Shown: positions 1 through 64,000 of the stretch, piece after piece
Numbering within the stretch: the stretch's first letter is position 1
Layout: the number at the start of each line of letters is the position of its first letter
Virus record (IMG/VR): IMGVR_UViG_3300020380_000001
Span: 242,501 to 306,500 of that record
DNA length: 64,000 nucleotides
Strand: one strand, 5' to 3'
Translations under genes and position numbers: made by a program
The notes under the pieces: generated by a model
Databases searched by the model: none
What the model was told of the DNA's origin: nothing
What the model saw: only the letters and a program-made list of their open reading frames with translations

Positions 1-432
1 ATCACCGCCAGCCAAGCCGCACCCGATTTGCGGGTATGCGACTCGTATTGGTGGTAGACCGTTTGCTTCGCGTTCAGCGGCAGAGTCGCGTAAATCATTA
101 CCCAACTCTCTAAAGAAATCAACCAAAGCAGTGTAGTCGACAGGGCAGTCTTCAGGCGAAGTTCGCGGGGCGTACTGGGTGTAAGCATTAAGGACAACAA
201 ACTCGTGATCGTTTATCGTTAACACCGCAGACGAAAAGCTGCCTAGCTTAGAACGATCACCTTTTTTAGTCTGTTCTTTATCAGCTTGCGGCACTGCTTG
301 CCAGCCAGGTCGTCGTGCTATTTGCCCTGCTATACCGGAGCCCATCGCATGCAGACAATTACAGCCGTGAACCATAATGTCGAACTGCGCGTTCTCCATC
401 ATCTCGAGTAAATCACCTTTAACTTTTTTCAT
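1..432 (-). CDS. Macro domain (Appr-1''-p / ADP-ribose processing) protein, T4 Tk.4-like; runs off the window edge
   Basis: Not in the ORF track. Manual translation from ATG at 432: MKKVKGDLLEMMENAQFDIMVHGCNCLHAMGSGIAGQIARR...VVLNAYTQY...VAYPQIGCGLAGGD. Shows the GD, HGCN..MG.GIA and P.IG.GLAGG macro-domain motifs. Confidence 0.9.
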   Translation of the reverse strand, partial: MKKVKGDLLEMMENAQFDIMVHGCNCLHAMGSGIAGQIARRPGWQAVPQADKEQTKKGDRSKLGSFSSAVLTINDHEFVVLNAYTQYAPRTSPEDCPVDYTALVDFFRELGNDLRDSAAEREANGLPPIRVAYPQIGCGLAGGD

Positions 433-691
433 ACTTCACCTTTTCTAAGTACGCTTCGTACTCAATTTCATCTATATAGACAAATACACTGCCGTCTTGT
501 ACAGCAAGACCAAAGTCAGCCAAGTTGTCGGCTACACTATGTTGTAATTCGTCTCCGCCCCATATCAACGCAACTAAGTAGGCTTTAAACCACAAGAAGC
601 GTTCTTCGGAGTCGTTAATCCACAGCCATACAAAGGCTTCAGTAATACTGAGCTCGTCGTATTTCTTGACTGTCTGCGTCTTCTTACTCAT
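419..691 (-). CDS. hypothetical protein (90 aa)
   Basis: ORF overlapping both neighbours in an operon-like run. Confidence 0.7.
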   Translation of the reverse strand: MSKKTQTVKKYDELSITEAFVWLWINDSEERFLWFKAYLVALIWGGDELQHSVADNLADFGLAVQDGSVFVYIDEIEYEAYLEKVKYEKS

Positions 692-1038
692 GGCACGTAC
701 ATTGTATCAACTGTAAACCCGCACTCGTTACTCAACGTGGCAAGAAACTCAACAAGCATAGGATCCAACAATTCATCAGCTGTGGCTGGCACAACCATTG
801 TTTCACCGCTAATTGTTTCTTCTTTGCCAAGGTAAACACCAACGATAAACGGCGGCTCACCGAAATGTCTCCCTTCAACTTTTAAGTCAGTAACGAACAA
901 ACGTTCGCCAGCGCACAAGTTGTGAGACAGGTATAAACTGATGGTGTTGCGGAGCTCAGACATGTTTGGTTTTATCTCAGTCACTTCACGCAAATACTCA
1001 GTTGAGTACTTATTCTTTTTAACAATTTTAGCTGACAT
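688..1038 (-). CDS. hypothetical protein (likely start MSAKIVKK)
   Basis: ORF track 688..1083; AAGGGG SD-like sequence precedes ATG at 1038, which reduces the overlap with the upstream gene. Confidence 0.65.
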   Translation of the reverse strand: MSAKIVKKNKYSTEYLREVTEIKPNMSELRNTISLYLSHNLCAGERLFVTDLKVEGRHFGEPPFIVGVYLGKEETISGETMVVPATADELLDPMLVEFLATLSNECGFTVDTMYVP

Positions 1039-1342
1039 TGCTTTCCCCTTTGTAACGCCATACAACACGCGTATCGCGGTCATACACTGCGTCTTTTGTT
1101 TTTAAAACTACGTTATTACCATCACGCACAGCAACACCATCGGCAACTTCTCCAGAGCTAGAGATCACTTCAATCTCACTATCGTCTAAGGGAATTGCAA
1201 ATGGGAAGGTATCGTAGGCTGCGGTAAAAGAACTGATTGCTTGCATGGATCGCGCTCCGGTATAAAAATCACTGAATACGCGCCGACTTACGACGGCGTC
1301 GTAAACAAGTCGGTTAATTTGAGTTGATAAGTTGGTCTGCAT
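1028..1342 (-). CDS. hypothetical protein (104 aa)
   Basis: ORF in a tightly packed operon. Confidence 0.65.
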   Translation of the reverse strand: MQTNLSTQINRLVYDAVVSRRVFSDFYTGARSMQAISSFTAAYDTFPFAIPLDDSEIEVISSSGEVADGVAVRDGNNVVLKTKDAVYDRDTRVVWRYKGESNVS

Positions 1343-1691
1343 AGTTGCGGTAGTGCTCGTATGAAGCCTGCATGTTTTCAGCGCCGATGGGGTTCCTGGT
1401 ATGGATCATGATCGGCGGCAGTGTAAGATCAGCGGCAATATACTCTTCACACATGAATTTAAGACAGTCATGCCCAGTGCGCTCCACTGTACGGCCGTGC
1501 CCCTCTTTAAAATCCTGTATATCGTGGTCAAAGCTATAAACGCACTCTTCCTCTGACTGCACTACATCAAGAACAGCGTCTACGAATTCATCATACGTGC
1601 GCACTACTGTCCAATCAACGTCTTGCCATAATGAAACCCACACTACGTCAGCAACATTGCGTTCGTCGTCTAAGAATATGCCTTTACGCAT
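1314..1691 (-). CDS. cyclic-phosphate-processing receiver-like (cREC) domain protein
   Basis: Motifs IFLDDER, VVRTYDEF, SFDHDI, TG.DC, IHTRNP.GA.NM, typical of this stand-alone phage receiver family. Confidence 0.75.
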   Translation of the reverse strand: MRKGIFLDDERNVADVVWVSLWQDVDWTVVRTYDEFVDAVLDVVQSEEECVYSFDHDIQDFKEGHGRTVERTGHDCLKFMCEEYIAADLTLPPIMIHTRNPIGAENMQASYEHYRNYADQLINSN

Positions 1692-1720
1692 ATAATTTCA
1701 TCCTTTTTATACTTTTGTAT

Positions 1721-1748
1721 ATTGTAGCATCTAGGAAAAGTTTTACAA
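1721..1748 (-). promoter_or_regulatory. sigma70-like promoter for the cREC to macro-domain operon
   Basis: TTGTAA-16 nt-TACAAT with extended -10 TGn. Confidence 0.5.
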
Positions 1749-1798
1749 GTAGAAAACACAAATGAAAAACTTTTATTTTTACCTGAAGACGAAAGATG

Positions 1799-1823
1799 AA
1801 AAAAGGGGCAGTGTGCCCCTTTC
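1799..1823 (-). terminator. intrinsic terminator after clpA
   Basis: Minus strand AAAGGGGCA-CAC-TGCCCCTTT followed by more T, right after the clpA stop. Confidence 0.85.
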
Positions 1824-1825
1824 AA

Positions 1826-4081
1826 TTATTCTGCGCTGGCTTCTTCTTGCTTGGCGCGCTGTGCTTTGCGATCTAGCGTTACGTTAACCACTAGTTCGTT
1901 ATTAGCAACTTCTAAACGTACAATGCCACCTTCAGTCAACTTACCATACAAGACTTCCTTAGCAATTGGCTTGCGGACCGCAGTCTTAAACAAGCGCTTA
2001 AGAGGACGGGCTCCGTACTTGTCGTCAATCCCGTTGTCACGCAACCAACGCGTAGCGTCAGGTGTTACGGATACTTGGATATTCTTAGTACTCAAGTCTT
2101 GATTTAACTCAGTAATGTACGTCTTGAGGATTCGGTTAATACTAACCTCGTCAAGCGGTGCAAACACATGAACATCATCAACACGGTTAATCAGTTCCGG
2201 CTTAAAGAAGCGTTTCACTTCCGCGTCAATTTCCGATGCCATGTTTGCGCTGCCAGCTGCAAAGCCTATACGACTGCCGCTCGCTTTTGCTGCGCCAGGG
2301 TTACCAGTATAAAAGATAACGGTATTGGAGAAGTCTGCGGCTACGCCTGACGACGACGTAAGTTTGCCGTGATCGTGTATCTGTAAGAATAAATCATATA
2401 CGCTTCGGTGCGCTTTTTCAGATTCATCCATCAGTATTACACAAACTGGGTTTTCAGATACTTCCGTAACCAACTTACCATTCTTATAACGACCTTCACC
2501 GTGACCCTTGTAGCCAGGAGGTGCGCCAATCAGTAACGCGTCTGAGTGCTCAGCTGAATACTCACTCATATCATAGCGCAGTAACGGCACGCCCCATTCT
2601 TCCGCAAGTACTTTCACCAAGTGTGTTTTACCAGTACCTGTGATACCAGCAATAATACCACCGTAAATAGGACCTTCGGAATTGTCAAGCCCAGCTTTGC
2701 GCGTTTCAATAGCTTCAACTACCGTGTCAATAACATCGTCGTGTCCAAACACACGATCCTTAATACGGGCAGCAAGCGTCGACATACTGTCGCTGTCGTT
2801 CGCTGTTAAGTCTTTTTCAGGAATGCCGGTAGTCAAACTTAGTGCGCGTGTGATGTTTTCATCGTTTACTTCGTCTTGTCCTTTAATCTTAGCGTTAATC
2901 ATCGCTAAATCAAGTAGGTCAAAACTTCTGTCCGGGTTGTGCTTTTGCTGCACATATTTGGTAGCCAAATCAACCAGTTTCGGTAAGTCTGCCATATTAA
3001 ACGACACGTTATGGAAGTCTTCGTACGAGAACAGGCTCTGTGCAAGTATACGCACAGTTTCATCACGCGATGGTTCAGGCACATCAACTAACGCAAAGCG
3101 GCGCACAAGTGCTCTATCACTTTCAATTTGTTCGTAATACTCAGCGTTAGTAGTAGCGCCGATTACTTTAATTTCACCGTTTGCTAGTTTAGGCTTAAGC
3201 ATGTTGCCCAAGTCAAGCGCTGAATCTTTAGTTTGTCCAGCTGACATTGCGGAGTGCATCTCGTCAATAAACAAGATAACTTTGTCCTTAGAACACAGCT
3301 CGTCAATAATTGACTTAATACGTTCTTCAGCATCACCGCGGAACTTAGTACCTGCCATCAGGGCAGCAACATCAAGTGAATAAATTTCGTAGTCTTTTAG
3401 TGAATCCGGGATTTCGCCGTCTACAATTCGTTTAGCTAGGCCTTCAACAATTGCTGTTTTACCAACACCGGCTTCACCTGTCAAAATTGCGTTTGACTTT
3501 TTGCGGCGTCCCAGTACATGTACTAGTTGATCAATAACATCGTCGCGCCCAACAAGCGGATCAATTTTCTCAGCTTGTTCGGTTAAGTTTACACAGTATG
3601 TGCCTAAAGGATCAGTTACGTTTGAACCAGTACCAGCGCCAGATTGAAGAGCAGGCTCTAGGATTTCTAAAATCTTTTCACGTGTAATGCCGTGCTTTTT
3701 AAGATATGCTGCCGAGTGCGAGCGCTCTTCGGTAACCATCATTAATACTAGCGACACAAGTGTCAAATCAGAATTGCCTGAAATTGCGTCTTGTGCTGAT
3801 GCACGACGGATAAGTTCAATTAAGCGCTTGGATTCTTTGGGTTCAATGTCAGTGCCAGTCCATGGTGAACGTAGCGACTCACTTGACAAATAAGTTTCAA
3901 CATCAGTGATAAGGCCGTTAAGCGTGCCTTTACAGCGCGTAACTAAATCAGTGAATGTTTTTTCTTGTGTAAGGGATAAGAGCAAATGCTCGGTAAGTAG
4001 GTATTCGTGATAGCGGCTAACCGCCTCGTTTGTAGCGCGTTCCATAACACGCTTGATGAACTGTAAGTCTTTATCAGCCAT
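1826..4081 (-). CDS. clpA: ATP-dependent Clp protease ATP-binding subunit ClpA
   Basis: Clp_N repeat ([13 protein letters not shown]); D1 Walker A GEAGVGKT and Walker B LFIDEMH; D2 GITGTGKT and LMDESEKAH; ClpP-docking IGF loop (SRIGF); GARPLKR sensor; 751 aa with no ClpB M-domain. Confidence 0.93.
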
Positions 4082-4106
4082 ATTTTGCTCCTTGTGTTTA
4101 AACTAT

Positions 4107-4496
4107 TTATTCACCCGATTGCGAATTATTCTGTATTTGTTGCTCATATGCTTTTATCACAGCTTGCTGGTCCTTAATATAACGTAATAAGTCAGCGGTG
4201 TTATACGACAGATTTTCATAGTCCTTTGCGCTTAACACAAAGTACGCTTGATCGTCAGTCATATTGTCAGTTAAGTCAACCATAATAGCCCGGTTGGCAA
4301 CTCTGAATTCGACTGCGGCCATATTAACTGGCTCAGGTCTGCCGAACGTGCCATATATAGGGCATATAGCGTCACTGACGTCCACAGTCTGCGTCTGTTC
4401 CTCATCCGTTAAAGTACAAGCCGGCGTCGTAAGAATAATTCCTACGGTTATACCGAGCACGATAATAGACTTCACACCGTTATTCAGTTTCTTCAT
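4107..4496 (-). CDS. o-spanin (outer-membrane lipoprotein, Rz1/PseT.2-like)
   Basis: Signal peptide with lipobox-like ILTTPA|C; C-terminal YENLSYN..DLLRYIKDQ..VI..YE; overlaps the i-spanin end. Confidence 0.75.
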   Translation of the reverse strand: MKKLNNGVKSIIVLGITVGIILTTPACTLTDEEQTQTVDVSDAICPIYGTFGRPEPVNMAAVEFRVANRAIMVDLTDNMTDDQAYFVLSAKDYENLSYNTADLLRYIKDQQAVIKAYEQQIQNNSQSGE

Positions 4497-4929
4497 CGAT
4501 TTTAGTCACTTCTTCAATGTCAGTACCCAGCTTAGCTATGGCTCGATTTACTCGAGTTTCTATTAAGCCCGGCTTTTTGCTGGCTAGATATTCAAGGTCA
4601 TGTTTGCGCAACACGTCTTTGATCTTATTCTGTTCAGCTACGTTTTCGTTATACATCTCACGTAGCTCAGAATGTTGTTTCAACAGTTGCTCAACTTTGG
4701 ATGCCTGAATCTCAAGCCGTTTGACTAAGTTTTCGTTCTTATTTGTAACATTAGTGACTTCGGTTGTCAAGGTATTAACTTCTTTTTGTAACTCAGTGTT
4801 ATCTTCAATTACAGAAGTTAAGTACGAATAGCCAAGGTACACGGCAAACAGAACACCCGCAAAGGCGGCAAGTACGGCTATTGTACCCCAAGTCTTTTTA
4901 GATCCTAATGCGGCGAGTCCTGCTAACAT
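4480..4929 (-). CDS. i-spanin (inner-membrane, Rz/PseT.3-like)
   Basis: N-terminal TM helix, long coiled coil, KKPGLIETRVN motif as in T4-type i-spanins; directly upstream of a lipoprotein gene. Confidence 0.78.
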   Translation of the reverse strand: MLAGLAALGSKKTWGTIAVLAAFAGVLFAVYLGYSYLTSVIEDNTELQKEVNTLTTEVTNVTNKNENLVKRLEIQASKVEQLLKQHSELREMYNENVAEQNKIKDVLRKHDLEYLASKKPGLIETRVNRAIAKLGTDIEEVTKIDEETE

Positions 4930-4930
4930 G

Positions 4931-5665
4931 TTATCCGTTCCTTGTTACTTTAAGACAGTGGTTGTCATCATTAACCACTAATATATGTGAATCACTAGTA
5001 CCGAATACAGAGTAACTGGCACCTAGCGAGCGCTCTAAGAATACTATATCAGTGCCGCTTGAAAACGGCGATACTTGACTATGAAAGCCTTTAAAGTCGC
5101 CTTCGTCAACAACACGATAAGAACTACCTTCCAACGAGAATGTAGACTTCTGCGTATCTGTGCGACTTGCGGCTTTAGCAAGAAACTTGGCTATTGCATC
5201 TTGTCCTTTATTGGCCAAGTACTTTTTGTGAGTCATGTACTTCTTAGGATCAAGAGGCAAGTCAGCATGCGGGCAGCCTGCGCGGTAACGCTTAACTTCA
5301 CCTGTCATATAAAACCTAAGACTCCATTTCATCTTATCAGTCATATTTTCAATGTCAGCGATCATCTCGTCAAAGTTTTTCCAAAAGTCACGATCACGTC
5401 TATATTCAACGTGCACTTTCCACATGTTGTTGGTATCGCTAAGCTCAGTGAACTCTGTATCAATCGTATCATACGGTGACATTTCAATAAACATAGCAAA
5501 GTCACGAGCGGCAGCTTCGTCTATTACATTAAACGTCACTACTACCACTTCTTCAGGTGTCCCCGACTTAGGCTTAAAGAAATCAACTAGAATGATCGGA
5601 TCAACCATGTGCTCTAGTTGATGGCGTCTAAACCTTTCGTTTAACTGTCTTTTATTACGCTTCAT
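4931..5665 (-). CDS. jumbo-phage hypothetical protein (likely start MKRNKRQLNE)
   Basis: ORF track 4931..5761; in-frame ATG at 5665 overlaps the upstream stop. Confidence 0.75.
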   Translation of the reverse strand: MKRNKRQLNERFRRHQLEHMVDPIILVDFFKPKSGTPEEVVVVTFNVIDEAAARDFAMFIEMSPYDTIDTEFTELSDTNNMWKVHVEYRRDRDFWKNFDEMIADIENMTDKMKWSLRFYMTGEVKRYRAGCPHADLPLDPKKYMTHKKYLANKGQDAIAKFLAKAASRTDTQKSTFSLEGSSYRVVDEGDFKGFHSQVSPFSSGTDIVFLERSLGASYSVFGTSDSHILVVNDDNHCLKVTRNG

Positions 5666-6200
5666 CGTCGCCTTCATCCTGGTTTGTTTCTGGGGCATCA
5701 TCTGTGTCGTCTCCACCAAATATGTCGTCACTATCGTCGATTTTCTCATCTCGATAATCAACCCCGCTTAGCGCGGTAGACAGATTCAAGTAATCAGTAA
5801 TGTTGCTTGCAATTAGACGTTTGGGGAATTTCAAATCAACTACTGAAACACGGTAAAGCTCGCTTTTAATTGGCGCGGTTGGATTATCGTCGAACTCTTC
5901 AGCAGTCGGTACGCCTGTCATATTGAAAGCTTCGTTACGCAGGGTATACTTAATACCGAACTTCTCTAAGCGCGGCAAGCCTTTTACATCAGGTGGTCTG
6001 GACTTGGGGTACATGATAGACACGTCAACCCAGTACTCTGTGATATCAGGCCCTGCTATAATTTCGCCTTCTTCCCAGTTCTCATATGCATAGACGCCGG
6101 TCTCGCCAAGGATACTCTCGCACTCTAGCAAGTAATCCATAGCAGTAATGTCGCCCATAATATACTGGTAGTTTTGTTGTAATGAATCAAATTCTATCAT
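5655..6200 (-). CDS. jumbo-phage hypothetical protein, acidic C-terminus
   Basis: 181-aa ORF, first gene after a CTAAATA late motif, divergent from phoH. Confidence 0.8.
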   Translation of the reverse strand: MIEFDSLQQNYQYIMGDITAMDYLLECESILGETGVYAYENWEEGEIIAGPDITEYWVDVSIMYPKSRPPDVKGLPRLEKFGIKYTLRNEAFNMTGVPTAEEFDDNPTAPIKSELYRVSVVDLKFPKRLIASNITDYLNLSTALSGVDYRDEKIDDSDDIFGGDDTDDAPETNQDEGDDEA

Positions 6201-6225
6201 TATATCGCCTGTTTAGTCTTTACCA

Positions 6226-6232
6226 TATTTAG
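6226..6232 (-). promoter_or_regulatory. late promoter motif CTAAATA (hyp-hyp-spanins-clpA unit)
   Basis: TATTTAG on + strand, 26 nt upstream of ATG 6200; same motif recurs before structural genes. Confidence 0.7.
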
Positions 6233-6281
6233 TACTTGGGCAATTGTAATGAAAGATTAATCTACAAATTGAATTCTGGCC

Positions 6282-6309
6282 GTAAATACTTTTGAACACT
6301 ACGGTGTTC
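6282..6309 (+). promoter_or_regulatory. late-type motif GTAAATA followed by a cUACGg hairpin, upstream of phoH
   Basis: GTAAATA at 6282-6288; GAACAC-TACG-GTGTTC at 6294-6309. Confidence 0.5.
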
Positions 6310-6425
6310 ACGGAACCCCGGATGATAGTAAATTCATATACTTACAATCCATGCAACACGCCAAAGACTCTTGTTACTAGAACGAAGGGTCACCACTTCT
6401 TTAACCCTAATAAAGGAACTATTTT

Positions 6426-7181
6426 ATGGCAAAACAGGCTAAGTACGACCAGAATTCAACCAAGCACGGTAAACATAACCAAAAAGCAACTGTTTACGAT
6501 ATAAACTCACTTACTAAGAAGAGCCCGCCGTCTACTAAAGACGTGCGCCCGATTCCTAGAAACGTTGCTCAGGAAGAATACGTACAATACCTCAATAACG
6601 AAAGCGTTCGTTTAGTTTTCGGCACAGGGCCTGCAGGTACCGGTAAAACACTACTGGCTACACTGAAGGCAATTCAACTATTTTTAGAAGGCCATGTTAG
6701 TAAAATTATCATTACTCGTCCCGCAGTAGCAGTAGACGGAGAATCGCACGGATTTCTACCCGGTGACATATTCGCTAAGCTAGAGCCATGGACAAAACCT
6801 ATCCTGGATGTATTTTTAAAGTTCTTTTCACATTCCCAGATAGCAGATATGATCGACACCGATATGTTAGAAATTTGCCCGCTTGGTTTCATGCGCGGCA
6901 GAACATTCGATAATGCGGTGCTTTTACTTGACGAAGCACAAAACTCAACTGACGTACAGATGAAAATGTTCTTAACCCGTATAGGCACCGGCACGCGTGC
7001 ATTTATTACTGGTGACTTAGAACAAAGTGACCGAGAAAAAGGCATCAACGGCTTAGAGGACTTTGCCCGTCGAGCTAATGACCGTGCGCCGGACAGTATC
7101 AAGTTCGTTAATTTCCAACGCAAAGATGTGGAGCGTGATGCGATTGTAGAGACTGTATTGGCACTTTACGAAGACGAATAA
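6426..7181 (+). CDS. phoH: PhoH-family ATPase
   Basis: GPAGTGKT, RPAV, GFLPG, FMRGRTF, LLDEAQN, TRIG, GDLEQSD motifs; SD AAGGA. Confidence 0.95.
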   Translation: MAKQAKYDQNSTKHGKHNQKATVYDINSLTKKSPPSTKDVRPIPRNVAQEEYVQYLNNESVRLVFGTGPAGTGKTLLATLKAIQLFLEGHVSKIIITRPAVAVDGESHGFLPGDIFAKLEPWTKPILDVFLKFFSHSQIADMIDTDMLEICPLGFMRGRTFDNAVLLLDEAQNSTDVQMKMFLTRIGTGTRAFITGDLEQSDREKGINGLEDFARRANDRAPDSIKFVNFQRKDVERDAIVETVLALYEDE

Positions 7182-7190
7182 GGTGATATG

Positions 7191-7217
7191 AAAAAGCCGC
7201 TTAAACGCGGCTTTTTT
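7191..7217. terminator. bidirectional intrinsic terminator
   Basis: AAAAAGCCGC-TTAAAC-GCGGCTTTTTT between convergent genes. Confidence 0.9.
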
Positions 7218-7231
7218 GTCTTTGGATTTTA

Positions 7232-7828
7232 TTATGCTGCGTCTACTGTCTCAATCACATCAGACCAGCTATTAACAACCGGAAACTTGTCTACTTCTAC
7301 GCCGCTGTTATACTCTTGGTAAAAGTTTAAAACTTTTAAACCATACTCGTGCGCTGCTAGTGCATGTTTTAGGTGATCTTCTACGTAAAACAACCCGGTG
7401 TCTTTATAATGATCAAACGCTTCTTCTTTGTGGTGGTGAATGTCCACAGCCCAAAGCTTGTCAAAATCAAAAGCGGCTGCACCAAATACCGCAGTAAGGT
7501 TATCGATACGATGTTGACGTGTTTCAGGCGATGTACCCATTAACGTAATAGGCACAAGCGTATAGCCGCGTTTTACTAACTCGCGGACACCTTCTACAGC
7601 GTCCAAATGCGGTTTTAGTTGTGCGAACTTATCACTGCCGTTAAACTCTTTAATGAGCGCTATGGCGTCCTGAATAGTATCTACACCTTCGAAACGTTCG
7701 TTCACGTTATAAAGGTGATCAGTATTTGGGATGGGCGTGTAGCCTTTTTCAACCATCCATTCTGTAAAGCCGCCAAACCAGTCAAGTAGGCATCCATCAA
7801 CATCTGTTAAAAATAGTTTTTTACTCAT
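7232..7828 (-). CDS. HAD-superfamily 5'(3')-deoxyribonucleotidase-like phosphatase (T4 30.2-like)
   Basis: N-terminal DxD motif FLTDVDGCLLDW; YVEDH motif IV; ends V.SW. Confidence 0.85.
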   Translation of the reverse strand: MSKKLFLTDVDGCLLDWFGGFTEWMVEKGYTPIPNTDHLYNVNERFEGVDTIQDAIALIKEFNGSDKFAQLKPHLDAVEGVRELVKRGYTLVPITLMGTSPETRQHRIDNLTAVFGAAAFDFDKLWAVDIHHHKEEAFDHYKDTGLFYVEDHLKHALAAHEYGLKVLNFYQEYNSGVEVDKFPVVNSWSDVIETVDAA

Positions 7829-8726
7829 CTGAGATTCTCTCTCTTATTATTGTTGTCATTAAGTAATCAACAGCTTCGTCGCTAAAGGCCGATTTAAGAC
7901 GCGAATGTTGGCGAACCTTAATTGGGTCTGAAGTTTTAAGTCTGTTGTTGAGGTGGCCTTCGTATAACACGCCGTCCATATCCAGGCCTAAGATATGCAA
8001 ACGTGATCCGGGGTTGTGTTCCAGTATTACTGACGCGAACGCTCGTTCAGCTGGGATTTCAGTAGTGCGCTTGATGCCGTGAGTCAAGTATTTCACAACA
8101 CGCTCAATACGCGATGTATCTGTCACATACATGTTACCTTTGTTGAGTATCTGACCAGGCATCATATTAGTGTTGATCCACGATACGGCGTCGACAGCCA
8201 AGCTTAAGGCAGCAATCGCAGGGTCATAACTCATTGACATCATGTCTTTTACCTTAAGCGACATTCTAGCCGTATAAGGCACGTTGCCGCAGTTATTGTA
8301 AAAGTTTGTCTCAAAGTCACCAACCACGCCCGGGTTCAACTCTCGGTATACTTCGTCGTTAAAAGCACGAACCTCATCCAAGTACCCAACAAGGTTATAC
8401 ATTTTGTGCGTATTATCCATTTTACTGGAAGCCACATTACTGGCTGGACCAAGTCGTCTTCCTGTCGACACAAATAGCGAATTTATAGGCATCATCGGGG
8501 TAGTTCGTAGCGCGAATATTTCGGGCTCGAGGCTGTTCCATTTGCCGACAGCGATTCTACTAGACACCATACCGTACAGATCCTTGTACGATGTATAAAA
8601 GGGACGTCTGGGCATTGCATAAATGACAGATCCATCTTTGCGCTCCAAGCCATACATTACCCGCGGGCAATTCTTAGTTGACATGAAATGCATGTGATCC
8701 GGTACACTCATAAAGATGCCCAACAT
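7821..8726 (-). CDS. hypothetical protein (301 aa)
   Basis: Long ORF abutting the clamp loader and overlapping the HAD gene. Confidence 0.8.
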   Translation of the reverse strand: MLGIFMSVPDHMHFMSTKNCPRVMYGLERKDGSVIYAMPRRPFYTSYKDLYGMVSSRIAVGKWNSLEPEIFALRTTPMMPINSLFVSTGRRLGPASNVASSKMDNTHKMYNLVGYLDEVRAFNDEVYRELNPGVVGDFETNFYNNCGNVPYTARMSLKVKDMMSMSYDPAIAALSLAVDAVSWINTNMMPGQILNKGNMYVTDTSRIERVVKYLTHGIKRTTEIPAERAFASVILEHNPGSRLHILGLDMDGVLYEGHLNNRLKTSDPIKVRQHSRLKSAFSDEAVDYLMTTIIRERISDE

Positions 8727-8727
8727 A

Positions 8728-9666
8728 TTACGCGCCTTCTACTGCGAGTTCTAACTCAACCAAAGTTGCTGCTAGATTAAGTTCAGGGTCAGCACATAGC
8801 GGCGCCTTAGCCATACCGTTGCGTAGTGCAACAACACAGTTTCTTTCAATATTAGGATCACCGTTAGACCAGAAGTTGATGTTGTTATACAAAAACGTCC
8901 AGATCTCATCGTACTCGTTAGGTTGTGCCTTAGCGCACATAAGTTTACGGCCTTCCACATATTGCTTTTCACGGAAGTACGCCACAGCGTGCACGCGCCA
9001 GTCTTCTGTATCGCCACCTTTAGATGACGGTGATTCAAGTTTGCCGTTAATTGTGTTCTGCTGCAATAAGTTCAAACACTTACGCAAGTCAGGATAGGTT
9101 GCGTCAATAACTTCCCCTAGTGCTTCAGGGTCAATATCAACTTGCTCTTCAAGCAGTACGCGCACCGCACGTTCTTCAAACTGCGGCTTATCTGGTTTTG
9201 AGATTTCGTACTCTTGCAAACGTGACTTAAGCGCGGGAATAATACGATTCGGGTAGTTACACGTCATTACAAAACGACACTGATGCGCATAAGTTTCCAT
9301 TAAGTTACGAAGCGTAGCTTGTGCCTCAGGACTTAAGTGATCAGCCTCGTCAAGAAGAATATAACTGAACGCACTCATAAAAGGCATGTTAGACGCAAAG
9401 CCTTCAACAGTTGTTCTGATATACTCAACACCATTTTTCAATGACGCGTTGATAATCTTGATGTTGGACTTGTCGACCTCAAGCATGTTAAACAACACCT
9501 TAGCCAGTGTCGTTTTACCAGTGCCCGGGCCGCCGTGGAATAACAAGTGCGGAATAGTTTTTTCTTGCACCCATTGATTGATTTTGTTTTTAAGACTTTC
9601 GTCTTTAAGAACATATCCGTCAAGAGTGGCAGGACGGTACTTTTCAACCCAAAGATCAGTTGCCAT
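8728..9666 (-). CDS. sliding-clamp loader large subunit (T4 gp44 / RFC small subunit-like)
   Basis: LWVEKYRP, HLLFHGGPGTGKTT, INAS, LLDEAD, TCNYP.RII..L.SR. Confidence 0.93.
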   Translation of the reverse strand: MATDLWVEKYRPATLDGYVLKDESLKNKINQWVQEKTIPHLLFHGGPGTGKTTLAKVLFNMLEVDKSNIKIINASLKNGVEYIRTTVEGFASNMPFMSAFSYILLDEADHLSPEAQATLRNLMETYAHQCRFVMTCNYPNRIIPALKSRLQEYEISKPDKPQFEERAVRVLLEEQVDIDPEALGEVIDATYPDLRKCLNLLQQNTINGKLESPSSKGGDTEDWRVHAVAYFREKQYVEGRKLMCAKAQPNEYDEIWTFLYNNINFWSNGDPNIERNCVVALRNGMAKAPLCADPELNLAATLVELELAVEGA

Positions 9667-9695
9667 GTGTTTGTGTTCCTCTAAGGAAAGGGGAG

Positions 9696-9956
9696 TTACT
9701 CCCCTACGTTTCTGTTATTGTACTCGTGAAGTTGTGATATTGCCCTTACCACAACGCGTGAAATTTCAATATCAACTCCGTATGACGCAATGCGCGGTAC
9801 GAGTTCGCCGGCTTCGCCGCTGTCGCTAGGAACTATGTCCACTAACTGAATAAACATCTCTGTTTCTTCTTCAGATAGTGACTCCCAGCTAGGCTCTGCG
9901 AACGCTATGCCGTATACGATACGGGCTATTTCGTTATTACTCAGGGGTGCTTTCAA
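9696..9956 (-). CDS. hypothetical protein (86 aa, probable TTG start)
   Basis: 3' part of ORF 9696..10061; GGGGAG SD about 6 nt upstream of an in-frame TTG at 9956 inside the groES 3' end. Confidence 0.55.
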   Translation of the reverse strand: MKAPLSNNEIARIVYGIAFAEPSWESLSEEETEMFIQLVDIVPSDSGEAGELVPRIASYGVDIEISRVVVRAISQLHEYNNRNVGE

Positions 9957-10308
9957 AGAACTCTCCCCATGATTCGTCGCCTGGATAAGTGTCTGAGACG
10001 GCGATGACTGACTTCGGATACTCGAGCATATAGACTCGTAAAGGTTCTTTAGTTTCTTCATCTATGATTTCCGGGATTTTACGTGAGCGCGTCCAGCGCC
10101 CGTGCTCTACTAGAACCCAATTGCCTGGTTCTATATCAACAACGTCGTCACCAACAGCGAAGACGTGCGCCCAACGATTACGTACACCGTGCGCTTTACC
10201 ATCATCGTTAGCGATAATGATACTACCCACCTTACGTTCGCCGTGGACTATTTTGTCTACTAGCACTCTACCGGGTAGAGGTTTTACTATGGGATTCAAA
10301 GTTTTCAT
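9937..10308 (-). CDS. groES: co-chaperonin GroES-like protein
   Basis: KPL.GRVLV, mobile loop KVGSIIIA, V.AVG, I.PG.WVL. Confidence 0.8.
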   Translation of the reverse strand: MKTLNPIVKPLPGRVLVDKIVHGERKVGSIIIANDDGKAHGVRNRWAHVFAVGDDVVDIEPGNWVLVEHGRWTRSRKIPEIIDEETKEPLRVYMLEYPKSVIAVSDTYPGDESWGEFFESTPE

Positions 10309-10339
10309 ATTTTTATTCTTATTATTACTTTGTCTGTCT

Positions 10340-10367
10340 ATTTTACACTAAATTCATTTTTTATCAA
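10340..10367 (-). promoter_or_regulatory. sigma70-like promoter for the groES-clamp loader operon
   Basis: TTGATA-16 nt-TAAAAT followed by an AAT-rich leader. Confidence 0.45.
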
Positions 10368-10381
10368 GATGAATTTGCGTT

Positions 10382-11203
10382 TTACCAAACTTCAGTGTAT
10401 GCGTGCCCTTTGATATTGTGGGTTTTGATATGCGATCGACGCGTAGAAACAAGCGTACTCAACGGAACTTTGTCCCTTGCTACTATTTCATAGGTTAAGT
10501 GCCCAGCTAATAACAAGGAACCCAATTCCTCACGCGTCATGTAATCGTCAGTTTCTTTGGCTTTTGCAGCACACAACACAAAGTCAGACTCACAATCATA
10601 CACCAACTCATGGTAATCAAGGCTATGTTCAAATACAGATATTTTAAGAATATCGTCTGTGTTCTCCTTGAACTCAACAACGATATTTTTATCACTGGCG
10701 CCTATGTTCCCGACTGTGTCGAAATACATTGTGTGACTATGCAACACACACAAGATACACTGGTTGTCCGAGTAAAGTGCCGCGGTGGGTATATCAAAGG
10801 TCATAGGATTCTCGTAAACCAAAGTCTTGCCATGGCTTTTTAAGATAAAATGACCCTGGGAATATATATCACGCGGCCTTCCGCTTGCCGCTTCCTCAGT
10901 ATAAAGTATTTGACTTAATGTCTGCATCGAAGCTCGATCAGTTGCCTTGGCCATAGCCTTTGTCAGGTCCCAAATCTGTCCGAGTACTTTATCTACCATG
11001 TCGTTTTCGAAGACATGATTATCGTAACGCACATGCCCGTAAAATTCAGAAAGTCGAAATTCACATGATCTAAATCCAGGCAAGTCTTGATAGCCATTAT
11101 CATCTTGTTCAACTCTAATACGAACCGTCAAGTCAACAGGATTTTTTATAGCCCTAAGCCGTAATGTTCCTATTTCTAGTGTATTTGTGTTAGCGGTTGC
11201 CAT
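10382..11203 (-). CDS. hypothetical protein (273 aa)
   Basis: Long ORF with AAGGA SD. Confidence 0.8.
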   Translation of the reverse strand: MATANTNTLEIGTLRLRAIKNPVDLTVRIRVEQDDNGYQDLPGFRSCEFRLSEFYGHVRYDNHVFENDMVDKVLGQIWDLTKAMAKATDRASMQTLSQILYTEEAASGRPRDIYSQGHFILKSHGKTLVYENPMTFDIPTAALYSDNQCILCVLHSHTMYFDTVGNIGASDKNIVVEFKENTDDILKISVFEHSLDYHELVYDCESDFVLCAAKAKETDDYMTREELGSLLLAGHLTYEIVARDKVPLSTLVSTRRSHIKTHNIKGHAYTEVW

Positions 11204-11212
11204 TTGTGTTCC

Positions 11213-11671
11213 TTATACTTCTCTGTATATTACACCGGTCTCGTAAAACATTTCAAGTGAAGCGTCATACCCGTCAGTGTGCCTCGCAGCGTACCAGTCA
11301 GATCCTACGCCACCGCTCTTGTCTACAATCACCTCGGCTATCTGTACTTGAATGATAGCACGGGCACAATCAGCGCACGGTGTGTGGGTGACGTAAATTC
11401 GACAACCAACCAGCGACTGGCCTTGGTTTTGGTAAATAGCGTTCCGCTCCGCGTGCTCAAAGTAAGATCGTTTAGCCGGGCGCTCGTGTCGAGATGGCAC
11501 ATCATCATTTACGCCCCTAGGAAAGCCATTGTAACCAGCAGAAACCATCGTATTCCTGCTGTCTACAATTACACTACCAACTTGGGTACTCTCGTCTTTG
11601 GACCATGTGGCTATTAGACGAGCAACGTCGAGGAAACGTTGGTCCCATTTCTCTTGTCTAGTAATGGTCAT
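11213..11671 (-). CDS. dCMP deaminase
   Basis: SKD.STQVG, GYNGFPRG, HAERNA, PCADC zinc motifs. Confidence 0.93.
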   Translation of the reverse strand: MTITRQEKWDQRFLDVARLIATWSKDESTQVGSVIVDSRNTMVSAGYNGFPRGVNDDVPSRHERPAKRSYFEHAERNAIYQNQGQSLVGCRIYVTHTPCADCARAIIQVQIAEVIVDKSGGVGSDWYAARHTDGYDASLEMFYETGVIYREV

Positions 11672-12030
11672 TCCCCTGCGATCTCGTCAGGTGCTTCGTC
11701 GCCAGAATCAGCTTTTGGTTTTGATTTAGACCGTGCTCTCGGCGCTGGTTTCTCTTTCTCTTTCTCTTCGACTTTGGTCTCTTCAACCTCTGTCTTAATT
11801 TCAGCTTCGTCCGCATCTGGCTTAATGCTTACGTTTTTAACTGAGTTAGGCGATCGCGAGTAATACTCTTCCGACACTTGCTTGGCTGTTTTAATAATCT
11901 TGCCTTGGCTGTCGATAATATCGCCACGTGCGTTCATAGATGCATTGCCTACGGCAGGTACAGTGTCATTACTGCGCATTAGTTGACCGAAATCAATATC
12001 ACGGCCGCGTTTGGTTTTAACTTTCTTCAT
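11668..12030 (-). CDS. jumbo-phage hypothetical protein
   Basis: GRDIDF..L...PAVGNASMNARGD motif; charged tail; coupled to neighbours. Confidence 0.75.
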   Translation of the reverse strand: MKKVKTKRGRDIDFGQLMRSNDTVPAVGNASMNARGDIIDSQGKIIKTAKQVSEEYYSRSPNSVKNVSIKPDADEAEIKTEVEETKVEEKEKEKPAPRARSKSKPKADSGDEAPDEIAGE

Positions 12031-12577
12031 CGTTGTTCCCTAAGTCTTTTGCAAATTCTGCGAAATCTAGTTCGTAAAGCATCGAATCCACATCATGTAG
12101 GCCTAACTTATACAGCAAGTAAGAACTAACACTTGATCCACGCCCTACTCCCCACGTTACGTTTGAAACTTCACATACATAAAGTACGTAAAGCAAATAT
12201 TTAAGAAGCGGTATTGAGTCGCACTCAAGGAAATAGTCATATTCCATTTTTATGCGTGCTTTTTCTTCGTCAGTTGTGCACAACCCGTATAAGTAATCAA
12301 GTAAATCAAGGTCAGCAAATTCAGGCGGAGTAAGCCATTCGGACTTACATCTTTCAAGGAAGGGTAGTGTTTTTTCGTAGTCGTAATCAGGCGTGGTTAT
12401 TGCCATCTTGTCAAACAAGTCGGCAGCTTCATGATAGCGTTTGACTTCGTCTTCGTCGCTTACTACTACAACGTCAGTCGGTTTGACGCCTTCTAGAATC
12501 GCGTTCACTACGTCTGCTCGGTCGAATATTGGCCGAGCGAGAGCGTCTAGCTTTCTTACTTTTGCGTTCATCTGCAC
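12017..12577 (-). CDS. DNA polymerase III alpha (DnaE)-like fragment
   Basis: RI..E...F...YLL....WGVGRGSSVSSYLLY.LGLHDVD...YEL.F..F matches the DnaE GRGS region; only 186 aa. Confidence 0.8.
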   Translation of the reverse strand: MQMNAKVRKLDALARPIFDRADVVNAILEGVKPTDVVVVSDEDEVKRYHEAADLFDKMAITTPDYDYEKTLPFLERCKSEWLTPPEFADLDLLDYLYGLCTTDEEKARIKMEYDYFLECDSIPLLKYLLYVLYVCEVSNVTWGVGRGSSVSSYLLYKLGLHDVDSMLYELDFAEFAKDLGNNDEES

Positions 12578-12767
12578 CGTTCATCTTATCTTCGATTTCT
12601 TTCTGTTGTTTTTCTTCCAGATCAGAAATCAGTACGTCAAGCTGGGCTAACATTTGATGATAGCCCTTACCTATCGCGTTGGCACGGCGCTGTCTCAAAT
12701 GCATGAGTTTTTGCTGAGTATTCAGCTTATCCACATCTAGTTGATTTTCATCGCCGTTACCGTTCAT
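12474..12767 (-). CDS. hypothetical protein with basic C-terminus
   Basis: Starts 3 nt after the MazG stop; 3' end overlaps the next gene by about 100 nt. Confidence 0.55.
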   Translation of the reverse strand: MNGNGDENQLDVDKLNTQQKLMHLRQRRANAIGKGYHQMLAQLDVLISDLEEKQQKEIEDKMNGADERKSKKARRSRSANIRPSRRSERDSRRRQTD

Positions 12768-12770
12768 TGA

Positions 12771-13220
12771 TTAGATATCCGTCTTAGTACGCTTTTCAGA
12801 ACGTTCCACGTCAAACCCTGTCGGGAATCGTGCTTCTAGTTTTGCGCGGTTAAGTTCCATGAGTTCACTAGGTTTCATACCCAGTGCCATCACAGCTTGC
12901 ACCCAGTAGAAGATAACATCACCGAGTTCTTTCTTAAGGTGATCAGTGGTTTTCTCGTCAAGTTCTTTGCCTTGGAATAGCACTTTCTTCATGATGTCAA
13001 GTGTTTCACCTGATTCTGATGCAAGTCCGATGACACCTGTCATTAGACGAGAAAACGATTCGTGCTCTTGTAAAGAGATTAAACGATGGATAACTTTGAG
13101 AAGTTCATCGCTGTCTTTTGTAGGCAGTGATGACACCGAGTCTACAAATCTTGAGTACTCGTGTATATCAAAGTTATCCGGCGTGCTTAGGTCAGTTTGT
13201 TTAATAGGAGTTGATGACAT
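12771..13220 (-). CDS. MazG-like NTP pyrophosphohydrolase
   Basis: GLASESGE..D..KK, KELGDV.FY, N..KL..RFP motifs. Confidence 0.9.
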   Translation of the reverse strand: MSSTPIKQTDLSTPDNFDIHEYSRFVDSVSSLPTKDSDELLKVIHRLISLQEHESFSRLMTGVIGLASESGETLDIMKKVLFQGKELDEKTTDHLKKELGDVIFYWVQAVMALGMKPSELMELNRAKLEARFPTGFDVERSEKRTKTDI

Positions 13221-13278
13221 CTTTATTATTATCCTTAGTGTGTCTTTGTTGCGTATATTTAATATTATACTGACTTAT

Positions 13279-13307
13279 ATGATACAAAATTGTATCACTT
13301 TTGTCAA
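13279..13307 (-). promoter_or_regulatory. sigma70-like promoter with an operator-like palindrome in the spacer
   Basis: TTGACA (13302-13307)-17 nt-TATCAT; perfect inverted repeat TGATACAA-AA-TTGTATCA at 13280-13297. Confidence 0.55.
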
Positions 13308-13738
13308 TATTCGTTGTGTCTTTCGCTTCTTATAAACTGGAAAAGCATATCTAATGTCTTTTCTACTTTTTGCTCTACTCGAGCAATTTTCACATCGTTC
13401 GCATCATGTGAACGTTGAATTTCTTGACGCAATTGTGCCTGATAGTCATTGTTGTTTTCTCTAGTTTGATCAACACGGCCGTTAAGCGCGTCAAGTCTAG
13501 ATACTAACTCATTATAATTGTTAACAGATCCCGTTTCTAATTTAGATAGGCGCTCTTTTAACTCTGTTAATGTACTATCGACATCTTTCTTATACTGCTC
13601 ATTGAAATCGGATTTGCTCTGCAAGCTCTTTTCTTTGGACTGGTGTTTAACCAGCGTAATTATTCCAATTACTACAGCTATAACCGAGCCAACTATTGCG
13701 ATGCCTGCGCCGAGCGTTATAGTTGTTGGTTCTGCCAT
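13304..13738 (-). CDS. single-pass membrane protein with coiled-coil C-terminus
   Basis: Hydrophobic LGAGIAIVGSVIAVVIGIITLV, then heptad-rich region; SD GAGGT. Confidence 0.8.
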   Translation of the reverse strand: MAEPTTITLGAGIAIVGSVIAVVIGIITLVKHQSKEKSLQSKSDFNEQYKKDVDSTLTELKERLSKLETGSVNNYNELVSRLDALNGRVDQTRENNNDYQAQLRQEIQRSHDANDVKIARVEQKVEKTLDMLFQFIRSERHNEY

Positions 13739-13745
13739 GACTACC

Positions 13746-14180
13746 TCACATAGACTTAATTTTTGTTAACTCGTCCAACATTAGGTCGAGTTGATTTTTG
13801 CGTGATGTTCTTGCTTTTTGGAGGTATGTATGTGTTTTGTCATATGCCCACTGTACCAATTCCTTGGCGTATTTGGTGCATAACAAGTCAACGGGTAATA
13901 AACAATTTTTACTACGAGTCACTTTCAGTTCATCATTACTGATATATGCCGCCGGCACTCCCTTACTGTTAATCAGTGTCGCGTAATTACTAGTTACCAT
14001 ATCTTGATCGATTAAGATAACCGCAGTAATAACGCCATCCGCATAACGGAGAGCACGGTCAATATCATTAAAAGATACCACCGCTATTTCAGTGACAAAC
14101 GATTCTAAATTTTGAACGACTTCTTCGTACTGAGTAACAATGATAACTTCTAATATAGGATGTTTTTCTGTAGATACCAT
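13746..14180 (-). CDS. hypothetical protein, possible degenerate receiver (CheY-like) fold
   Basis: EVIIV...VVSFNDIDRAL...AVILIDQDM pattern resembles REC beta1-beta3; acidic pocket not conserved. Confidence 0.55.
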   Translation of the reverse strand: MVSTEKHPILEVIIVTQYEEVVQNLESFVTEIAVVSFNDIDRALRYADGVITAVILIDQDMVTSNYATLINSKGVPAAYISNDELKVTRSKNCLLPVDLLCTKYAKELVQWAYDKTHTYLQKARTSRKNQLDLMLDELTKIKSM

Positions 14181-14208
14181 ACTTAGTTTACCACGTTTTG
14201 TTTAACTT

Positions 14209-14215
14209 TATTTAG
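14209..14215 (-). promoter_or_regulatory. late promoter motif CTAAATA
   Basis: 29 nt upstream of ATG 14180, just downstream of the clpP terminator. Confidence 0.65.
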
Positions 14216-14224
14216 CTAAAGACG

Positions 14225-14255
14225 AAGAAGCCGCATACGGTGCGGCTTCTTTTTT
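14225..14255. terminator. intrinsic terminator after clpP
   Basis: AAGAAGCCGCA-TACGG-TGCGGCTTCTT hairpin with T-rich flanks. Confidence 0.8.
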
Positions 14256-14270
14256 AATGTTTGTGTTCAG

Positions 14271-14837
14271 CTATTTTAAGTCGTTAATAGACTTGACTAC
14301 TTCGTCTATTAAGCCATACTCTTTGGCTTCAGCTGCTGACATAAAGTTGTCACGATCAGTGTCAGCTTCAATCTTATCGAGCGGCTGTTTTGTAAAGTCC
14401 GCAAGCATTCTGTTTAGTTTATCTTTAATAGACAGAATCTCTTTAGCGTGTATCTCAAAGTCAGATGCCTGGCCTTGGAATCCGCCCAGTGGCTGGTGAA
14501 TCATTACACGGCAATTAGGCAGCGCGTAACGAACGTCGCCTGCCGCTAATAAGAACGAACCCATTGAACAGCACTGCCCGGTACCAACAGTAATAATACG
14601 AGAGTTCACAAACTTCATCGTATCATACATTGATAATCCCGCAGTTACAGCACCGCCGGGTGAATTAACGTATACGTAAATGTCGGCTTCCATCTTGGAT
14701 TCAAGATAAAGGATCTGCGCATTTACAGACTCAGCCATGTGATCATTTACAGGACCGTTAATCAGTATAATGCGGTCTTCCAAAAGTCGTGAAGCCAAAT
14801 CAACTACACGGTTATTCTCTATGATCATCGGAATCAT
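14271..14837 (-). CDS. clpP: ATP-dependent Clp protease proteolytic subunit ClpP
   Basis: SRLL.DRII, YVNSPGG, catalytic Ser in CCSMGSFLL, His in MIHQP, Asp in [17 protein letters not shown]. Confidence 0.97.
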
Positions 14838-14846
14838 ATATTTTCC

Positions 14847-15623
14847 TTATTGTGGTAAAACTTTGTCAATAGTAGCTAGTAAATCCGGATCAAATGCTAG
14901 CTTGTTTTCTGGATTGAGTGAATCCATATTCTCAATACACCATAACCAGTAATCAGCCGGAACTTCTGAGAACGGTTTGCCTTTGTGTTTTCCAAAAGGC
15001 ACTGTTTGGTATATTGTCGGTTCTTGTGCGTACTGAACAACGTCAGCGAGCATATCAGGACCGGGCTCTATAATACCGCGTACGAGCATCGTTTCTACCA
15101 TGACCTCTAGTAATCTGGCAGTGAAATATGCATCGTGCGGGGCTCTGTGAAGCTGCAAATTATCTAATTCAGGGCGGTCTTCCGACAGGTCGAAGTGATA
15201 TCGCATGTCAGGCAAATTGTATGATTCCAACTCAGGGAACAACTTGCGGCCTAGACGCAGAGTACAAATAAATTGTTCTTCAGGGATATTTGCGCCATAT
15301 GCGTCTGATACAAGGAATTCATACTTTGCATTGTGCGCAACAATAAAACGATCTCTGATAGAGTCAAAAAACTCATTACGCTTGTAAATGAACTCTTCGC
15401 GCCCTGCGAGCATGCGCGGGGTAATCAAGCACACTGATTGGGTTTTAACAGGAAGGGCACCTGCTACGTTGAATAGCTCGCCTTCCATCGACCACGTATT
15501 GCCATCAAAACTAGAAGTACCAGTTTCAATAACTTCAACATCATACGGGTCTAGCCCGGTGGTCTCATAGTCTATCACGACTAATGATTTGTAGAAATTC
15601 TTAACAAATAAATTCATTGACAT
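14847..15623 (-). CDS. DEDDh 3'-5' exonuclease, exodeoxyribonuclease X-like
   Basis: IDYETTG, VAHNAKYE, ICT, HRAPHDA; C-terminal VPFGKHKG.PFSEVP.DY..W domain. Confidence 0.88.
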   Translation of the reverse strand: MSMNLFVKNFYKSLVVIDYETTGLDPYDVEVIETGTSSFDGNTWSMEGELFNVAGALPVKTQSVCLITPRMLAGREEFIYKRNEFFDSIRDRFIVAHNAKYEFLVSDAYGANIPEEQFICTLRLGRKLFPELESYNLPDMRYHFDLSEDRPELDNLQLHRAPHDAYFTARLLEVMVETMLVRGIIEPGPDMLADVVQYAQEPTIYQTVPFGKHKGKPFSEVPADYWLWCIENMDSLNPENKLAFDPDLLATIDKVLPQ

Positions 15624-15850
15624 ATTCTCGTGTGTAGTCTGGATATATAGGACTCCGACTTGGCAGACAATGTCTCATAACTATAGCGCGGATTAAAAGG
15701 ATCTTCAACTGCGTAGTAATCAACAATTTCTTGCACTTGTTGATCAAAGCTGTCTAGTTGGGTTAAGACATGGTGGTTTACTGACCCGCGGCCGAGGTCG
15801 TCAAATACGGTTAAGTCTAAGCGATCGTCAAACTCGATATCGTCGTCCAT
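15614..15850 (-). CDS. hypothetical acidic protein (78 aa)
   Basis: First gene of the exoX-clpP unit, overlapping the exoX start. Confidence 0.65.
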   Translation of the reverse strand: MDDDIEFDDRLDLTVFDDLGRGSVNHHVLTQLDSFDQQVQEIVDYYAVEDPFNPRYSYETLSAKSESYISRLHTRICQ

Positions 15851-15885
15851 AATATATACTCTTTGTGTTTGTTATTATATCTAGC

Positions 15886-15927
15886 GCACATAATGATTAT
15901 GTGTGAATTTTTTTAATCATTATGTGC
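15886..15927. promoter_or_regulatory. nested inverted repeats (operator-like) upstream of the clpP operon
   Basis: GCACATAATGATTA-14 nt-TAATCATTATGTGC plus internal CACATAAT-G-ATTATGTG. Confidence 0.6.
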
Positions 15928-15974
15928 AACATACACAAAAAGTGGTCAACGGTCAAACTGTTTTTAAAAACTTT

Positions 15975-16322
15975 TTAAAGTTTTTTGCCTAGTGCTTCAT
16001 TCTCCAAGCGCACTGCGCCAATCTCTTTCAAGACACTAAACGGATTAATACTGGATTCGATCATATCCATAATGCATTCTACTTCGCTTGCCAAATCATT
16101 TACTGGAAAATCTCGATGACTTTCGTCCCAGTAAGCGTATATGTGTTCGGGTTTCATATCCCTGAGTATTTCACTAAACTGGTCGTCTTGCATGGCAATG
16201 TTAAAGTTATTATACACGCCCGCGTCTGCTATAAGGCGGTTAGGTTCGTTTTCTTCGTGGCGTAACGAAATCAAAAGTACAGGTATATCTAGCGCTGATT
16301 TCAAGGTTGTTATTGTTGTCAT
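15975..16322 (-). CDS. hypothetical protein (115 aa)
   Basis: ORF with AGGA SD. Confidence 0.7.
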   Translation of the reverse strand: MTTITTLKSALDIPVLLISLRHEENEPNRLIADAGVYNNFNIAMQDDQFSEILRDMKPEHIYAYWDESHRDFPVNDLASEVECIMDMIESSINPFSVLKEIGAVRLENEALGKKL

Positions 16323-16330
16323 TCTGTATC

Positions 16331-16669
16331 CTAGCTAATATTACTGACGTCAACACCAATGGTAACTACAGTGTTGGTCTTCTCCGCAATTGCGGTATTC
16401 ATCGCGTCTATGACTTTTTCCATGTCTGTCTCAGCCGTGCCATAATATGCGTTATAAACTGAAAAATTCCAACCGTTGAGGTCTTGACCTGCAAGGGCTA
16501 TTGCTTCATTGAAAAGCTTCGGTGTGATATCCTTATAAGACTTAATTCGGTCAACTTTAAGATATTTAATGAGCCTTTCCATAGGTAGTATTAGAAACGT
16601 GCCAATTTCTCTGCCGGCGTCATCGCGTCCGTGGACTAGGCGACCAATGCTTTGTATGCTTGAGCTCAT
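16331..16669 (-). CDS. hypothetical protein (likely start MSSSIQ)
   Basis: ORF 16331..16684; GAGGAG SD precedes ATG at 16669; late-type GTAAATA at 16696-16702. Confidence 0.7.
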   Translation of the reverse strand: MSSSIQSIGRLVHGRDDAGREIGTFLILPMERLIKYLKVDRIKSYKDITPKLFNEAIALAGQDLNGWNFSVYNAYYGTAETDMEKVIDAMNTAIAEKTNTVVTIGVDVSNIS

Positions 16670-16712
16670 ATAACTTCTCCTCATTATACAATAAGTATTT
16701 ACGCCACAGATG

Positions 16713-16741
16713 AAAAAGCCAGCTAGTAAACTAACCGGCTT
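16713..16741 (-). terminator. intrinsic terminator of the clpS unit
   Basis: Minus strand AAGCCGGTTAG-TTTA-CTAGCTGGCTT followed by TTT (G-U pairs in stem). Confidence 0.7.
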
Positions 16742-16787
16742 CGCCTTAGTATTTTACACATGTTGACCCCAGTTTAGGGAGCCTGTA

Positions 16788-16910
16788 TCAAACAGCCAGA
16801 ACGGCAAGTACAATAACAGTCGTCACGACTAGTAAAGTACCGTTCAATACAGCTTCTTCCCAACGTGTTACCTGTGAAAAATTAAACTTATTCACAAGAT
16901 TTTTAAGCAT
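16788..16910 (-). CDS. 40-aa small membrane protein translationally coupled to clpS
   Basis: Not in the ORF track. TAATG overlap with the clpS stop; MLKNLVNKFNFSQVTRWEEAVLNGTLLVVTTVIVLAVLAV*. Confidence 0.6.
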   Translation of the reverse strand: MLKNLVNKFNFSQVTRWEEAVLNGTLLVVTTVIVLAVLAV

Positions 16911-17221
16911 TATTCTTCCTCAATAGATACCTTTAATTTTGCCCCATTGAGTTTGTTAGCACTGTCAACTTCATTTACTTTAGTCTCAGCGATCTCGTAG
17001 GGGTAAGAGCCCACAACGCCGCGTTCACCGTTGTGCACAGTAAACATAAAGTTTATAGCTTTTTCTTGGGAATAGCCGAAAACGTTAACTAAGATGAATA
17101 TGACATAGTCCATATGCGTTACTTCGTCATTATGCATGACAACTACCACATCTTTAGGAATCTCAAAATCTTCGTTAGTGTCGATATCGGTTTTTTGAAT
17201 AGTATCCGTTTGTTGAGCCAT
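16910..17221 (-). CDS. clpS: ATP-dependent Clp protease adaptor ClpS
   Basis: VVMHNDEVTHMDYVI.IL..VF, A..FM..VH..G..VVG.YPYEIAETKV, L...IE; SD GAGGT. Confidence 0.93.
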   Translation of the reverse strand: MAQQTDTIQKTDIDTNEDFEIPKDVVVVMHNDEVTHMDYVIFILVNVFGYSQEKAINFMFTVHNGERGVVGSYPYEIAETKVNEVDSANKLNGAKLKVSIEEE

Positions 17222-17269
17222 TGTTACCTCTTTAATAAGATTTTTAACAAACTCTACTACAAAACTGAG

Positions 17270-17328
17270 TAGAGCGTGATATTTTCATATCACGCTCTAA
17301 CTATACTAAATTCACCAAGCATTGTCTA
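17270..17328 (-). promoter_or_regulatory. sigma70 promoter of clpS with a 30-bp palindrome over the predicted start site
   Basis: TAGACA-17 nt-TATAGT, then TAGAGCGTGATAT-GAAA-ATATCACGCTCTA (17270-17299). Confidence 0.6.
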
Positions 17329-17442
17329 GACTTTACTTTCACGTCGTTGCTATCTTTATTTACGTAATTCAGTTACAGAATTGAGTATTTTTGTACAAAT
17401 TTAAAACTATATTTTCTAATATTATGTATTAGAATAACTTAT

Positions 17443-18246
17443 TCAACCGTAATTTAATCGTAACATGGCAAGCTCGGATTCACTAAGCTCAGTGTGTTGC
17501 GCAAATTCAAGGACATCTTTGCACCAGAGACCATTATAATGAAATTCAGCGATGTTATCGCCGCTAGCGGATTCAACTACTACTGCGGGGGCGTGCGTAT
17601 GATGCATTCTCCCAAAACGATGGTACACCAGGCTTTCTTTACAGTCTACTGTACCCAGTGAATTGACGTATATTGTGCCGCCGTATTGTACTAAAGAGGG
17701 GATGCCGTTGAAAGAATGCGGGCGCCAGCGAACAGACGAAGAACGATTCTTGTTATAAGGGTGCCTACTGTCCATCCCGTTTGTGTCGGCTATGAAAGTA
17801 GATAACCTTTCATAATAAACTTCAGGTTCACCCGGGGCAACATTAAAGACGCTATGTTCGATTTTTTTGAACTCGCTGCCCAGTTCGTCGGTGTATAATT
17901 CCACAGTAGCATTTTTGACAGGTCCTGCATATTCTTCAATTACGGCAGCTTTGCCGCCACCTCTTACAAATTTAGATCCGTCAAACCACGAGTGGGTGAC
18001 AATGCTGTATTCTTTTGACTGATTCGTGTACTTGGTAATAAACGCAGGTTCGTCGTTCTCTGACTTCACTTCGCCTGACTTGTCACGTATCCAGGTTTCT
18101 AGCACTATCTTTTCATTTATTTTCTGGGGCCTTTTTGCATCGTCGTCCATAAAAATGCTTGGTGCTATACCTAAAGTTTGAACAATGTGTTTGTTATCTG
18201 ATTTAGTATACTCACGTATACTGTAAGAGTAGTTATCCATACTCAT
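17443..18246 (-). CDS. hypothetical protein with a C-terminal G.lH....PAV motif
   Basis: 267 aa; YHRFGRMHHTHAPAVV...EFHYNG resembles a repeat unit common in large-virus proteins. Confidence 0.75.
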   Translation of the reverse strand: MSMDNYSYSIREYTKSDNKHIVQTLGIAPSIFMDDDAKRPQKINEKIVLETWIRDKSGEVKSENDEPAFITKYTNQSKEYSIVTHSWFDGSKFVRGGGKAAVIEEYAGPVKNATVELYTDELGSEFKKIEHSVFNVAPGEPEVYYERLSTFIADTNGMDSRHPYNKNRSSSVRWRPHSFNGIPSLVQYGGTIYVNSLGTVDCKESLVYHRFGRMHHTHAPAVVVESASGDNIAEFHYNGLWCKDVLEFAQHTELSESELAMLRLNYG

Positions 18247-18271
18247 ACCTGATGTGTAGCTTTTTGAGTCT

Positions 18272-18309
18272 ATTATACTGACGAACTACGTTTTCAGCAA
18301 GACTAAATA
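18272..18309. promoter_or_regulatory. back-to-back promoters: sigma70 (minus) and late CTAAATA (plus)
   Basis: Minus TTGCTG-17 nt-TATAAT (18272-18300); plus CTAAATA 18303-18309, 30 nt before ATG 18339. Confidence 0.65.
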
Positions 18310-18338
18310 TTATAAAATCCACAAACACGAGTCCGTCC

Positions 18339-19967
18339 ATGAAAGATATTGTATATTACTCAAAGTCGTTGTCTGCCTTAGAATCATTTAAAAAACAATG
18401 GCCCCATGCCATAATAGTAAACACGTCTGATATGGCGGAGGCAGTGCGAGTTTTAAAAAATACTTTTACTTCTGTAAGATACCTTATCGCGGAGGGTGAC
18501 GAAGACTTCCTACAGTACGTGCCTGCGGGCAGTGATGCTGACTTAATCCACACCTTTAATAACTCTCTTATCGTGCCTTGGCACACTGAAGTCACAAGCG
18601 ACTTTCATGGTTTCGGCATAGCTGTTTCAGCTAACATGAATCCAGAGTATGTCGAATTTGAAGGATTACAAAACATAACAGAGCCTGTTGATTACGTGCC
18701 GACCGATGCTATTACTGTGGTATACGGTACCGAGGAACGTTTTTATAGTGAGGATGTAATACACATACCATCGTTGGGCGAGGATGCATTGTGGCCATCA
18801 CTTGCCACTCAACCAAAGTCATGGATCCATTTTCAACATGTGTCGGTTGCTCAATCTGATACTACCTTGCGCAGTAAACTTGACCCCAACTCTATACACA
18901 GACGCGGGTCTAATTACTGCTTCACACTGCACAAGGACTTGATCGACACCAATCGTAAGTTTAAATTGGCACACTTAAAAGTTAAGGACCATCATGCGCC
19001 TAATACAGTAGTGAACCGAGCTTCGTGGCCTGTTTATCAAGATATCAATAAACTAGAAGCCAGCAATCACACCGAAGCACTCTTGGTGCCGCTCGGCTCT
19101 ACTGTCAACGACACTGCGTTAGAGTATGTACCGGAGATATACGAGCACGAAGCATCCGTCTTAATGAGGGAAACTGATTCACGTGGTTTTAGCATCGGCG
19201 GAGGCGGCGTCAAACTAGTCAACAAAGGCACTAATAAGTCAGTATACAGCAAAGCAATCGGCTCTTCCATTGCTGAGTTTGATATCATATTTTTATCAAA
19301 CAACGAGTCGTTCGCTGACGATCACTACGCTCAATTGAAAGAACGGTTCCCGCGTGCTAAACGAGTAAACGGCGTGAAGGGAATAGGCAAAGCACACCAG
19401 GTATGTGCTGAAGTCGCCAACACTGATATGTTCTGGGTAGTAGACGCCGACAGCGTGATTGTCCCTGATTTCAAGTTTGATTTCATTCCGCCCCGTAGCG
19501 CATGGCACAAGGTGTACGTTTTCAGGAGTAAGAACCCCGTTAACAATTTAATATACGGACACGGCGGTGTCAAGCTTTTTCCAAGGAACAGAGTACTGAG
19601 CGCGGATACTGATGTTGTAGACTTCACTACCAGTTTAGGCGACTTTAGCGCTGTCAGTGTACTAAGCAACATTAACGCATACGATAAAAGCGGCTGGCAT
19701 GTATGGCGTACCGCTGTACGAGAGGCGGCAAAGTTACAGGACCAAGTAAAGCACAATCCGGAAGACCTCGTATCGGCGCGTCGTCTAGAACAATGGTTAA
19801 CAGTAGGTGAAGGCAAGTACGGTAACATTTCATTAAAAGGCGCTCGTTTTGGCGCTGACCTATCACTAAATACGATTAGCATATCACCGATAAACAATGA
19901 CGAGTGGCTACGAGGATATTATGATGAGGTTCATGAATATGGAGATGACGTTTCCGAATTGGAGTGA
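18339..19967 (+). CDS. glycosyltransferase-like protein (GT-A fold, C-terminal domain)
   Basis: FDIIFLS..E..AD, RV.GVKGI..AH..CA, MFWVVDAD (DxD), N.L.YGHGGVKL, WRTA.RE..KL; N-terminal half looks like a degenerate repeat. Confidence 0.7.
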   Translation: MKDIVYYSKSLSALESFKKQWPHAIIVNTSDMAEAVRVLKNTFTSVRYLIAEGDEDFLQYVPAGSDADLIHTFNNSLIVPWHTEVTSDFHGFGIAVSANMNPEYVEFEGLQNITEPVDYVPTDAITVVYGTEERFYSEDVIHIPSLGEDALWPSLATQPKSWIHFQHVSVAQSDTTLRSKLDPNSIHRRGSNYCFTLHKDLIDTNRKFKLAHLKVKDHHAPNTVVNRASWPVYQDINKLEASNHTEALLVPLGSTVNDTALEYVPEIYEHEASVLMRETDSRGFSIGGGGVKLVNKGTNKSVYSKAIGSSIAEFDIIFLSNNESFADDHYAQLKERFPRAKRVNGVKGIGKAHQVCAEVANTDMFWVVDADSVIVPDFKFDFIPPRSAWHKVYVFRSKNPVNNLIYGHGGVKLFPRNRVLSADTDVVDFTTSLGDFSAVSVLSNINAYDKSGWHVWRTAVREAAKLQDQVKHNPEDLVSARRLEQWLTVGEGKYGNISLKGARFGADLSLNTISISPINNDEWLRGYYDEVHEYGDDVSELE

Positions 19968-20538
19968 CGTCGACATATACAACGCACAACACACAATGTC
20001 CACTAAACTAACAAATTTCTTGTCAAGCAATTTTACAGACTACGACAATATTTTAAACAACAAAGCAGGGCTTGCCACCATGTTTTGGATTTCCACTACC
20101 ATACGTGATATGGATATACTAAACGGCAAAAACATGATTATATGCGGCGATAAAGGCGTATTGGGTTCCCACTTGGCGAGTACTACCGAGCTTCGTAGAA
20201 TAGACACCGTCGGTCACGGGTTGTGTAGTGACTTACAACACTTAAACCGAGCTAACGTAATTGAAACACCGATTAACCACATCCACGATTACGGGGCTAG
20301 TGATTTTATTTTACACTGTTCATTTGACTCAATTGAAAACGCAGGCGACTGGTTTTCTGACACTACAAGGAAGCCGTTATTCGGTCTTGTCGCAACGCAC
20401 GCAAGTGAAGGATCAACGCAACCTATAAAATGTGCTGCTGACCTTATACGCTTGTCTGGTTTAAATACCGTATATTACAATGGCACTATACACTTTCCCG
20501 GTCAATCTAAGACAATGATAATAGGTAAATTCGAATGA
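19897..20538 (+). CDS. putative class I SAM-dependent methyltransferase-like protein (degenerate)
   Basis: NMIICGDKGVLGSHL...IDTV Rossmann-like pattern; DFILHCS; true start may be a downstream ATG. Confidence 0.4.
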   Translation: MTSGYEDIMMRFMNMEMTFPNWSDVDIYNAQHTMSTKLTNFLSSNFTDYDNILNNKAGLATMFWISTTIRDMDILNGKNMIICGDKGVLGSHLASTTELRRIDTVGHGLCSDLQHLNRANVIETPINHIHDYGASDFILHCSFDSIENAGDWFSDTTRKPLFGLVATHASEGSTQPIKCAADLIRLSGLNTVYYNGTIHFPGQSKTMIIGKFE

Positions 20539-20996
20539 CAGTAAATGTGGTAAAGATCAGTTTTGATGAAATCAAAGAGATCTGGTCAAATGAACTATGG
20601 CCGGGACGAACAGATGTAAATCCTTTCAGTACTATGTTGCCCTACGGAGGCAACGATATTGACATGGATAAGATTGCTAGTCCTATTTTTATTGCAATCA
20701 TGCATGATGACTTCTTGGCCGGGGTGAATAGCGTACATTATACAGGACACGGGATGGCTCGCAGTCGCGGGCTATACGTGCGCCCTGATTATAGAGGAAA
20801 AGGTTACGGAGTGGCCTTACTCAACGAAAGTAAAAAGACAGCAAGGGATGAATATAATGCAGAATACTTGTGGTCGTTACCGAAGAAGTCGGGTTGGAAA
20901 ACATATTCAGCCGCTGACTTTGTGAAGTACAGCGACTGGCTTTCGGGTTTTGAGTACGGCCCTAACGCATACGCCATGGCCAAACTATCTGATTGA
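20535..20996 (+). CDS. GNAT-family acetyltransferase
   Basis: Acetyl-CoA motif A: RGLYVRPDYRGKGYGVALL. Confidence 0.9.
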   Translation: MTVNVVKISFDEIKEIWSNELWPGRTDVNPFSTMLPYGGNDIDMDKIASPIFIAIMHDDFLAGVNSVHYTGHGMARSRGLYVRPDYRGKGYGVALLNESKKTARDEYNAEYLWSLPKKSGWKTYSAADFVKYSDWLSGFEYGPNAYAMAKLSD

Positions 20997-21290
20997 GGCC
21001 CATACCTTTTCTTCTATTTCGCTCGCCAAACGGAGAACGTGGTCAACGTCTATGACCACTTTCACCATCATTATATCATTCTTGCTTAACTTTTCGTTAA
21101 TCATTTCTAATAACGAAACACGCGCATCAGGTTCATAATCGACTTCAGTTACTTCCCCATTAACGTGTATTAAATCAATCCTGACAATGAACTTGAACGA
21201 TAGCTGTTTAATAGACAGACTAGATATGAGCTCACTCGCCTCGTATGGATCCGCTGTACAAAAGTCAGCCGCGGCGAGTACTATGTTCAT
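20985..21290 (-). CDS. hypothetical protein (101 aa)
   Basis: ATGA-coupled to the upstream gene. Confidence 0.7.
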   Translation of the reverse strand: MNIVLAAADFCTADPYEASELISSLSIKQLSFKFIVRIDLIHVNGEVTEVDYEPDARVSLLEMINEKLSKNDIMMVKVVIDVDHVLRLASEIEEKVWASIR

Positions 21291-21952
21291 CGAGTAGACG
21301 CTCGCTTGCCGCCTTTGCGCAAGTCAGGTTCAAGTTCATACGCACGCTTGCGAAGTTCTTTGCCTGCTTTTTCCAAGTCACGTGCCATTTCGATAATAAC
21401 ACGGGCATCGCTTTTGGCAGTGTATTGCTCAACCACAGTCGTTAGCTCAAACTCAGTACCGGTTGGTCCGGTTGTCGGCGCAGGAGTGTTTTCAGCTTGC
21501 GTCACGGATTCTTGAATGTTTTCTACTTTACCGGCTTGGGCTAGTTCGGCGACGGCTTCAGCTGCGCCAATATCGTCGCCGTGCATCTTTGCGTTGAGTT
21601 CACGCAAACCAATTGACTTGGTGTCGTTTAAGATCATCACAACGGTGTCTACAGGAACTTTTTTAATGTAGCCGTAGTCTTGTAGGGTTTTAAGCACATT
21701 ACCTTTGTTTGTACTGAAAACACAGTCACGAGAACCTAAATAAGTCGCAACGTCATTCGATTGTTGTCCGGCAGTACTGCGCACAAATGTCATCATTTCA
21801 GTGTCATACGGGGCAGTAAGAGACTCAAACGGACATACTAGCGCATGCTCGTTATCGTAGGTATTTGGTGTAAGCGGAACACGGTGCCACAGCACGACAT
21901 ACTTGGTGCCAGTATTCACGCATTTGGCTAAATGTTTTGTAATTGTTTGCAT
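21287..21952 (-). CDS. jumbo-phage hypothetical protein (start MQTITKHLAK)
   Basis: ORF 21287..22021; GGAG SD before ATG 21952. Confidence 0.8.
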   Translation of the reverse strand: MQTITKHLAKCVNTGTKYVVLWHRVPLTPNTYDNEHALVCPFESLTAPYDTEMMTFVRSTAGQQSNDVATYLGSRDCVFSTNKGNVLKTLQDYGYIKKVPVDTVVMILNDTKSIGLRELNAKMHGDDIGAAEAVAELAQAGKVENIQESVTQAENTPAPTTGPTGTEFELTTVVEQYTAKSDARVIIEMARDLEKAGKELRKRAYELEPDLRKGGKRASTR

Positions 21953-21953
21953 G

Positions 21954-22388
21954 TTATTCTCCGGTTTCTTCTTGTTCTTCTGGTTCTTGTTCCTTCGACT
22001 TTTCAGCGTTGGAACGATCAACTGACATTAACAAGCCTTTAAGCTTAGAAGCAACGACACCTATTTGTGCAAATTCTTCTAGCTGGAACGCACCCCTGTT
22101 CGCAGCCAAAGACAGCGCTTCAAGTAATATTCTTAAGTCAGCTACTGTTAACGAAGCTTGATGTTGACTAGCGGCTGCGGCTTGTGCAGGCGCGTCGTCG
22201 GATGTTTGCGTTTCTAGCGCGGCGGTTAAGTCGGCAATCATCGCTTTTATATCTTTAAGGCGGAGTTTCTCTGATCCGTTTACTGTGTACTGTCCACCTT
22301 TAAAAATTTCAATGCTAGGTTCTTCCCCGTGGGCTTGTTTGTAAAGCTCACTGAAATCAGCAATAATTTTATCAGATTGTTTTGACAT
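21954..22388 (-). CDS. phage hypothetical protein (LTVADL...RGAF..EE...IG motif)
   Basis: 144-aa ORF downstream of a TATAAATA late promoter. Confidence 0.8.
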   Translation of the reverse strand: MSKQSDKIIADFSELYKQAHGEEPSIEIFKGGQYTVNGSEKLRLKDIKAMIADLTAALETQTSDDAPAQAAAASQHQASLTVADLRILLEALSLAANRGAFQLEEFAQIGVVASKLKGLLMSVDRSNAEKSKEQEPEEQEETGE

Positions 22389-22427
22389 TTTGTATTTCTC
22401 ACTGTGAATATGTTTTGTTATATGTGT

Positions 22428-22435
22428 TATTTATA
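22428..22435 (-). promoter_or_regulatory. late promoter TATAAATA (exact T4 late consensus)
   Basis: TATTTATA on + strand, 40 nt upstream of ATG 22388. Confidence 0.7.
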
Positions 22436-22456
22436 CGGGGCGGTATTCAGGGCATG

Positions 22457-22480
22457 AAAAAGCCGCTCAAAAAGCGGCTT
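22457..22480 (-). terminator. intrinsic terminator after the vWA gene
   Basis: Minus strand AAGCCGCT-TTTTG-AGCGGCTT followed by TTT. Confidence 0.8.
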
Positions 22481-22490
22481 GCAAAAATGT

Positions 22491-22526
22491 GTAACATTTT
22501 AAAATGTTACTAGATCTTGTAACATT
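22491..22526. repeat. three alternating GTAACATT units, including a perfect 20-bp palindrome
   Basis: GTAACATTTTAAAATGTTAC (22491-22510) and AATGTTAC-8 nt-GTAACATT (22503-22526). Confidence 0.75.
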
Positions 22527-23970
22527 ACTTCTTAGTACTGTCGTACCACACTGTTTTACCAAACGGTGCTTCAATGCGATGCTCTGGATCATCACAGATC
22601 AACCATATAGTCTCACAGTACTTGGGATCGCCCCAGCTGCCGTACGGATAACCGTCAGTAGCAACAAGTAGGATTTTAGGAACTTCACGCTCACGCTTCA
22701 AATAATCGAAGATTGATGTAAAGCTAGTACCACCACAGCCCACAAACTCAACCTTTTCTACATCAGCGATGTTGTTACGAGTAAAGTGGAAAATATTACG
22801 CGAGTCAACTTCATCATCAAACGCAAACACTTTCAAGCTAATTTGACTAAACTGGGAAAGCATGCCTTTAACTTCTGATAGGAACTCGTTCAGGTTGCGT
22901 TGACTAATTGAGCCTGAGTTGTCAATCGCAATTACTACTTCAACCTCATCGTCATACTCTTGTCCGGGTAGTACAAATGTACCGCGCCCAAATTGACGTC
23001 TATTAGGGCGTGCGTATGTGTGCAAGTTGCGGATATAACCTTTTGTACGCGCCATAAAGTATTGTTTCCAATTCACTTGAGGCTTTCTCAAGTCACGCAC
23101 AAAACGACGCACGTTGCCAGGAATATTGCCTGCACCCTTGCCCTGTGTCATATCAGCGTTGTCGTGCGCCTGCTGTACAGCGCCCACGATCTCGCGTTGC
23201 AATTCTTGAATCTCAGCGCGAGTCAGCTTGTTGCCCTTGCCGTCACCTTCTTGATCACCGTCTTTGGAGTCGCCTGACTGGCTCTCTGCGTGATCGTCAA
23301 GTGTTGAACCGTATACTTCTCTGAGCAACTGTTCTAATTCTTCGCGTGAAATTTGCTGTGACCCTTCACCGCTGCCGTCACCGTCACCGTCTTCGTCACC
23401 GGTGTCGCCTTGCCCACCACCAGCGCCGGGTACTTTCAGTCCGCCACCTTGGCCTGATCCGGATTCATCAACATCAATGCCGTGCTCGTTCTTCAGTTCA
23501 TCTTTTAACAAGTCATAAACTTGCTCTGAAGTCATACCGCTATACTTAGGGTCATACAAGCCGGTTGTTACGCCGTTAATAGTAGGCAGCGCTGTACCAA
23601 AAATTGTTGAGTTGAGCTCAATCATCTCACCATTAATAACATAGTCAGTTGCCCAACCCCATAACGTAACATTACGATTACCCACACGAGCAATACCACC
23701 GTGCTCGTATACGTTATGCATGATTTCATGGCCAATAACAAACGTTACGCCTTTTTGGTCGTCAATTGACTCGGTCCACTTTTCGTTAAACTTAACCCAG
23801 CGGCCGTTTGTTGCCATTGTATGAATGCGCGGATGATCAGCAGGCACTTGAGAAAATGCTAAGCGGCTAACTAAAACACCGAAGAACGGCTCGCTCAACA
23901 TGATGTTTACTACGGCCTGCTTGACTCGAAACTTCGCGTCATGCTTGTCTTTACTAAACGGGTTTCTCAT
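22525..23970 (-). CDS. DUF2201-type metallopeptidase plus vWA domain protein
   Basis: TMATNG, HEIMH (HExxH), ATDYVIN, acidic G/D linker, MIDAS DNSGS, GGT.F, TDG. Confidence 0.9.
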   Translation of the reverse strand: MRNPFSKDKHDAKFRVKQAVVNIMLSEPFFGVLVSRLAFSQVPADHPRIHTMATNGRWVKFNEKWTESIDDQKGVTFVIGHEIMHNVYEHGGIARVGNRNVTLWGWATDYVINGEMIELNSTIFGTALPTINGVTTGLYDPKYSGMTSEQVYDLLKDELKNEHGIDVDESGSGQGGGLKVPGAGGGQGDTGDEDGDGDGSGEGSQQISREELEQLLREVYGSTLDDHAESQSGDSKDGDQEGDGKGNKLTRAEIQELQREIVGAVQQAHDNADMTQGKGAGNIPGNVRRFVRDLRKPQVNWKQYFMARTKGYIRNLHTYARPNRRQFGRGTFVLPGQEYDDEVEVVIAIDNSGSISQRNLNEFLSEVKGMLSQFSQISLKVFAFDDEVDSRNIFHFTRNNIADVEKVEFVGCGGTSFTSIFDYLKREREVPKILLVATDGYPYGSWGDPKYCETIWLICDDPEHRIEAPFGKTVWYDSTKK

Positions 23971-24064
23971 AATCTTAAACCTTATTTGTTATTAAGTACG
24001 TCGAATATAGCAAAGGTAACCAAAGTAGTAAACACCTTTGGTCACTTTTCTATACTTTTTTATT

Positions 24065-24358
24065 TTACTCGTCGTTTCCGCAATGGACGCAAACATATGA
24101 ACGGTGTGTTGGTTTTTTACAAGCTTTGCAGCGCGTAGTGGGAACGAAAGCGTCAACTAGGGTGCGCAGAAGCTCGTTTTCTTCGCGTAGCGACTTTAAT
24201 TCGTTATCCAAGTCGCTATTAGCTTTGTCGGGTTCAACTGCCGCTTGCGGCTCTTGCGGCGCTTGAAGATTTTCTAGCTCAGCGAGCTTGGTTTTCATCT
24301 TTTCAAGACACACGGCGGTTTCTGCGTTGAGCTCACGTAACTTTTTTAAGTATTCCAT
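24065..24358 (-). CDS. coiled-coil protein with C-terminal zinc ribbon
   Basis: Start MEYLKK; CKAC...CVHC. Confidence 0.7.
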   Translation of the reverse strand: MEYLKKLRELNAETAVCLEKMKTKLAELENLQAPQEPQAAVEPDKANSDLDNELKSLREENELLRTLVDAFVPTTRCKACKKPTHRSYVCVHCGNDE

Positions 24359-24359
24359 T

Positions 24360-24611
24360 TTATTTCTCGTCGGCAAATGTAATATAAAGCAACTTGTCAC
24401 CGCACCAAGAGTGGGCTGCGGCTTCTTCTAGCGCTGTGTTAGTTGTGCGGGTTACTAAGTCCGCAGGAATATCAAACGTAGCAAGCAGGGTTTCTGCGGC
24501 GCTGCGCCAGTTGCTTGTCGCTGCCATATCGAAAGTACACTTGAGTTTCGAAAAGCTATGCTCTAGAACTTCAACAGTAACAACGGGACGAGTAAATTTT
24601 TCAGTAACCAT
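24360..24611 (-). CDS. hypothetical protein (start MVTEKF)
   Basis: AAGGAG SD before ATG 24611. Confidence 0.65.
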   Translation of the reverse strand: MVTEKFTRPVVTVEVLEHSFSKLKCTFDMAATSNWRSAAETLLATFDIPADLVTRTTNTALEEAAAHSWCGDKLLYITFADEK

Positions 24612-24642
24612 AATACTATGCTCCTTAGTCAGCAGGGAGGCC

Positions 24643-25854
24643 TTATGCCTCCGCTCCTTTGTTTGCTTTTTTCTCTTCGAGTAGGAATCTGAACTTAGCT
24701 TCACGACGCATCAAGCTGTACACTGCGCTCTTTTTCCAAGCGTTAGGGTTACGACGTGCTAGTCCGCCGATTTTAAGCGCTGTACGGATGCTAACTTCAT
24801 CCAAGTCATGCATATAAACATTCAGGAAGTCAACGATTTCTTGCTTCATGTCGTCACTCAGTTCCAAACGGTTTTTCTCAAACAGTCCAGTACTCACTAA
24901 GCTTTTGATTCTGCGAATTTTATCTTCGACTGTACCGATTTCCAAATCATAGTACAAGCTTCTTGACTTAAGTGCATCCAAGTGAGGTTTAATACGCACA
25001 CTACGAACACGATCAAAGTCAAGGTTAGAGATAAATATCACACTACCGCAGAAGTCAAACTGTCGTGGAACCCCTTCTTCTTCAAGGATACGCGACTCAG
25101 CCATCCAGCTAATTGTGCGTTTATGGTCAGTATCAAGTGCCGCTTTTAAAATGTTTAAGCTAACGTCGTCATAAAACAAAGTATCACAGTCATCAAACAC
25201 CAATACTTGACCTTTGTCTCTGTACTGAAATAGCTCTTGATAAAGCGCTATCGGGGTTATTGTACCTTTAATAACGCGATATGTACGTTCTTCAGAACCA
25301 AACGGGTTAGTAGCTGTGTGGTCGCCTGACAGGAACATGCCGTTCGTGCATAAAAAGCGGTAGTAGTCTTTGGCTACTGCGTTCACTAAGTGACTTTTAC
25401 CGATACCAGCAGGGCCACTAATAATCATGCTTGACACGTCACCTTCACACACCGACCAAGCGATATCACGTAGTATATCAAAGCTTTGCTCAATGCGCTC
25501 AAGTGCTTCTTCTTCAGTCTCAGAATTACGGTACGCTAGTTCGTAGCTTGTGTCGTCACAAGCTTCACCAACCGCCTCAGCGATTGCTGTTTTCTGCGCT
25601 TGGGCTTTTTTAGCGTCTTTCATTGCTTTGCTTTGCAAAGTAATTGTTTCACCGTCGTATTCTTCTAAAAACTCAAAGTTTTCAACGTCGTCGGAAAAAA
25701 CACGCTTGCCTTTCTTCTGCATTGGAACAGGAACAGTAACGTAATATGAATTTTTAACAGGAAGGAAAGTTGCAGAATTAGAGGTAGTTTCTAAAACACC
25801 GTTTAGTTCAGAATCGCCAGTAGTAGTCCAGCCATCAACAATACGTACAAACAT
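24643..25854 (-). CDS. phage AAA+ ATPase
   Basis: Walker A ISGPAGIGKS, Walker B VLVFDDCD, LNILKAALD, IFISN, ALKSRS arginine finger. Confidence 0.88.
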   Translation of the reverse strand: MFVRIVDGWTTTGDSELNGVLETTSNSATFLPVKNSYYVTVPVPMQKKGKRVFSDDVENFEFLEEYDGETITLQSKAMKDAKKAQAQKTAIAEAVGEACDDTSYELAYRNSETEEEALERIEQSFDILRDIAWSVCEGDVSSMIISGPAGIGKSHLVNAVAKDYYRFLCTNGMFLSGDHTATNPFGSEERTYRVIKGTITPIALYQELFQYRDKGQVLVFDDCDTLFYDDVSLNILKAALDTDHKRTISWMAESRILEEEGVPRQFDFCGSVIFISNLDFDRVRSVRIKPHLDALKSRSLYYDLEIGTVEDKIRRIKSLVSTGLFEKNRLELSDDMKQEIVDFLNVYMHDLDEVSIRTALKIGGLARRNPNAWKKSAVYSLMRREAKFRFLLEEKKANKGAEA

Positions 25855-25911
25855 AATTTCACCTTTAAATTCTGCGCTACTGCCTAATTGCTGTAACGCG
25901 TCAATGTCATA

Positions 25912-25940
25912 ATAATAGATTATTAGGTGGATGGTTGCAA
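25912..25940 (-). promoter_or_regulatory. sigma70-like promoter
   Basis: TTGCAA-17 nt-TATTAT with AT-rich UP region. Confidence 0.6.
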
Positions 25941-25977
25941 GAAAAGATTAAAAGAAAATTGATTTTTTTCCAAACAT

Positions 25978-26005
25978 AAAAAAAGGCTGCAATTGATGCA
26001 GCCTT
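25978..26005 (-). terminator. intrinsic terminator after the MoxR-like ATPase
   Basis: Minus strand AAGGCTGCA-TCAAT-TGCAGCCTT followed by TTTTT. Confidence 0.8.
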
Positions 26006-26040
26006 CAAAGGGTAGGGCGTTGCCGCCCTTGTCAGAAATC

Positions 26041-27177
26041 TTAAGCCAAACCAAGCATCGGTCCGTACTCAACAATGAATTTCGCAAAGTTCTTGTTTTG
26101 AGGCGGTACAATTTGTTCGCGGTTTGCGGCAGTCATGTACTTCGCTCTCCAGCGTCTGATCAGCGAGCTAACAGTAAAGAACGTCATCTCTGAAGTACAG
26201 AACTTTTCACAGAATTCGTACAAGTTGTCGAACATTACGCTCGTGTTAGCGTTGCCGATGCCCGTTTCCTTTTTGTCCTTGTCGTACTGCTCAATCATTT
26301 CAAGCACAGCACCGTAAGTCAAGCTGTAAAACGCTGATTGCTTTTCAATTTTCAAGTTTTTGTCGTAGTTGCCTTCAAGGATTTGTCGCGGAGTTGGTAG
26401 CGAGCTAATGTACTCCATGTGAACAACAAACTCGTTCGCAATACCGTCACCAACAGCACCGGCAACCATTAAGTCAAGTGTTTCGTTGTCAGCTTCACCT
26501 TTTTGTAGGATGTCGCTAACCACTTCCCATGAACGCGGTGTTGCAAAGCTGTACGACTCGTTTTTAAGCGCTTCGTCAAATGTGTTTAAGTGGCTCTTGC
26601 GGTGCATTAAGTAAGCAATAACCTCACGCGCCAAGCCGTTTTCAATTGCCCATTCCTGCCATTCTTCGAAGTTAACTTCAAGATTTACAAAGATAAAGCG
26701 GTTACGTAGCGGCATAGCCATGTCGAAAGTCGCGCCGCGATCTTCTGTTCTGTTACCCGCAGCAACAATATCAACGCCCGGTGGAAGTTCGTAGTCACCT
26801 AGCTTGCGATCAAGTACTAGCTGATAAGCTGCCGACTGTACAAGAGGCGGTGCAGTGTTAAGCTCGTCAAGGAAAATAATAGCGTTAGCTAGTTTTTCGT
26901 TAGTAGGAAGCGTTGACGGCTCTGCCCATTCCATCTTTTTAGTCTCTGGGTCAAAGTAAGGTACACCACGAATATCGGTGCTGTCAAACTGTGCTAGACG
27001 CATGTCAATTACTGGACGGCCTGAGCGGCTTGCAATTTGTGCAATAATTTGGGATTTACCTACACCAGGCTGTCCCATAATCATAATAGAACGCTTGATA
27101 CGGAATGCTGTTTCAACGCACTTAACAAGTGATTTCGGCGTTGCTTTGCGTGTGGTGTCTATACTATTCTCTGACAT
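26041..27177 (-). CDS. MoxR-like (AAA_5) ATPase
   Basis: GQPGVGKS, IDMRL.QFD.TDIRGVP, IIFLDELN.A...VQ.AAYQL.LDR, AAGNR..D, PL.NRF, ATPRSWE. Confidence 0.92.
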   Translation of the reverse strand: MSENSIDTTRKATPKSLVKCVETAFRIKRSIMIMGQPGVGKSQIIAQIASRSGRPVIDMRLAQFDSTDIRGVPYFDPETKKMEWAEPSTLPTNEKLANAIIFLDELNTAPPLVQSAAYQLVLDRKLGDYELPPGVDIVAAGNRTEDRGATFDMAMPLRNRFIFVNLEVNFEEWQEWAIENGLAREVIAYLMHRKSHLNTFDEALKNESYSFATPRSWEVVSDILQKGEADNETLDLMVAGAVGDGIANEFVVHMEYISSLPTPRQILEGNYDKNLKIEKQSAFYSLTYGAVLEMIEQYDKDKKETGIGNANTSVMFDNLYEFCEKFCTSEMTFFTVSSLIRRWRAKYMTAANREQIVPPQNKNFAKFIVEYGPMLGLA

Positions 27178-27219
27178 TTTCTAACCCTTTTTAATGTTGG
27201 TTTGTTTAAGACAGTACCT

Positions 27220-27247
27220 AGTATAGACATCCATATTTTTTTGTCAA
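27220..27247 (-). promoter_or_regulatory. sigma70-like promoter of the MoxR-like ATPase
   Basis: TTGACA-16 nt-TATACT with A-tract UP element. Confidence 0.65.
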
Positions 27248-27271
27248 CTAGTTTTTCTATTTTTTTAAAAA

Positions 27272-30200
27272 TTATTTTTTATCGACACTTCCGTCTATAT
27301 TGATTATGAACTGATCACCGTTAAACGGGTTGTCTATTTGTTTAAGTACGCCCAAGTCGCCAGGTATTGTTCTATCTGTTCTCAAGTCCCATGCTTCTGT
27401 ATCGAAGTTATAAACGTAAACCTGATCAGTTTGTACTACATATACAGTACCTTGATCAAAAGCACCTTCTAAATATATGTTAGACCAAGTACTGCTTCGC
27501 TGGCTGCGGTTCGCATATCCATAACTATGCGGCTCATTTCCTACCCATGCTAATTCTGGATATTGTTCAGTATCCACTTCTATTAGTGAGTTAGGATTAT
27601 CCTTAGGGTCACCGTTAGGATTGCCGCGCGTTGTTACCCACATACGTATAATAGGACCATCGCGTTCTATACGACAACGCCTTGCACTTGTGCGCCATTC
27701 GTTCACACCGTTATGTGTGGCAGTATAAGGCGCAGTAATAGTGAGTACCGCTTCTACCAAGTCATTTGGTCTAGCCGCATTCGAGCGAACATACACAAAA
27801 GCCCATCCTATATCATTAGTCATGCCATCATAGGTGTAGCCGTTTTGTGTATTATACGCAAGTAAAGAATGGTTAATTGAGCCTTCACGCTTAAAGGCAG
27901 CAATCATATCAATCTCATCGTCGTCGTTATCGTCAGAAGAAAGAGTAGCCTCAAAAGTCAAACTACTTGTTTTATCCGGGCTAACAAAGCCAGTCAAGTT
28001 AGGATGGTTCTCTGTGCCGATTATTTGCTCAAGTGCTGCGTCATAATAGTATGAATCAGCACCGTTATCCGCAGCGGTCCCGCCCGGATAGTAATAGCCG
28101 TTAGAGATACGGTCCCAATTGTTGAACACCTCAGCCGGCGTAGGCGCGTTATAGTCACGCATATATGTCTGAGCCTCAGACAGTGTTTCGAACATAAGCG
28201 CTTGTTGGATAGGTAGTACCGCTGCTGAAATTGTAACTATGCCTTCATGGTTAGTAGCCAACAACCTTTCTTCTAAGTTCGTTATAGCCACACGGAACTG
28301 TTCTTCTGTTTCAGTAACATTATCACGCAACACACGAACGGATATATTCTTAACGCTGTCACCTTCATTAAACGTTACTGACGCATTAGTCACATTGAAG
28401 TCCGGCTCAAGCACGGTGTTGTAGTTCTCAATCTCTGCTGTATTTGACAACCCAGCATGGCTGCCGGTTAACTGCTCTAGTCCGTCTATAATAGGATTGC
28501 CACCGTATGTTGCTCGATAGTTGTCAAAGTTAGTAGCAACAAGAGAGCGATGTACGCTACCCTTAAAGTTAGCATAAAACCTACGAGCAAGGTTATTGGC
28601 GTTGGCAACGTATCCGGACGATCCTGTGTCATTACCGTTAGACGTCACTATATACAGGCCTACTTTATCACGGCGCACTGCGCTTTCGATAGCATCACCT
28701 AGTAAACTAGATATATTTCCGGGGTAATCCTGCGATAAGCTACTAACGAAAATAATTGCGCCATAGTTAGATAGCGTTGTTGGATCCACTTCACTGATAT
28801 ATTTGGTGCTTATTATATACCCGGCTTCGTTTAACAAATTGCGCATGGCTTTGCCGTACGAGGTGCTCGTAGTGGTATCTTTCACACTCAGGGAGCTTTC
28901 GTTATCACCAAGTATAAGAACGTTAGATTTGCCAGTGCCGTATGTTAGGAAGTCCATTATATTCCTAAACATTTTATATTCAACCGTATTGTTTGACGGA
29001 CGGTCATCCCATGTACTGTTTCTGTACTTTTGAACAGACGGGTCAAACACAACTTTAATATCACTGAAGTCGCAGTACATTAAGCCCGTTCTTCCTGACG
29101 TATCGCTGAACGCTTCCTGTGGGCGCGACACTGTACTGTTAGCTCTAGCCGTTTCATCCACAGTAGAGTAATTAACAGTTATATTACGACCCTCGACAGG
29201 CTCGCTCGCAATTATCTGCAAGTCAACATCAATATACGCACTGTCTTCCGGCTCCGATACCGTAGCTGACGTGATACGGAACTTAGGATAGTTAACAAGG
29301 TTTCGTATTGTAAAGGTTGCATTGCCGTCAACCACTTCACCGGTGTCATTGTCTGTTACTTCTAAATTAATAGTTACTTCAGTATCATCCGGCACATCAA
29401 AAGTAGTAAGAAGCGCATTTAATAAATGCGGGGCTGAGATGCTGTAAAAACTATTGCCAGACACTTGGCTCCACTGGTAGCTAAAATTGCCGCTGCCGCC
29501 CGTAATAACTGGCACTAAGCCAAGTCCCGCGTCTTGTTGATTCTCGTCCACAGACATTGAGTTCATACGCAGAGCTAGGCGCTCACGTGTGTCAATTACG
29601 TTAATAGTTGATTCTGCCAGGTACTCTTCCCATGAATATAAATCAATGACGCGCACTTGCAACACAAGGGATTCGTTCTCGTAAAATACAGGGTTGGTAC
29701 CTGCGTTCAATACGGCTACAAGCTGGTCAGGATCTGTTATGGTAAGGTCCATGCCGGGTTCACTTGTGCTCAGTATGCGCCAAGCATAGTTAAACGCATT
29801 AGAGCCGCCTGTTACTGTAACCAAGTCTGCCAAGTTTAGCGACGAGCGGTGATCCATAGTAGCGCCATCCAACGTAACAGTGGCTTCTGAAACTTCGTAA
29901 CCGTCTTGCTCGTCTAAGTGAGTAACAACTGTATACTCTGGCTTAGAGTCAGTCATGTCAATATTGGCCACACTATACGAGTGGTCAACGTTTATTCTAA
30001 ACTCGCCGCCTATTGGCTGTGTTTCAGGGTCACTATGACATAATACCCTAAACGAAACAAAGTTAGCCTGAACTGCCGTCTGTAGCGCGTTCAGTTGTAT
30101 GCCTGGATCGCCCGGACCAAATTTGGCTTGGACTTCAATACGATTGGAAGTGCCCGCGTCATAATATCCGCTCGGCAGGCTATACTCATAAACAGTTTGG

Positions 30201-31057
30201 TACTCGTTAGTCAAGTCATAAAAGCCCAGAATATTTCCCGTACCCACACTGTTTTCAGAAGTCATGCCATACACTGTGAACTTAAGCGCACCGACATTGT
30301 CAACTAGTGTCTGCCACTTTGCATTTTCTGCGGGGTCGCCTGGCGGTGGTCCCTCAAGCGGATCAGTGTCATAATAACTAGGCGCGTCGTATGAATCAGG
30401 TTCAGTATAAGTAGGCGTTACAATAATACTTGAGCCGGCATTAAAGAAGTACCTAGCCAAGTTGTATTCATCCCAAACAGCTTCGAACTCAAATTCCAAG
30501 CTTTCTGACCATAGCTTTGTACGAGTACTTGAAGCGCCGAAGCCGTCAACCGTGGTTAGCAAATTACCGGGTTCCACAGTAAAGCGCTTCGCAGCAATGT
30601 TTTCCATAAGCGTAGTGAGCGGGGCGGCAGTGCGTTGATCATGGGCGTAAATCAGCTCGCCTTGTTGAATATCAGCAGGGAACGAATCTGTGATTGTTTG
30701 CCTTTCAGTTTCACCTAGATTAATGTGGTTAACTAGCTTGCGAATTATGCCCGCAAGGGTGCCCCACTCTTGCTGAAACTTGTACTTGTAATCAGCAGTA
30801 GAGCCTGTCGTTGTACCCGACACAAGGTCTGAAATATCACTTACTTTGCCCGAGCCGTCACTTGCATTTTCAGGGGCAATGACATCCGAACGACCGTAAC
30901 CAAAGCCGCCATCGTTTATGCCAGTTTCACCTAAGTGACGATCATTATATAGTTCATTAACAATAAACGCAAAGCCGTTATAGTCTTCAGCATCTATCGA
31001 TCCGCCTTCTACATAAGACGCCATTAATTCTAAAATGTTATTTTTTGTTGCTGCCAT
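27272..31057 (-). CDS. virion fibre/appendage protein (1261 aa): shared N-domain, 2 Ig/PKD-like repeats, split Calx-beta, lectin-like tip
   Basis: N-domain paralogous to neighbours (DYN..GFGYG..RYFFNAG); GGS..F.Y.W repeats; Calx-beta motifs VNYSTVDETA and TF.EGDSVK.I.V....D...E.EE.F. Confidence 0.8.
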   Translation of the reverse strand: MAATKNNILELMASYVEGGSIDAEDYNGFAFIVNELYNDRHLGETGINDGGFGYGRSDVIAPENASDGSGKVSDISDLVSGTTTGSTADYKYKFQQEWGTLAGIIRKLVNHINLGETERQTITDSFPADIQQGELIYAHDQRTAAPLTTLMENIAAKRFTVEPGNLLTTVDGFGASSTRTKLWSESLEFEFEAVWDEYNLARYFFNAGSSIIVTPTYTEPDSYDAPSYYDTDPLEGPPPGDPAENAKWQTLVDNVGALKFTVYGMTSENSVGTGNILGFYDLTNEYQTVYEYSLPSGYYDAGTSNRIEVQAKFGPGDPGIQLNALQTAVQANFVSFRVLCHSDPETQPIGGEFRINVDHSYSVANIDMTDSKPEYTVVTHLDEQDGYEVSEATVTLDGATMDHRSSLNLADLVTVTGGSNAFNYAWRILSTSEPGMDLTITDPDQLVAVLNAGTNPVFYENESLVLQVRVIDLYSWEEYLAESTINVIDTRERLALRMNSMSVDENQQDAGLGLVPVITGGSGNFSYQWSQVSGNSFYSISAPHLLNALLTTFDVPDDTEVTINLEVTDNDTGEVVDGNATFTIRNLVNYPKFRITSATVSEPEDSAYIDVDLQIIASEPVEGRNITVNYSTVDETARANSTVSRPQEAFSDTSGRTGLMYCDFSDIKVVFDPSVQKYRNSTWDDRPSNNTVEYKMFRNIMDFLTYGTGKSNVLILGDNESSLSVKDTTTSTSYGKAMRNLLNEAGYIISTKYISEVDPTTLSNYGAIIFVSSLSQDYPGNISSLLGDAIESAVRRDKVGLYIVTSNGNDTGSSGYVANANNLARRFYANFKGSVHRSLVATNFDNYRATYGGNPIIDGLEQLTGSHAGLSNTAEIENYNTVLEPDFNVTNASVTFNEGDSVKNISVRVLRDNVTETEEQFRVAITNLEERLLATNHEGIVTISAAVLPIQQALMFETLSEAQTYMRDYNAPTPAEVFNNWDRISNGYYYPGGTAADNGADSYYYDAALEQIIGTENHPNLTGFVSPDKTSSLTFEATLSSDDNDDDEIDMIAAFKREGSINHSLLAYNTQNGYTYDGMTNDIGWAFVYVRSNAARPNDLVEAVLTITAPYTATHNGVNEWRTSARRCRIERDGPIIRMWVTTRGNPNGDPKDNPNSLIEVDTEQYPELAWVGNEPHSYGYANRSQRSSTWSNIYLEGAFDQGTVYVVQTDQVYVYNFDTEAWDLRTDRTIPGDLGVLKQIDNPFNGDQFIINIDGSVDKK

Positions 31058-34000
31058 TATGACCTTTCACTTATTGTTCTTGTAGACACTGCTCGTATTT
31101 CATAATACTCAGTACCGCTTACTACCACAGCCAGGGTGTCTGCAACTGAATCCCATTCAATAAATATACCTGCGCTCGGCGCAGTGTGCGGGTTACCCTT
31201 AGACGACATTGTGTAGCCGTCGGGTGCTACCATGTAATATTTATTACCAGTGGCGTTCGCATTAGTGAGTACGTTAGTAAACAAGTCGCGGTAATTACTT
31301 GGCAAATAAAAGTAGCCGAATGTTAAAAACTCTGCATTCTCTAGTGTTGTGCCACCGTGCGAGTTTGTTCCTCTACATTGTGCCCATACACATATTTCTA
31401 TGTCATTTGTTGCGCTTGCTACTGATGCAGGCAAGTCGTACTCAACATTTACCTTATTCCAAGTATCAACCGATGTTGCTTGTAACAGTAAGGAAGAGTA
31501 GTCAACCGGCGCATAAGACCTTTCCATAACGCTAACAATATTAGGCAGTGGGGTGCCAGTATTATCCAACAGCTCACATAACCTAACCGTGCCATCAAAC
31601 GTAAGTACCAAACGATACGTAGGTGAGCACTCAATAACAGCGACATAATTGTCAGTGCTACGCACGTCATAAGTAGACATGCCGCTTGAACTGAATATAC
31701 TGTCGTCTAAAACAAAGTGATACTGAGTAGATAAAATATCAGTATTGCCCAGCGCACTTGTGTCAACTGTTACCATATATTCTTTGCCTGAGTCCCAATT
31801 AAATGAACTCACATTAGGCGCGACAACCTCTGTCCAAATTTGGTTGGTTGCTGTACCTGCAGGGGCTGTATTACCTGCATTATTGTAATAAACAGGCCTT
31901 TCGTTTAGTTCAAGTATTTGTGAGCCAGTACTAATGTCAGGAATAGTTTTAAATTTAGACCTGTTTGTCTTCCAATCAGTGTCAGTATCTCTATCAGTCG
32001 GACCCCTAAATATAGCCGATATACCAACTGACTGGCTACGTGACGATCCGCCTATTACTATCTCACTAGCAGGTGTTGCCGACGAATTAAACGGCTGTAA
32101 TACTTCATAAGCAGGGACTATTCTGTTCGAAACTAAACTTACCAAATCAGTATTTGATGCGCCTCTATCAGTTACACTTAATAAGGCATACTCGTGGATG
32201 CCGCCTCTAAACGTATTGTGGTTCACTGCGAAACCATCTTGCTCTTGATAAGGCTGTGCACGTTCAGTTTTTGGCTCAATCCAAATAGTAGCAGGATAGT
32301 CGCCATTGTCGATTGTGCTTAGGCCAGATCCACTGTAATAATTTACCCAACTAAAGTTAGCGTTTTCAATCGTTACCGTAGCACTGAAATTAGCTGTACG
32401 ATTGGCAGTGGTGTCAGAAACAGTCACATCAACAGTAATTGTCTGTGATACGCCAAGATCAGGAATCGTTAACGTTGGGTTAGCTGCGGCTGGATCATCA
32501 ATTGTAATGCCCTGGTTACTCGGATTAAACGACCAAGCGTAGGTGTAATCACCGGAGCCACCAGCTAAGTTATCAATTGACATCACGGTAGTGTCATCAT
32601 CATTGACAGTTTTGTCGTTTAGTGTACCGGTAATCTGTGGCCAATTGTAATTGACATCGAATATAATCTCATTACTTGCCTGCACAGTGCCTTCGTCGTC
32701 AGTTACTACTAATGTTAGTGTTTTAGTTTGCGGTGTGCTGTCACCATCGATAGCGCCAGTAAACGTTAAATCAGTCCCGGTAACATTTACGTCAGCCGGG
32801 GTAGTCCATGCGTACGAGTAAGGTGCGTAACCGCCGCTAATTGATATTAACGAACTCAAATTATACGTTGAATCATGTAACATTGTGAACGACGGTGATG
32901 CGTTACTGCCGTTACCTAACGTAACAGATAAAGGTGTTGTTTGATCACTAACGGTAATCTCGGATACAACTTGCTCTACTTCGCCGGTATTATCATCTGT
33001 TACGGTTACGCGTACAGGAAGCACAAAAGTATAGTCAACATAGTCAACATCAATTACCGGTGTGCTGCCAGAATCAGTCACGTTGTACACGTCAATAAAA
33101 CGGGCAGTGTTGCCTGCTGAATCAAGTACTGGCGTATTTTTATCATATGCCCAGCTTACACTGTAAGATCCGGAACCGCCAGTCACACCTAAATAATCAC
33201 CAAGTGTTATTGCTGATTTTTCAGTCATGCTGTTAGCAGTAAACACAACTTCAAGAGGCGGTACATTGTTGTTTATTGTTATTGTGCTTGACGCAGTAAC
33301 CACTTCACCAGATTCGCCTAAGTCAGTAACAGTGATTTGATAATCAACTGCCTGAGGCTCAGTGCCGCCGATATAATCACTGGTATAAACTGACCCAACA
33401 AGGTTACCGTATCCCGGCGTTAGAATTTCATACACCACGTCAAGCGGTCCGTTACCGCCTGAATATGATATAACAGTACTCAAGTCAACGCTCTGTGTCT
33501 CGTCAACTGAAACAGTACCCGCGCTCGCAGTAACAGGTGGCGTCAAATCATATACGTTCACAGTAGCAGTGTCAGTCACAGTTGTACCGTCACCCGTGTC
33601 AGTTACTTCAACAATAAGAGTAAACGCCTTATCGCCCACGGCTTCTGTAACTTGGATTTGCGGCGCTTCTATATCAGTGGCAGTTATGAAAGAGTACAGG
33701 GAGTCATTAACCGGGAAAACAGACCACTCATATGTGAAGGGTCCTATACCGCCGGTGCGGTTTAGTTTGCCGGCCAAGTCAAGTACCGCATTTTCATCAA
33801 CATCGTATGAGTCTTGATTTAAGCTCGCACTGAATGGCGCAGTCGTGTCTTTTACAAGTATGACGCCGTATGCTGTTACTTGTTCATTTAACACTGTATC
33901 AGTAACAGTAAGGGTCATTTGAACTGCGCGGTCACTGTTTACGTTGGCTGCTGTAATTTGCGCGTTAAGACTAGCACTGTCATCTATTGTCAGGAAACTA

Positions 34001-35370
34001 GCAGAGTAAGACCAGCTATACGCATATGAACCAGATCCGCCAGTTAAGGTAACAAGACTCCCCAAGTTATAACTTGTTTCTTCATCCAACGTTACATCAT
34101 CAACGGATAGTTCCATTTCCGGCGTAGTATCAGTCACCGATAGCGTAACAGTAAAATCATAAGTTTGGCGCGTTACAATATCATACACGTTGAGATTAAA
34201 GTCAACATCATATGCAAAATAATAACTGCCATTGTAAGTGGGCGTAAACAGAGCGCGTAACTTGTCGTCGTCTGTTAACGTATGACCGGCAGGGAGTTCA
34301 CTAGGCGGTGCTGGGATTGACCAAAGGAACTCAAAGTCGCCTGATCCACCAAGCACAGAAACCACAGTTGACATATCAACGTCAACATCATCTTCAGTTA
34401 TTGATAGTACTTGTTGTGACACTTGCACTGGTTGATATACTACCGCGTCTACTGAGTCTAGTCCAGTAACAATAACAGACGATGGCAGTAATGGCCTAAA
34501 TTCATCACTAGCATATACCAAGTCAATATTCACATACAACTCAGTGCCAACCGGGTTACCCGAAATGTCCAGGTACCTTACACGGATATAGATGTCTTTG
34601 TCAACTCTACGTAACTGAACACTAACAGAGTTACCATCCACATCTTCTAAACGATAGATTGTACTGAATGTACTGCTAAGTGAATAAAACCCAATGTTAT
34701 CGGCAGGCTGTTCACTATTAGACAATGTTGTGTTATTAAAGTCAACTACTATTTCAGGGAAATTAGGCAATAATGATTCCCAAGCTGCGTTGCTTGATGG
34801 GTTACCAGTACTGCCAGGCGCAAAGTCTGCGTTAATCTTTATCTTGCCACCAGTGTTAAAGAAGTAACGCATATCCTTATAACTATTAAACACTAATCGT
34901 GACTCGTGCTGGATCGCACTTTCCCAAAGTTCTGTTCTCGAAGATGCGCCATAAACGCCTCCAGAGCTGCTAGAAACTCTATTAACGGCAACGTTAAATC
35001 TATTGTCGCTAATTTGATCTAGGGCGTCTGTGATCTTCTTCGGGTCACTTACGAATGCACTAATAATGTCGTTAACTGCTGGATTACTGTCATCAGTCAA
35101 TACGTCATCAACTGAAATATCATCTTCCAACACTGTGCCTTGGTGTGCTGCGATACGGTTAATATTGTTGATTAACTCAACCCATTCACTAGCGGTTATA
35201 AGTTGCTCATCAAACTTAGTTGTAAAAGACTCAACTTTACCGTAACCGAAACCCGCAACGTTTACGCCGCTAGCAGTTCTACTCGCGACATCACCTATTA
35301 GCTTTTCTACAGTTTCCTGAAAGCCATTGAAGTGTTCGTTTTCAATTAAATTGTTTATATTATAACTCAT
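31057..35370 (-). CDS. virion fibre/appendage protein (1437 aa) with about 7 tandem Ig/PKD(SprB)-like repeats
   Basis: Shared N-domain (HFN..GFGYG..I.ASEW..HQGT..SRT..W..MRYFFNTGG); seven GG.G/AP.Y.Y.W repeats about 100 aa apart. Confidence 0.82.
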   Translation of the reverse strand: MSYNINNLIENEHFNGFQETVEKLIGDVASRTASGVNVAGFGYGKVESFTTKFDEQLITASEWVELINNINRIAAHQGTVLEDDISVDDVLTDDSNPAVNDIISAFVSDPKKITDALDQISDNRFNVAVNRVSSSSGGVYGASSRTELWESAIQHESRLVFNSYKDMRYFFNTGGKIKINADFAPGSTGNPSSNAAWESLLPNFPEIVVDFNNTTLSNSEQPADNIGFYSLSSTFSTIYRLEDVDGNSVSVQLRRVDKDIYIRVRYLDISGNPVGTELYVNIDLVYASDEFRPLLPSSVIVTGLDSVDAVVYQPVQVSQQVLSITEDDVDVDMSTVVSVLGGSGDFEFLWSIPAPPSELPAGHTLTDDDKLRALFTPTYNGSYYFAYDVDFNLNVYDIVTRQTYDFTVTLSVTDTTPEMELSVDDVTLDEETSYNLGSLVTLTGGSGSYAYSWSYSASFLTIDDSASLNAQITAANVNSDRAVQMTLTVTDTVLNEQVTAYGVILVKDTTAPFSASLNQDSYDVDENAVLDLAGKLNRTGGIGPFTYEWSVFPVNDSLYSFITATDIEAPQIQVTEAVGDKAFTLIVEVTDTGDGTTVTDTATVNVYDLTPPVTASAGTVSVDETQSVDLSTVISYSGGNGPLDVVYEILTPGYGNLVGSVYTSDYIGGTEPQAVDYQITVTDLGESGEVVTASSTITINNNVPPLEVVFTANSMTEKSAITLGDYLGVTGGSGSYSVSWAYDKNTPVLDSAGNTARFIDVYNVTDSGSTPVIDVDYVDYTFVLPVRVTVTDDNTGEVEQVVSEITVSDQTTPLSVTLGNGSNASPSFTMLHDSTYNLSSLISISGGYAPYSYAWTTPADVNVTGTDLTFTGAIDGDSTPQTKTLTLVVTDDEGTVQASNEIIFDVNYNWPQITGTLNDKTVNDDDTTVMSIDNLAGGSGDYTYAWSFNPSNQGITIDDPAAANPTLTIPDLGVSQTITVDVTVSDTTANRTANFSATVTIENANFSWVNYYSGSGLSTIDNGDYPATIWIEPKTERAQPYQEQDGFAVNHNTFRGGIHEYALLSVTDRGASNTDLVSLVSNRIVPAYEVLQPFNSSATPASEIVIGGSSRSQSVGISAIFRGPTDRDTDTDWKTNRSKFKTIPDISTGSQILELNERPVYYNNAGNTAPAGTATNQIWTEVVAPNVSSFNWDSGKEYMVTVDTSALGNTDILSTQYHFVLDDSIFSSSGMSTYDVRSTDNYVAVIECSPTYRLVLTFDGTVRLCELLDNTGTPLPNIVSVMERSYAPVDYSSLLLQATSVDTWNKVNVEYDLPASVASATNDIEICVWAQCRGTNSHGGTTLENAEFLTFGYFYLPSNYRDLFTNVLTNANATGNKYYMVAPDGYTMSSKGNPHTAPSAGIFIEWDSVADTLAVVVSGTEYYEIRAVSTRTISERS

Positions 35371-35380
35371 ATTCTACCTT

Positions 35381-36472
35381 TTAAGGTGGCGTAATAACGT
35401 CGGGTTCTGCCTCATCCAAAGCAGTCATAAGGTTTACAGTAGGGGTCGGCGACGGCGCGTTAGTGTCAACACTGGTTGTATGATCAACATACACTGTAAG
35501 CAAGCCGTCCGAGTACGTTTCTCCAGGCTCACTAATAAACTCAACCTTAAACTGAATCGTATACGCCGATGCAGGAATAGTGTTTAGGCGCGCATACACA
35601 CGCACAACATCCTGACCATTATCGTAGTCGCCTACTACCCTGTATATTTCACGCCAAGCTGTCACACCGCCTGCCATTATTCCGTAAAAGCCGGAACCCA
35701 GCGTTATTGTTCCAAAACTGTCGCCTAGTTCACGATAAACGCGGTCTGCACTTATTACAATACGCCCGATATCTTCTAAGCGTTCTTGCCAAATAGCATT
35801 GTACTCGTGGGTGTAAAAATAGTTCTGTTCGTACGGAGTGTCGTAATACACAGTGCCGTCTGGTGTTCCGCCAGACTTTTCAAACTCAAGTAGTATTTTA
35901 CTACCCGTGTTGAAGTAGTGACGCATTTCGTCAAAGTCGTTGAATGCGAACTCAAATTCCAGATTTATTTGATCAGTCCAAGGACGGGTTCTAGACTCAG
36001 TAAGCATGGTGCCACCAACCGTAGTAAACGACTTTGCAGGCGAAAGCTCAAAACGATTAGCCCTTACGTATTCCATCACAGCAATCATGCCTTGCTGGGC
36101 ATCATCATACGAGATGACATAATCACCTACGTTTACTACGTCAGGCATCTCGCTCACTGTGCCTTGGTGTTGCACGACTCTATCAATAGCAACTAGTAAT
36201 GAAGTCCACTCAGCTGCGCGAATAATTTCGTCAGTTTGCTTAATAGGAATAGTCACAGGAGATCCGTAGCCGAATCCGCCTTGTAGTATGCTAGAGTTGC
36301 CTTGGTTACTGTCGCCTATGACCTCGTTAATCTCAGACGCCAATAAGTTGAAGTCTTCTGCGCGAATGACCCCCTCTGGGTGATACGTTGTATCATAAGC
36401 AAAATTTTGATTAGGCGGTACATTTCTTTCGTCGCCTGGCACGTACGGTGTGCGCAATGAATCATCGGCCAT
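35381..36472 (-). CDS. virion structural protein (363 aa), shared N-domain only
   Basis: DFN..GFGYG..IIRAAEW..HQGT..SRT.PW..MRHYFNTG. Confidence 0.82.
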   Translation of the reverse strand: MADDSLRTPYVPGDERNVPPNQNFAYDTTYHPEGVIRAEDFNLLASEINEVIGDSNQGNSSILQGGFGYGSPVTIPIKQTDEIIRAAEWTSLLVAIDRVVQHQGTVSEMPDVVNVGDYVISYDDAQQGMIAVMEYVRANRFELSPAKSFTTVGGTMLTESRTRPWTDQINLEFEFAFNDFDEMRHYFNTGSKILLEFEKSGGTPDGTVYYDTPYEQNYFYTHEYNAIWQERLEDIGRIVISADRVYRELGDSFGTITLGSGFYGIMAGGVTAWREIYRVVGDYDNGQDVVRVYARLNTIPASAYTIQFKVEFISEPGETYSDGLLTVYVDHTTSVDTNAPSPTPTVNLMTALDEAEPDVITPP

Positions 36473-36502
36473 ATAGTCACTAAACCCTTTAATCTTTTCG
36501 TG

Positions 36503-36509
36503 TATTTAG
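36503..36509 (-). promoter_or_regulatory. late promoter motif CTAAATA
   Basis: 31 nt upstream of ATG 36472. Confidence 0.7.
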
Positions 36510-36526
36510 TGACTATCAGACCGATA

Positions 36527-37330
36527 TTATTTACATGAAGGTTTCTTTACGGGGAACAGAGCAGGGCAATAAGCAACATCATATCCAGTTGTCACAGTGC
36601 CTTGGACCGTTTTGTTGTTGAGAATCTCAATATCAGTGTAGACAAATACATTGTCCCACTCGACTCTAGCATCAATTTTGATACGCACGTATTTGCCATC
36701 ATAACGATAGACGGTTGTGCGCTTAGTGCCAATATCCATTATACCGATATTATGGCCAGTACCCGCATACGATGTGGCAGTGTCACCGAAACGTAAACGA
36801 ACAGTACCCACTTCCCTATCAAACTTAGCTAGTTCAGTAGAGTAAAGCGACGATGCTAGACGACTACCATCAATAGTCACAGCAAGGAACCCGCCCAATT
36901 TAAAAAAGTTCTTCATATGTTTGAAATCATCAAACACGTAAGTCGCTTGTGATCCAAATGTGGATTTGGGATTCTTGTGCTTTATAAGCTTTAGTTCACC
37001 AGGTCCAGTAGCTGCGATATAAGACGCGCTAACTTTTAGGCCTTTACCGGCTTCTTGTTGCTGTTTAAAGTGTTGTGAGATTGTTTCTATGTTTCCGAGC
37101 ATGGTGCTTTTTTCAGGCAAGCCAAGTAGAGTTAACAGCTTTGCAACTTCTCGCTCAAAATGAGCGCATGCATCCGCGTCAGCCTCTTTTAAAGGCGACA
37201 CTAGAGGTATGGGCTGTGCGCCGATACCCCTAAACTTGTCTGCTTTAGTGATTGGTTTTTCAGAATCAACCACTAATTTGTTGAACAAGATGGCACATGT
37301 ATTATATTCAGTACCATGCACGTTATACAT
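36527..37330 (-). CDS. divergent basic paralog of the fibre N-domain family (267 aa)
   Basis: MYNVHG.EYN, RGIG, FDDFKHMKNFFKLGG, VG.VR, G.G.NIG..DI. Confidence 0.7.
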   Translation of the reverse strand: MYNVHGTEYNTCAILFNKLVVDSEKPITKADKFRGIGAQPIPLVSPLKEADADACAHFEREVAKLLTLLGLPEKSTMLGNIETISQHFKQQQEAGKGLKVSASYIAATGPGELKLIKHKNPKSTFGSQATYVFDDFKHMKNFFKLGGFLAVTIDGSRLASSLYSTELAKFDREVGTVRLRFGDTATSYAGTGHNIGIMDIGTKRTTVYRYDGKYVRIKIDARVEWDNVFVYTDIEILNNKTVQGTVTTGYDVAYCPALFPVKKPSCK

Positions 37331-38124
37331 TATAGCACGAACCTCGTAACAGCTTCAACAAGTTTTTCACCTTGTTCACTTGAACGACCAAGTGCGCGGC
37401 CAATTACTTCAGGAGAACTACGGTGGCCAACTTCTGCACAACCAGGGAATTTACGTGAAGCAACCAAGTAGTCACCTACAAGAACTTCGCCAACTACACG
37501 AACAGGAACTCGTCCAGCAAGTGCTACCGGCAACCATTCATCTGCGCCTGTCTCTTCAGTTGCATTCATTAAGAAAGCAGGTGCTGTTGACACTACACCA
37601 AACGGAATGTCGCCACTTTGTGTAAACTCAGTGATTTCTTTTTCGCCACCAAGCATAACAATTGTGCCAGGCTCATACACCTTATCTGCATGGTATTTTT
37701 CTGCAATATCCGCGTAACGTGCACGGGCTGCTGTACCAGAGAACTCTTGGGCGTATACAGTACAGAATTCTAATGTACTTGACCCGATATTGTGCTCACC
37801 ACCTGAACAGTTCTGTGAAGGTAAAATGTTACCGTCAAAGATATAGTTCTGACCTTCTTTAAACGGGAAACTGATCCAGTCACTGCCTTTACGTAGCTTG
37901 AATTCAGATTCAGCAATATCCCACCAAGTTTGCCCTTCTGTTGGGTTAAGAGGTTCGGATCCGCTTGCTGAGTTTTCTAGGATCTGTAGCATGGCTTTCA
38001 TAACATGCTCGCCATATCCGGTTGTGTTACGGCCCACTAACGGGATTGAAAATTGTTCTGTATCAACTGTGCTGTCGTTGATAGTGACAGCGCGTCCATC
38101 ACTTAAATTAATTAGATATGCCAT
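37330..38124 (-). CDS. short tail-fibre/baseplate protein with C-terminal intramolecular chaperone (peptidase G2-like) domain
   Basis: N-terminal MAY.IN..DG, L.GRN..GYGE, LEN.A...P.NP..GQ.W.D; C-terminal ADIAEKY..D..YEPGT, GVVST.PA..MN, PVALAGRVPV.V.G. Confidence 0.8.
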   Translation of the reverse strand: MAYLINLSDGRAVTINDSTVDTEQFSIPLVGRNTTGYGEHVMKAMLQILENSASGSEPLNPTEGQTWWDIAESEFKLRKGSDWISFPFKEGQNYIFDGNILPSQNCSGGEHNIGSSTLEFCTVYAQEFSGTAARARYADIAEKYHADKVYEPGTIVMLGGEKEITEFTQSGDIPFGVVSTAPAFLMNATEETGADEWLPVALAGRVPVRVVGEVLVGDYLVASRKFPGCAEVGHRSSPEVIGRALGRSSEQGEKLVEAVTRFVL

Positions 38125-38132
38125 GATTATCC

Positions 38133-38723
38133 TTAGCTCATTTGCACTCGTATGGTGTATTCAATTTCTAGTATCCTGTTAGCTGATTTCAACACTGGGT
38201 GAAATCTAACGTGACTTAGCATTATGCCGCTTGAGTCTTTAAGTGCTAGTTCATTGAAAACATATTCGTTATTAAAATCTGTTAAGTCGTCCAAATCCAG
38301 TTGGTTTCCGTATGCGTTGCCGTCTTCGTCTACTTGTTCAGAATTAGGTTCACCAGATGCCAAGGTTACCACTACACGTAAGTCGGCATTGGCGCCGTTT
38401 ACTGTTTCGACGTAGCTGTCCGGACCACTGTTCTGCACGTCTTTTTGGTATGTTTCATTATAAAGCGCGGCTTGCTCGTCATACACTTCACTGACATTGG
38501 GTTCTGCGTATAAAACAGTACCGTCAGTTTGTATGCTTGCGCCACCGTTACCGAAAGCCATATACCTAATATGACCACTGTCATCACCGGATAAGGCACG
38601 AACGATAGCTGCGCTCATATTACCGTAGTGAATAGCGTTTGATTTACTAACTAATACCTCGCCAGTAATTTTATCACGCACTGTCAAATGCCCGTTTATT
38701 GGCAGTTCAGCTATATTAAACAT
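38133..38723 (-). CDS. virion/baseplate protein (196 aa)
   Basis: GHL.VRD..TGEVLV.K.NAIHY.N, MAFGNGG, L..GEP, FNEL.L, HV.FHPV.KS.NR..EI.YT.R; lies in the baseplate module. Confidence 0.8.
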   Translation of the reverse strand: MFNIAELPINGHLTVRDKITGEVLVSKSNAIHYGNMSAAIVRALSGDDSGHIRYMAFGNGGASIQTDGTVLYAEPNVSEVYDEQAALYNETYQKDVQNSGPDSYVETVNGANADLRVVVTLASGEPNSEQVDEDGNAYGNQLDLDDLTDFNNEYVFNELALKDSSGIMLSHVRFHPVLKSANRILEIEYTIRVQMS

Positions 38724-38725
38724 TG

Positions 38726-38875
38726 TTATCCTCTACTCTTAACGATTGCGGTTCCAGACTCTTTGTCTCTAATTAAAATAAAATCTTTGACGTCGCCCTG
38801 GAATTTATCGTTCGGCTTTGTTTCTTTATTGCTATTTAGCCCGGAAAAACCCGGGCTATTGTTGTCTTTATGCAC
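38726..38875 (-). CDS. 49-aa small structural-module protein (GTG start)
   Basis: Not in the ORF track. SD AAGGGA; MHKDNNSPGFSGLNSNKETKPNDKFQGDVKDFILIRDKESGTAIVKSRG*; fills the gap between two structural genes. Confidence 0.65.
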   Translation of the reverse strand: MHKDNNSPGFSGLNSNKETKPNDKFQGDVKDFILIRDKESGTAIVKSRG

Positions 38876-38887
38876 TATAAATCCCTT

Positions 38888-41800
38888 TTAAAGATATTTA
38901 TAAGTGATAGGATTAGCTGCGCCTGAACTCTTAACAAACGACTCTACACCGCTGTCAAATTCAAAGCTATCGCCTGTATAGAACACGTCAGGATCAACAT
39001 ATTGTGTATCAGACACAAACTGTATTCTGGACCCGGGTGCATGGTTTGCTATACTTGTGCTTAGCTGGCCTCGCTTCAATCCGTAGAATGTTGTGTGAGT
39101 GCCATCGTAAGCAATATTTGAGTAAACAACCATCTCGCCGTTTATCCAAAAACGCCCTGTATTACCTTGATTCGTGTAATCTCCTTCAACTTTTACGCTG
39201 TATTTATTACTTGGTAATTCACTGGAAGACACAGTCGCAGACGCGTTGCCCATTACAAATACTTGGTGATCACTTGTCTCATCAAGCAAATAACGGTACG
39301 CGTAGTTTGCGTCACTAAACGATGATTCACTCACAATTACTAACCAGCTATTGATAGGAATTGTAGTGTTATCAAACGTTATACTCGCATCTGTGTCCCA
39401 CGGCGTGCTATCCCATCCATGCACGTACTCGCCGTCAACAAACTCGTCCCAAGGCTCCGAGCGCACGTTGTTGAAGAAGTCAGTTAACTCTTCTACTATC
39501 CACTCAGTTGTAACGCCAGGCGACACGTTGTAACGAGGTACTTTTCTAGCAACATAAACCCGTGATGTAGAGCTATCAACATCAGCAAGAGTTAGGTTGT
39601 CACTTGTCACTTTTACATACTCAATTGTATGAGAAGGGTTAGTTTCAACCGTAACAACTAGCGCGTCGTGTACCTCAATTGGCGCTATGCCAGACATAAG
39701 ATCTTCACGCGTCATAGGGTTAGCAAATGAACGAGATTCACTTGGACGAACGTCATAAATTTCAACAATGTCGCCTTCATGTAAAGGCACAATTACCCGC
39801 AGAACTTTTTCAGTCGCATCATAATTGAACATATTAATTTCACGTCCATTTACGAACACAAACGGCCCCATTACGTCTACAACTTGGGTGGTTACGTCAA
39901 ATTCAACCACAAACGTTTGGTTCATCTCCGGCTTATATTCAATGTACATATATCCGGCATCGCTTGCGCTCATTAAGCCTGGATCGTTCTCGTCAAAAGT
40001 ACCAAACTCGCCAGAATCAATTGCGTAAACGCGACCTGAGTTAACATCATTAACACGATCAAAAGACGCCTCGTCATACGTCAAGCTAGTCACACTACCG
40101 TCGTTAGGCGGTATATCACTTACGCTTTCTGACCAAACTCGGTTAATGTTTATCGTAGTCGTAGTAACAATGTCTTCAAGCCCAGTTATTTCAACCAAGC
40201 TATCATCATCACGGTTAACCGTATAAGCAGACGAGAAGTTTCTTATCTTAGTTCTATACGGTTTCACATCTTCAATATACGAGCCCAGTAACTCAATGTT
40301 ATTTGGTGTTGTAATAGCCGGTGTGTCGAACGTGTTGCCTGTTTGGCGCACGCTTACATACGAAGTCTTAAACAACCAATCAACATGATCCTGTTCGCTC
40401 ATTACATAAACGAATGCAGTGAATACGGCACTGTTCATGTATTTTTCAGTGTCGCCAACAAATATGTACTCACGCAATAGATCCATAAGGAGTCTAAGTT
40501 CAAGTCGTAGTTGGTGGCTATATTTGCCAGTCCATGCTCTTGGCAAAATTTCCACTGTTTCGTTTTGTACAGCAACAATCTCAAAACTACCAGTTGAGTT
40601 AACTTCGTAGATAGTGTAATTTGCATTGACTACTGGTTGAACTCTTACCTGGTCCCCAGTTACGAGCCTAGATTTCAGGGCACTTAGTTCACTCGGCGAC
40701 TTTACTAAACGAGTAGGGTTAACATTCTCAGCGCTATACCCGTCAGCATACCATACACCCCATTGCCATAAAGTACCCTCTTGCTCTGCTAAGAATAAGT
40801 TCCATTCAGGATAATCAGACCTAATACGTAGGTTCTTAATGTTTTCATTAATATCCTGGAATATAACCTTACGGGCAGCAAATACGTCTTTAAACCAGCT
40901 TTGGCGAGGCGTATTAGAGTTACCGTATTTTTCGTAATCGCCAAGGGAAGGATCAGGAACCATCAAGTATGAATCCGTGCTCTTGGCACCAGTTACTGCT
41001 TCTATTTGAGTTGGTAAATCAGGCAACGCACTGGACGTATATGATCCAACAAACTGCGACGGTACGTCTGGACTTGTTTCATAAACAAGGCGCACATACG
41101 AGTCAACCGGATGCTCTACTACGTCAGTGTCTTGATAACCCCTGTCTAACCCAATTAGTTTTATTTTCCCGTATTTAGATTCGTTGCCATCGGCGTCAAC
41201 AATTACGCGGGTATTGTAGTAAATGCGCTCTCCGTTTAGCTCTATAACACCACGAGATTCAGGGAATCGGGTGTCGTATCTGTCAAGTAAAAGACTAGTG
41301 ACGTTTCCGGTTGTTAGCTTGGATTCAGTGTAAGCGAAACCGTCTTCACGTAAATTGTAAAGACCTTGTTTAACCTCGTCCCATCCAGTCGGCTTAGTTA
41401 TACCAGTAAACGAGTCAATGAACTTCTCCCAGTGCGCTTCTGGCAACTTAGTATCCGACCCGTCTTCGTTTATAATCACCCACTCGGTGTGATCTTGGTT
41501 ATGTGTTTCTTTATACTTGTAGTTTATTTGGAACGCGGTGTTTCTATTGCGTGCTACACTAGACACGTTAGCGAAAACAAAACTATTCCCGTCAACTGCG
41601 TAACTAGATGTTTGGTATGAAATCGCAAATGTTTCGTTTGGCTCAAGCACACTATCAAACTCAAGACCTCCCTTAACTACACGCCAGTTATGTCCATCAC
41701 CATAGAACTTACCGTCGCGCAATCTAAACACGCGCACGTCACTGATCCAGTCTGCACCCAAATCAATAAAGTTGCCAGTCTCATAATCAGTTGTAACCTC

Positions 41801-44800
41801 TACATAACGGTGACGTCTATCAACGTCATTTTTATGATCGTTAATAGGCGAGAACCAAATATAGTTCTGCTTCGTAGGCGTTAATATCATACTCGCAACT
41901 TGGAACACGCTCGCTGTTCTGTTAGGTAACGAACCCGCAATTGTTGTTTTGCCTGCTACCCAGAAATAATACTTGATTACAGACGCTTTAGTTGCAGAAT
42001 TGTACACTTCACGCTGAGTGTATTCGTTTACGTTGCGCGGTGTTCCTGATCCGCTGTACTGACTAGGCGGAACGTCACTTTCAATCCACTCATAAACAGC
42101 CGCTTCAGAACCAGGGAATACTGCGCCCCAGTAATCACGGCGTTCATAAATACTGCCTTGCTCGTAATACAAGTAAGCCATTTTAGACGTGTCCCACCAA
42201 ACTTGACCAATGTTGTCTTGGTCAAATAAGTTGTTTAAGTCAACATTCTCAAATACATCTGAGTTAGTGTATTTGGCTGGGTCAGACGTCATACGCCACG
42301 TTACATTCTGTTCGACTACCGTTGGTAGCAAACCTTTAAAAGGATCGTATACAGGTAACAAGAAGAGCGTTTCTGCGGTCTTTTCGTCATATAAAAACGC
42401 TTGATCAAATAAATGTGTGTTTACTAACGTTTCTCGTTGTCTTACTGTGGTTTGTACCTCGTCATTTACCACGGCTTGTACTTCGTACGGCACAAACACG
42501 TTGCCTTGGAACTGATAAACAGCCCAATCGTTCTCGCCTGCTGCGTGATCCACCCATGCTAATTCGCCCTCTAAGAAAGGACTGTTAGCTGAATACACTT
42601 CCATGTCATTGCGTGTGTCAAATCTACAAGATTCGAAACAAATAACACGCATAGTAAGGACTGGCGCGAACTCGTCTAGCGCATCAATATCAGCGTTTTC
42701 CAACAACACAGTGTCAGCAGTTGTTAAGTCAGTGCCTTCTAAGTCACGATACAGTGCATATCTACGAGCATAGCTGGTCTCTTTCTCGCTCGTTTCATCT
42801 AGTACCGGCTTAATAAGTACTTGTTTTTCTGCAATATTGCGACGTGGTGACTCTGTGTCTAAGCTAGGGTCAACTGTCACTAAACGGCTATAAAGCACGA
42901 ACGCTTCGCTCGTTACTTCACGCGCAAAAACGTCATACAAGTCAACATCAGTTTCAAGATACCATGTGTTGCCGGACTTGAATACTGCTGAGTTTTGTTG
43001 AGATAATAACTCAGTGGCGCGCAGAACGTCCCAGTCGTCTTTTGCATTACGTGCTAGCCATAGGGTATCACGAGATTCAACACTCTCGTTACCTTCACTA
43101 TCGTACGTGTAATTTACGCTAGGAATAGCAGGTTCACTATTATAATCAAAGACTTGTTCAACATTAAATGCAGTGTAGTTTACATCGCGGATATGCACAT
43201 AACCAGCAGTCGGCATGTCGTAATCAATTACGTCAGTTTTAGGGAACAAATCTACCGGGCTAGTGTTCACCGGGCGTCGGTGCCAGCTATCAACACTATC
43301 TTGGTCAACTACAATAATATTATCCTTGTCGCTGTCATTATCAGACAAACCTTCAAGGGTAGCAATCATGTCATCTTCCCAAGCAATGTCAGTATCATCC
43401 CAAGCATCAGTGTCAAACCCACCGATGTCGAATGAATCTGAACGAGCAACAATAACAGTAGGTGTCTTGGTATACCCTTCACCCGAGCTAACCAAGGTAA
43501 CATCGCTTATTCTACCATCTTCGCTTAGTTCGCACTTAGCAGTTGCCCACACTATATGTCCCGTATCATCAGGCGCAGGGATTATTCTAATATGCGGCGG
43601 CGTTGCGTAGAACTCTTCTAAGTCAACGATCTCAATAGAATGTACCTTTTTATGGTCAGTTACCGGCGTATCTATCAATACAGCTTGCGGGTCGCTTACT
43701 ACCTTTTCAGACGATAGTAAAATATCAAAACGCTGGGTATTATTGGTTGCGCCAAAGTCGCCTACCTTAACAGCCCATTCTTCGTTTATAGTGATATTTT
43801 CTGACGCGTCTGTATCCAGGGCACGCAGGATCTTGTCACTACTTGTAACTGTTCCTTTTTCTTGGATCATGCCACGATAAAACTCGTACTGTGCGTTGTC
43901 TCCTAGACCAAGCGTAGTCAAGTAATCCTTGCTATCGTAACCTATCATGTGTCGTGCTGCGTTAGTGATGCCAGATCTATCTAACACGCTTTCACTGTTA
44001 TGGTAATCACGGATACTTGACGTATTGTTTTCCAAGTTAGTTATAAGAGACCCTGATTCAGTTATAATATAACCAGGCGCTTCTTTCTTACCGCTCCAGC
44101 CGAATGATCTAAATCCGTCAAATATGATGCGTTTCTTTCTTTGCTGCAATAAGCCATCAAACATAACGTCATCAAATACGGTTTTGTTATCAAACACAAC
44201 CACATGCTCGGAATCTTTAACACCAAATCGAGCAAAGAAAATACCCGCGTCCTCGCTTGCTGTTTCAAGTGAAATATGCTTTTCAGTACGGCCGAACACA
44301 ATAGCGCTGCGACTAAGTGGCAGGCCAGCTTTGTTTAGTACAACAAATTCACTTGACTTGTCGCTTACTACCGGAACCGGGTAGCCTTGGTCAAATGTTA
44401 CTGACACTTTTGAGCTTATCGGACTCAGTGCCAATAGCGAGTTATTTTCCCAGTTAGATGCTATCCAGTTTAGTAACTGTTTAGAGCTCTGAACAAAGTC
44501 TCTACGCGCTGAAGTTACCGGGTCACGTTCTTCAAAGTCAAAGCCAATATCATTTAAGTAAGCACCATAGCCTATCATGAAGTCTACCAAATCCTGTACA
44601 GACGTAAACTCGTGACCATAGTTTATGCTTAGTTCGCTTGTTGAATCACGATCCGGATATACTTGCGCAGACACAGCGTTAATCTTAGGCAACTCACTCA
44701 ATGCAGTCCAAAGAGTAGGATCAAATACTTGGCTATAGTGTGTGGATTTAGCACGGTAATAAGTGCCGTTCCTTTCTATAATTGAACCAATGTTGTATTG

Positions 44801-47800
44801 CTTGTCTTCAGTATAAGTGCTGAAAGGCGCGTCTTCACCTCCGCCCTGTATTGTGTAAGATCTAGCGTCAGACAACTTACCGTAATATTTGAACCACGGA
44901 GACTGAACGTCATAACCATAAACACGGAATGTATTAGCCCTAACTTTACGAACAATAATGCCCGAGTATGCTTTGACGTCGTATACTTCACTATCTAAGA
45001 TTACCGTGTCAATGTTTTCCGACGGTACATTCAAGTTTGCACCATCGCCTGATACGTTTATTGAGCTTGTCTTATACGTTGTGTTTTCAGGCACAGTAAA
45101 CCCGCCCATTTTATGAACAAGTTGAACACGCGCATTACGCACTTTCTGGCCTAGTAATTCTGACACGTCTTTGTTATTGCGGTCTAAGTAATCAGATAGC
45201 CATTGCTGGTATCCGTAACGAGATACTACTTCACCGTCACGTACTTCACCATGCACTACTAAATCAGCACGCTGTACACGTTTGCCAGTTTCGTTAAACA
45301 CGATTTGTTCAGGGCTACGGCTTGACGCAGTAATGTTCACAGTGTCCCACATCAAGTCGCTGAACTTAGCAGGCTTAGTCAACAACATAAGACGCATAAC
45401 TTCAAACGGATATATAGAACTCATTCTCCAGCTTTCTTCAGCAGGAGATCCGTCTCCGAAATTCCAGTCACGGGTAAATGTTGATGCCTTTACTAGCGCA
45501 GGGTCATTCACTAATCCCAACTCGTACGGCGTTTTTAAGTTGCCGTCATCGTCAACTGGAATTTCAGTAAAGCCCATCTTCTCGGACTTAGGTAGTCTTA
45601 CGTTCGTAACACCTGTAATTTCGTCCCACATGGCTGTGTTTCGTGCGCTGTAATCTGTACCGTAAAGTGAAGTCCAATCACTTGGCCTGTCAGCGAATCC
45701 TAAACATTCCCAAGGAGTAAGGTGCGGAGTAGTTGTCCCGTATCTATAACGATACATGCCACGCCACGAATTAGGCATATTAGTCTTCACTTTAGCCGCA
45801 TCGTAATTATACGTCCACTCATTACCTTCTTGATACTGGGCATTCTCACGCCACTGTATACCGTTATCAGTAGTCCATGTGTTAAAAGGTCTAACTAATA
45901 TTTCATTAATCTCTTTGCGTGAGAACTCAGTTTTTCTTAACTGATTTGGCACAATATCGTTAACCAGTAGCGGCGGCGTATACCTGCCGTCAACTAAAGA
46001 GTTTTCTTTGTACTCATCCCTAATATTGTTGTAGATTCGTTTCTCTAATTCCAACAATAACTGATCACGCACATCGCCATATACAGGGGTTTTACTTCCG
46101 TCATGGCCTAAGATGTAGCCGTTTTCTGGCTTGTTAAACTCGCTAGGCGGAGTAACCGGCGCTTGGCCAGGGTAAGGAATACTTTCGTCATACACATAAC
46201 GTGGTTTGAATACAGGGTAAAGTCCAAGTGTACTCGGCGTTGCCGGTATACGAGATGATTCCAAGTTACGATAAACACGGATTGTTAACTCACGGTACAG
46301 CGTACTCACGTCACGGTAGTATGGGTCAGACGGGTACGTGTCTGGATCATAGCGCTCGCGCATATAAACGTCAGTACCAAACAACACATAGTCGTCACCC
46401 TCAGTTAACACACGCTCAGCGAAACCGTAATCGCGCTGGGCATTTGAATCCAACAATTTCTCAATAATTATAAGAGTAGAGCGCGTATCATCATAACCAG
46501 ATATGTCAGTCAGCGTTGGATTAATTGCGTCATATTTGACAAAGCCTTCGCTCATCTGCGCTGAACGTCTAAACACAGTTGGGTCACTAAGCTTGAACTC
46601 TTCGTATACTGACCCAAACGGAAACATATACGTATTATTGTAAGTATTGTATGACACTGATCCGTCAAGAACAGTAGTGACAGCCTCGTTAAATACGCGG
46701 TCAATCACGCTGGTATTTTCTAGGTCCAAACTCTGCGAGATTCTAGTTAAATCGCCAGAGTCACTTAAATCCTTAACAGCTTTTGTGAACTTGTTTTTAA
46801 ACCTAACGTAGTCGCCGCCTGCTTGTTTCATAGCAGGAATAATCGGCATGTCTTTGCTGTTGGCAGTAAGCATAACAGACAGTAAGTTACTTGAACTCTG
46901 TCTAATATATTTGCCGCCCGATACGTCTTTTGACGAGTTAAAATACTGGTTCTTCTGGCCGTAGCGGATCGCCCCAGTTTCGGTATGGGTAGCCAGTATG
47001 CTTAAGAAGTGCGGCATCAAGTCATTAACAGACGCTTCAACTACATCTTCATTGTTGTAGTTGGTCTCCAGCGTTGATGGCACCTCATAAAATGCACTTG
47101 TATTATCCTTTAATACTTCATCACTTTCGTACTGGATGAAAATAGTATCGTTGTCTTGCGCAGTATCAGGGAAGTTGCCGAAACGCAATGTGCGCTTATT
47201 CACAATACGGTATCGGCTGGAATTAAGCTTAGTACCGTTATGGAATACACTAACCTCATCGCTGTAATTTACAGGATGAATAAGCTGGTAATCTGTCTGC
47301 GACAACAAGATTTTCTTAAGTTCAAGTTTGGTTTTAACCGATCTTGATTTAATAGTTATATTGTCGTTTGCAGATGTAGGCGCGTCAATGAACACTTGAT
47401 CGTTTACAACTGAGTAAACGTCCGGAGAAAGCCTCTCGCCGTTTATTTCTATATCGACAGTAGTTGGTTCAGGCACTAAAGACAAAGTTAATACACGAGT
47501 GTCTAGGTCGTCAGTCGCTACAAATTGATCTACGATAGGCTGTTTTTGTTTATCACCAAGCGACCAGAAGTTTTCATACGTACCTGCTGAGGTAAATCCA
47601 TTACGAGCAGTTGGGTATCGTTTGAAATAGTAGTAGCCAGGAATCTCAACACTTTCTGTATCGGACTGAACGTAAATTCTATCCTTATCTAAATTAGCAG
47701 AGAATACAATGTCAGTAATCTGACCGATACCAGTATAAGTAAGGTACTTGCCTACTTCAGTATTAAGTACTGAGCTGAACTCATTTACTTTGTAGCTGAA

Positions 47801-49402
47801 TAGTTTACTACCCGAGAATATTACATTCGGGATATCTTCTATACGACGGTTTTCTAAGCTGTCTGAATTATAAAGACTGAATAGCGGATCTTGGTTAACG
47901 TCATATTTTTGTTGGCCAGAGTGAAGCAAGCCAGCACGGAGCTCGCTTTCAGTTTCAAACAAACTGATGCGGTCTTCAGTCGCCTCATATACATACCAAA
48001 ATAGATCTTTGCCGCGGTCAGCTACCAGCTCGCCGTCACGTACTGTTACAATGTCATTGTTAAGGAATCTATAACGGTTATTACCTGACAATTCAGGGTG
48101 TATAACAACCGGCTCAAAGTCAAGTTGAACCATGCCTTGGCTGTCAACCGAACGGCTAATAACACGGAATACGTTGTCGCGTCCACGGTATCTACTGTTA
48201 GCTGCTGCCTTAAGTCTATCAAGGTTGTCGTCATGCCATATACGTGAGCCTTCGTTTGACTCAGATAAAGTGGTGTAGTCAGTACCGGCAATGGCGTCAA
48301 TAGGTGAACGCAATACAAACACGTTGTCAACTTTAGGATTGAACGTGCCGATGCTGTCAACAGACAAAACGTTGTCGACATAACGTAGCCAATTCGAACC
48401 AGTATGGTAAAGTTCAATATCCTTAGTGAACTCTATAATAGGCATACTAGCGCGTTCTGCAAATGTAAACAGCGATAGCTCAGTTGCTTCTTGTTCGTTT
48501 AGCGCTTTTTGCTGTGCTGTGATTGTATCAATATGCAGCCAGCCATTAGTGCGAGACCAAGGGTTTTTATCCTTTGCGCCACGCTCAATAGTAATATAGT
48601 CCTTGCCTATTACGGACTCTATGGCATCCCATGCATTAGTGTCCCAGCCATCCGGGCCATCATAAATGTTGATGTCATAAGTGTTCGGCGGAGTGCCTCG
48701 AGTTTCAACGCCGATTTTAGTAGCGTTTTCATCCCACGGCAAGTACTCCCATGGATCAACAGGCAATACTTGTTTCTCTACTTCTATAAACTCAACATAG
48801 CTACCGATGCCTTCCACGATAAATTTCTTACCAGCGTAATCACCAGCGGCAATGTTAGTAAACTCAACTACCATGCCGTTTAACATCTCAAAACCAGCAA
48901 GGGTTAAAGACGTGCTACCAATTAGACCTGCAATATCAACATCAGTTAAGTCTGATACTTTAATTGCAGGCATGTTGTTATACAAGTCAGAGAACCAGTA
49001 ATACCAAGTGTGGTTTACAAATTTGTCAACATCAATTGGCGGAGACCATACGTACTCGTCTGACTCGAACAAGCGTTCATGATTCTCGATATTGCCACCG
49101 TTACGCTGCAAATACGCAAGGAAGTCCATGTACGACTTAATATCAGTCGGCGTAGTACTTGTATCAGTGCCCGAAATTACGCCGGGCTCTAGCTGATATG
49201 CGTGTCTAAATTTGCTTAGCTCTGGTTTATAATAATCCGAAGTATTGTCATAAACACTGCCTGGACGCTGGCCAATATATGCCTGGAAATACTGTCTTTC
49301 TTGTTCACTAGATAATTGGTCTATAGTTGAACTAAACAGTTTTTCCATTACCGGGGTTCTGTTAACCGCCGGTAATTTATTGATGTTGTTATTTTTAGCC
49401 AT
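38888..49402 (-). CDS. giant baseplate wedge protein (3504 aa, gp7-like position)
   Basis: Single uninterrupted ORF directly after the gp25 and gp6-like genes; N-terminal LP...RT....K.....DQL, YQLEP, W.PPID.DKFVN...Y.W. Confidence 0.8.
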   Translation of the reverse strand: MAKNNNINKLPAVNRTPVMEKLFSSTIDQLSSEQERQYFQAYIGQRPGSVYDNTSDYYKPELSKFRHAYQLEPGVISGTDTSTTPTDIKSYMDFLAYLQRNGGNIENHERLFESDEYVWSPPIDVDKFVNHTWYYWFSDLYNNMPAIKVSDLTDVDIAGLIGSTSLTLAGFEMLNGMVVEFTNIAAGDYAGKKFIVEGIGSYVEFIEVEKQVLPVDPWEYLPWDENATKIGVETRGTPPNTYDINIYDGPDGWDTNAWDAIESVIGKDYITIERGAKDKNPWSRTNGWLHIDTITAQQKALNEQEATELSLFTFAERASMPIIEFTKDIELYHTGSNWLRYVDNVLSVDSIGTFNPKVDNVFVLRSPIDAIAGTDYTTLSESNEGSRIWHDDNLDRLKAAANSRYRGRDNVFRVISRSVDSQGMVQLDFEPVVIHPELSGNNRYRFLNNDIVTVRDGELVADRGKDLFWYVYEATEDRISLFETESELRAGLLHSGQQKYDVNQDPLFSLYNSDSLENRRIEDIPNVIFSGSKLFSYKVNEFSSVLNTEVGKYLTYTGIGQITDIVFSANLDKDRIYVQSDTESVEIPGYYYFKRYPTARNGFTSAGTYENFWSLGDKQKQPIVDQFVATDDLDTRVLTLSLVPEPTTVDIEINGERLSPDVYSVVNDQVFIDAPTSANDNITIKSRSVKTKLELKKILLSQTDYQLIHPVNYSDEVSVFHNGTKLNSSRYRIVNKRTLRFGNFPDTAQDNDTIFIQYESDEVLKDNTSAFYEVPSTLETNYNNEDVVEASVNDLMPHFLSILATHTETGAIRYGQKNQYFNSSKDVSGGKYIRQSSSNLLSVMLTANSKDMPIIPAMKQAGGDYVRFKNKFTKAVKDLSDSGDLTRISQSLDLENTSVIDRVFNEAVTTVLDGSVSYNTYNNTYMFPFGSVYEEFKLSDPTVFRRSAQMSEGFVKYDAINPTLTDISGYDDTRSTLIIIEKLLDSNAQRDYGFAERVLTEGDDYVLFGTDVYMRERYDPDTYPSDPYYRDVSTLYRELTIRVYRNLESSRIPATPSTLGLYPVFKPRYVYDESIPYPGQAPVTPPSEFNKPENGYILGHDGSKTPVYGDVRDQLLLELEKRIYNNIRDEYKENSLVDGRYTPPLLVNDIVPNQLRKTEFSRKEINEILVRPFNTWTTDNGIQWRENAQYQEGNEWTYNYDAAKVKTNMPNSWRGMYRYRYGTTTPHLTPWECLGFADRPSDWTSLYGTDYSARNTAMWDEITGVTNVRLPKSEKMGFTEIPVDDDGNLKTPYELGLVNDPALVKASTFTRDWNFGDGSPAEESWRMSSIYPFEVMRLMLLTKPAKFSDLMWDTVNITASSRSPEQIVFNETGKRVQRADLVVHGEVRDGEVVSRYGYQQWLSDYLDRNNKDVSELLGQKVRNARVQLVHKMGGFTVPENTTYKTSSINVSGDGANLNVPSENIDTVILDSEVYDVKAYSGIIVRKVRANTFRVYGYDVQSPWFKYYGKLSDARSYTIQGGGEDAPFSTYTEDKQYNIGSIIERNGTYYRAKSTHYSQVFDPTLWTALSELPKINAVSAQVYPDRDSTSELSINYGHEFTSVQDLVDFMIGYGAYLNDIGFDFEERDPVTSARRDFVQSSKQLLNWIASNWENNSLLALSPISSKVSVTFDQGYPVPVVSDKSSEFVVLNKAGLPLSRSAIVFGRTEKHISLETASEDAGIFFARFGVKDSEHVVVFDNKTVFDDVMFDGLLQQRKKRIIFDGFRSFGWSGKKEAPGYIITESGSLITNLENNTSSIRDYHNSESVLDRSGITNAARHMIGYDSKDYLTTLGLGDNAQYEFYRGMIQEKGTVTSSDKILRALDTDASENITINEEWAVKVGDFGATNNTQRFDILLSSEKVVSDPQAVLIDTPVTDHKKVHSIEIVDLEEFYATPPHIRIIPAPDDTGHIVWATAKCELSEDGRISDVTLVSSGEGYTKTPTVIVARSDSFDIGGFDTDAWDDTDIAWEDDMIATLEGLSDNDSDKDNIIVVDQDSVDSWHRRPVNTSPVDLFPKTDVIDYDMPTAGYVHIRDVNYTAFNVEQVFDYNSEPAIPSVNYTYDSEGNESVESRDTLWLARNAKDDWDVLRATELLSQQNSAVFKSGNTWYLETDVDLYDVFAREVTSEAFVLYSRLVTVDPSLDTESPRRNIAEKQVLIKPVLDETSEKETSYARRYALYRDLEGTDLTTADTVLLENADIDALDEFAPVLTMRVICFESCRFDTRNDMEVYSANSPFLEGELAWVDHAAGENDWAVYQFQGNVFVPYEVQAVVNDEVQTTVRQRETLVNTHLFDQAFLYDEKTAETLFLLPVYDPFKGLLPTVVEQNVTWRMTSDPAKYTNSDVFENVDLNNLFDQDNIGQVWWDTSKMAYLYYEQGSIYERRDYWGAVFPGSEAAVYEWIESDVPPSQYSGSGTPRNVNEYTQREVYNSATKASVIKYYFWVAGKTTIAGSLPNRTASVFQVASMILTPTKQNYIWFSPINDHKNDVDRRHRYVEVTTDYETGNFIDLGADWISDVRVFRLRDGKFYGDGHNWRVVKGGLEFDSVLEPNETFAISYQTSSYAVDGNSFVFANVSSVARNRNTAFQINYKYKETHNQDHTEWVIINEDGSDTKLPEAHWEKFIDSFTGITKPTGWDEVKQGLYNLREDGFAYTESKLTTGNVTSLLLDRYDTRFPESRGVIELNGERIYYNTRVIVDADGNESKYGKIKLIGLDRGYQDTDVVEHPVDSYVRLVYETSPDVPSQFVGSYTSSALPDLPTQIEAVTGAKSTDSYLMVPDPSLGDYEKYGNSNTPRQSWFKDVFAARKVIFQDINENIKNLRIRSDYPEWNLFLAEQEGTLWQWGVWYADGYSAENVNPTRLVKSPSELSALKSRLVTGDQVRVQPVVNANYTIYEVNSTGSFEIVAVQNETVEILPRAWTGKYSHQLRLELRLLMDLLREYIFVGDTEKYMNSAVFTAFVYVMSEQDHVDWLFKTSYVSVRQTGNTFDTPAITTPNNIELLGSYIEDVKPYRTKIRNFSSAYTVNRDDDSLVEITGLEDIVTTTTININRVWSESVSDIPPNDGSVTSLTYDEASFDRVNDVNSGRVYAIDSGEFGTFDENDPGLMSASDAGYMYIEYKPEMNQTFVVEFDVTTQVVDVMGPFVFVNGREINMFNYDATEKVLRVIVPLHEGDIVEIYDVRPSESRSFANPMTREDLMSGIAPIEVHDALVVTVETNPSHTIEYVKVTSDNLTLADVDSSTSRVYVARKVPRYNVSPGVTTEWIVEELTDFFNNVRSEPWDEFVDGEYVHGWDSTPWDTDASITFDNTTIPINSWLVIVSESSFSDANYAYRYLLDETSDHQVFVMGNASATVSSSELPSNKYSVKVEGDYTNQGNTGRFWINGEMVVYSNIAYDGTHTTFYGLKRGQLSTSIANHAPGSRIQFVSDTQYVDPDVFYTGDSFEFDSGVESFVKSSGAANPITYKYL

Positions 49403-49405
49403 AAA

Positions 49406-52400
49406 TTATGATCTTTTTCTCATATTACCTGGTGTGAGATCGTTTACAATCTCAACGTTATCAACTGTGGCAGTTGATATAAATAATTCGTTTGTTTCAG
49501 CCTGTACTTTAAACAAGTCACCAAATGTGCCAGTTGCTTTTTCAGGGACAATAACAACAGAACTAATCTTTGTAGACAAACGTTGATGTATGAATGCCGA
49601 CAATTCTGTGTAATAAAAGCTATCACCGAAATTCCAGTTAGAAATTTCAAAGTATTCATCTATAGCCTTTATAACTTCTGTTTTAATTTCGTTATCGCTT
49701 ACCACCACGCCCGGTATTTTAACTACTAGGAATTTCGCTTGGTGTTCTTTATTAGCTTGTGTTCCGAATAGAGTTTTAAACTTAGCAGGACGGAATACAA
49801 TCTCGTCACTCATCATTTTGTACTCTTTTAAATCACCAAACTGTATACCCAATTCACGCATTGTCGGGTAATCAGGAAACTCACTAGCGCTACCGTTTGA
49901 TCGCTTCCAGCTCTGCACTTGTGCGTAATATCCACTCGTCAAAACATACATATCAACTATGTTGCTTGGACTAGGATCTATACGGTGATCAGTTGGCGCA
50001 TAATGGATCCATCTAAAGTAAACAGGAAGCGTTTCATCGCTAAAGGTATTTACCGCAAATGATCTGCCCCTTTTTGCCGAATACGAAGTAGATTCAACAA
50101 TATTTGACGTAACTGTTTCACCGTCTGGAATATCATCAACATGTTTAATTAACGGCAAAATATAAAACGTATCTTCTGACTCAACATAAACAACCTTGTT
50201 CTCGAAATTACGAGCAACCGTAAATTGGGTACGTCTATCAACTGCGCCACTAGACACTATAGACGCAAACAAAGTCATATAAGAATAATCAGGCATTGTG
50301 ATCATTTTAATATTACGAATACGCTGGCCGTTAAATTCAATATTAGTCCAGTCAATTAAGTTAAGTTGGCTAGTTGCGGTAATATTAACAATGCCGCCTA
50401 CTAATACATTTTCGGACTCGTTTCCTTGATAATCAATTACAGATTCAAACGCAACTTTAGAAGCAAGTGGCACAAAGTTATCAAACGCAAGTGGGTTTTC
50501 ACTTACACCGTCGGCGTTTAAATCCGCAGGTGTTATTTCCACTCGTCGGTTATTAACTGAACCATCGTCGTTTAAGTACTGTTTTACTACGTTAAAAATA
50601 ATATCATTACCTAAACGAGCACCGTCACTATAAGTAATTGTAACGGTTGATTGCCCATCAGTTACAGGCGGTAGCGAATCCAAATCACTGTCCGATACTT
50701 TTACAAAACCGTTACTTACTTCCATAGAAATATTAGTAAACGCGCCGGTTTTAGTAAGCGTCACATTACTACTATTTCCAGGGCGAGTCATCACGATAAT
50801 ATTATCCGTAGTAACTGTGCCATTGCGCCATACTACTTTTGTTTCAGTACTCTGCAATACACCAAAAGAATCATATCTCGGTATTTTCTCTACTGTACCA
50901 GTCCAAGTTTCACTAGGGTAAGGACTCGTGTTATCGGCAGTCAGTACAATTTGGTCACGGCGTGCGCGGCCAGTATATAAATCAATTGCCGGGTTGTCAC
51001 CATCATAAAAGAATGCTGCTTGTTGGTAGCTTTCAAATACGTAACGATCACCGCGCGTAATTACTCTATATTTTGTTAGGTTATTTTCCCTAAGTGACTC
51101 AAAGTAAATTAACCAAGAGTTTTCACCTGTAATTTCAAAATCAGCATTAGGGTCAGCTATATTTTCAATAATGTACCACTGTTCTTCAGTAATATCATAG
51201 CCTAAACCAAATGACTTGGTATTAATGATATTCTCTATAATGTTAATTCCGACACTATCGGTGATATTCGAGTTGTCACCAACTGTGCTTGAAATTGTTT
51301 CATAAAGACTTGCAGTTGTTCCGTCCACTCGTTGTTTAATTCCGGTGAAATATGACGAGAAATCAATATTCATTCTAGGAATAATACGAGTTAAAATATA
51401 ACCAGCGGGTACTTCTTTACTCAGCGTAATTGGTCCACGAGTTTCATTGTCCGACGGAATACCAAAACGAGTTAGGCCGGTTACGTTCACATGTATTTTA
51501 TCAAACGAATCGTTCGGGTTTACAAATGTTAATGCCGCGCCTTGTTTGATATTAGGCAAAATACCACCATAGCTACTTGTGTCCTGCGAGGACAGGGTCA
51601 CATCACTATTACCTCGTCTAAAATATAAGTAGCCGTAGTTATATTTGCTCAAGCCAGGTTTCGTTTTCCAAAGTACCGGAACTTCGGTATCAACCACAAA
51701 TGCGTCTAAGCCTGCTTCGGGCAAATAACTCGCAAAGAAAAAGTTTCGTAAACGATAATTATCCACAAACGGTGACACACGGTTAATTAATAAATCCCGA
51801 ACTGGTATTTTATTACACTGGGATGCGGCGACAGGGATATCAAATATCTCTTGTTCTGGCTGATCACGTTCAATAAACAATACCCCGTCGTCGCCTGCTA
51901 CACTTAAATTTTTGACATGGCCTGTCGGATCCGCTGTGTTAACGTATCTACTATGGCCGGCATATGTACGGTTTACAGCGTGAAGCTTTTCAATCTCGTT
52001 GCCCTTTTGTAGAGGTAGTGAGTTGTAATCTTCACCGTTTACCATACGGTTTTGAGTGTAATACACAGCCGGTGCGCGTTGCTTAATATTCTCAGTTGTT
52101 TCGGACGGTGCGCCATTATCAACTGTATATTCCAAACTAGCAGTTACCGTAAGTGTGTAAGTTTGTTGATCCTTACCTATATAACGAAGCGCTATTTGTA
52201 TATTACTCGCGTCACTAGGGCGGATAATAACATTTTCGTTCTGTGACTGGCGGTACCATACTCGGTAGTTACCCTTCGGCATCTCGCCGTTTACACCGTC
52301 GCTGAATTTCAAACTTACCGTATCATTTAAGTTAGTAATTTCAGAATATATCTTGCGCTCGGATGCGCTTATGCCATTGTAACTAATATTCGTGCCAATA

Positions 52401-53338
52401 TCAGTCGGCACTTTAGTCCATTTCTCAATAACTTCTTGAGTTGAACGATCTATTCGCTGGAAATAAACGTCTTGGTTATTGATGTTCTGCTCATTAATAT
52501 CCAGGATGCGGTTAGGCACAGGTGATGTAAATTCAAAGCTAGACGATGTTAGGCTGCCTTGTTTGAAATATAAGAAAAACCCGTTGTTAATTGAGCTAGT
52601 ACCTTGCCCGTCATTCACATACAACATGTGGAACGGGTCAGCTGGGTCCGGGTGTCTCTCGTAAACATAACCACCATCGTCGAAGTTGGCGTTGGTGATG
52701 TTAAGTGGCAATGATCTACCGTTTACGTTAATGTCAACTGAGTAGTTATCTAGCGCGGTTTCGCTTGTGTTTACTGCGTATAATTCGGTAGTTTCTCCAC
52801 CTACTTGGCCTGACTTTAGTGGTCTACCAAATTGGTTAGTAGTTAGAAAAGCTGCGTTTAAAATACTAGTAAACTGCTCAATTGAATCACTGTTATTCGC
52901 ATCGTCCCAGTATACGTTTGTGCCTTTAAGGTTTCGTCCAGCTGAGTCATATACGTCTTGGCTGGTTGATACTGATCTAACGCGCAACAGGCCGCGAGCA
53001 GGTATGTTACGGCTAGCTTCATAACTAAGCATACGAGCAAGGCGCACAACAGAGTCACGACGCTCAGCAGTATCGAGAAAGTTTTCACGAGTGTTCATGT
53101 CAGTACGAAGCGCCATCGACGTTGTAACGAAAGCTAACAAGTCAACAATAGCAATTAGTTCTGAGCTTTCTACGAAATCGTTAAAGTCTTCCGGATAGTG
53201 CTCGTTTATATACGACAGCAAATCACGTTTGATGCCGTCGAAATCATAGTTTGTGAAGTTAACGTCTTTAAAACTGCGAAAGACTTTTAGGTAGTCCTCT
53301 GCCGCAAAAAGTGTTGATTGACGTAAGGGTTGTGACAT
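49406..53338 (-). CDS. baseplate wedge protein, T4 gp6-like
   Basis: YDFD.IK..L..Y, FNDF.ESSE, ENFLDTAERRDSV.RLA..L.Y, F.DG..G.MP, ET..NIK.RAP..Y.TQNRMV..EDY. Confidence 0.88.
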   Translation of the reverse strand: MSQPLRQSTLFAAEDYLKVFRSFKDVNFTNYDFDGIKRDLLSYINEHYPEDFNDFVESSELIAIVDLLAFVTTSMALRTDMNTRENFLDTAERRDSVVRLARMLSYEASRNIPARGLLRVRSVSTSQDVYDSAGRNLKGTNVYWDDANNSDSIEQFTSILNAAFLTTNQFGRPLKSGQVGGETTELYAVNTSETALDNYSVDINVNGRSLPLNITNANFDDGGYVYERHPDPADPFHMLYVNDGQGTSSINNGFFLYFKQGSLTSSSFEFTSPVPNRILDINEQNINNQDVYFQRIDRSTQEVIEKWTKVPTDIGTNISYNGISASERKIYSEITNLNDTVSLKFSDGVNGEMPKGNYRVWYRQSQNENVIIRPSDASNIQIALRYIGKDQQTYTLTVTASLEYTVDNGAPSETTENIKQRAPAVYYTQNRMVNGEDYNSLPLQKGNEIEKLHAVNRTYAGHSRYVNTADPTGHVKNLSVAGDDGVLFIERDQPEQEIFDIPVAASQCNKIPVRDLLINRVSPFVDNYRLRNFFFASYLPEAGLDAFVVDTEVPVLWKTKPGLSKYNYGYLYFRRGNSDVTLSSQDTSSYGGILPNIKQGAALTFVNPNDSFDKIHVNVTGLTRFGIPSDNETRGPITLSKEVPAGYILTRIIPRMNIDFSSYFTGIKQRVDGTTASLYETISSTVGDNSNITDSVGINIIENIINTKSFGLGYDITEEQWYIIENIADPNADFEITGENSWLIYFESLRENNLTKYRVITRGDRYVFESYQQAAFFYDGDNPAIDLYTGRARRDQIVLTADNTSPYPSETWTGTVEKIPRYDSFGVLQSTETKVVWRNGTVTTDNIIVMTRPGNSSNVTLTKTGAFTNISMEVSNGFVKVSDSDLDSLPPVTDGQSTVTITYSDGARLGNDIIFNVVKQYLNDDGSVNNRRVEITPADLNADGVSENPLAFDNFVPLASKVAFESVIDYQGNESENVLVGGIVNITATSQLNLIDWTNIEFNGQRIRNIKMITMPDYSYMTLFASIVSSGAVDRRTQFTVARNFENKVVYVESEDTFYILPLIKHVDDIPDGETVTSNIVESTSYSAKRGRSFAVNTFSDETLPVYFRWIHYAPTDHRIDPSPSNIVDMYVLTSGYYAQVQSWKRSNGSASEFPDYPTMRELGIQFGDLKEYKMMSDEIVFRPAKFKTLFGTQANKEHQAKFLVVKIPGVVVSDNEIKTEVIKAIDEYFEISNWNFGDSFYYTELSAFIHQRLSTKISSVVIVPEKATGTFGDLFKVQAETNELFISTATVDNVEIVNDLTPGNMRKRS

Positions 53339-53342
53339 GCTG

Positions 53343-53708
53343 TTAAATTCCTGTATTTTCCGTATATTCTAGGTATAATTGGTCGGTTGTTCCCAACGGA
53401 TCGTAATTGATTGTTGCCGATATCAAGATAGAATGATCGCCTACTTGTATTGACACTGACACCACAGTTACACGCGGGTCTCTGCGCAGTATTAATCTGA
53501 CTTCATCTTCTATGGCGTCTACTACTGCCTGTTCGTTTGGTTCCCCCAAATACAGGTGCAGGTTAGACCCGTAACTAACGTTACCGATCCTTGATCCACG
53601 TCGGGTTGTCAATTCATTTAGAATATCGCGCTTCACTAATTCGGCATCCGTTAAAGTATACGGTCCCGAAGTTTTGTTAATTGTACTGAGTCCTTTGAAT
53701 CTAGCCAT
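53343..53708 (-). CDS. baseplate wedge subunit, T4 gp25-like
   Basis: LTD..LVKRDILN.L.TR.G.R....YGS.L...L.EP...DPRV. Confidence 0.9.
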   Translation of the reverse strand: MARFKGLSTINKTSGPYTLTDAELVKRDILNELTTRRGSRIGNVSYGSNLHLYLGEPNEQAVVDAIEDEVRLILRRDPRVTVVSVSIQVGDHSILISATINYDPLGTTDQLYLEYTENTGI

Positions 53709-53734
53709 AGTCCTGATATCTTGCTCTTTAAGGA

Positions 53735-53793
53735 TATTTAGTTGAAAAAAAATTCAAAAATATCTTGACAGGATATTACTTTGGCACTATTAT
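53735..53793. promoter_or_regulatory. back-to-back promoters: late CTAAATA (minus, gp25 operon) and strong sigma70 (plus)
   Basis: TATTTAG 53735-53741; TTGACA (53765)-17 nt-TATTAT (53788) with A-tract UP element. Confidence 0.75.
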
Positions 53794-53840
53794 AGTTTTT
53801 ACTTTTTTACTTTTCCACAATAATAAGAGGTTTAAAACCC

Positions 53841-54104
53841 ATGTCAGTTAAAAAGTTAGCACAAGAGATCACTGATCTTCACTCTCGCTTTGCAGACTAC
53901 AACAAGAAACACCCTGGCCGTCGGTTCCATATCATCAGAACCGGTAACAGCAACCGCCCACAGTTGCACTGGATTATTAATGAATTCGGTGTTTACGATT
54001 CAAAGTCAAAGAAGTACATTCTGGCGTACATTAATCACTTTGATGCTCCTAGCGCAGTTGAAGAAATGCGCGAATTGATCACTTCGGCTGAAAAGGAAAA
54101 GTAA
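53841..54104 (+). CDS. hypothetical protein (87 aa), stand-alone cassette opposite to the baseplate genes
   Basis: GAGG SD, own sigma70 promoter and terminator. Confidence 0.8.
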   Translation: MSVKKLAQEITDLHSRFADYNKKHPGRRFHIIRTGNSNRPQLHWIINEFGVYDSKSKKYILAYINHFDAPSAVEEMRELITSAEKEK

Positions 54105-54118
54105 GTCGAAGTTTACGT

Positions 54119-54147
54119 AAAAAAGGCGCTTTTAAGCGCCTTTTTTT
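54119..54147. terminator. bidirectional intrinsic terminator
   Basis: AAAAAAGGCGCTT-TT-AAGCGCCTTTTTT between convergent genes. Confidence 0.88.
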
Positions 54148-56107
54148 ATCCCCGTTTGTCCGTCTTATAGTCAGGATACCATTTTTCTACATCACCTGTA
54201 TTTTCATGCTCCCTGCACGGTTCACGTGTCATAAATCGTTTAACGATTGTTTTGATTTCTTCCGACATGTAACTCAACGAAAATACCTTATTACCGTCGG
54301 GTTTTAGTTCGCCCAATACGTTGTATTTTTCATTTAATTCAGCAAGTTGTATTTCATCGGGTTCGACAGGATCAACAACCATTTCTTCGTTTACGTCTGA
54401 TCCAGTGCCGGCAGCGCCTACGCCAGATGCGCCCGGCGACACAACGGCAGCAAGGAAGTTAGGTGCACCGTTACCATCTAAAGTGTCTTTAACGTTCTGT
54501 GCCAGTACCGAGCCAGCCAAGTGCGTTGTGCCTTGCAAGCCTATTTTGCCAGCGTTAAGACCTACTTCTGAAGCATCTATGGTAGATTTTCCGCTTGATG
54601 TAACCCCAACGGTACCGTCAGTGGTAATACCTATTGACCCTGCCATGTTTATAGTTGAACCAGAGCTCTTAATAGTTGTAGTATCACCAGTCACGCGCAA
54701 TGACGGTGTCTTAGTTGTTATGTGCTGGTCTACTTCTGTAACTGAGTTGCCTTCTATTTTTACGGTTACGTTTGCTTCTGAGTATGTATATGAATCCATT
54801 CTGTAAATTGTATGGGTGTTTTTACGGTACTCGGTTTTTACTTCATCTTGGTAAACAAAGTTCGATTTCTTCTTGATGTCACTACGCAGATCGTTTTCAA
54901 CATAAATGTCATAATCATTATTAGCCTGTATCTTAATGTTGCCGCCAGCGCCTTCTAGTTCCTCAGCAACTTCGCCTTTATCAGACCCTTTGTAGTCTTT
55001 AGCGGCTTTCAATTGCATATCGCGTCCAGCTTCAATATTAATATCCCTGTCAGCACGCAGGTTAAGGTCTTCATGGCTTCGAACACTTACTGATTTTGCA
55101 CTGAAGATATCCACATTACCTGTTTCACTTAATTGTATCCAGGCATTACCATCACGGTTATTAATGTAAACAATGCCGTCAGTTTCACCTATATAAATTT
55201 GTGCGCCTGAACGGGTGCGTAACCTCACAAACTCCGAGCCTTCTTCATCACTCAAAACAAATTGTGATCCACCCTTTCTACGGATAGGTATTTCTTGGGT
55301 GTCTTCTAGCTCAGGATCTAGTTGATGCTTGGTGGTTGACTTATATATTGCCTCGCTCTTAGACTGTGAGAAACTAGGCTTATTACCCTTTACAGCATAA
55401 TATTCTGCATCAGCTGCGGGGTCAGTTATGCGTGGGCCAGGCGTATTCATGCCATATATTTCGGCAGCGTTTGAAGTCATAGAACCAACACTCGTAGGCC
55501 CTCTAACTTGGTCATGTATCAAACCACTTTTACGCAACCCTGCAGACAAATACGGTTGAATAGGACGATTCTCATCTCTAAAACTCTCTGTAACAGCCGA
55601 ATAAAGTTTATTGTACTCCGCAACGGGCAACGGTGTACTTTCTGAATTGGTGCTGTCATAGAACCCGTCACGTCTTTTATTGGGTTCTTTGGCTGTAACA
55701 GCGGGTACCATATTATGTGAGTGGGCTTCCGGTATACAAGCGAACCAATATGCTCTGGTAGTTTTACCCACAGCCAACGCAATTAATACTTGGTTATTAA
55801 TATCAGGCGGCACAGCCCAAAAGCCGTAGCTGGACTGAGTATCAACATACGACTGGTGATCGTTACCAATCCAGTCTAGCGGGGTGGATCCGGCGAAAGG
55901 ACTTGCGTAATGGCACTTTATCCAACCGTTTCTGTCGCTGGGTGCTGATCCCGAAAGCTCAGGCACGTACACCATTAAGCTGCCGTTTCTACGAATATCA
56001 CGGTTGTCCTTAACTTGCCCTACATAAATGCTTTGGTTGTTTTTACCGGGATAATGATCACTAGCATCAGTAATCATATCCGGCTTGTTATTCTTTACAC
56101 TTCTCAT
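54146..56107 (-). CDS. baseplate central spike, gp5/VgrG-like (OB fold plus beta-helix, no lysozyme domain evident)
   Basis: G.VKDN.D..R.G.L.VYVP, YASPF.G, SYGFW.VPPD....VL, RLRTRSG.QI, beta-helix-like repeats. Confidence 0.82.
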   Translation of the reverse strand: MRSVKNNKPDMITDASDHYPGKNNQSIYVGQVKDNRDIRRNGSLMVYVPELSGSAPSDRNGWIKCHYASPFAGSTPLDWIGNDHQSYVDTQSSYGFWAVPPDINNQVLIALAVGKTTRAYWFACIPEAHSHNMVPAVTAKEPNKRRDGFYDSTNSESTPLPVAEYNKLYSAVTESFRDENRPIQPYLSAGLRKSGLIHDQVRGPTSVGSMTSNAAEIYGMNTPGPRITDPAADAEYYAVKGNKPSFSQSKSEAIYKSTTKHQLDPELEDTQEIPIRRKGGSQFVLSDEEGSEFVRLRTRSGAQIYIGETDGIVYINNRDGNAWIQLSETGNVDIFSAKSVSVRSHEDLNLRADRDINIEAGRDMQLKAAKDYKGSDKGEVAEELEGAGGNIKIQANNDYDIYVENDLRSDIKKKSNFVYQDEVKTEYRKNTHTIYRMDSYTYSEANVTVKIEGNSVTEVDQHITTKTPSLRVTGDTTTIKSSGSTINMAGSIGITTDGTVGVTSSGKSTIDASEVGLNAGKIGLQGTTHLAGSVLAQNVKDTLDGNGAPNFLAAVVSPGASGVGAAGTGSDVNEEMVVDPVEPDEIQLAELNEKYNVLGELKPDGNKVFSLSYMSEEIKTIVKRFMTREPCREHENTGDVEKWYPDYKTDKRG

Positions 56108-56108
56108 A

Positions 56109-58142
56109 TTATTCGTCTACACTCACGTACCAACTAGCAGGCCTTACAAGATTTAATGTTTGTGTGAAATTACCTTCATCAAATACATGTGTTACTTCTA
56201 AAACTCGATATACATTTGTCATAGCCGGGTCGGGTTTTGTTCCTGGCTTATTCTCGTATGCCAAGTCCTTTTTCATATTGTTAACTTGTAGATAAATGTA
56301 CTGATCGTACGGCAAATTAAAACTAAGCCAATCAGGATCGCCTTGTATTTTAATCTCACCTGTTGCTGCAACATCAAAGTCTTCAAACAACTCACGAACA
56401 ATACTTTCGCTTTCAATTATTACACCGTCACGAGTGTCGCCTATTACTCCGTGCGACTTTTCTTTCTGGTCAGCTATGTCATATACATACGACGGCACTG
56501 TGTTGAAAAACTCAGCGTCACTGCTATGCGACGGCGTAGATTTGGTTGTTACCAGATTAGCAGAAGGCGCGGTGTCTGATTCAGCTGTGGTCCTTACGTC
56601 ATTTGTCTGTGCCTTTTTGCCCGGTGCGTTAACCGAGTTCATAAATTTACTAAGGTTATCCGGGCGCAGAGCTCTATGCCAGGTGAAGTCAATCTCAACG
56701 TCAAAGTCAATTACAGATTGGTTTTTACCAGTAAAAATATAGTTGTATTGTTTATAAAGATATACACCGTATTGGGTGTATTCATTACTAAGCAGAGACT
56801 CTTTCCTAAAACGCGCAGGCCCAGTAACATCAACTCGTGCTTTTCTACGCTTGCGCACAATATAATAATAGTCGTAAATGTTCCTGTTAGCGTCTTCTGA
56901 ATATGACACTGGACGTACATCAGTCTCAATAGTGTAGTAATCAACACTAGATAAATTCCCTGACTTCTCCTTTTTGGGGCGATCCACTACCGCATAATGC
57001 AAGCGAGTATGTTTCATTAAGCTGCGAATAACAGTAACAATGTCAGTCTTGGAATTAACTTTAAGGTCTTCTATATTGAATGCTTTATTTTCAGTAGACT
57101 TGGAGTTAATTGCGAATTCCAATTCTTGGTCGTTAAACCCTTCAAATATTACGACTGATTTCTCGCGCAATGAACTCATGATAATATTGTATTTTAGCTC
57201 GCCGTCTGATTCATTAAGCACGCGTTGAGCTCGGTGCTTGGCAGTTTGACCTATCTTTTTAAACAGTTCGCCTTCTTCGTAGTTTCCGTTACTGCCGGTG
57301 GCACCTAAAACATCCTTGATAGATTTCATCTTCTTTAGTTCTTGGGACGTTATAGTGACTTCATAATCTAGATCTACTGCGGTTTTTTGCAGTGCAAGCG
57401 AGTTAAGGCCAACGAGTTCTATTTCGTATTGTGAACCGTTGGAATCCATCTTAGTGCGTATTCTAACTACTTTAAATCGTATTGTTTGTTTGGATATTTG
57501 CTCAGTACCAAACTTCACAACTTCAGGCGCGTTGGTTGTAGATCGTCCTGTAAACCAAATATTAAGATACGTAGGTACCGAGATAGGACTGGATCCCAGA
57601 TCCAATGTCTTAATACCTTCTATGATTTTTTCAGGAAGCGTGCACCCGTTAGGCTCAGTAATAGTCATGCGTGCCTTTATAGAGGGCATACTACTTTCAG
57701 AACCAGTGGATGTATGGATTGTTACTAACTCAAACTTAGAGATGATCAGTTCACTGGCGCCTGTTTTGGCTAGCACATATTTGGATCCACCGTCGTCGGG
57801 TAAGTTACCCACAGATGTAAGGTCGTCAATAACTGAGTACCTATCCATACGTAAATCACCCGCAGCGTCCAAGTCCAATTTAGCCATGAACCATTCAAGG
57901 TTATACATGTTTGTGTGATACTTGTAAAGCGGGTTACCATCGTCTAGTACTTCGCTACTTTGTTCCCTGTCTGTTTGAGTAATATCATCATCAAGAGGCA
58001 CGTTTTGTCGGCCGCCCGAGTTCTCGAAAGCAGTAACTTCTTGACGTCTATTACTTTCATCAACAAGTGGTGAAAAGTCATTCCCCGTTTCTGTCACAGT
58101 GAACGGGTTAAACGGATTCGGTTCTACTTTATTATTACTCAT
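56109..58142 (-). CDS. baseplate hub-like protein (gp27-like position)
   Basis: NPL..Y...YN, I.EP.G..L, K.YNYIFTG.N..VIDF, I.GDP.WL, Y.V..V.H.F..G.FTQ.L. Confidence 0.65.
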   Translation of the reverse strand: MSNNKVEPNPFNPFTVTETGNDFSPLVDESNRRQEVTAFENSGGRQNVPLDDDITQTDREQSSEVLDDGNPLYKYHTNMYNLEWFMAKLDLDAAGDLRMDRYSVIDDLTSVGNLPDDGGSKYVLAKTGASELIISKFELVTIHTSTGSESSMPSIKARMTITEPNGCTLPEKIIEGIKTLDLGSSPISVPTYLNIWFTGRSTTNAPEVVKFGTEQISKQTIRFKVVRIRTKMDSNGSQYEIELVGLNSLALQKTAVDLDYEVTITSQELKKMKSIKDVLGATGSNGNYEEGELFKKIGQTAKHRAQRVLNESDGELKYNIIMSSLREKSVVIFEGFNDQELEFAINSKSTENKAFNIEDLKVNSKTDIVTVIRSLMKHTRLHYAVVDRPKKEKSGNLSSVDYYTIETDVRPVSYSEDANRNIYDYYYIVRKRRKARVDVTGPARFRKESLLSNEYTQYGVYLYKQYNYIFTGKNQSVIDFDVEIDFTWHRALRPDNLSKFMNSVNAPGKKAQTNDVRTTAESDTAPSANLVTTKSTPSHSSDAEFFNTVPSYVYDIADQKEKSHGVIGDTRDGVIIESESIVRELFEDFDVAATGEIKIQGDPDWLSFNLPYDQYIYLQVNNMKKDLAYENKPGTKPDPAMTNVYRVLEVTHVFDEGNFTQTLNLVRPASWYVSVDE

Positions 58143-58411
58143 ATTTGAATGTTGTCTCTGTTTGGTACTTTTATGCTTAGGCCAGCCACAAAGTCATGTA
58201 TAGGATCTTCGATTAAGTCCTTGTTGTGTTGCCAAAAAACCCAGAATAATCGCTCGTCACCGTATAGTTCACTAGCCAATAAATCAGGGCGTTGATGATG
58301 TGCATTAGAAATGACTATTGTCCTATCATCACGGGATTTAGCTATACTAACCGGCTGCCACAGATCGCGATAAAAATCGCGCAGGGGCGTGTTTTTATAA
58401 GGGTTACTCAT
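58139..58411 (-). CDS. baseplate wedge protein, gp53-like (LysM-like)
   Basis: RPDLLA.ELYGD.RL.WVF...N.D.I.DPI.DF..G..I.VP. Confidence 0.85.
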   Translation of the reverse strand: MSNPYKNTPLRDFYRDLWQPVSIAKSRDDRTIVISNAHHQRPDLLASELYGDERLFWVFWQHNKDLIEDPIHDFVAGLSIKVPNRDNIQI

Positions 58412-59022
58412 TAGTAGAATCCTTTAATTGCGTTTTGTCCAGTCGCGTATTGTTCTATATCAAAATCAGTGAGTGACTCGTTCGCAGGGTATACCGGCGA
58501 TAGGGTAATGTTTATGGTGGCTTTTACTTGTACTCGCCCGTACTCAGTATCCACATAATCAGAATCCTGGTTGTTAATCGGCACGACAAAGTTCTTCATA
58601 ACTACTGGTACTTTGTTGTAGATGAAGTCGCCGTTAGAGCTAAACTCTAATATTGGCGGCGGGGCGCCTGCGCCTTGGCTCTTACCTATAAAACCTTTAG
58701 TCACGGTTCTACAAAACTGAATCGCGCCTATAAAATAATGCGCTTTGTGCTTAGTGTTGTTTACGAACGGTAGCACCACTGAAATGTCGTTTACTGCACT
58801 ACGTTTCCAAGAATAAATGTTATGATTGGTATGAACCAAATCGTTGCTGGTGTAGTCAGCCTGAGCACTGATGTTTATCTCGGGCGGTAGCAAAAACGCG
58901 ATGCCGTTCCTTGATTGATCAGGGTTGGCTTCGTTTCTAGACGACAGGAAGCTCATAGGTTCTTTCCCAAACCACTCCCCATATGCGTCATTTTTTATAA
59001 ATAGTCCACCTTTGCCGATCAC
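58411..59022 (-). CDS. tail-tube initiator / gp48-gp54-like baseplate protein
   Basis: P.I...A.Y....L.H.N, F.RTVTK.F.G, GAPPP.L.F...G...Y..VPVV..F. Confidence 0.65.
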   Translation of the reverse strand: MIGKGGLFIKNDAYGEWFGKEPMSFLSSRNEANPDQSRNGIAFLLPPEINISAQADYTSNDLVHTNHNIYSWKRSAVNDISVVLPFVNNTKHKAHYFIGAIQFCRTVTKGFIGKSQGAGAPPPILEFSSNGDFIYNKVPVVMKNFVVPINNQDSDYVDTEYGRVQVKATINITLSPVYPANESLTDFDIEQYATGQNAIKGFY

Positions 59023-59042
59023 GTTAATACTCCATTTTCTAA

Positions 59043-59090
59043 TATTTAGCTATCAAAAAGTTGCATTCTGTTTGGGATCTATGCTATAAT
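59043..59090. promoter_or_regulatory. back-to-back promoters: late CTAAATA (minus) and sigma70 extended -10 (plus, drives the late sigma gene)
   Basis: TATTTAG 59043-59049; TTGCAT (59061)-18 nt-TATAAT (59085) with TGn. Confidence 0.72.
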
Positions 59091-59155
59091 GTAGAAGATA
59101 TCTTCCCGCGCACAGATGCGGAATAAAAACAATAATAATAAAAATCGAGGATATA

Positions 59156-59956
59156 ATGTCAAACACCGATAATTCGCACTACCTGAAAAACCGCGAAATG
59201 ACAGCGGAAATCAACAAGTGCAAATACACTTATTGTCATTTCATTTCACCAGAATACCAGAGATACGAAGGAATTCTCGAGGGTTCGTATAAGGACATTT
59301 TCTCTAAAGCCGTAGACGAGGATGGGGTCGAGTTTCAACCGCATATCGTAAAAGCTGTTAAACGGTACGCTAAAAACAAGCGCAACGAAACAGGCCAAGT
59401 AGTGGCTGTTGAAGATGTTGACTTGAGCGATGTTGTTTTCAGAGTAATGACTGACGAACACATACCTACCGACGAGACAGGCGAGCCCATAAAACTTAAC
59501 TTCCCTGCTTTCAAGCATTACATTGTAACCGACTTAGAAAAGGAAGAGGTTAAAGAAGTGGGTAAGAGCCACCACTCAGACGAAAATACGTTTTCGATGA
59601 CACACGGCAAAACTTCCAATAAACTGGGAGAGATTTACCTACTTATGGTTAATCGCTATGGCGGCCGCTATAATTGGCGCGGGTACTCTTATCTTGATGA
59701 TATGAAAGGCCAAGCACTTACACAATTAGCAAAAGTTGGCTTGATGTTCAACGAAGCTAAGGGCACAGATCATCCAAACCCGTTTGCTTATTACACTACT
59801 ATTATTAAACGTTGTTTTAGTAAAGTAATAAAAGACGAGAAACGAGTGAGCGAGATTCGCGACAGCTTGTTAATGGACGCAGATCGTGACCCAAGTAACG
59901 CTAAGCAACTTGAACTAGAATCAGCTTACCGTAACCGCTATAGTGAGGACGACTAA
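59156..59956 (+). CDS. late-transcription sigma factor, T4 gp55-like
   Basis: HYL.N.E, NWRGYSY.DDMKG.AL, FNE.K..NPFAYYT.II..CF...I..EK; upstream of gp47/gp46 as in T4-like phages. Confidence 0.85.
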   Translation: MSNTDNSHYLKNREMTAEINKCKYTYCHFISPEYQRYEGILEGSYKDIFSKAVDEDGVEFQPHIVKAVKRYAKNKRNETGQVVAVEDVDLSDVVFRVMTDEHIPTDETGEPIKLNFPAFKHYIVTDLEKEEVKEVGKSHHSDENTFSMTHGKTSNKLGEIYLLMVNRYGGRYNWRGYSYLDDMKGQALTQLAKVGLMFNEAKGTDHPNPFAYYTTIIKRCFSKVIKDEKRVSEIRDSLLMDADRDPSNAKQLELESAYRNRYSEDD

Positions 59957-60978
59957 TGGATTTTCAGCAGTTCGAAAGATCTATTATTTTTACCGATATT
60001 CACTTCGGGTTACGCAACAACTCGGCTACACACAACCAAGATTGCCTTGATTTCTTAGACGCGATGATCGCACACGCGCACGCCAACAATTGCGAAACTG
60101 CCATTTTTATGGGTGACTGGCATCACAGCCGTAACCAAATAAATGTGAGCACGCTCAATTACACACACCGTGCACTGGGCAAATTAAGTCAGAATTTCAA
60201 GCAAGTATTTTTCATAGTTGGTAACCACGATCTATTTTACCGTGACAAACGTGATATTCACTCAATTCCTATGAGCGAGCTGTACCCTAATATCATGCCA
60301 ATTACTGAAATTACTACAGTAGGTAACGCTACATTTGTTCCTTGGTTGGTCGGCGACGAATGGAAGAAAGTGAAGAAGATCAAGTCAAAATACATCTTCG
60401 GCCACTTCGAAATCCCAGGTTTTAGAATGAACAATATTGTTGAAGTTCCAGACCATGGTGAAATTAGCTCGTCCCACTTTAAGTACTCTGACTGGGTGTT
60501 TTCAGGACACTTGCACAAGCGCCAAATTAACGGTAACATTATCTATACCGGTAATTGTTTCCCGCATGATTACGGTGATTCAGGCGACACTGATAGAGGA
60601 TGGTGTACGCTCACTGATGGCGAAAAGCCAGAGTTACACAACTGGGAGGGTTGCCCAAGATTCATCCGCTGTAACCTTAGTGAAATCGCAGCGGATCCTG
60701 ACAAGTTCCTTATTCCGAAAGCGTATATTAAGGCAGTAACTGATGTTGATTTAAGTTACGAAGAAGTCGCGCATATGAAAGAAACGTTCCAGAACAGCTT
60801 TAATATACGCGAGTTCAGGCTAGTGGCTCCCAGTGAATCAGTTGACGGTGATTCTGAACTTACGCAAGAAGAAGAATCCCAAAGTGTTGACGAGATTGTA
60901 ACAAAACAAATCGAAGACCTTGAGTCTGATTCTTTTGATAAGAAACTACTTTTAGACATTTACAACGAGCTGGGTTAA
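59956..60978 (+). CDS. recombination endonuclease subunit, gp47 / Mre11-SbcD-like
   Basis: TDIHFG, GDW.H, GNHD, GHFE, SGH.H metallophosphoesterase motifs. Confidence 0.93.
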   Translation: MDFQQFERSIIFTDIHFGLRNNSATHNQDCLDFLDAMIAHAHANNCETAIFMGDWHHSRNQINVSTLNYTHRALGKLSQNFKQVFFIVGNHDLFYRDKRDIHSIPMSELYPNIMPITEITTVGNATFVPWLVGDEWKKVKKIKSKYIFGHFEIPGFRMNNIVEVPDHGEISSSHFKYSDWVFSGHLHKRQINGNIIYTGNCFPHDYGDSGDTDRGWCTLTDGEKPELHNWEGCPRFIRCNLSEIAADPDKFLIPKAYIKAVTDVDLSYEEVAHMKETFQNSFNIREFRLVAPSESVDGDSELTQEEESQSVDEIVTKQIEDLESDSFDKKLLLDIYNELG

Positions 60979-60996
60979 CCAGCTCTAGGAGTTACT

Positions 60997-61203
60997 ATGA
61001 GTTGCACACATGAAAGACAAGTTGATCCTGAGTGGGTGACGGAAACATGTAGCTGGACAGGCGAAGAAATTAGTCGCTGGGAGTACCACGAACCAGTTTC
61101 AACCTTTGTTGACGTATCTACTCATTCATATAAATGCACCCAGTGTGGCGAAGTGTTTTATTACTCACAACGCGGGAAACAAATAGAAGAAGGCAAGCTT
61201 TAA
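60997..61203 (+). CDS. small putative zinc-binding protein (68 aa)
   Basis: AGGAG SD; MSCTHE...YKCTQCGE; TAATG-coupled to gp46. Confidence 0.7.
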   Translation: MSCTHERQVDPEWVTETCSWTGEEISRWEYHEPVSTFVDVSTHSYKCTQCGEVFYYSQRGKQIEEGKL

Positions 61204-62993
61204 TGTCATTGAACATTGAATATTTAACTATCAAAAACTTTATGTCAATCGGTAATGTAACCCAGTCTGTACAATTTAAAAATGGTGAATTGTATCTTGT
61301 ACTAGGTGAAAACCTTGACTTAGGCGGTAATGATAACCGAAACGGCGTGGGTAAGACAACTATTGTTAACGCCCTTTGTTATGTGCTTTACGGCAAGCCA
61401 CTAAGCGGGAATATCAAGCTCAATAACTTGATAAACAAAACAAACGGCAAGGGCATGATGTGCGGTGTGTCGTTTACTAAAGATGGCAAGCGCTATAAAA
61501 TAGAGCGCGGTCGTGGTCCTGCTGTGTTTAAGCTTTATATTGACGACAAAGAAGTAGAAGACACTGACGAAGACGACAACCAAGCGCGTGGCGAGAGTAA
61601 AAATACCCAGGTCCAAATTACCAAAATCCTTGGTATGCAATACGAGATGTTTCGTAATATTGTTACAATGACAACCCACACAGATCCTTTTTTAAAGATG
61701 CGTCCAATTGAACAGCGTGAAATTATTGAAGAGCTGTTGGGTGTGACAGTGTTGTCTGAAAAAGCCTCGTTACTTGCTGACATGAAGCGTAAGACTAAAG
61801 AACTAATTCGCGATGAAGAGGTTCAAATTAATGCTGTCAAGAAGTCAAACGAAACTTTCCAAAGCAACATTAAGTCGCTACAAACTCGCAGCGTGGCATG
61901 GGAGCGATCCAAACAAAACAATATCAACAACTACGCAAGTGAACTAGAAAAGCTTGACAACCTTGATATTGATATTGAGCTTGAGGGTCACAAAACGCAT
62001 GCAGAAGCTCGCGAACACGCGTCAAAAGTATCTACTGTTACAAACGAGTTAAGACACACCGAAAGTCAAATTAAGCGCCACGATACTGCTATTAAGAAAG
62101 CGGAAAAGCAGTTAGCGGGGCTAGATCATTCCGAAGAGTGTCCTACGTGTAATCAAACAATAGGCGCTGACATCAGGGATCGTTTGCGTGATGAAGCTAA
62201 TCAAACAATTGAAAAGCATGCAGCTGAAATCACTACTTTAAGTGAAACTTACGAAAAACAAGCTGCTGAGCTCAGTAAGTTGAATGAAAAGCAATTCATC
62301 AAGTACGAACTAGAGTACAGATCGTACGAGGAGGCACTAGAGCACAAGAGTAAAATAACAGCGCTTGCTGACAAGCTCGAAGATGTAATTAGCTCAGAAA
62401 ACCCGTACACTGATCAAATACAGCAACTACAGGACGAGGGTATCCAAGAAATAAACTACGATACGCTCAACGAGTTAACTAAGCGTTTAGATCACGAAGA
62501 GTACTTGTTTAAGTTAATGAATAACAAAGACTCGTTTATTCGTAAGAAAGTCATTAATCAGAACCTAGCGTTCCTTAACTCGCGTCTTAAATCATATTTG
62601 GATCAACTATCTTTACCACACCAAGTTGTATTCCAAGCAGATCTAAGCGTCGATATACAAGAACACGGGCGTGACTTAGACTTCGATAACCTTAGTAGGG
62701 GTGAGCGAACACGTTTAAGTCTAGGGCTTTCTTGGGCGTTCCGTGATGTTTTTGAACATATGAACACGTCTGTAAACGTGATGATGATCGACGAACTATT
62801 GGACAACGGGCTAGACGTCAACGGTGTTGAGTGTGCGCTCCGTACTCTTAAAAACCATGTTCGTAACTCTAATAAGTGTGTACACCTTGTATCGCATAGA
62901 GATGAGCTTGTAGGCCGCGTTAATAATACTATTAAAGTAATTAAAGAAAACGGTTTCACCACAATAGAAGACGAAAGCACCACTGACGCTTAA
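61203..62993 (+). CDS. recombination endonuclease ATPase subunit, gp46 / Rad50-SbcC-like
   Basis: KNFMS.GN, NGVGKTT, zinc hook CPTC, signature LSRGE, Walker B MIDELLD, SH; start ATG 61203. Confidence 0.94.
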   Translation: MSLNIEYLTIKNFMSIGNVTQSVQFKNGELYLVLGENLDLGGNDNRNGVGKTTIVNALCYVLYGKPLSGNIKLNNLINKTNGKGMMCGVSFTKDGKRYKIERGRGPAVFKLYIDDKEVEDTDEDDNQARGESKNTQVQITKILGMQYEMFRNIVTMTTHTDPFLKMRPIEQREIIEELLGVTVLSEKASLLADMKRKTKELIRDEEVQINAVKKSNETFQSNIKSLQTRSVAWERSKQNNINNYASELEKLDNLDIDIELEGHKTHAEAREHASKVSTVTNELRHTESQIKRHDTAIKKAEKQLAGLDHSEECPTCNQTIGADIRDRLRDEANQTIEKHAAEITTLSETYEKQAAELSKLNEKQFIKYELEYRSYEEALEHKSKITALADKLEDVISSENPYTDQIQQLQDEGIQEINYDTLNELTKRLDHEEYLFKLMNNKDSFIRKKVINQNLAFLNSRLKSYLDQLSLPHQVVFQADLSVDIQEHGRDLDFDNLSRGERTRLSLGLSWAFRDVFEHMNTSVNVMMIDELLDNGLDVNGVECALRTLKNHVRNSNKCVHLVSHRDELVGRVNNTIKVIKENGFTTIEDESTTDA

Positions 62994-63008
62994 ATCTTAT
63001 TTCTTGTT

Positions 63009-63034
63009 AAAAAGGCAGCTACGGCTGCCTTTTT
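63009..63034 (+). terminator. intrinsic terminator with cUACGg loop
   Basis: AAAAAGGCAGC-TACG-GCTGCCTTTTT. Confidence 0.88.
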
Positions 63035-63042
63035 CATGTATA

Positions 63043-63049
63043 CTAAATA
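63043..63049 (+). promoter_or_regulatory. late promoter motif CTAAATA
   Basis: 32 nt upstream of ATG 63081. Confidence 0.7.
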
Positions 63050-63080
63050 CCACACAAAGCATGCTTTTTAGGTGACATAA

Positions 63081-63908
63081 ATGAAAATAAACGAAATCAC
63101 TGAAGGTTATAGTTACCTTCCGAAAATTGACAGAGAGCGCTACCAAGAGCGCGATGGTCTTGAAGGGCCAATAATGACCCGCAGCGGTAAAGTTGTATAC
63201 TATGACCCAAAAGCCGGGCAGCACTATGATCCAGATACTGACATTTACTTGTCGTATGACGAGTTTAATGCACTAGATAATGCTACCGGGCCTAAAGCAG
63301 AAAGCATTGGCGCGCCGCAGCGTGAGCCGGAACCGATTGAGGACTGGGAAGAGGATCTAATTGATCCAGCCACCGGCGAATATTACGACGACTTGGACGA
63401 AAGCGACAATGCTGAAGATTTGTTAAGAGGCAAGAAGTGGGCTGACGAGCGTTATATAAAGCGTAGCAACGAATGGTTGGCGCACGCTAAAGAAAACTAC
63501 AGTCCAGTTTCAATAGCGTATATTAAATGGGTAATAGCTAACGGGCACTTAGTTCCTAACTCCGAGTCAGTGTTTTTGGGCTGGACACGCGCAATGAAGG
63601 TTCCTAAGTCTAGCGCAAGCCAAGTATGGGGTGAAGTTTTTAAAACTAAAATGAGTCCTGTATTACTGTCCAAGTTAAGCGAGTCTATTAACGAAACTAT
63701 CGACAACGAGGGCGAAATTGTAGATCTTTACGCTAAGTTAAAAGACTGGCGTGCATCTGCGCTTTCTGGGTATGCCCGAAAAGTTGGGGTACCGGATGAT
63801 GTAGTCAACCCAATTAAACGCGATGAAGAAGAACTGCTAGACGAAATTATGGGGCACTTATTCGGTGATGACTGGATGATAGTCCTTATGAATAAAGAGT
63901 TAGTGTAG
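63081..63908 (+). CDS. late multi-module hypothetical protein, candidate internal head protein
   Basis: N-terminal MKINEITE; module GLEGP....GKVVYYDPK.G..YDPDTD.YL; acidic linkers; late promoter. Confidence 0.7.
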   Translation: MKINEITEGYSYLPKIDRERYQERDGLEGPIMTRSGKVVYYDPKAGQHYDPDTDIYLSYDEFNALDNATGPKAESIGAPQREPEPIEDWEEDLIDPATGEYYDDLDESDNAEDLLRGKKWADERYIKRSNEWLAHAKENYSPVSIAYIKWVIANGHLVPNSESVFLGWTRAMKVPKSSASQVWGEVFKTKMSPVLLSKLSESINETIDNEGEIVDLYAKLKDWRASALSGYARKVGVPDDVVNPIKRDEEELLDEIMGHLFGDDWMIVLMNKELV

Positions 63909-63946
63909 TTTTTTAAACTTTTTTTGAAATTATTTTCAAATAAGTC

Positions 63947-63974
63947 TTGTGTTTGAATGTCATTTTGCTATTAT
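63947..63974 (+). promoter_or_regulatory. sigma70-like promoter for the next gene (outside the window)
   Basis: TTGTGT-16 nt-TATTAT with TGn and AT-rich upstream region. Confidence 0.4.
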
Positions 63975-64000
63975 AACGATGTAGGCAATAATGCAGACAA

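Follow-up and report, generated by a model that had tools for sequence, protein, structure and literature searches.

The window analysed here is a 64,000-nt stretch of DNA from the 306-kb genome of an uncultured marine jumbo phage. On its minus strand, a late-type motif is followed by two virion-family genes, an i-spanin gene, an o-spanin gene, clpA and a terminator, listed below together with a motif on the opposite strand.

6226..6232, minus strand: CTAAATA late-type promoter motif, in the context ACTAAATAT, 32 nt upstream of the ATG at 6200
5655..6200, minus strand: gene for a 181-aa virion structural protein (phrog_12928, E 1.5e-22)
4931..5665, minus strand: gene for a 244-aa virion-structural-family protein (phrog_13138, E 1.9e-23)
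4480..4929, minus strand: i-spanin gene (phrog_739 Rz-like spanin, E 4.5e-13; N-terminal membrane helix and coiled coil)
4107..4496, minus strand: o-spanin gene (phrog_812, E 5.8e-13; signal peptide ending in ..LTTPAC)
4104..4110, minus strand: ATAAATA, second late-type motif, 29 nt upstream of the clpA ATG and sharing positions with the o-spanin stop codon
1826..4081, minus strand: clpA (751 aa; Pfam Clp_N, AAA, AAA_lid_9, AAA_2 and ClpB_D2-small)
1801..1823, minus strand: intrinsic terminator of the clpA unit (GGGGCA-CAC-TGCCCC and a T run)
6282..6288, plus strand: GTAAATA, 143 nt upstream of phoH (6426-7181)

The initial annotation had placed CTAAATA at the head of a five-gene unit including the spanins and clpA, and both the motif and the gene order were confirmed; its two leading genes, described as hypothetical, both belong to virion-structural-protein families. 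These two genes overlap by 11 nt, the second is separated from the i-spanin gene by 1 nt, the spanin genes overlap by 17 nt, and the gap of 25 nt between the o-spanin gene and clpA is the largest in the unit. A scan of the minus strand from 6300 to 1700 revealed no T-tailed hairpin besides the terminator at 1823-1801, in agreement with the earlier description of an unbroken unit with gaps of 25 nt or less. The terminator folds with -16.2 kcal/mol (z = -3.3). Two close relatives, L006 and L007, have the same stem with an altered loop, and both keep CTAAATA at 6226..6232. No sigma70-like match of at least 9/12 was found on the minus strand of the intergenic region 6201-6425, and read-in from genes further upstream is cut off at 7188-7219 by a two-way terminator.

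Transcripts were represented by environmental, unstranded RNA contigs from relatives 90-97% identical, many of whose ends are assembly breaks. The o-spanin/clpA junction was spanned by contigs in four runs. On the phoH side, contigs started at 6294 and 6297, the position expected for a T4-type start. The TAAATA-led unit, the bridging contigs and the lack of a terminator between the genes are in line with the proposal that clpA is a late gene co-transcribed with the spanins, but the ATAAATA of clpA itself offers a second route besides the spanin transcript.

Genome-wide, TAAATA behaves as a genuine promoter-like signal. Of 63 genomic copies of CTAAATA, 35 were located in the 19 kb of oriented upstream intergenic DNA (19-fold enrichment), with spacings to the start codon mostly of 26-46 nt; TAAATA as such was enriched 15-fold in oriented upstream DNA. 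Inside genes it was depleted about 3-fold relative to codon shuffles, in the sense (26 vs 77 +/- 8) as well as the antisense orientation (35 vs 107 +/- 9), and it was present at 10 of 197 short-gap gene junctions (0.85 expected, P = 3e-8). The base 5' of TAAATA was variable, with C in about half of the sites, and no conserved -35 was found for the motif. CTAAATA at 6226..6232 matched the genome-wide logo, [A/G]C-TAAATA-N4-AAA, with which the flanks of ATAAATA at 4104..4110 also agreed. The latter motif, like a GTAAATA upstream of clpS (17363-17357), had been overlooked in the initial annotation.

Every annotated virion operon sampled was TAAATA-led. Annotated genes with the motif included those for tail sheath, tail tube, baseplate hub and wedge, fibre-like, head decoration and virion proteins, and further a MazG-like pyrophosphatase and a protease family. 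TAAATA also stands before a gp33-like candidate and numerous small genes without known function, so the motif class need not be strictly 'late'. The genes for dNMP kinase, rIIA, NAMPT and an RNA-binding protein, a set of annotated unit-first genes picked for the absence of TAAATA at -20 to -60, include several with sigma70-like promoters. No TAAATA motif was found upstream of the phage sigma gene:

59156..59956, plus strand: gene for a gp55-family late sigma factor (266 aa; phrog_12791, E 6e-66 to 9e-65; phrog_234, E 2.5e-18 to 7e-17)

As in T4, the sigma gene adjoins gp47/gp46-like genes, and no further sigma70-family sigma was found in the phage. Like T4 late promoters (TATAAATA), TAAATA is a short run of A/T that lacks a -35 and lies some 30 nt ahead of start codons, and such a TATAAATA-like -10-only motif leads the virion operons. 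Its core is identical to that of the late promoter reported for the T4-like phage Aeh1, CTAAATA (PMC1524935). The system differs from that of T4 in that the sigma has 266 aa versus 185 aa and belongs to a separate PHROG family, and in that the base 5' of TAAATA is looser. The gp33 co-activator, of which orthologs exist across this phage group according to Iyer et al., is represented by a weak candidate only (a 90-aa ORF at genome positions 138041-138313 that matches phrog_254 with E 0.0095), and a gp45-type clamp gave no match to three profiles (phrog_223, PF09116 and PF02916), which a divergent clamp could escape. CTAAATA late promoters and phage Clp genes are both known already; the clpA unit is another member of these kinds, and the temporal idea discussed below is unproven.

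The 181-aa protein is an ortholog of PA5oct EST35_0295 (E 3e-21), a virion protein by mass spectrometry, and the 244-aa protein is an ortholog of EST35_0296 (E 3e-24). PA5oct shows the same layout, with phoH on one strand and the virion protein, its neighbour, one more gene and ClpA on the other, and with ATAAATA 29 nt before the ortholog of the first gene. As in Rak2/PA5oct-like phages (PA5oct EST35_0298, Atu_ph07 gp292), ClpA lies within the structural module. In PA5oct and Atu_ph07, however, a DnaJ-like gene takes the place of the spanin pair 5' of clpA, and the DnaJ-ClpA pair of PA5oct is preceded by a hairpin and a sigma70-like match. Spanins are immediately 5' of clpA in the relative L023 too, with a ClpA 46% identical to ours, so the spanin-clpA order is not unique to one strain; TAAATA is absent from the L023 spanin/clpA junction.

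The spanins have two-component features and resemble T4 PseT.3/PseT.2 in their overlapping genes, one with a product in which a membrane helix and a coiled coil are read from sequence, and the other with a small lipoprotein-like partner. Unlike in the T4 pair, the lipobox of the o-spanin is non-canonical (TPAC). Its homolog in L023 showed a weak match to PF26831 (Phage_T4_Spanin). The stretch 1799-6232 contains no holin or endolysin gene.

ClpA is the sole Clp/Hsp100 ATPase in the phage genome. It aligned with E. coli ClpA in a single stretch (18-734, E 1e-142), whereas ClpB and ClpC aligned in two, and it consists of an N-domain and two AAA+ modules without a middle domain (Pfam). By comparison with the motifs of E. 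coli ClpA, Walker A and B are found in both modules, together with the pore loops KFRG and GYKG: GEAGVGKT at 202, KFRG at 246 and FIDEMH at 271 in the first module, and GITGTGKT at 479, GYKG at 523 and LMDESEKA at 550 in the second. The IGF loop is at residues 605-607 (RIGFAAG at 604). Domain order, Walker motifs, pore loops and the IGF/IGL docking loop are thus like those of E. coli ClpA, and identity to the closest bacterial homologs is about 38-40%.

The genes for the adaptor and the peptidase are located elsewhere in the window, with the following features.

16910..17221, minus strand: clpS (103 aa; PF02617, E 4e-26, 89 bits; PDB ClpS matches)
17270..17299, minus strand: perfect palindrome (13 bp, -20.4 kcal/mol) that adjoins the clpS promoter at its -10
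17300..17328, minus strand: sigma70-like promoter TAGACA-17-TATAGT, upstream of clpS (10/12 positions match)
17357..17363, minus strand: GTAAATA late-type motif, 142 nt upstream of the clpS ATG
14271..14837, minus strand: clpP (188 aa), gene 3 of its unit (PF00574, E 8e-73, 241.7 bits)
14847..15850, minus strand: genes for a 78-aa protein and a 258-aa DnaQ-like exonuclease (phrog_192 DNA polymerase exonuclease subunit, E 5.5e-32)
15928..15956, minus strand: weak sigma70-like match TTGACC-17-TATGTT (9/12) upstream of the clpP unit, with a 13-bp palindrome downstream of the match
14224..14252, minus strand: strong two-way hairpin terminator downstream of clpP

Aligned to Caulobacter ClpS, the phage ClpS retains ND[D/E].T.M..V, VH and AETKV; as in E. 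coli ClpS, the N-degron pocket (NDE..T.M) and the ClpA-contact residues (AETKV) are kept, and the equivalent of bacterial D36 is E. A modelled complex of ClpS with the ClpA N-domain scored 0.87, versus 0.00 for the best of three controls; of 78 solved complexes, 51 attained that mark, compared with 2 of 108 mismatched pairs. Runs shared at least 84% of contacts, with partner pLDDT of at least 81. The predicted interface resembles the solved bacterial one, and because a comparable complex has already been solved, the model shows likeness only. ClpP has the catalytic triad of E. coli ClpP (Ser in CCSMG, His in MIHQP, Asp in DTDRDN); compared by eye, its N-terminal loop is presumably about 4 residues shorter. 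With catalytic and docking motifs intact, phage ClpA, ClpP and ClpS all look functional.

The proposal that clpS is under a host sigma70 promoter was upheld in that TAGACA-17-TATAGT is present and belongs to a promoter class enriched in upstream intergenic DNA (32 of 127 genome matches). An X20 contig has its end at 17293, the start expected from this promoter. Control of clpS is not sigma70-only, however: a contig from X18 extends to 17327, 5' of the -10, and GTAAATA stands further upstream; no RNA coverage was seen over 17408-18400 in four runs. clpP, 9 nt from the preceding gene and tightly linked to the 78-aa and DnaQ-like genes on the same strand, does end a unit at the 14252-14224 terminator, as had been stated. 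Both X17 and X18 yielded contigs with an end at 15954, 5' of this unit. Its separateness holds only in part: no terminator was found between a GTAAATA at 16702-16696 and the clpP unit, so transcripts from that motif could read into it. The proposed early/late split of the Clp genes is only partly borne out, being blurred by ATAAATA upstream of clpA, GTAAATA upstream of clpS and the lack of a terminator before the clpP unit.

On balance, we lean towards reading the stretch 6232-1801 as a single late-type unit of transcription in a marine jumbo phage of the PA5oct/Rak2-like kind, with clpA expressed late only and clpS and clpP expressed earlier and probably persisting. Host RNA polymerase carrying the phage gp55-family sigma would read the -10-only promoter ACTAAATAT, and the transcript would span two virion genes, the spanin pair and clpA before ending at the 1823-1801 hairpin. 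ATAAATA 29 nt 5' of the clpA start codon would provide a second input of the same promoter class. Since both inputs are of the TAAATA class, clpA, and with it the only Clp-type unfoldase of the phage, is predicted to be late-only. The sigma70-like promoters on the separate clpS and clpP units make an earlier start possible for these genes, and owing to the late-type motif of clpS and read-through into clpP from a TAAATA-led unit, both probably persist late. Before the late period, phage ClpS and ClpP could pair only with host unfoldases; the complete ClpA-ClpP-ClpS N-degron protease, if this reading is true, would be confined to the late period. We infer the timing of the three genes from motifs and gene context; we also infer the form of polymerase at each promoter and a role in morphogenesis or lysis.

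TAAATA might instead mark a general middle and late class, in which case clpA, clpS and clpP would overlap from mid-infection without any switch. We consider this unlikely. In its favour, the motif precedes the small non-structural, MazG-like and gp33-like genes mentioned above as well as clpS and the unit leading into clpP, the three clp genes are present in the same environmental RNA libraries, and middle and late transcription are hardly separable in PA5oct, in which 15 min and 25 min differ little (PMC7318152). It fits poorly with the consistent TAAATA start of the sampled virion operons, with the sampled nucleotide-metabolism and rIIA genes and the sigma gene, which are without TAAATA, and with the agreement of motif and sigma family with the T4/Aeh1 late system. 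Early expression of clpA from a sigma70-type promoter within the spanin genes appears very improbable. Candidates exist (TTGACA-17-TACAAA at 4770-4742 and ATAACA-17-TATATT at 4204-4176), and in three runs RNA coverage breaks off within the i-spanin gene, at 4704-4749, with zero coverage upstream in X19, which could mark an internal start. Yet sigma70-like matches are no more than shuffle-level in this region (50 vs 37 +/- 6.5 expected), TTGACA-17-TACAAA lacks the T that is conserved at the end of the -10 hexamer, and the X17 contig, ending at 4749, extends further upstream than the start predicted from that promoter. The coverage gap is explained by the genes upstream of the break, whose between-strain identity of 83-88% is below the 90% cut used for mapping.

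Even with the late-type reading of transcription correct, the chances are about even that the spanin neighbourhood is functionally meaningless, with clpA riding in the structural module of the clade and the spanins a local insertion. The DnaJ-like gene at this place in PA5oct and Atu_ph07 points that way, as do Vibrio phage 2.275.O, in which clpA stands alone flanked by tail genes, and the conservation of ClpA in most Rak2-like phages (PMC6102473); the recurrence of spanin-clpA adjacency in L023, at 46% ClpA identity, argues against it. A 'timed switch in proteolysis' linked to lysis is a conjecture. In its fuller form, early ClpS and ClpP would retarget or poison host ClpA/ClpX until late phage ClpA produced an autonomous N-degron protease serving assembly or lysis timing, which we regard as improbable.

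In E. coli, clpS and clpA constitute one operon. In the phage, clpA, clpS and clpP are instead distributed over three units that are separated by about 3 kb and 10 kb and differ in promoter type.

On the minus strand, a CTAAATA motif heads a unit of five closely spaced genes that ends with clpA and a terminator:

6232-6226, minus: CTAAATA, heads the unit
6200-5655, minus: 181-aa gene, PHROG virion-structural family
5665-4931, minus: 244-aa gene, PHROG virion-structural family
4929-4480, minus: i-spanin
4496-4107, minus: o-spanin
4081-1826, minus: clpA, last gene of the unit
1823-1801, minus: GC-rich hairpin with a T run (terminator), -16.2 kcal/mol, z = -3.3

We confirmed the layout given in the initial annotation, namely CTAAATA followed by two genes, the i- and o-spanin genes and clpA, with gaps of at most 25 nt. 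The intergene gaps are, in order, -11, 1, -17 and 25 nt, and the hairpin at 1823-1801 is the single T-tailed one between 6300 and 1700 on this strand; in two close relatives its stem is conserved and its loop changed. The first two genes lie in the order described but are not merely hypothetical, as both belong to virion-structural families, and the 181-aa protein is the ortholog of EST35_0295 of the jumbo phage PA5oct, a virion protein by mass spectrometry. The spanin calls came from phrog_739 and phrog_812, with the membrane helix and coiled coil (i-spanin) and the lipoprotein-like signal (o-spanin) expected of such a pair. The gene 3' of the clpA terminator (1314-1691, minus strand) encodes a cREC_REC domain (PF20274, cyclic-phosphate processing receiver, E 6e-18) and has its own TG-extended sigma70-like promoter at 1748-1721.

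In four metatranscriptomes, contigs from relatives 90-97% identical to this phage covered clpA, clpS and clpP. The o-spanin/clpA junction was bridged by a contig in all four, and none contained a contig crossing the terminator at 1801-1823; this fits the operon model but cannot show a single transcript, its strand or its timing. Many contigs end at assembly breaks, where they overlap by 10-24 nt, and coverage is missing where identity falls below 90%; the RNA evidence was used only as hints and only in part, namely the junction-bridging contigs, a silent stretch at 17408-18400 and a few isolated ends.

CTAAATA occurs 63 times on both strands of the genome, compared with about 70 copies estimated from base composition, and so is not over-represented overall. 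Of these copies, 35 fall in oriented upstream intergenic DNA (19 kb in all), a 19-fold enrichment, as do 75 of the 176 copies of the TAAATA core. Upstream copies concentrate at 26-46 nt 5' of start codons. Their logo consists of [A/G][C]TAAATA, four free bases and an A-rich patch at the expected T4-type start, with no -35 element. Inside genes the core is avoided both in the sense (26 observed versus 77 +/- 8 in codon shuffles) and in the antisense direction (35 versus 107 +/- 9). A short promoter element that is sufficient by itself is expected to show this placement and avoidance. Between genome positions 160000 and 200000 (loci L018 and L019) there are many small genes, and the called genes are separated by unusually long gaps (200-1150 nt); TAAATA stands at about -30 before many genes of this region, which may also hold tRNAs, small RNAs or ORFs of <50 aa.

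Several lines of evidence bear on whether TAAATA is a late signal. CTAAATA is the late-promoter consensus of the T4-like phage Aeh1 (PMC1524935). The window encodes a 266-aa sigma of the gp55 family (phrog_12791, E 9e-65; T4's own family phrog_234, E 7e-17), whose gene adjoins gp47-like (SbcD) and gp46-like (SbcC) genes at 59156-62993 on the plus strand, as in T4, and is itself without an upstream TAAATA; a search for a second sigma70-family sigma found none. Only a weak gp33 candidate was detected (90-aa ORF, genome 138041-138313, plus strand; phrog_254, E 0.0095), and three profiles gave no match to a gp45-type clamp. The candidate ORF itself has ATAAATA at -35. Annotated genes led by the motif include those for tail sheath, tail tube, baseplate hub, baseplate wedge, fibre-like and head decoration proteins, several further virion proteins, a protease family and a MazG-like pyrophosphatase. 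Many small genes of unknown function are also motif-led, which extends the class beyond virion genes. Annotated unit-first genes for dNMP kinase, rIIA, NAMPT and an RNA-binding protein, a sample picked for absence of TAAATA at -20 to -60, include several with sigma70-like promoters. Within one TAAATA-led operon, a gp25-like baseplate wedge gene is followed by a pair of giant genes encoding 3504 and 1310 aa (38888-53338, minus strand). A phrog_850 'RNA-binding protein' lies at genome 55838-57274.

The closest annotated relatives are Rak2/PA5oct-like jumbo phages (PA5oct, Atu_ph07, Vibrio phage 2.275.O and the E. coli Asteriusvirus group), detectable at the protein level only, with ClpA 37-42% identical; megablast of the clpA stretch against GenBank phages gave no match. 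These phages form 'group 2.2' of Iyer et al., whose members code for sigma factors and a factor resembling gp33 but not for an RNA polymerase (PMC7824862). PA5oct has ATAAATA 29 nt 5' of the ortholog of the unit's first gene; in its RNA-seq, middle and late transcription were hardly distinguishable (PMC7318152).

A second motif, ATAAATA at 4110-4104, shares bases with the o-spanin stop codon; it is 29 nt 5' of the clpA ATG and has flanks matching the logo. Among the 197 same-strand junctions whose gap is at most 30 nt, 10 have TAAATA at -60 to -19, where 0.85 would be expected (P = 3e-8). Because the motif fits the logo and junction motifs exceed chance, clpA probably has its own late-type promoter besides read-through from 6232. 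The proposal had been that clpA is late and co-transcribed with the spanins. Its late assignment, suggested by the TAAATA-led unit, is strengthened by the second motif, whereas dependence of clpA on spanin co-transcription is weakened, as 4110-4104 would offer another route. A search for related loci gave only two relatives, whose ClpA proteins are 98% identical; both motifs are kept in them, but at about 94% DNA identity the divergence is too small for footprinting, so their retention is uninformative. In a more distant relative (L023, ClpA 46% identical), homologous spanin genes lie 30 nt 5' of clpA and TAAATA is absent there; the spanin-clpA linkage therefore predates the internal motif.

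An early promoter inside the unit could also drive clpA, and RNA coverage does stop at 4704-4749 in three runs, as such a start might produce. The genes upstream of that edge, however, are only 83-88% identical between strains, under the 90% mapping cut, and sigma70-like matches within the unit occur at shuffle frequency. A candidate found by eye, TTGACA-17-TACAAA at 4770-4742 in the i-spanin gene, does not have the final T that is conserved in the -10 hexamer. We consider such an internal start quite unlikely and favor late-type transcription from 6232 and 4110-4104. On the minus strand of the intergenic region 6201-6425 there is no sigma70-like match at 9/12 or better, and a two-way terminator at 7188-7219 blocks read-in from farther upstream. 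On the opposite strand, phoH (6426-7181, plus) has GTAAATA at 6282-6288, 143 nt upstream, and contigs on its side start at 6294 and 6297 in two runs, about 6 nt past the motif, which is T4-type late spacing; the divergent phoH/virion-gene pair is also present in PA5oct.

For clpS and clpP, the relevant features are:

17363-17357: GTAAATA upstream of clpS, late-type motif
17328-17300, minus: clpS promoter TAGACA-17-TATAGT
14252-14224: terminator after clpP

The clpS promoter and the clpP terminator are both as previously described. Sigma70-like sites of at least 10/12 are a real class, with 32 of 127 genome matches in oriented upstream DNA, and the clpS promoter is among the 32. One RNA contig ends at 17293, the expected start of this promoter. 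A second reaches 17327, upstream of the -10, while 17408-18400 was uncovered in all four runs; some clpS transcripts therefore begin further upstream, consistent with the GTAAATA motif. clpP is the third gene of its unit, after a 78-aa gene and a DnaQ-like exonuclease gene, with only a weak sigma70-like match (9/12) and no terminator separating it from an upstream unit led by GTAAATA (16702-16696). Both genes are thus less clearly early than suggested, and clpS and clpP may begin early and persist late.

Perfect 13-bp palindromes of unrelated sequence lie on the minus strand right after the clpS promoter (17270-17299, -20.4 kcal/mol) and the clpP-unit promoter region (15887-15927, -17.0 kcal/mol); they could be operators, 5' stabilizing stems or attenuators. 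A hairpin right after the -10 as a general early-promoter mark was ruled out, being present at about 4 of 33 sigma70-like sites. A short ORF of 40 codons (16790-16912, minus), coding for a small hydrophobic protein, overlaps the clpS stop codon (ATAATG) and would be co-transcribed with clpS, because a hairpin with a T run (~16741-16712) comes after it.

By their residues, all three Clp proteins seem to be functional. The alignment of ClpA with its E. coli counterpart runs from end to end (E 1e-142). Its two Walker A/B pairs are present, along with pore loops KFRG and GYKG and an IGF docking loop. In ClpP the Ser, His and Asp residues are in place, and in ClpS the N-degron pocket and the contact helix AETKV are retained. 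Modelled with residues 1-150 of ClpA, ClpS scored 0.87, whereas the best of three controls scored 0.00; the 0.87 mark was attained by 51 of the 78 solved complexes and by 2 of the 108 mismatches (contact agreement between runs at least 84%, partner pLDDT at least 81). Because a like complex is already solved, the model shows likeness, not binding. ClpA is the sole Clp/Hsp100 ATPase in the genome, where a search for a second Clp unfoldase such as ClpX found none, and any phage ClpP made before ClpA would presumably have host unfoldases as its only partners. A 312-aa protein (8728-9666, minus) with a weak AAA_2 match (E 0.001) is an AAA+ ATPase, not a Clp unfoldase.

The clpA unit probably works like a T4/Aeh1 late operon, and the phage Clp proteins are ordinary ClpAPS components, already catalogued in jumbo phages. 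A ClpA gene within a structural module is typical for the clade; in PA5oct and Atu_ph07 it lies behind a DnaJ-like gene. We found no literature on the timing or kinetics of phage Clp genes, and Clp is absent from the main text of the PA5oct RNA-seq paper (PMC7318152). On present evidence it amounts to an ordinary, probably late operon and a plausible hypothesis, the sole novelty being the prediction that the unfoldase is late-only and the adaptor and peptidase start earlier. If true, the virus would first borrow and then replace the host protein-degradation machine, an idea testable through the conserved block in cultivable PA5oct.

The window corresponds to bases 242501-306500 of the IMG/VR virus record. 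The 306.5-kb record has terminal repeats, and its sequence is also present in many marine metagenomes. In the cluster of 98% identical ClpA proteins (P0001), one source assigns the protein to a Sphingobium sp. MAG; the longest contig of the cluster, 519 kb, exceeds the phage length; these may reflect mis-binning or concatemer assembly, or hint at the host.

Follow-up and report, generated by a model that had tools for sequence, protein, structure and literature searches.

The ClpAPS system of E. coli (Leu/N-degron pathway) consists of three components whose domain architecture and functional residues recur in the DNA analysed here. The degron is bound by residues D35, D36 and H66 of E. coli ClpS (PMC9810338), Met40 of ClpS is a gatekeeper and ClpA binding is stabilised by two acidic residues (bioRxiv 10.1101/2024.06.12.598358), and the N-terminal extension of ClpS enters the ClpA pore (PMC9663308). 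For phages, ClpA, ClpP and ClpS of Atu_ph07 were explicitly listed by Attai et al. 2018 (PMC6102473), and jumbo-phage ClpP, ClpS, ClpA and ClpX were discussed by Iyer et al. 2021 (PMC7824862); the literature searched contained no functional data on any phage ClpAPS.

All three clp genes are found, likewise dispersed, in phages of the PA5oct group (11 records; Wroclawvirus, Arenbergviridae, including Paride, Callisto and MIJ3), in Phosso and in Atu_ph07. In PA5oct, the genes for ClpS, ClpP and ClpA share a strand and follow each other as in the DNA described below, at orthologous positions, and the IGF tripeptide of ClpA is kept, but identity is only 37–42%. Beyond the trio, the PA5oct region encodes ClpX, FtsH, Hsp20, ribosomal protein S21 and DnaJ, and its ClpP is far more divergent, with insertions and changed pocket residues, whereas the ClpP described here is bacterial-like with a truncated axial loop. 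Atu_ph07 and Phosso, likewise jumbo myophages, belong broadly to the same lineage, but they also encode ClpX, ClpB and DnaJ, and their ClpA proteins fall outside the clade that holds PA5oct; in Phosso, a peptide deformylase gene adjoins clpA. Homologous two-ring ATPases are encoded near structural genes in Rak2-like phages (Asteriusvirus, Serratia phage BF, Xanthomonas phage XaC1) and in Vibrio phage 2.275.O. There, unlike in the present phage, the ClpP-docking tripeptide is degenerate (IGM/VGM/IGV/VGF) and the N-domains are more divergent. Given the degenerate tripeptide, ClpA of the wider phage group may have ClpP-independent roles as well.

The window (the whole stretch of 64,000 nucleotides that was analysed) is the genome end of an uncultured marine jumbo myophage. 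It matches the 306.5-kb IMG/VR contig IMGVR_UViG_3300020380_000001 with 100% nucleotide identity. Its phage genes include those for a baseplate wedge (phrog_10646, 1003 bits), a hub, a clamp loader and PhoH. The closest relatives of the baseplate protein are in Pseudomonas phage PA5oct (37%), Salicola phage SCTP-2, Sinorhizobium phage Phosso and Agrobacterium phage Atu_ph07, and these four phages are distant kin of the window phage. Since the trio is annotated in cultured relatives, in PA5oct with the same layout, the window trio is, as far as sequence tells, a new example of a known phage feature, and its novelty is low. The initial annotation had noted that co-occurrence in related phages would lower novelty, and such co-occurrence is indeed seen in the PA5oct group, Phosso and Atu_ph07.

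Sequence features of the three Clp proteins

The window is predicted to encode intact a double-ring AAA+ unfoldase of the ClpA type, a true ClpP and a ClpS. All three open reading frames are on the minus strand and have no internal stops, and the E-values of their family matches lie far outside the range of chance. The genes and the sites within them are:

1826..4081, minus strand: clpA-like gene, 751 aa; N-domain followed by D1 and D2 AAA+ rings, without M-domain
2261..2269, minus strand: IGF tripeptide of the ClpP-docking loop (aa 605–607), from the translation; aligned to E. coli IGL 617–619
3632..4081, minus strand: ClpA N-domain (aa 1–150), the expected ClpS docking domain; Clp_N match, AF2 pLDDT 88
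14271..14837, minus strand: clpP gene (188 aa); propeptide absent, axial loop at the N-terminus 4 residues short
14565..14567, minus strand: codon for Ser91, the catalytic serine of ClpP (translation CCSMG)
16910..17221, minus strand: clpS gene, 103 aa; N-terminal extension of about 21 residues and core domain
17111..17131, minus strand: N-degron pocket motif NDEVTHM of ClpS (E. coli N34–M40), from translation and alignment

The coordinates and motifs that had been named from the first inspection of the sequence all proved correct: both AAA rings, Clp_N and the IGF loop of ClpA are recovered by Pfam, the motif table and the translation, ClpP has an intact Ser-His-Asp triad (S91, H114, D163), and ClpS contains the N-D-x-x-T-x-M motif together with the counterpart of E. 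coli His66.

ClpA matches PF07724 (5e-38), PF00004 (1.4e-23), PF10431, PF17871 and, over residues 18–65, Clp_N (1.7e-07). Its top NCBIfam model is TIGR02639 ClpA with 686 bits, below the equivalog cutoff of 993, and the cutoff of NF008263 was not reached either (533 versus 1350). ClpS likewise stays below its NCBIfam equivalog cutoff (61.5 versus 149), and both proteins are therefore divergent; by its scores, the phage ClpA is a divergent family member that is not closely orthologous to the bacterial protein. Its alignment to E. coli ClpA is collinear and forms one stretch (phmmer, 480 bits, residues 18–734), whereas ClpB and ClpC align solely as two pieces. The M-domain, whose absence sets ClpA apart from ClpB and ClpC, is missing. 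Walker A and B motifs, Arg fingers and sensor-2 are kept in both D1 and D2, so that the residues for ATP binding and hydrolysis are present in both rings. The pore-1 loops are aromatic (KFR in D1, GYKG in D2), the latter replacing the GYVG found in 44 of 44 sequences compared. The best Foldseek match of the AF2 model of the N-domain is 1r6o_B, the N-domain of E. coli ClpA in complex with ClpS (TMt 0.88).

ClpP matches PF00574 (4.5e-72, 242 bits) and exceeds the cutoff of NF001368 (261.5 versus 249); the alignment column of the catalytic S91 is invariant. It is 60–64% identical to gammaproteobacterial ClpP, which makes mixing with host partners plausible. Half of the eight listed positions of the hydrophobic pocket that docks the IGF loop are as in E. 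coli (Y60, Y62, F82, L114), and the other four are substituted (I90V, M92T, F112Y, L189V). The axial gating hairpin, which as a rule becomes ordered upon ATPase binding, has kept the conserved start of the loop but has lost four tip residues, a deletion unique among the 116 top matches; coupling to the ATPase could therefore be weaker or altered.

ClpS matches PF02617 (1.6e-25, 89 bits), and its AF2 model superposes on crystal structure 3dnj with a TM-score of 0.95 and an rmsd of 0.8 Å. About 21 residues precede Pro22, of which residues 1–16 are predicted by AF2 to be disordered. Pocket residues N31, D32, E33, T35, M37, M59 and H63 correspond to N34, D35, D36, T38, M40, M62 and H66 of E. coli, the single change in this set being D36 to E33, and E76, E79 and K81 correspond to E79, E82 and K84, which dock on the N-domain of ClpA. 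No relative with more than 45% identity was present among 1.84 billion representatives, and the window showed neither an Aat nor a Bpt transferase. The gatekeeper Met of ClpS is kept.

E. coli structures superpose on the predicted folds of the window ClpS and ClpA N-domain, with sequence identities to the E. coli proteins of about 35% (ClpA), 29% (ClpS) and 55% (ClpP). The differences from E. coli are the unlinked genes, the ClpP without propeptide and with a shorter axial loop, and the pore loops KFR and GYKG; the only oddities of the phage trio are the two ClpP features and the GYKG loop of D2.

Gene arrangement and ancestry

The surroundings of the three genes contain the following features:

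1801..1823, minus strand: hairpin with T-run, immediately past the clpA stop
4107..4929, minus strand: two small spanin-like ORFs (phrog_812, phrog_739), directly upstream of clpA
6426..7181, plus strand: phoH-like gene (phrog_170, 1.6e-68), lying between the blocks of clpP and clpA
14224..14252, either strand: GC-rich hairpin with 13-bp stem, shortly past the stop of clpP and resembling a terminator on both strands
14847..15623, minus strand: DnaQ/RNase T-type exonuclease gene (phrog_192), ending 9 bp before clpP
17270..17328, minus strand: promoter-like hexamers TAGACA-17-TATAGT followed by a hairpin with 13-bp stem (consensus matches only)

A distance of 12.8 kb, which includes a gene on the opposite strand, separates clpS from clpA, and the two do not form an operon. 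A clpS-clpA operon was found at none of 80 ClpS loci and none of 80 ClpA loci in IMG/VR; phages in that database as a rule carry clpS and clpA apart from each other. Together with the phage gene context and the motif tables, this agrees with the earlier description of the clp genes as phage-borne, motif-complete and unlinked. The same description had placed them in three transcription units, of which at least two are supported: the terminator-like hairpin past clpP and the opposite-strand phoH make the split between clpP and clpA clear. A third is not, as clpP and clpA start only 9 and 25 bp from their upstream neighbours (the exonuclease gene and an ORF, respectively). The exonuclease gene and clpP are probably co-transcribed. 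The promoter-like hexamers and their hairpin fall within the 221-bp gap upstream of clpS.

Over a region of 15 kb, 14 orthologous genes are collinear with PA5oct, and all three clp genes are positionally orthologous. The shared layout consists of ClpS, then exonuclease-ClpP, MazG, PhoH on the opposite strand (in PA5oct at the same position and in the same orientation), two structural genes and ClpA. The exonuclease-clpP pair also recurs in metagenomic relative L186, which carries the same ClpS-exonuclease-ClpP-MazG module, and the spanin-like pair also precedes ClpA in related contig L017. In the ClpA tree, the window protein belongs with PA5oct to a phage-only clade (starred, nine rows), and the seven bacterially named ClpAs lie within a separate clade with 100% support; in the ClpP tree, an all-phage clade was not rejected (AU p = 0.26). 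We conclude that the Clp arrangement is old, because of the 14-gene collinearity, the phage-only ClpA clade and the lack of ClpS relatives above 45% identity; these observations support the initial proposal of long-term domestication over recent capture from a host.

Possible roles of the trio in infection

We consider it likely that this marine jumbo myophage has inherited its Clp trio vertically, and that the trio gives it ClpAPS-type proteolysis capacity, either added or of its own. During infection, phage ClpA hexamers would dock on ClpP tetradecamers, and ClpS, bound to the ClpA N-domain, would deliver proteins with an N-terminal Leu, Phe, Tyr or Trp. Cross-talk with host ClpA, ClpX or ClpP is at least as likely as the host orthogonality that the initial annotation had considered possible, because ClpP is 60–64% identical to gammaproteobacterial ClpP and keeps most of its docking pocket, and ClpS keeps its acidic docking residues. 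It is possible, though we doubt it, that the phage proteins act mainly in mixed host-phage complexes that redirect host machinery (e.g. host ClpA with phage ClpS, or host ClpX or ClpA with phage ClpP), rather than as an autonomous orthogonal protease. The likeness of ClpP to gammaproteobacterial ClpP, the E. coli-like half of its listed docking positions and the counterparts of E79, E82 and K84 in ClpS are consistent with such complexes, as is the incomplete set, of just one gene or two, found in several jumbo phages, and the feeding of host ClpAP by phage ClpS was proposed by Iyer et al. 2021 (PMC7824862). On the other hand, the trio has stayed intact, with IGF preserved, across a long evolutionary span, ClpA and ClpS are just about 35–45% identical to any bacterial homologue, and the shortened axial loop is unlike the host ClpPs seen. 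It is less probable still that ClpA serves mainly as a ClpP-independent unfoldase or chaperone in virion assembly or the remodelling of replication complexes, with ClpP and ClpS in general proteostasis; very large virion proteins would then be assembled and N-degron targeting would be beside the point. The position of clpA next to structural genes and, in relatives, beside the DnaJ gene, and the degenerate docking tripeptide of the compared Rak2-like and Vibrio phage ClpAs would fit this, and assembly or chaperone roles were favoured by both Iyer et al. 2021 (PMC7824862) and Attai et al. 2018 (PMC6102473). Yet the window phage and its nearest clade keep IGF and co-inherit ClpP, and the degron pocket of ClpS, conserved apart from the D36 to E33 change, is hard to account for without N-degron recognition.

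Two further explanations are contradicted by the data. That the clp genes represent bacterial DNA, owing to contamination by the host, misassembly of a MAG or capture only very recently, might be suspected from near-identical NCBI proteins attributed to a Sphingobium sp. MAG, from the gammaproteobacterial likeness of ClpP, and from certain "phage" database records with clp genes that are actual bacterial contigs. It is nevertheless very improbable: the genes lie amid phage structural and replication genes collinear with PA5oct, neither the tig-clpP-clpX nor the clpS-clpA operon context is present around them, close bacterial relatives are lacking for ClpA and ClpS, and P0129, the sister of the window ClpP, belongs to the same phage module. 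It is equally improbable that the ClpP homologue is a prohead (head maturation) protease rather than a ClpA partner, although the PA5oct and Atu_ph07 orthologues are annotated as "head maturation protease" in RefSeq and prohead proteases of the ClpP fold are frequent in phages. The true ClpP model scores 261 bits against 88 for the ClpP-related head maturation model, which is below its cutoff of 120, identity to cellular ClpP is 55–64%, and clpP follows the DnaQ-type exonuclease gene among nucleotide-metabolism genes instead of adjoining portal or capsid genes.

Domain composition of the ClpA, ClpP and ClpS proteins

Three uninterrupted open reading frames in the window, all on the minus strand and at the positions assigned to them in the initial annotation, give unambiguous profile matches to the subunits of a Clp protease:

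1826-4081, minus strand: clpA (751 residues)
14271-14837, minus strand: clpP (188 residues)
16910-17221, minus strand: clpS (103 residues)

The motifs on which that annotation was based, i.e. both ATPase rings and the IGF tripeptide of ClpA, the catalytic triad of ClpP, and the N-D-x-x-T-x-M motif and histidine of ClpS, are present as judged from comparison with E. coli and from AlphaFold models. The trio is real, intact and phage-borne.

The ClpA protein contains AAA_2, AAA, AAA_lid_9, ClpB_D2-small and Clp_N domains in profile searches, and its best NCBIfam model is TIGR02639 (ClpA; 686 bits). It can be aligned with E. coli ClpA in a single piece (residues 18-734, 480 bits), and this alignment shows that an M-domain is absent. 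The Walker A/B pairs of both rings, the Arg fingers and sensor-2 are all kept, and the ClpP-docking tripeptide IGF is found at residues 605-607 (nt 2261-2269). The aromatic pore loops read KFR in the first ring (D1) and GYKG in the second (D2). Of the 45 ClpA sequences compared, only this one has GYKG in the D2 pore-1 loop (residues 523-526); the other 44, from phages as well as bacteria, all have GYVG. In the AlphaFold model the N-domain (pLDDT 88) has its best structural match in the E. coli ClpA N-domain that was crystallised with ClpS. Directly after clpA lies a gene (1314-1691, minus strand) for a cyclic-phosphate processing receiver protein (cREC_REC, PF20274, 65.8 bits).

The ClpP protein matches the CLP_protease profile (4.5e-72) and passes the NCBIfam cutoff for the ClpP subfamily (261.5 versus 249). 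The catalytic residues S91, H114 and D163 are retained; in the IGF-docking pocket, Y60, Y62, F82 and L114 are as in E. coli, with the other four listed positions substituted. There is no propeptide, as the start coincides with the mature N-terminus of the E. coli protein. The tip of the axial hairpin (region of residues 1-20) is four residues short, a deletion found in this phage alone among 116 top database matches, and a second deletion, of two residues, occurs in a later loop at about residue 100. The ClpP of a sister phage (P0129, encoded by the related locus L186) has a full-length axial loop. Since the axial loops are pore gates that become ordered upon ATPase binding (PMC9035409), it may be speculated that the four-residue deletion could change gating or partner choice.

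The ClpS protein is recognized with an E-value of 1.6e-25. Its NDEVTHM motif is encoded at nt 17111-17131, and counterparts of E. coli ClpS residues M62, H66, E79, E82 and K84 are kept. In E. coli ClpS the degron is contacted by D35, D36 and H66 (PMC9810338), beta-branched residues are kept out by the gatekeeper Met40, and binding to ClpA is stabilised by two acidic residues (bioRxiv 10.1101/2024.06.12.598358). The AlphaFold model (pLDDT 82.6) superimposes on Caulobacter and E. coli ClpS with a TM-score of 0.95; its residues 1-16 are disordered, which is to be expected of the N-terminal extension. Sequence divergence is considerable: every relative is at most 45% identical in an exhaustive search of 1.84 billion cluster representatives, and a word-indexed protein search for ClpS relatives returned the window ClpS itself as sole match. 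Where genomic context could be read, the nearest ClpS neighbours lie on phage contigs.

Gene organization and history of the clp genes

The clpP and clpA genes belong to different transcription units, because the plus-strand phoH gene stands between their blocks. Each is part of a longer string of minus-strand genes, with clpP starting 9 bp beyond an exonuclease gene and clpA 25 bp beyond a small upstream ORF, and each is followed by a hairpin:

14224-14252: strong hairpin after the clpP stop codon
1801-1823: hairpin after the clpA stop codon

Terminator-like hairpins are enriched in the window (32, versus 16.2 ± 4.4 in shuffles). Promoter-like matches were left out when defining transcription units, because their number (51, versus 39.9 ± 6.3) is barely above that in shuffles. 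The 221-bp gap upstream of clpS contains a hairpin and one promoter-like match, and the 225-bp gap downstream has a weak terminator-like structure only. Of the three transcription units initially proposed, the split between clpP and clpA stands, and the total is two or three.

The stretch from clpS to clpA is collinear with positions 172.6-195.8 kb of phage PA5oct, with 14 ORFs in the same order and orientation, including those for ClpS, the exonuclease, ClpP, MazG, dCMP deaminase, the clamp loader, the opposite-strand PhoH, two structural proteins and ClpA. Parts of this module recur in related loci, i.e. Hsp20, ClpS, three ORFs, exonuclease, ClpP and MazG in L186, and two spanin-like ORFs followed by ClpA in L017. 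The dispersed arrangement is thereby shown to be ancestral in the lineage shared with PA5oct. In IMG/VR loci L029, L042-L045 and L057 the distance between ClpS and ClpP looked conserved, but this case was dropped, as the ClpP-family protein encoded there is a different one (only 22% identical).

In the ClpA tree, which comes from a quick search and has the window protein on a long branch, this protein forms a pair with that of L017 (support 99) within a starred clade of nine rows that also holds PA5oct and metagenomic sequences. Seven bacterially named ClpAs (alpha-, gamma- and deltaproteobacteria, Myxococcota) belong to another clade, which has ten members and 100% support. An archaeal-labelled sequence from a Hermodarchaeia MAG (2.1-kb contig) nests inside the window's clade and is probably a mis-binned phage fragment. 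In the ClpS tree, from an alignment of 103 columns, the window is on a long branch in a polytomy. The ClpP protein shares 60-64% identity with gammaproteobacterial ClpP and only 41-48% with other jumbo-phage ClpPs, and groups with its phage sister P0129 (99/95) inside a proteobacterial polytomy without resolution. A single clade of all compared phage ClpPs is compatible with the data (AU test, p = 0.26), so that the ClpP tree would fit either one ancient phage acquisition or a separate capture and cannot tell the two apart.

Long-term domestication rather than recent capture from a host, as suggested in the initial annotation, is supported by the PA5oct collinearity, the phage ClpA clade and the lack of any ClpS relative above 45% identity. 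This support applies to ClpA and ClpS and, through synteny, to ClpP, whose sequence alone fits both origins.

Some neighbouring genes may be mentioned. In six related loci (L014, L016, L001, L015, L019 and L186) clpS adjoins translation or stress genes (IF-3, ribosomal protein S21, Hsp20), and none of these is found directly upstream of clpS in the window. A GNAT acetyltransferase gene (20535-20996, plus strand) is located within several kb of clpS, and its presence is conserved in L186 (2542-3015); a link to N-terminal modification would be pure speculation. Among AAA-type ATPase genes, a 481-residue protein (22525-23970, minus strand) matches phrog_1314 (annotated HNH endonuclease, 2.5e-89) and may be a mobile endonuclease.

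Possible mode of action

The best-supported reading, based on conserved residues and predicted folds, is that these phage parts would make up a working ClpAPS-type protease. ClpA hexamers would dock on ClpP via their IGF loops, and ClpS would attach to the N-domain of ClpA and deliver substrates that begin with Leu, Phe, Tyr or Trp. In E. coli, the N-terminal extension of ClpS enters the ClpA pore (PMC9663308).

A closed, host-independent version of this machine, in which the ClpP gate and the GYKG loop would bar host ClpX and ClpA, and which would degrade a defined set of N-degron-bearing host proteins or cleaved phage proteins, is unlikely, and nothing seen here supports orthogonality to the host. 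Mixed complexes of phage and host Clp parts are plausible, because ClpP is bacterial-like and the docking residues of ClpS are conserved; delivery of substrates to host ClpAP by phage ClpS has been suggested in a 2021 jumbo-phage comparison (PMC7824862). A role of ClpA solely as a chaperone is a fair rival, since the IGF consensus has been lost in Rak2-like relatives and in Vibrio phage 2.275.O: degenerate tripeptides (IGV, IGM, VGF, VGM) occur in the ClpA-like proteins of Vibrio phage 2.275.O, Escherichia phage ph0011, Xanthomonas phage XaC1 and Serratia phage BF (L007-L010). IGF is kept in phages known to carry their own ClpP. A chaperone-only role fits the present phage less well than a ClpAPS-type protease, as it has kept IGF, a ClpP and the pocket of ClpS.

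Phage context, precedents and prevalence

The window is phage DNA, with genes for a baseplate wedge protein (phrog_10646, 1003 bits), a baseplate hub, a gp25-like wedge protein, a clamp loader, PhoH, MazG and a DnaQ-type exonuclease; tRNA genes were not found in it. Over 20.3 kb it matches IMGVR_UViG_3300020380_000001 (306.5 kb) with 100% identity, and the offset puts it at the final 64 kb of that contig. A single ORF of 3504 residues (38888-49402, minus strand) adjoins the baseplate wedge gene and, like nearby ORFs of 1437, 1261 and 1310 residues, presumably encodes a giant virion or fibre protein. A Metallophos protein followed by an AAA_23 protein (59956-62993, plus strand) looks like an SbcD/SbcC-type (T4 gp47/gp46-like) nuclease pair.

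No close deposited phage exists at the DNA level, and a megablast search with the clp regions gave zero matches among deposited phages. Judged from the baseplate protein, the isolates closest to this phage are those of the PA5oct group (37%), SCTP-2 (34%), Phosso (33%) and Atu_ph07 (32%), and also Rak2-like phages. A strain of about 93% identity is found across many Tara Oceans assemblies, where its contigs reach 519.5 kb. At NCBI this strain is binned as a Sphingobium sp. MAG, under which near-identical proteins (P0001, P0121 and P0122) are filed; because the phage recurs across Tara Oceans assemblies, this bin probably contains a mis-binned giant phage.

The initial annotation described the trio correctly but gave it too much weight, as the same set had been deposited in public databases and published before. 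ClpS, ClpP and ClpA are annotated in PA5oct and ten close relatives, spread over 21 kb, and all three are present in Atu_ph07 and, far apart, in Sinorhizobium phage Phosso. The 2018 genome paper of Atu_ph07 lists them together with ClpX and ClpB (PMC6102473), and the 2021 comparison of 224 jumbo phages notes ClpP, ClpS, ClpA and ClpX (PMC7824862). The window trio is a divergent marine addition to this published jumbo-phage gene set.

Large phages widely encode ClpAPS sets. IMG/VR contains ClpS relatives in at least 522 stretches and ClpA relatives in at least 576. In the 80 best ClpS loci, ClpA is never found within 10 kb, and in the 80 best ClpA loci, ClpS is never found within 3 kb; unlinked clp genes are the rule in phages and not peculiar to this one. 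In a ClpX scan of IMG/VR, the window's contigs were not among the best 80 matches listed. Phage-collection records also include pieces of bacterial chromosome with tig-clpP-clpX or clpS-clpA operons (L182, L185 and H70-H92), such as "Acinetobacter phage MD-2021a" and UNVERIFIED Listeria, Enterococcus and Staphylococcus "phage" contigs, and such mislabelled records inflate phage Clp gene counts.

An experimental study of phage ClpAPS was not found in the literature searched. N-degron degradation of host defence or regulatory proteins, if true, would add a new level to the takeover of the host, and cultured relatives with the same genes, i.e. PA5oct or Paride on Pseudomonas aeruginosa and Atu_ph07 on Agrobacterium, are a better place to address function. 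In Phosso, a peptide deformylase gene (L006, 2328-2846) lies between those for DnaJ and ClpA, placing an N-terminus-processing enzyme beside an N-degron unfoldase.

What the first reader, a model, noticed from the sequence alone, without database searches (positions are those of the whole stretch)
18339..20996. Late-expressed glycosyltransferase / methyltransferase-like / GNAT cluster on the opposite strand
Seen: three overlapping plus-strand genes in a minus-strand region behind CTAAATA, with a DxD GT-A domain, a weak Rossmann-like protein and a clear GNAT. Inference: late timing fits modification of virion proteins or the host envelope (glycosylation, then methylation or acetylation) better than DNA hypermodification. 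This would be a possible capsid or fibre glycan-decoration pathway.
Basis: partly seen in the sequence, partly recalled or inferred. Interest (0 to 1): 0.65.

Follow-up and report, generated by a model that had tools for sequence, protein, structure and literature searches.

The report
Late phage glycosyltransferase–methyltransferase-like–acetyltransferase operon
A marine jumbo phage carries a small operon behind a structural-gene ("late") promoter that encodes a sugar-transferring enzyme, a worn-down methyltransferase-like partner and an acetyltransferase. The first two belong to uncharacterised families that travel together, or fused, in hundreds of phage contigs, and they most likely build a decorated glycan on a phage-made target.

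Summary
Three co-directional, overlapping plus-strand genes (18339-19967, 19921-20538, 20535-20996) lie between minus-strand genes, 30 nt behind CTAAATA.

CTAAATA is a real promoter-like element: 41 of its 63 copies are intergenic, and it precedes the tail sheath, tail tube and baseplate hub genes.

- **Gene 1** is a two-lobed GT-A glycosyltransferase. The N-terminal lobe is a degenerate copy, followed by a variable insert and a C-terminal domain with an invariant DxD. It has no Pfam match.
- **Gene 2** has a class I methyltransferase fold. It keeps only 10 of 40 family-conserved positions, including none of the likely SAM-binding acidic residues, yet is under purifying selection (dN/dS 0.11).
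- **Gene 3** is a GNAT.

New here: gene 2 is not an orphan. Its family lies downstream of this glycosyltransferase family in 40 of 80 viral loci and is fused to it in 820-1058-aa proteins. The genome holds a second, motif-intact pair.

In other phages the family sits among tail-fibre, radical SAM and sugar-modifying genes. This genome shows no hydroxymethylase, TET or C5 DNA methylase.

The best reading is a late glycan-building module, comparable to chlorovirus A064R. The acceptor (virion protein, envelope or other) is unproven. Interest is moderate.

The parts
18303..18309 (+). CTAAATA promoter-like element (late/structural class), 30 nt upstream of the glycosyltransferase start
   Evidence: The same motif stands at the same distance in the 37%-identical relative L005.
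18339..19967 (+). P0001, 542-aa two-lobed glycosyltransferase
   Evidence: dN/dS is 0.057 against L006. No transmembrane segment is predicted.
18339..18668 (+). N-terminal lobe (residues 1-110): a degenerate duplicate of the first half of the glycosyltransferase domain, lacking the NE, H and DxD motifs
   Evidence: hhalign of A4 against A5 gives probability 99.8% and E 1.4e-28. Alignments are. pLDDT is about 90.
18669..19250 (+). Variable insertion (residues about 111-304), beta-rich and modelled with low confidence; absent from the roughly 340-aa minimal family members
19251..19943 (+). C-terminal GT-A catalytic domain (residues about 305-535) followed by a helical bundle
   Evidence: VIA-align gives Z 9-11.7 to GT-A enzymes over residues 310-450. 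There are 32 invariant residues, including E323, H353, D369, D371 and K412. A sub-threshold PF00535 hit falls exactly here.
19443..19451 (+). DxD motif (D369-A-D371)
19866..19872 (+). Second CTAAATA, inside the 3' end of P0001 and 48 nt before the P0002 start; a possible internal promoter
   Evidence: CTAAATA also occurs at the equivalent codon position in L005. Function was not tested.
19921..20538 (+). P0002, 205-aa class I methyltransferase-fold protein and a motif-poor member of the glycosyltransferase-partner family (the mechanical ORF starts at 19897)
20535..20996 (+). P0003, 153-aa GNAT acetyltransferase
   Evidence: Pfam Acetyltransf_1 scores 33.3 bits against a cut-off of 20.7. Its homologues are. 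dN/dS is 0.063.
20793..20810 (+). GNAT acetyl-CoA motif A (R-G-K-G-Y-G, residues 87-92)

Best explanation
This is a late-transcribed, cytoplasmic glycan-building module of a marine jumbo myovirus distantly related to PA5oct and CBB.

P0001 is a metal-dependent GT-A glycosyltransferase. Its C-terminal domain carries the catalytic DxD. Its N-terminal lobe is a non-catalytic duplicate, and the variable middle insert probably recognises the acceptor. The searches found none of three common sugar-nucleotide enzyme classes (SDR-type epimerase/dehydratase, nucleotidyltransferase, DegT aminotransferase), so it probably uses a host nucleotide-sugar.

P0003 (GNAT) adds an acetyl group from acetyl-CoA, either to the transferred sugar or to the same acceptor.

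P0002 descends from the methyltransferase-fold partner that normally follows, or is fused to, this glycosyltransferase family. Here it has lost the residues expected to bind SAM and to catalyse, but it is still under selection. It most likely acts as a non-catalytic accessory subunit, or has a changed activity. In that case acetylation would replace, or add to, the ancestral methyl 'capping' step.

The most likely acceptor is a phage-made late product, namely virion fibre or capsid proteins.

Shown: gene structure, folds, motifs, promoter class, the conserved glycosyltransferase-to-methyltransferase order and fusions, and selection. Inferred: donor, acceptor, the order of reactions and the role of P0002.
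For: - **Folds and motifs.** GT-A; methyltransferase fold; GNAT.
- **Promoter class.**, with conservation in L005.
- **Functional link between the glycosyltransferase and the methyltransferase-like protein.**
  - A methyltransferase-like ORF occurs in 40 of 80 IMG/VR loci.
  - 41 of the 42 unfused ones lie downstream on the same strand, and 18 abut the glycosyltransferase stop. Two more are fused in one ORF.
  - Thirteen fused 822-936-aa proteins were found among the homologues.
  - A second, motif-intact pair lies at G000:C1:121027-122666.
- **Link to the GNAT.**
  - Glycosyltransferase plus GNAT without the methyltransferase-like gene in L005.
  - Glycosyltransferase, methyltransferase-like gene, then GNAT (33% identical to P0003) in a Bdellovibrionales MAG contig.
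- **State of P0002.** It keeps 10 of 40 conserved columns, against 29 of 40 for both P0125 and the module-B copy. Its dN/dS is 0.11.
- **Glycan context elsewhere.**
  - In viral loci: radical SAM in 66 of 80, UDP-glucose dehydrogenase in 17, tail-fibre or sheath-stabiliser genes in 22, an Anp1-like glycosyltransferase in 8, and a NodU-like carbamoyltransferase in 4.
  - In actinomycetes: clusters of several glycosyltransferases.
- **Localisation.** All three proteins are predicted soluble.
- **Precedents.** Chlorovirus A064R has a glycosyltransferase-glycosyltransferase-methyltransferase layout (PMC7826918). Mycobacteriophages glycosylate their virions (PMC12363180, citing Freeman 2023).
Against: - No acceptor or donor was identified.
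- The P0002 model is shallow (3 sequences, pLDDT 61).
- The complex prediction gave no verdict.
- Only three common classes of sugar-nucleotide genes were searched.
- In RsoM2USA and other phages the GNAT relatives are not next to a glycosyltransferase of this family.
- Authors who described the similar islands favour host envelope modification (PMC7029224).
Confidence: 0.45

Rival explanations
1. The module modifies host cell-envelope glycans (LPS, O-antigen or capsule precursors). This would block superinfection, or stop progeny from sticking to debris, rather than decorate the virion.
For: Glycosyltransferases in the 'host recognition cluster' islands of marine myophages have been read this way (PMC7029224; also PMC12801897). 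Cellular homologues of the glycosyltransferase domain sit in clusters of several glycosyltransferases in Streptomyces, Micromonospora and Bdellovibrionales. UDP-glucose dehydrogenase and carbamoyltransferase neighbours are typical of polysaccharide pathways.
Against: All three proteins lack membrane segments. No flippase, polymerase or lipid-carrier enzyme was found beside either module. A structural-class late promoter leaves little time before lysis for envelope remodelling to matter in a lytic jumbo phage. In other phages the family sits inside structural and tail-fibre regions.
Confidence: 0.2
2. The glycosyltransferase acts on a peptide or small-molecule product in a RiPP-like or secondary-metabolite pathway. 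The methyltransferase-like protein and the GNAT would then be tailoring enzymes.
For: Radical SAM or SPASM genes flank the family in 66 of 80 viral loci, and one protein fuses it to a radical SAM-SPASM domain. The 544-aa class sits beside a halogenase and an AMP-binding enzyme. The S-glycosyltransferases SunS and ThuS are among the best structural matches.
Against: This genome has no radical SAM gene above threshold, and none near either module. No precursor-peptide-like gene is evident in the operon. GT-A matches are generic to the fold. Radical SAM enzymes also tailor sugars.
Confidence: 0.15
3. The module hypermodifies phage DNA by glycosylating a modified base and then acetylating or methylating it.
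For: Phage GT-A enzymes that glycosylate 5hmC exist, and many sit near structural genes (bioRxiv 10.1101/2023.12.21.572611). From my own knowledge, the DNA-modifying Mom of phage Mu is expressed late, so late timing does not exclude DNA as the target.
Against: The only thymidylate-synthase-family gene passes the thymidylate synthase equivalog cut-off, and its closest relatives in related jumbo phages are annotated thyA. No C5 DNA methylase was found. No TET/JBP was found, but that control did not ring, so the result is weak. None of 791 neighbour ORFs in the 80 loci is ThyA-like. The described DNA glycosyltransferases carry R...DDD...EDY/F motifs and resemble JGT and TarP. This family instead has NE...H...DxD...K and no such top hits.
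Confidence: 0.08

Closest known systems
Chlorovirus PBCV-1 A064R (glycosyltransferase - glycosyltransferase - methyltransferase protein that extends and O-methylates the capsid glycan)
   Same: It is virus-encoded, cytoplasmic and independent of host glycosylation machinery. It has GT-A domains in tandem followed by a methyltransferase domain. The phage family occurs as the same layout fused in 820-1058-aa proteins. The A064R domain 1 structure is a structural match (2p6w, Z 8.9; 2p72). The domain functions of A064R are given in PMC7826918.
   Different: There is no detectable sequence homology. Here the N-terminal glycosyltransferase lobe is degenerate, the methyltransferase-like part is a separate and motif-poor protein, and a GNAT is added. 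The host is bacterial. The acceptor is unknown.
Mycobacteriophage virion glycosylation operons (Che8, Corndog, Myrna)
   Same: Phage-encoded glycosyltransferases glycosylate capsid and tail-tube proteins (PMC12363180, citing Freeman et al. 2023). A small operon of transferases in a tailed phage is the same idea.
   Different: The glycosyltransferase families and host phylum differ. No homology was tested here, and the primary paper could not be read. No proteomic evidence exists for this phage.
GT2-type GT-A glycosyltransferases (SpsA, TarS, SunS/ThuS, K4CP chondroitin polymerase)
   Same: The nucleotide-sugar-binding Rossmann-like fold, the acidic motif after the first strand (..NE..), and the DxD after strand 4 are shared. 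K4CP also has two GT-A lobes.
   Different: The protein is below the Pfam GT2 cut-off (13.7 against 23.3 bits). A profile search finds no solved structure. The nearest 30 ESM Atlas clusters are 95-100% viral and unnamed.
Glycosyltransferase and radical SAM cassettes in the 'host recognition cluster' islands of marine pelagimyophages and cyanomyophages
   Same: The same neighbours were found around this glycosyltransferase family in IMG/VR loci: tail fibres, radical SAM and UDP-glucose dehydrogenase (PMC7029224).
   Different: In this jumbo phage the module is a compact three-gene operon on the opposite strand, away from radical SAM genes and with a GNAT. The published description did not single out this glycosyltransferase family or its methyltransferase-like partner.
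T4-type late promoters (TATAAATA)
   Same: A short AT-rich element with a TAAATA core lies a fixed short distance before structural genes, with no -35 element. The T4 consensus is from my own knowledge.
   Different: The first base is C, giving CTAAATA, with A variants. A gp55-like sigma factor was not searched for. No transcript start was mapped.

Membership tests
GT-A fold glycosyltransferase | Nucleotide-diphospho-sugar transferase (Rossmann-like alpha/beta/alpha) fold | tested here: met
   Model pLDDT is above 90 over residues 310-530. Foldseek finds 29 PDB hits at E<=1e-3, among those listed nearly all GT-A glycosyltransferases (plus the nucleotidyltransferase HddC). VIA-align gives Z 9-11.7 over residues 310-450. 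Sugar nucleotidyltransferases share this fold and also match.
GT-A fold glycosyltransferase | DxD metal and nucleotide-sugar binding motif after strand 4 | tested here: met
   D369-A-D371 is invariant in 70 and in 19 aligned homologues.
GT-A fold glycosyltransferase | Membership of Pfam Glycos_transf_2 (PF00535) | tested here: not met
   No Pfam hit at E<=1. The genome-wide scan gives 13.7 bits against a cut-off of 23.3, over residues about 319-381.
GT-A fold glycosyltransferase | Sugar transfer from a nucleotide-sugar donor | not testable with these tools
   This needs an enzyme assay.
Class I SAM-dependent methyltransferase (P0002) | Seven-stranded methyltransferase fold with a C-terminal beta-hairpin | tested here: met
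   Foldseek finds 270 PDB hits at E<=1e-3; those listed are class I methyltransferase-fold enzymes, including spermidine and polyamine synthases. The 50 VIA-align entries shown score Z 9.7-12.1 and are nearly all methyltransferases or methyltransferase domains. The model is only moderate (pLDDT 61, pTM 0.66).
Class I SAM-dependent methyltransferase (P0002) | Gly-rich motif I and an acidic residue at the end of strand 2 that binds the SAM ribose | tested here: not met
   The family consensus is CGGWxGVLA ... SxDID. P0002 has CGDKGVLG and G106/H107 in place of D-I-D. The NTSCEH, QxNN and EH motifs are also lost, and only 10 of 40 conserved columns are kept.
Class I SAM-dependent methyltransferase (P0002) | Match to a curated methyltransferase sequence family | tested here: not met
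   P0002 has no Pfam, PHROG or NCBIfam hit. Only 1 of 29 family members touches Methyltransf_31, at E 9.5e-4.
GNAT acetyltransferase (P0003) | Pfam Acetyltransf_1 above the gathering score | tested here: met
   33.3 bits against 20.7; Acetyltransf_7 scores 32 against 27.
GNAT acetyltransferase (P0003) | Acetyl-CoA motif A (R/Q-x-x-G-x-G/A) | tested here: met
   R-G-K-G-Y-G at residues 87-92.
T4-type late promoter | Short conserved element at a fixed distance before late (structural) genes | tested here: met
   41 of 63 copies are intergenic, and 32 lie 10-56 nt upstream of starts. The bearers include the tail sheath, tail tube and baseplate hub genes.
T4-type late promoter | Dedicated late sigma factor (gp55-like) and late transcripts that start at the element | not tested
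   I knew no family accession for gp55.
Phage DNA-hypermodifying GT-A (5hmC glycosyltransferases, JGT-like) | Genomic partner that makes the acceptor base (hydroxymethylase, or C5 methyltransferase plus TET-like oxygenase) | tested here: not met
   There is a canonical thyA only and no PF00145. PF12851 was not found, but its control was silent. None of 791 neighbour ORFs is ThyA-like.
PBCV-1 A064R-like glycosyltransferase-glycosyltransferase-methyltransferase glycan machinery | Tandem GT-A domains plus a methyltransferase domain acting on one glycan | tested here: inconclusive
   The architecture is matched at family level by natural fusions and by gene order. Homology to A064R is only at fold level, and the chemistry is untested.

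The most novel reading that the evidence does not exclude
The glycosyltransferase domain and its methyltransferase-fold partner form a widespread, so far unnamed two-component (or fused) glycan-capping machine of tailed phages. It gave at least 600 pattern matches in IMG/VR (594 confirmed as relatives), lies in the tail-fibre islands of marine myophages, and occurs twice in this jumbo phage. It would glycosylate virion fibre or capsid proteins. In this operon the methyl cap would be in the course of being replaced by an acetyl cap, with the methyltransferase kept as a non-catalytic subunit. That would make it a bacterial-virus counterpart of chlorovirus A064R and would point to common virion glycosylation in marine phages.
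Probability: 0.3. Interest if true: 0.65.

Novelty: new variant of a known kind. Interest (0 to 1): 0.45.

Why it matters
Virion glycosylation by phage-encoded enzymes is known from a few mycobacteriophages and from giant algal viruses. Whether it is common in marine and Gram-negative phages is an open question.

This work ties two unnamed protein families into one conserved module through gene order, natural fusions and a duplicated pair in one genome. It places that module in the structural and tail-fibre regions of many marine phages. That gives a defined pair of genes to test for virion, envelope or DNA glycosylation.

The operon also offers a natural case of an enzyme partner losing its cofactor motifs while staying under selection. 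If the module does decorate fibres or capsids, it bears on host range, on antibody and grazer recognition, and on the annotation of the glycosyltransferase 'auxiliary metabolic genes' of ocean viruses.

Tried and rejected
**Searches that found nothing**
- Megablast of the region against 50,697 phage records gave no match.
- Pfam, PHROGs and NCBIfam gave nothing for P0001 or P0002.
- Sequence searches of the PDB, with single sequences and with profiles, found nothing meaningful for either family.
- Pfam and NCBIfam gave nothing for the flanking genes or for the genes beside the second module.
- The 233-aa gene upstream of a GNAT relative in L107 is not a member of this glycosyltransferase family.
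- GNAT relatives in L105, L106 and L108 are not next to such a glycosyltransferase.

**Ideas rejected**
- [quoted passage not shown] This came from its having only two relatives among 1.84 billion representatives and from its absence in L005. It was rejected once a three-sequence profile found the family next to the glycosyltransferase in 40 of 80 loci, in fusions, and in the phage's own second module.
- "P0002 is a decaying pseudogene." Rejected because dN/dS is 0.11.

- Complex prediction of the glycosyltransferase C-terminal domain with P0002 gave no verdict (score 0.00). It is evidence neither for nor against binding.
- Freeman et al. 2023 could not be fetched.

Full report
**What is there**

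The window is G000:C1:242501-306500 of a 306.5-kb viral record with direct terminal repeats, estimated complete. Its tail sheath is 40% identical to that of Pseudomonas phage PA5oct and 36-38% identical to those of CBB and XbC2. Near-identical contigs come from Tara ocean metagenomes. It is therefore a marine jumbo myovirus.

Three plus-strand ORFs lie at 18339-19967 (P0001, 542 aa), 19897-20538 (P0002) and 20535-20996 (P0003, 153 aa). The neighbours on both sides are on the minus strand. GC content matches the rest of the genome.

P0002 most likely starts at 19921. The ATG at 19897 reads ACG in two close relatives. The ATGATG at 19921 is conserved and follows GAGGA. The only distant homologue first found also begins at that point.

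**The promoter**

CTAAATA lies at 18303-18309, 30 nt before the first start codon. Its count in the window is no higher than chance (14 against 12.7 expected). Its placement in the genome is very uneven, however:
- 41 of 63 copies fall in the roughly 9% of sequence that is intergenic.
- 32 copies lie 10-56 nt, mostly 25-32 nt, upstream of a same-strand start.

Genes behind the motif include the tail sheath, tail tube, baseplate hub and a 2012-aa fibre-like protein. In the window it also heads the operon that holds the 1310-aa and 3504-aa proteins. The head operon, which contains the gp23-like capsid gene, is headed by CATAAATA.

The motif also stands 30 nt before the orthologous gene in L005, a relative only 37% identical in protein. 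Calling it the late or structural promoter class is therefore well founded. No transcript data could be obtained, and no gp55-like sigma factor was sought.

A second CTAAATA (19866-19872) lies inside the 3' end of P0001, 48 nt before the P0002 start. L005 has one at the equivalent codon position. It may be an internal promoter, but this is unexplained.

**P0001**

No Pfam, PHROG, NCBIfam or PDB sequence match was found. A word search found more than 200 metagenomic homologues of the last roughly 230 residues, with variable N-terminal parts. An alignment shows 32 invariant residues, including E323, H353, D369, D371 and K412.

The model (pLDDT 77.6 overall, above 90 in the C-terminal domain) matches GT-A glycosyltransferases. 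Foldseek hits include K4CP, SunS/ThuS, PcManGT, RmlT, the polypeptide GalNAc-transferases, Mimivirus R699 and PBCV-1 A64R. VIA-align gives Z 9-11.7 over residues 310-450. Sugar nucleotidyltransferases share the fold and also match. The NE motif after strand 1 and the DxD after strand 4 are the glycosyltransferase pattern. A sub-threshold PF00535 hit falls on exactly this stretch.

Minimal family members of about 340 aa consist of an N-terminal lobe of about 100 aa followed by this domain. P0001 has an extra insert of about 200 aa between them.

The N-terminal lobe is a duplicate of the first half of the glycosyltransferase domain (hhalign probability 99.8%, E 1.4e-28). Some homologues keep all catalytic motifs in it. 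P0001 and most others do not.

The family has no solved relative by profile search. Its 30 nearest ESM Atlas clusters are unnamed and 95-100% viral. It is not confined to viruses, though: 228 stretches were confirmed in bacterial genomes and MAGs, mainly Bdellovibrionales and Streptomyces, Kitasatospora and Micromonospora.

**P0002**

It has no family hit, and only two relatives among 1.84 billion representatives. The model, built from three sequences (pLDDT 61, pTM 0.66), matches class I SAM methyltransferases. Foldseek gives 270 hits at E<=1e-3. The 50 VIA-align entries shown score Z 9.7-12.1.

A profile of the three sequences changed the picture. It finds a homologue in 40 of the 80 IMG/VR loci fetched with the glycosyltransferase alignment.
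- Of the 42 unfused homologues, 41 lie downstream of the glycosyltransferase on the same strand.
- 18 of those abut or overlap the glycosyltransferase stop codon.
- Two more are fused to the glycosyltransferase in one ORF.
- Thirteen of the 822-936-aa proteins from the first search carry this domain at their C-terminus, after two glycosyltransferase lobes.

The phage's own genome holds a second pair. A 328-aa glycosyltransferase (30% identical to P0001 over the domain) is followed directly by a 218-aa methyltransferase-like protein (E 1.6e-44). These are the last two genes of a packed six-gene operon headed by AATAAATA.

The family consensus has the look of a SAM methyltransferase, with the motifs CGGWxGVLA, SxDID, TxDM and INTSCEH. 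Of 40 columns conserved in the viral members, the second-module protein and P0125 each keep 29. P0002 keeps 10 and lacks the acidic strand-2 residues and the NTSCEH, QxNN and EH motifs.

Even so, dN/dS against the 91%-identical relative is 0.11. This compares with 0.057 for the glycosyltransferase, 0.063 for the GNAT and 0.135 for a neighbouring gene. P0002 is therefore a selected but probably non-catalytic or re-purposed member of the family.

**P0003**

It is a GNAT by Pfam with the acetyl-CoA motif RGKGYG. It has about 28 small homologues, mostly in phage-like contigs.

It follows the glycosyltransferase directly in L005, where the methyltransferase-like gene is missing. In a Bdellovibrionales MAG contig, a 33%-identical GNAT follows a methyltransferase-like gene downstream of a glycosyltransferase of this family. 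In RsoM2USA and three other contigs the GNAT relatives are not beside such a glycosyltransferase. In a fourth (L107) the 233-aa gene just upstream of the GNAT relative is not a member of this family. None of the 80 viral loci has a GNAT of this family. The link between the GNAT and the pair is therefore recurrent but much looser than the link within the pair.

**Context and target**

Around the glycosyltransferase family in the 80 viral loci I found:
- radical SAM genes in 66,
- UDP-glucose dehydrogenase in 17,
- tail-fibre, Peptidase_G2 or sheath-stabiliser genes in 22,
- an Anp1-like glycosyltransferase in 8,
- a NodU-like carbamoyltransferase in 4.

This matches the 'host recognition cluster' islands described in marine pelagimyophages and cyanomyophages (PMC7029224). 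Actinomycete homologues lie among other glycosyltransferases.

This genome has none of the common sugar-nucleotide enzyme classes searched. It has a canonical thymidylate synthase only. It has no C5 DNA methylase, no TET/JBP (with a silent control), and no radical SAM gene above threshold. No ThyA-like protein occurs among the 791 neighbour ORFs. All three proteins lack membrane segments.

Together these results favour assembly of a small decorated glycan in the cytoplasm late in infection, using host sugar donors. They argue against DNA hypermodification of the kind described for phage GT-A enzymes (bioRxiv 10.1101/2023.12.21.572611). They do not identify the acceptor. Virion fibre or capsid proteins are the most economical guess. 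The precedents are chlorovirus A064R (PMC7826918) and mycobacteriophage virion glycosylation (PMC12363180). Host envelope glycans and a peptide or small-molecule product remain open.

**Verdict**

The thing is a new variant of a known kind, namely virus-encoded glycan machinery. It is built from two uncharacterised but widespread families whose partnership seems not to have been described. I base that on the papers I could search, not on an exhaustive review.

Interest is moderate. The chemistry is ordinary. The conserved pairing, its duplication in one genome and the motif-poor yet selected partner are concrete and testable.

Noticed in passing
G000:C1:121027-125001 (outside the window; L004 covers 120501-124169): This is a second glycosyltransferase plus methyltransferase-like pair, of 328 aa and 218 aa. 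Its methyltransferase-like protein keeps the family motifs. The pair closes a tightly packed six-gene minus-strand operon headed by AATAAATA. The four upstream genes have no family match.
   Followed up: partly
window 19866-19872; L005 2686-2692: CTAAATA also occurs inside the 3' end of the glycosyltransferase gene, at the equivalent codon position in two relatives that are only 37% identical. It could be an internal promoter for the downstream gene or genes, or a by-product of coding constraint.
   Followed up: partly
window 14271-17221 (-): A ClpP-like or prohead-protease-like gene (14271-14837), an RNase T/DnaQ-like exonuclease (14847-15623) and a ClpS-like adaptor (16910-17221) sit together just upstream of the operon. 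A phage-borne ClpS next to a ClpP-like protease is unusual.
   Followed up: no
window 22525-27177 (-): A DUF2201/VWA-like protein (22525-23970; PHROGs labels it an HNH endonuclease), a 403-aa AAA_16-like protein (24643-25854) and a MoxR-like AAA ATPase (26041-27177) lie together. This VWA and MoxR set is conserved in the relatives L005-L007.
   Followed up: no
window 27272-53708 (-): A run of giant genes encodes proteins of 1261 aa (with a weak Calx-beta hit in a relative), 1437, 3504 and 1310 aa. CTAAATA elements stand at 53735, 38833 and 36503. These are likely virion fibres or decoration proteins and are candidate acceptors for the glycosyltransferase.
   Followed up: no
G000:C1:117600-126000: Several small genes carry host-like TTGACA-N17-TATAxT promoters (for example before 117863, 119861 and 125745). 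These contrast with the TAAATA class and probably mark early genes.
   Followed up: no
L120 3995-8150 (Bdellovibrionales MAG contig JAGQZY010000009.1): The same three families appear in the order glycosyltransferase, radical SAM-like gene, methyltransferase-like gene, GNAT. The contig may be a phage binned into the MAG.
   Followed up: partly
L132-L190 (Streptomyces, Kitasatospora, Micromonospora, Salinispora chromosomes): Homologues of the glycosyltransferase domain at 28-34% identity sit in a conserved cluster with Glyco_tranf_2_4 and GT4-type glycosyltransferases, an HTH regulator and peptide deformylase. No methyltransferase-like partner was detected there. ORF calling in these GC-rich loci was crude.
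   Followed up: partly
L021, L022 (ENA marine scaffolds): The 544-aa class of the glycosyltransferase family lies among four radical SAM genes, a tryptophan-halogenase-like gene and an AMP-binding enzyme. The layout resembles a natural-product cluster.
   Followed up: no
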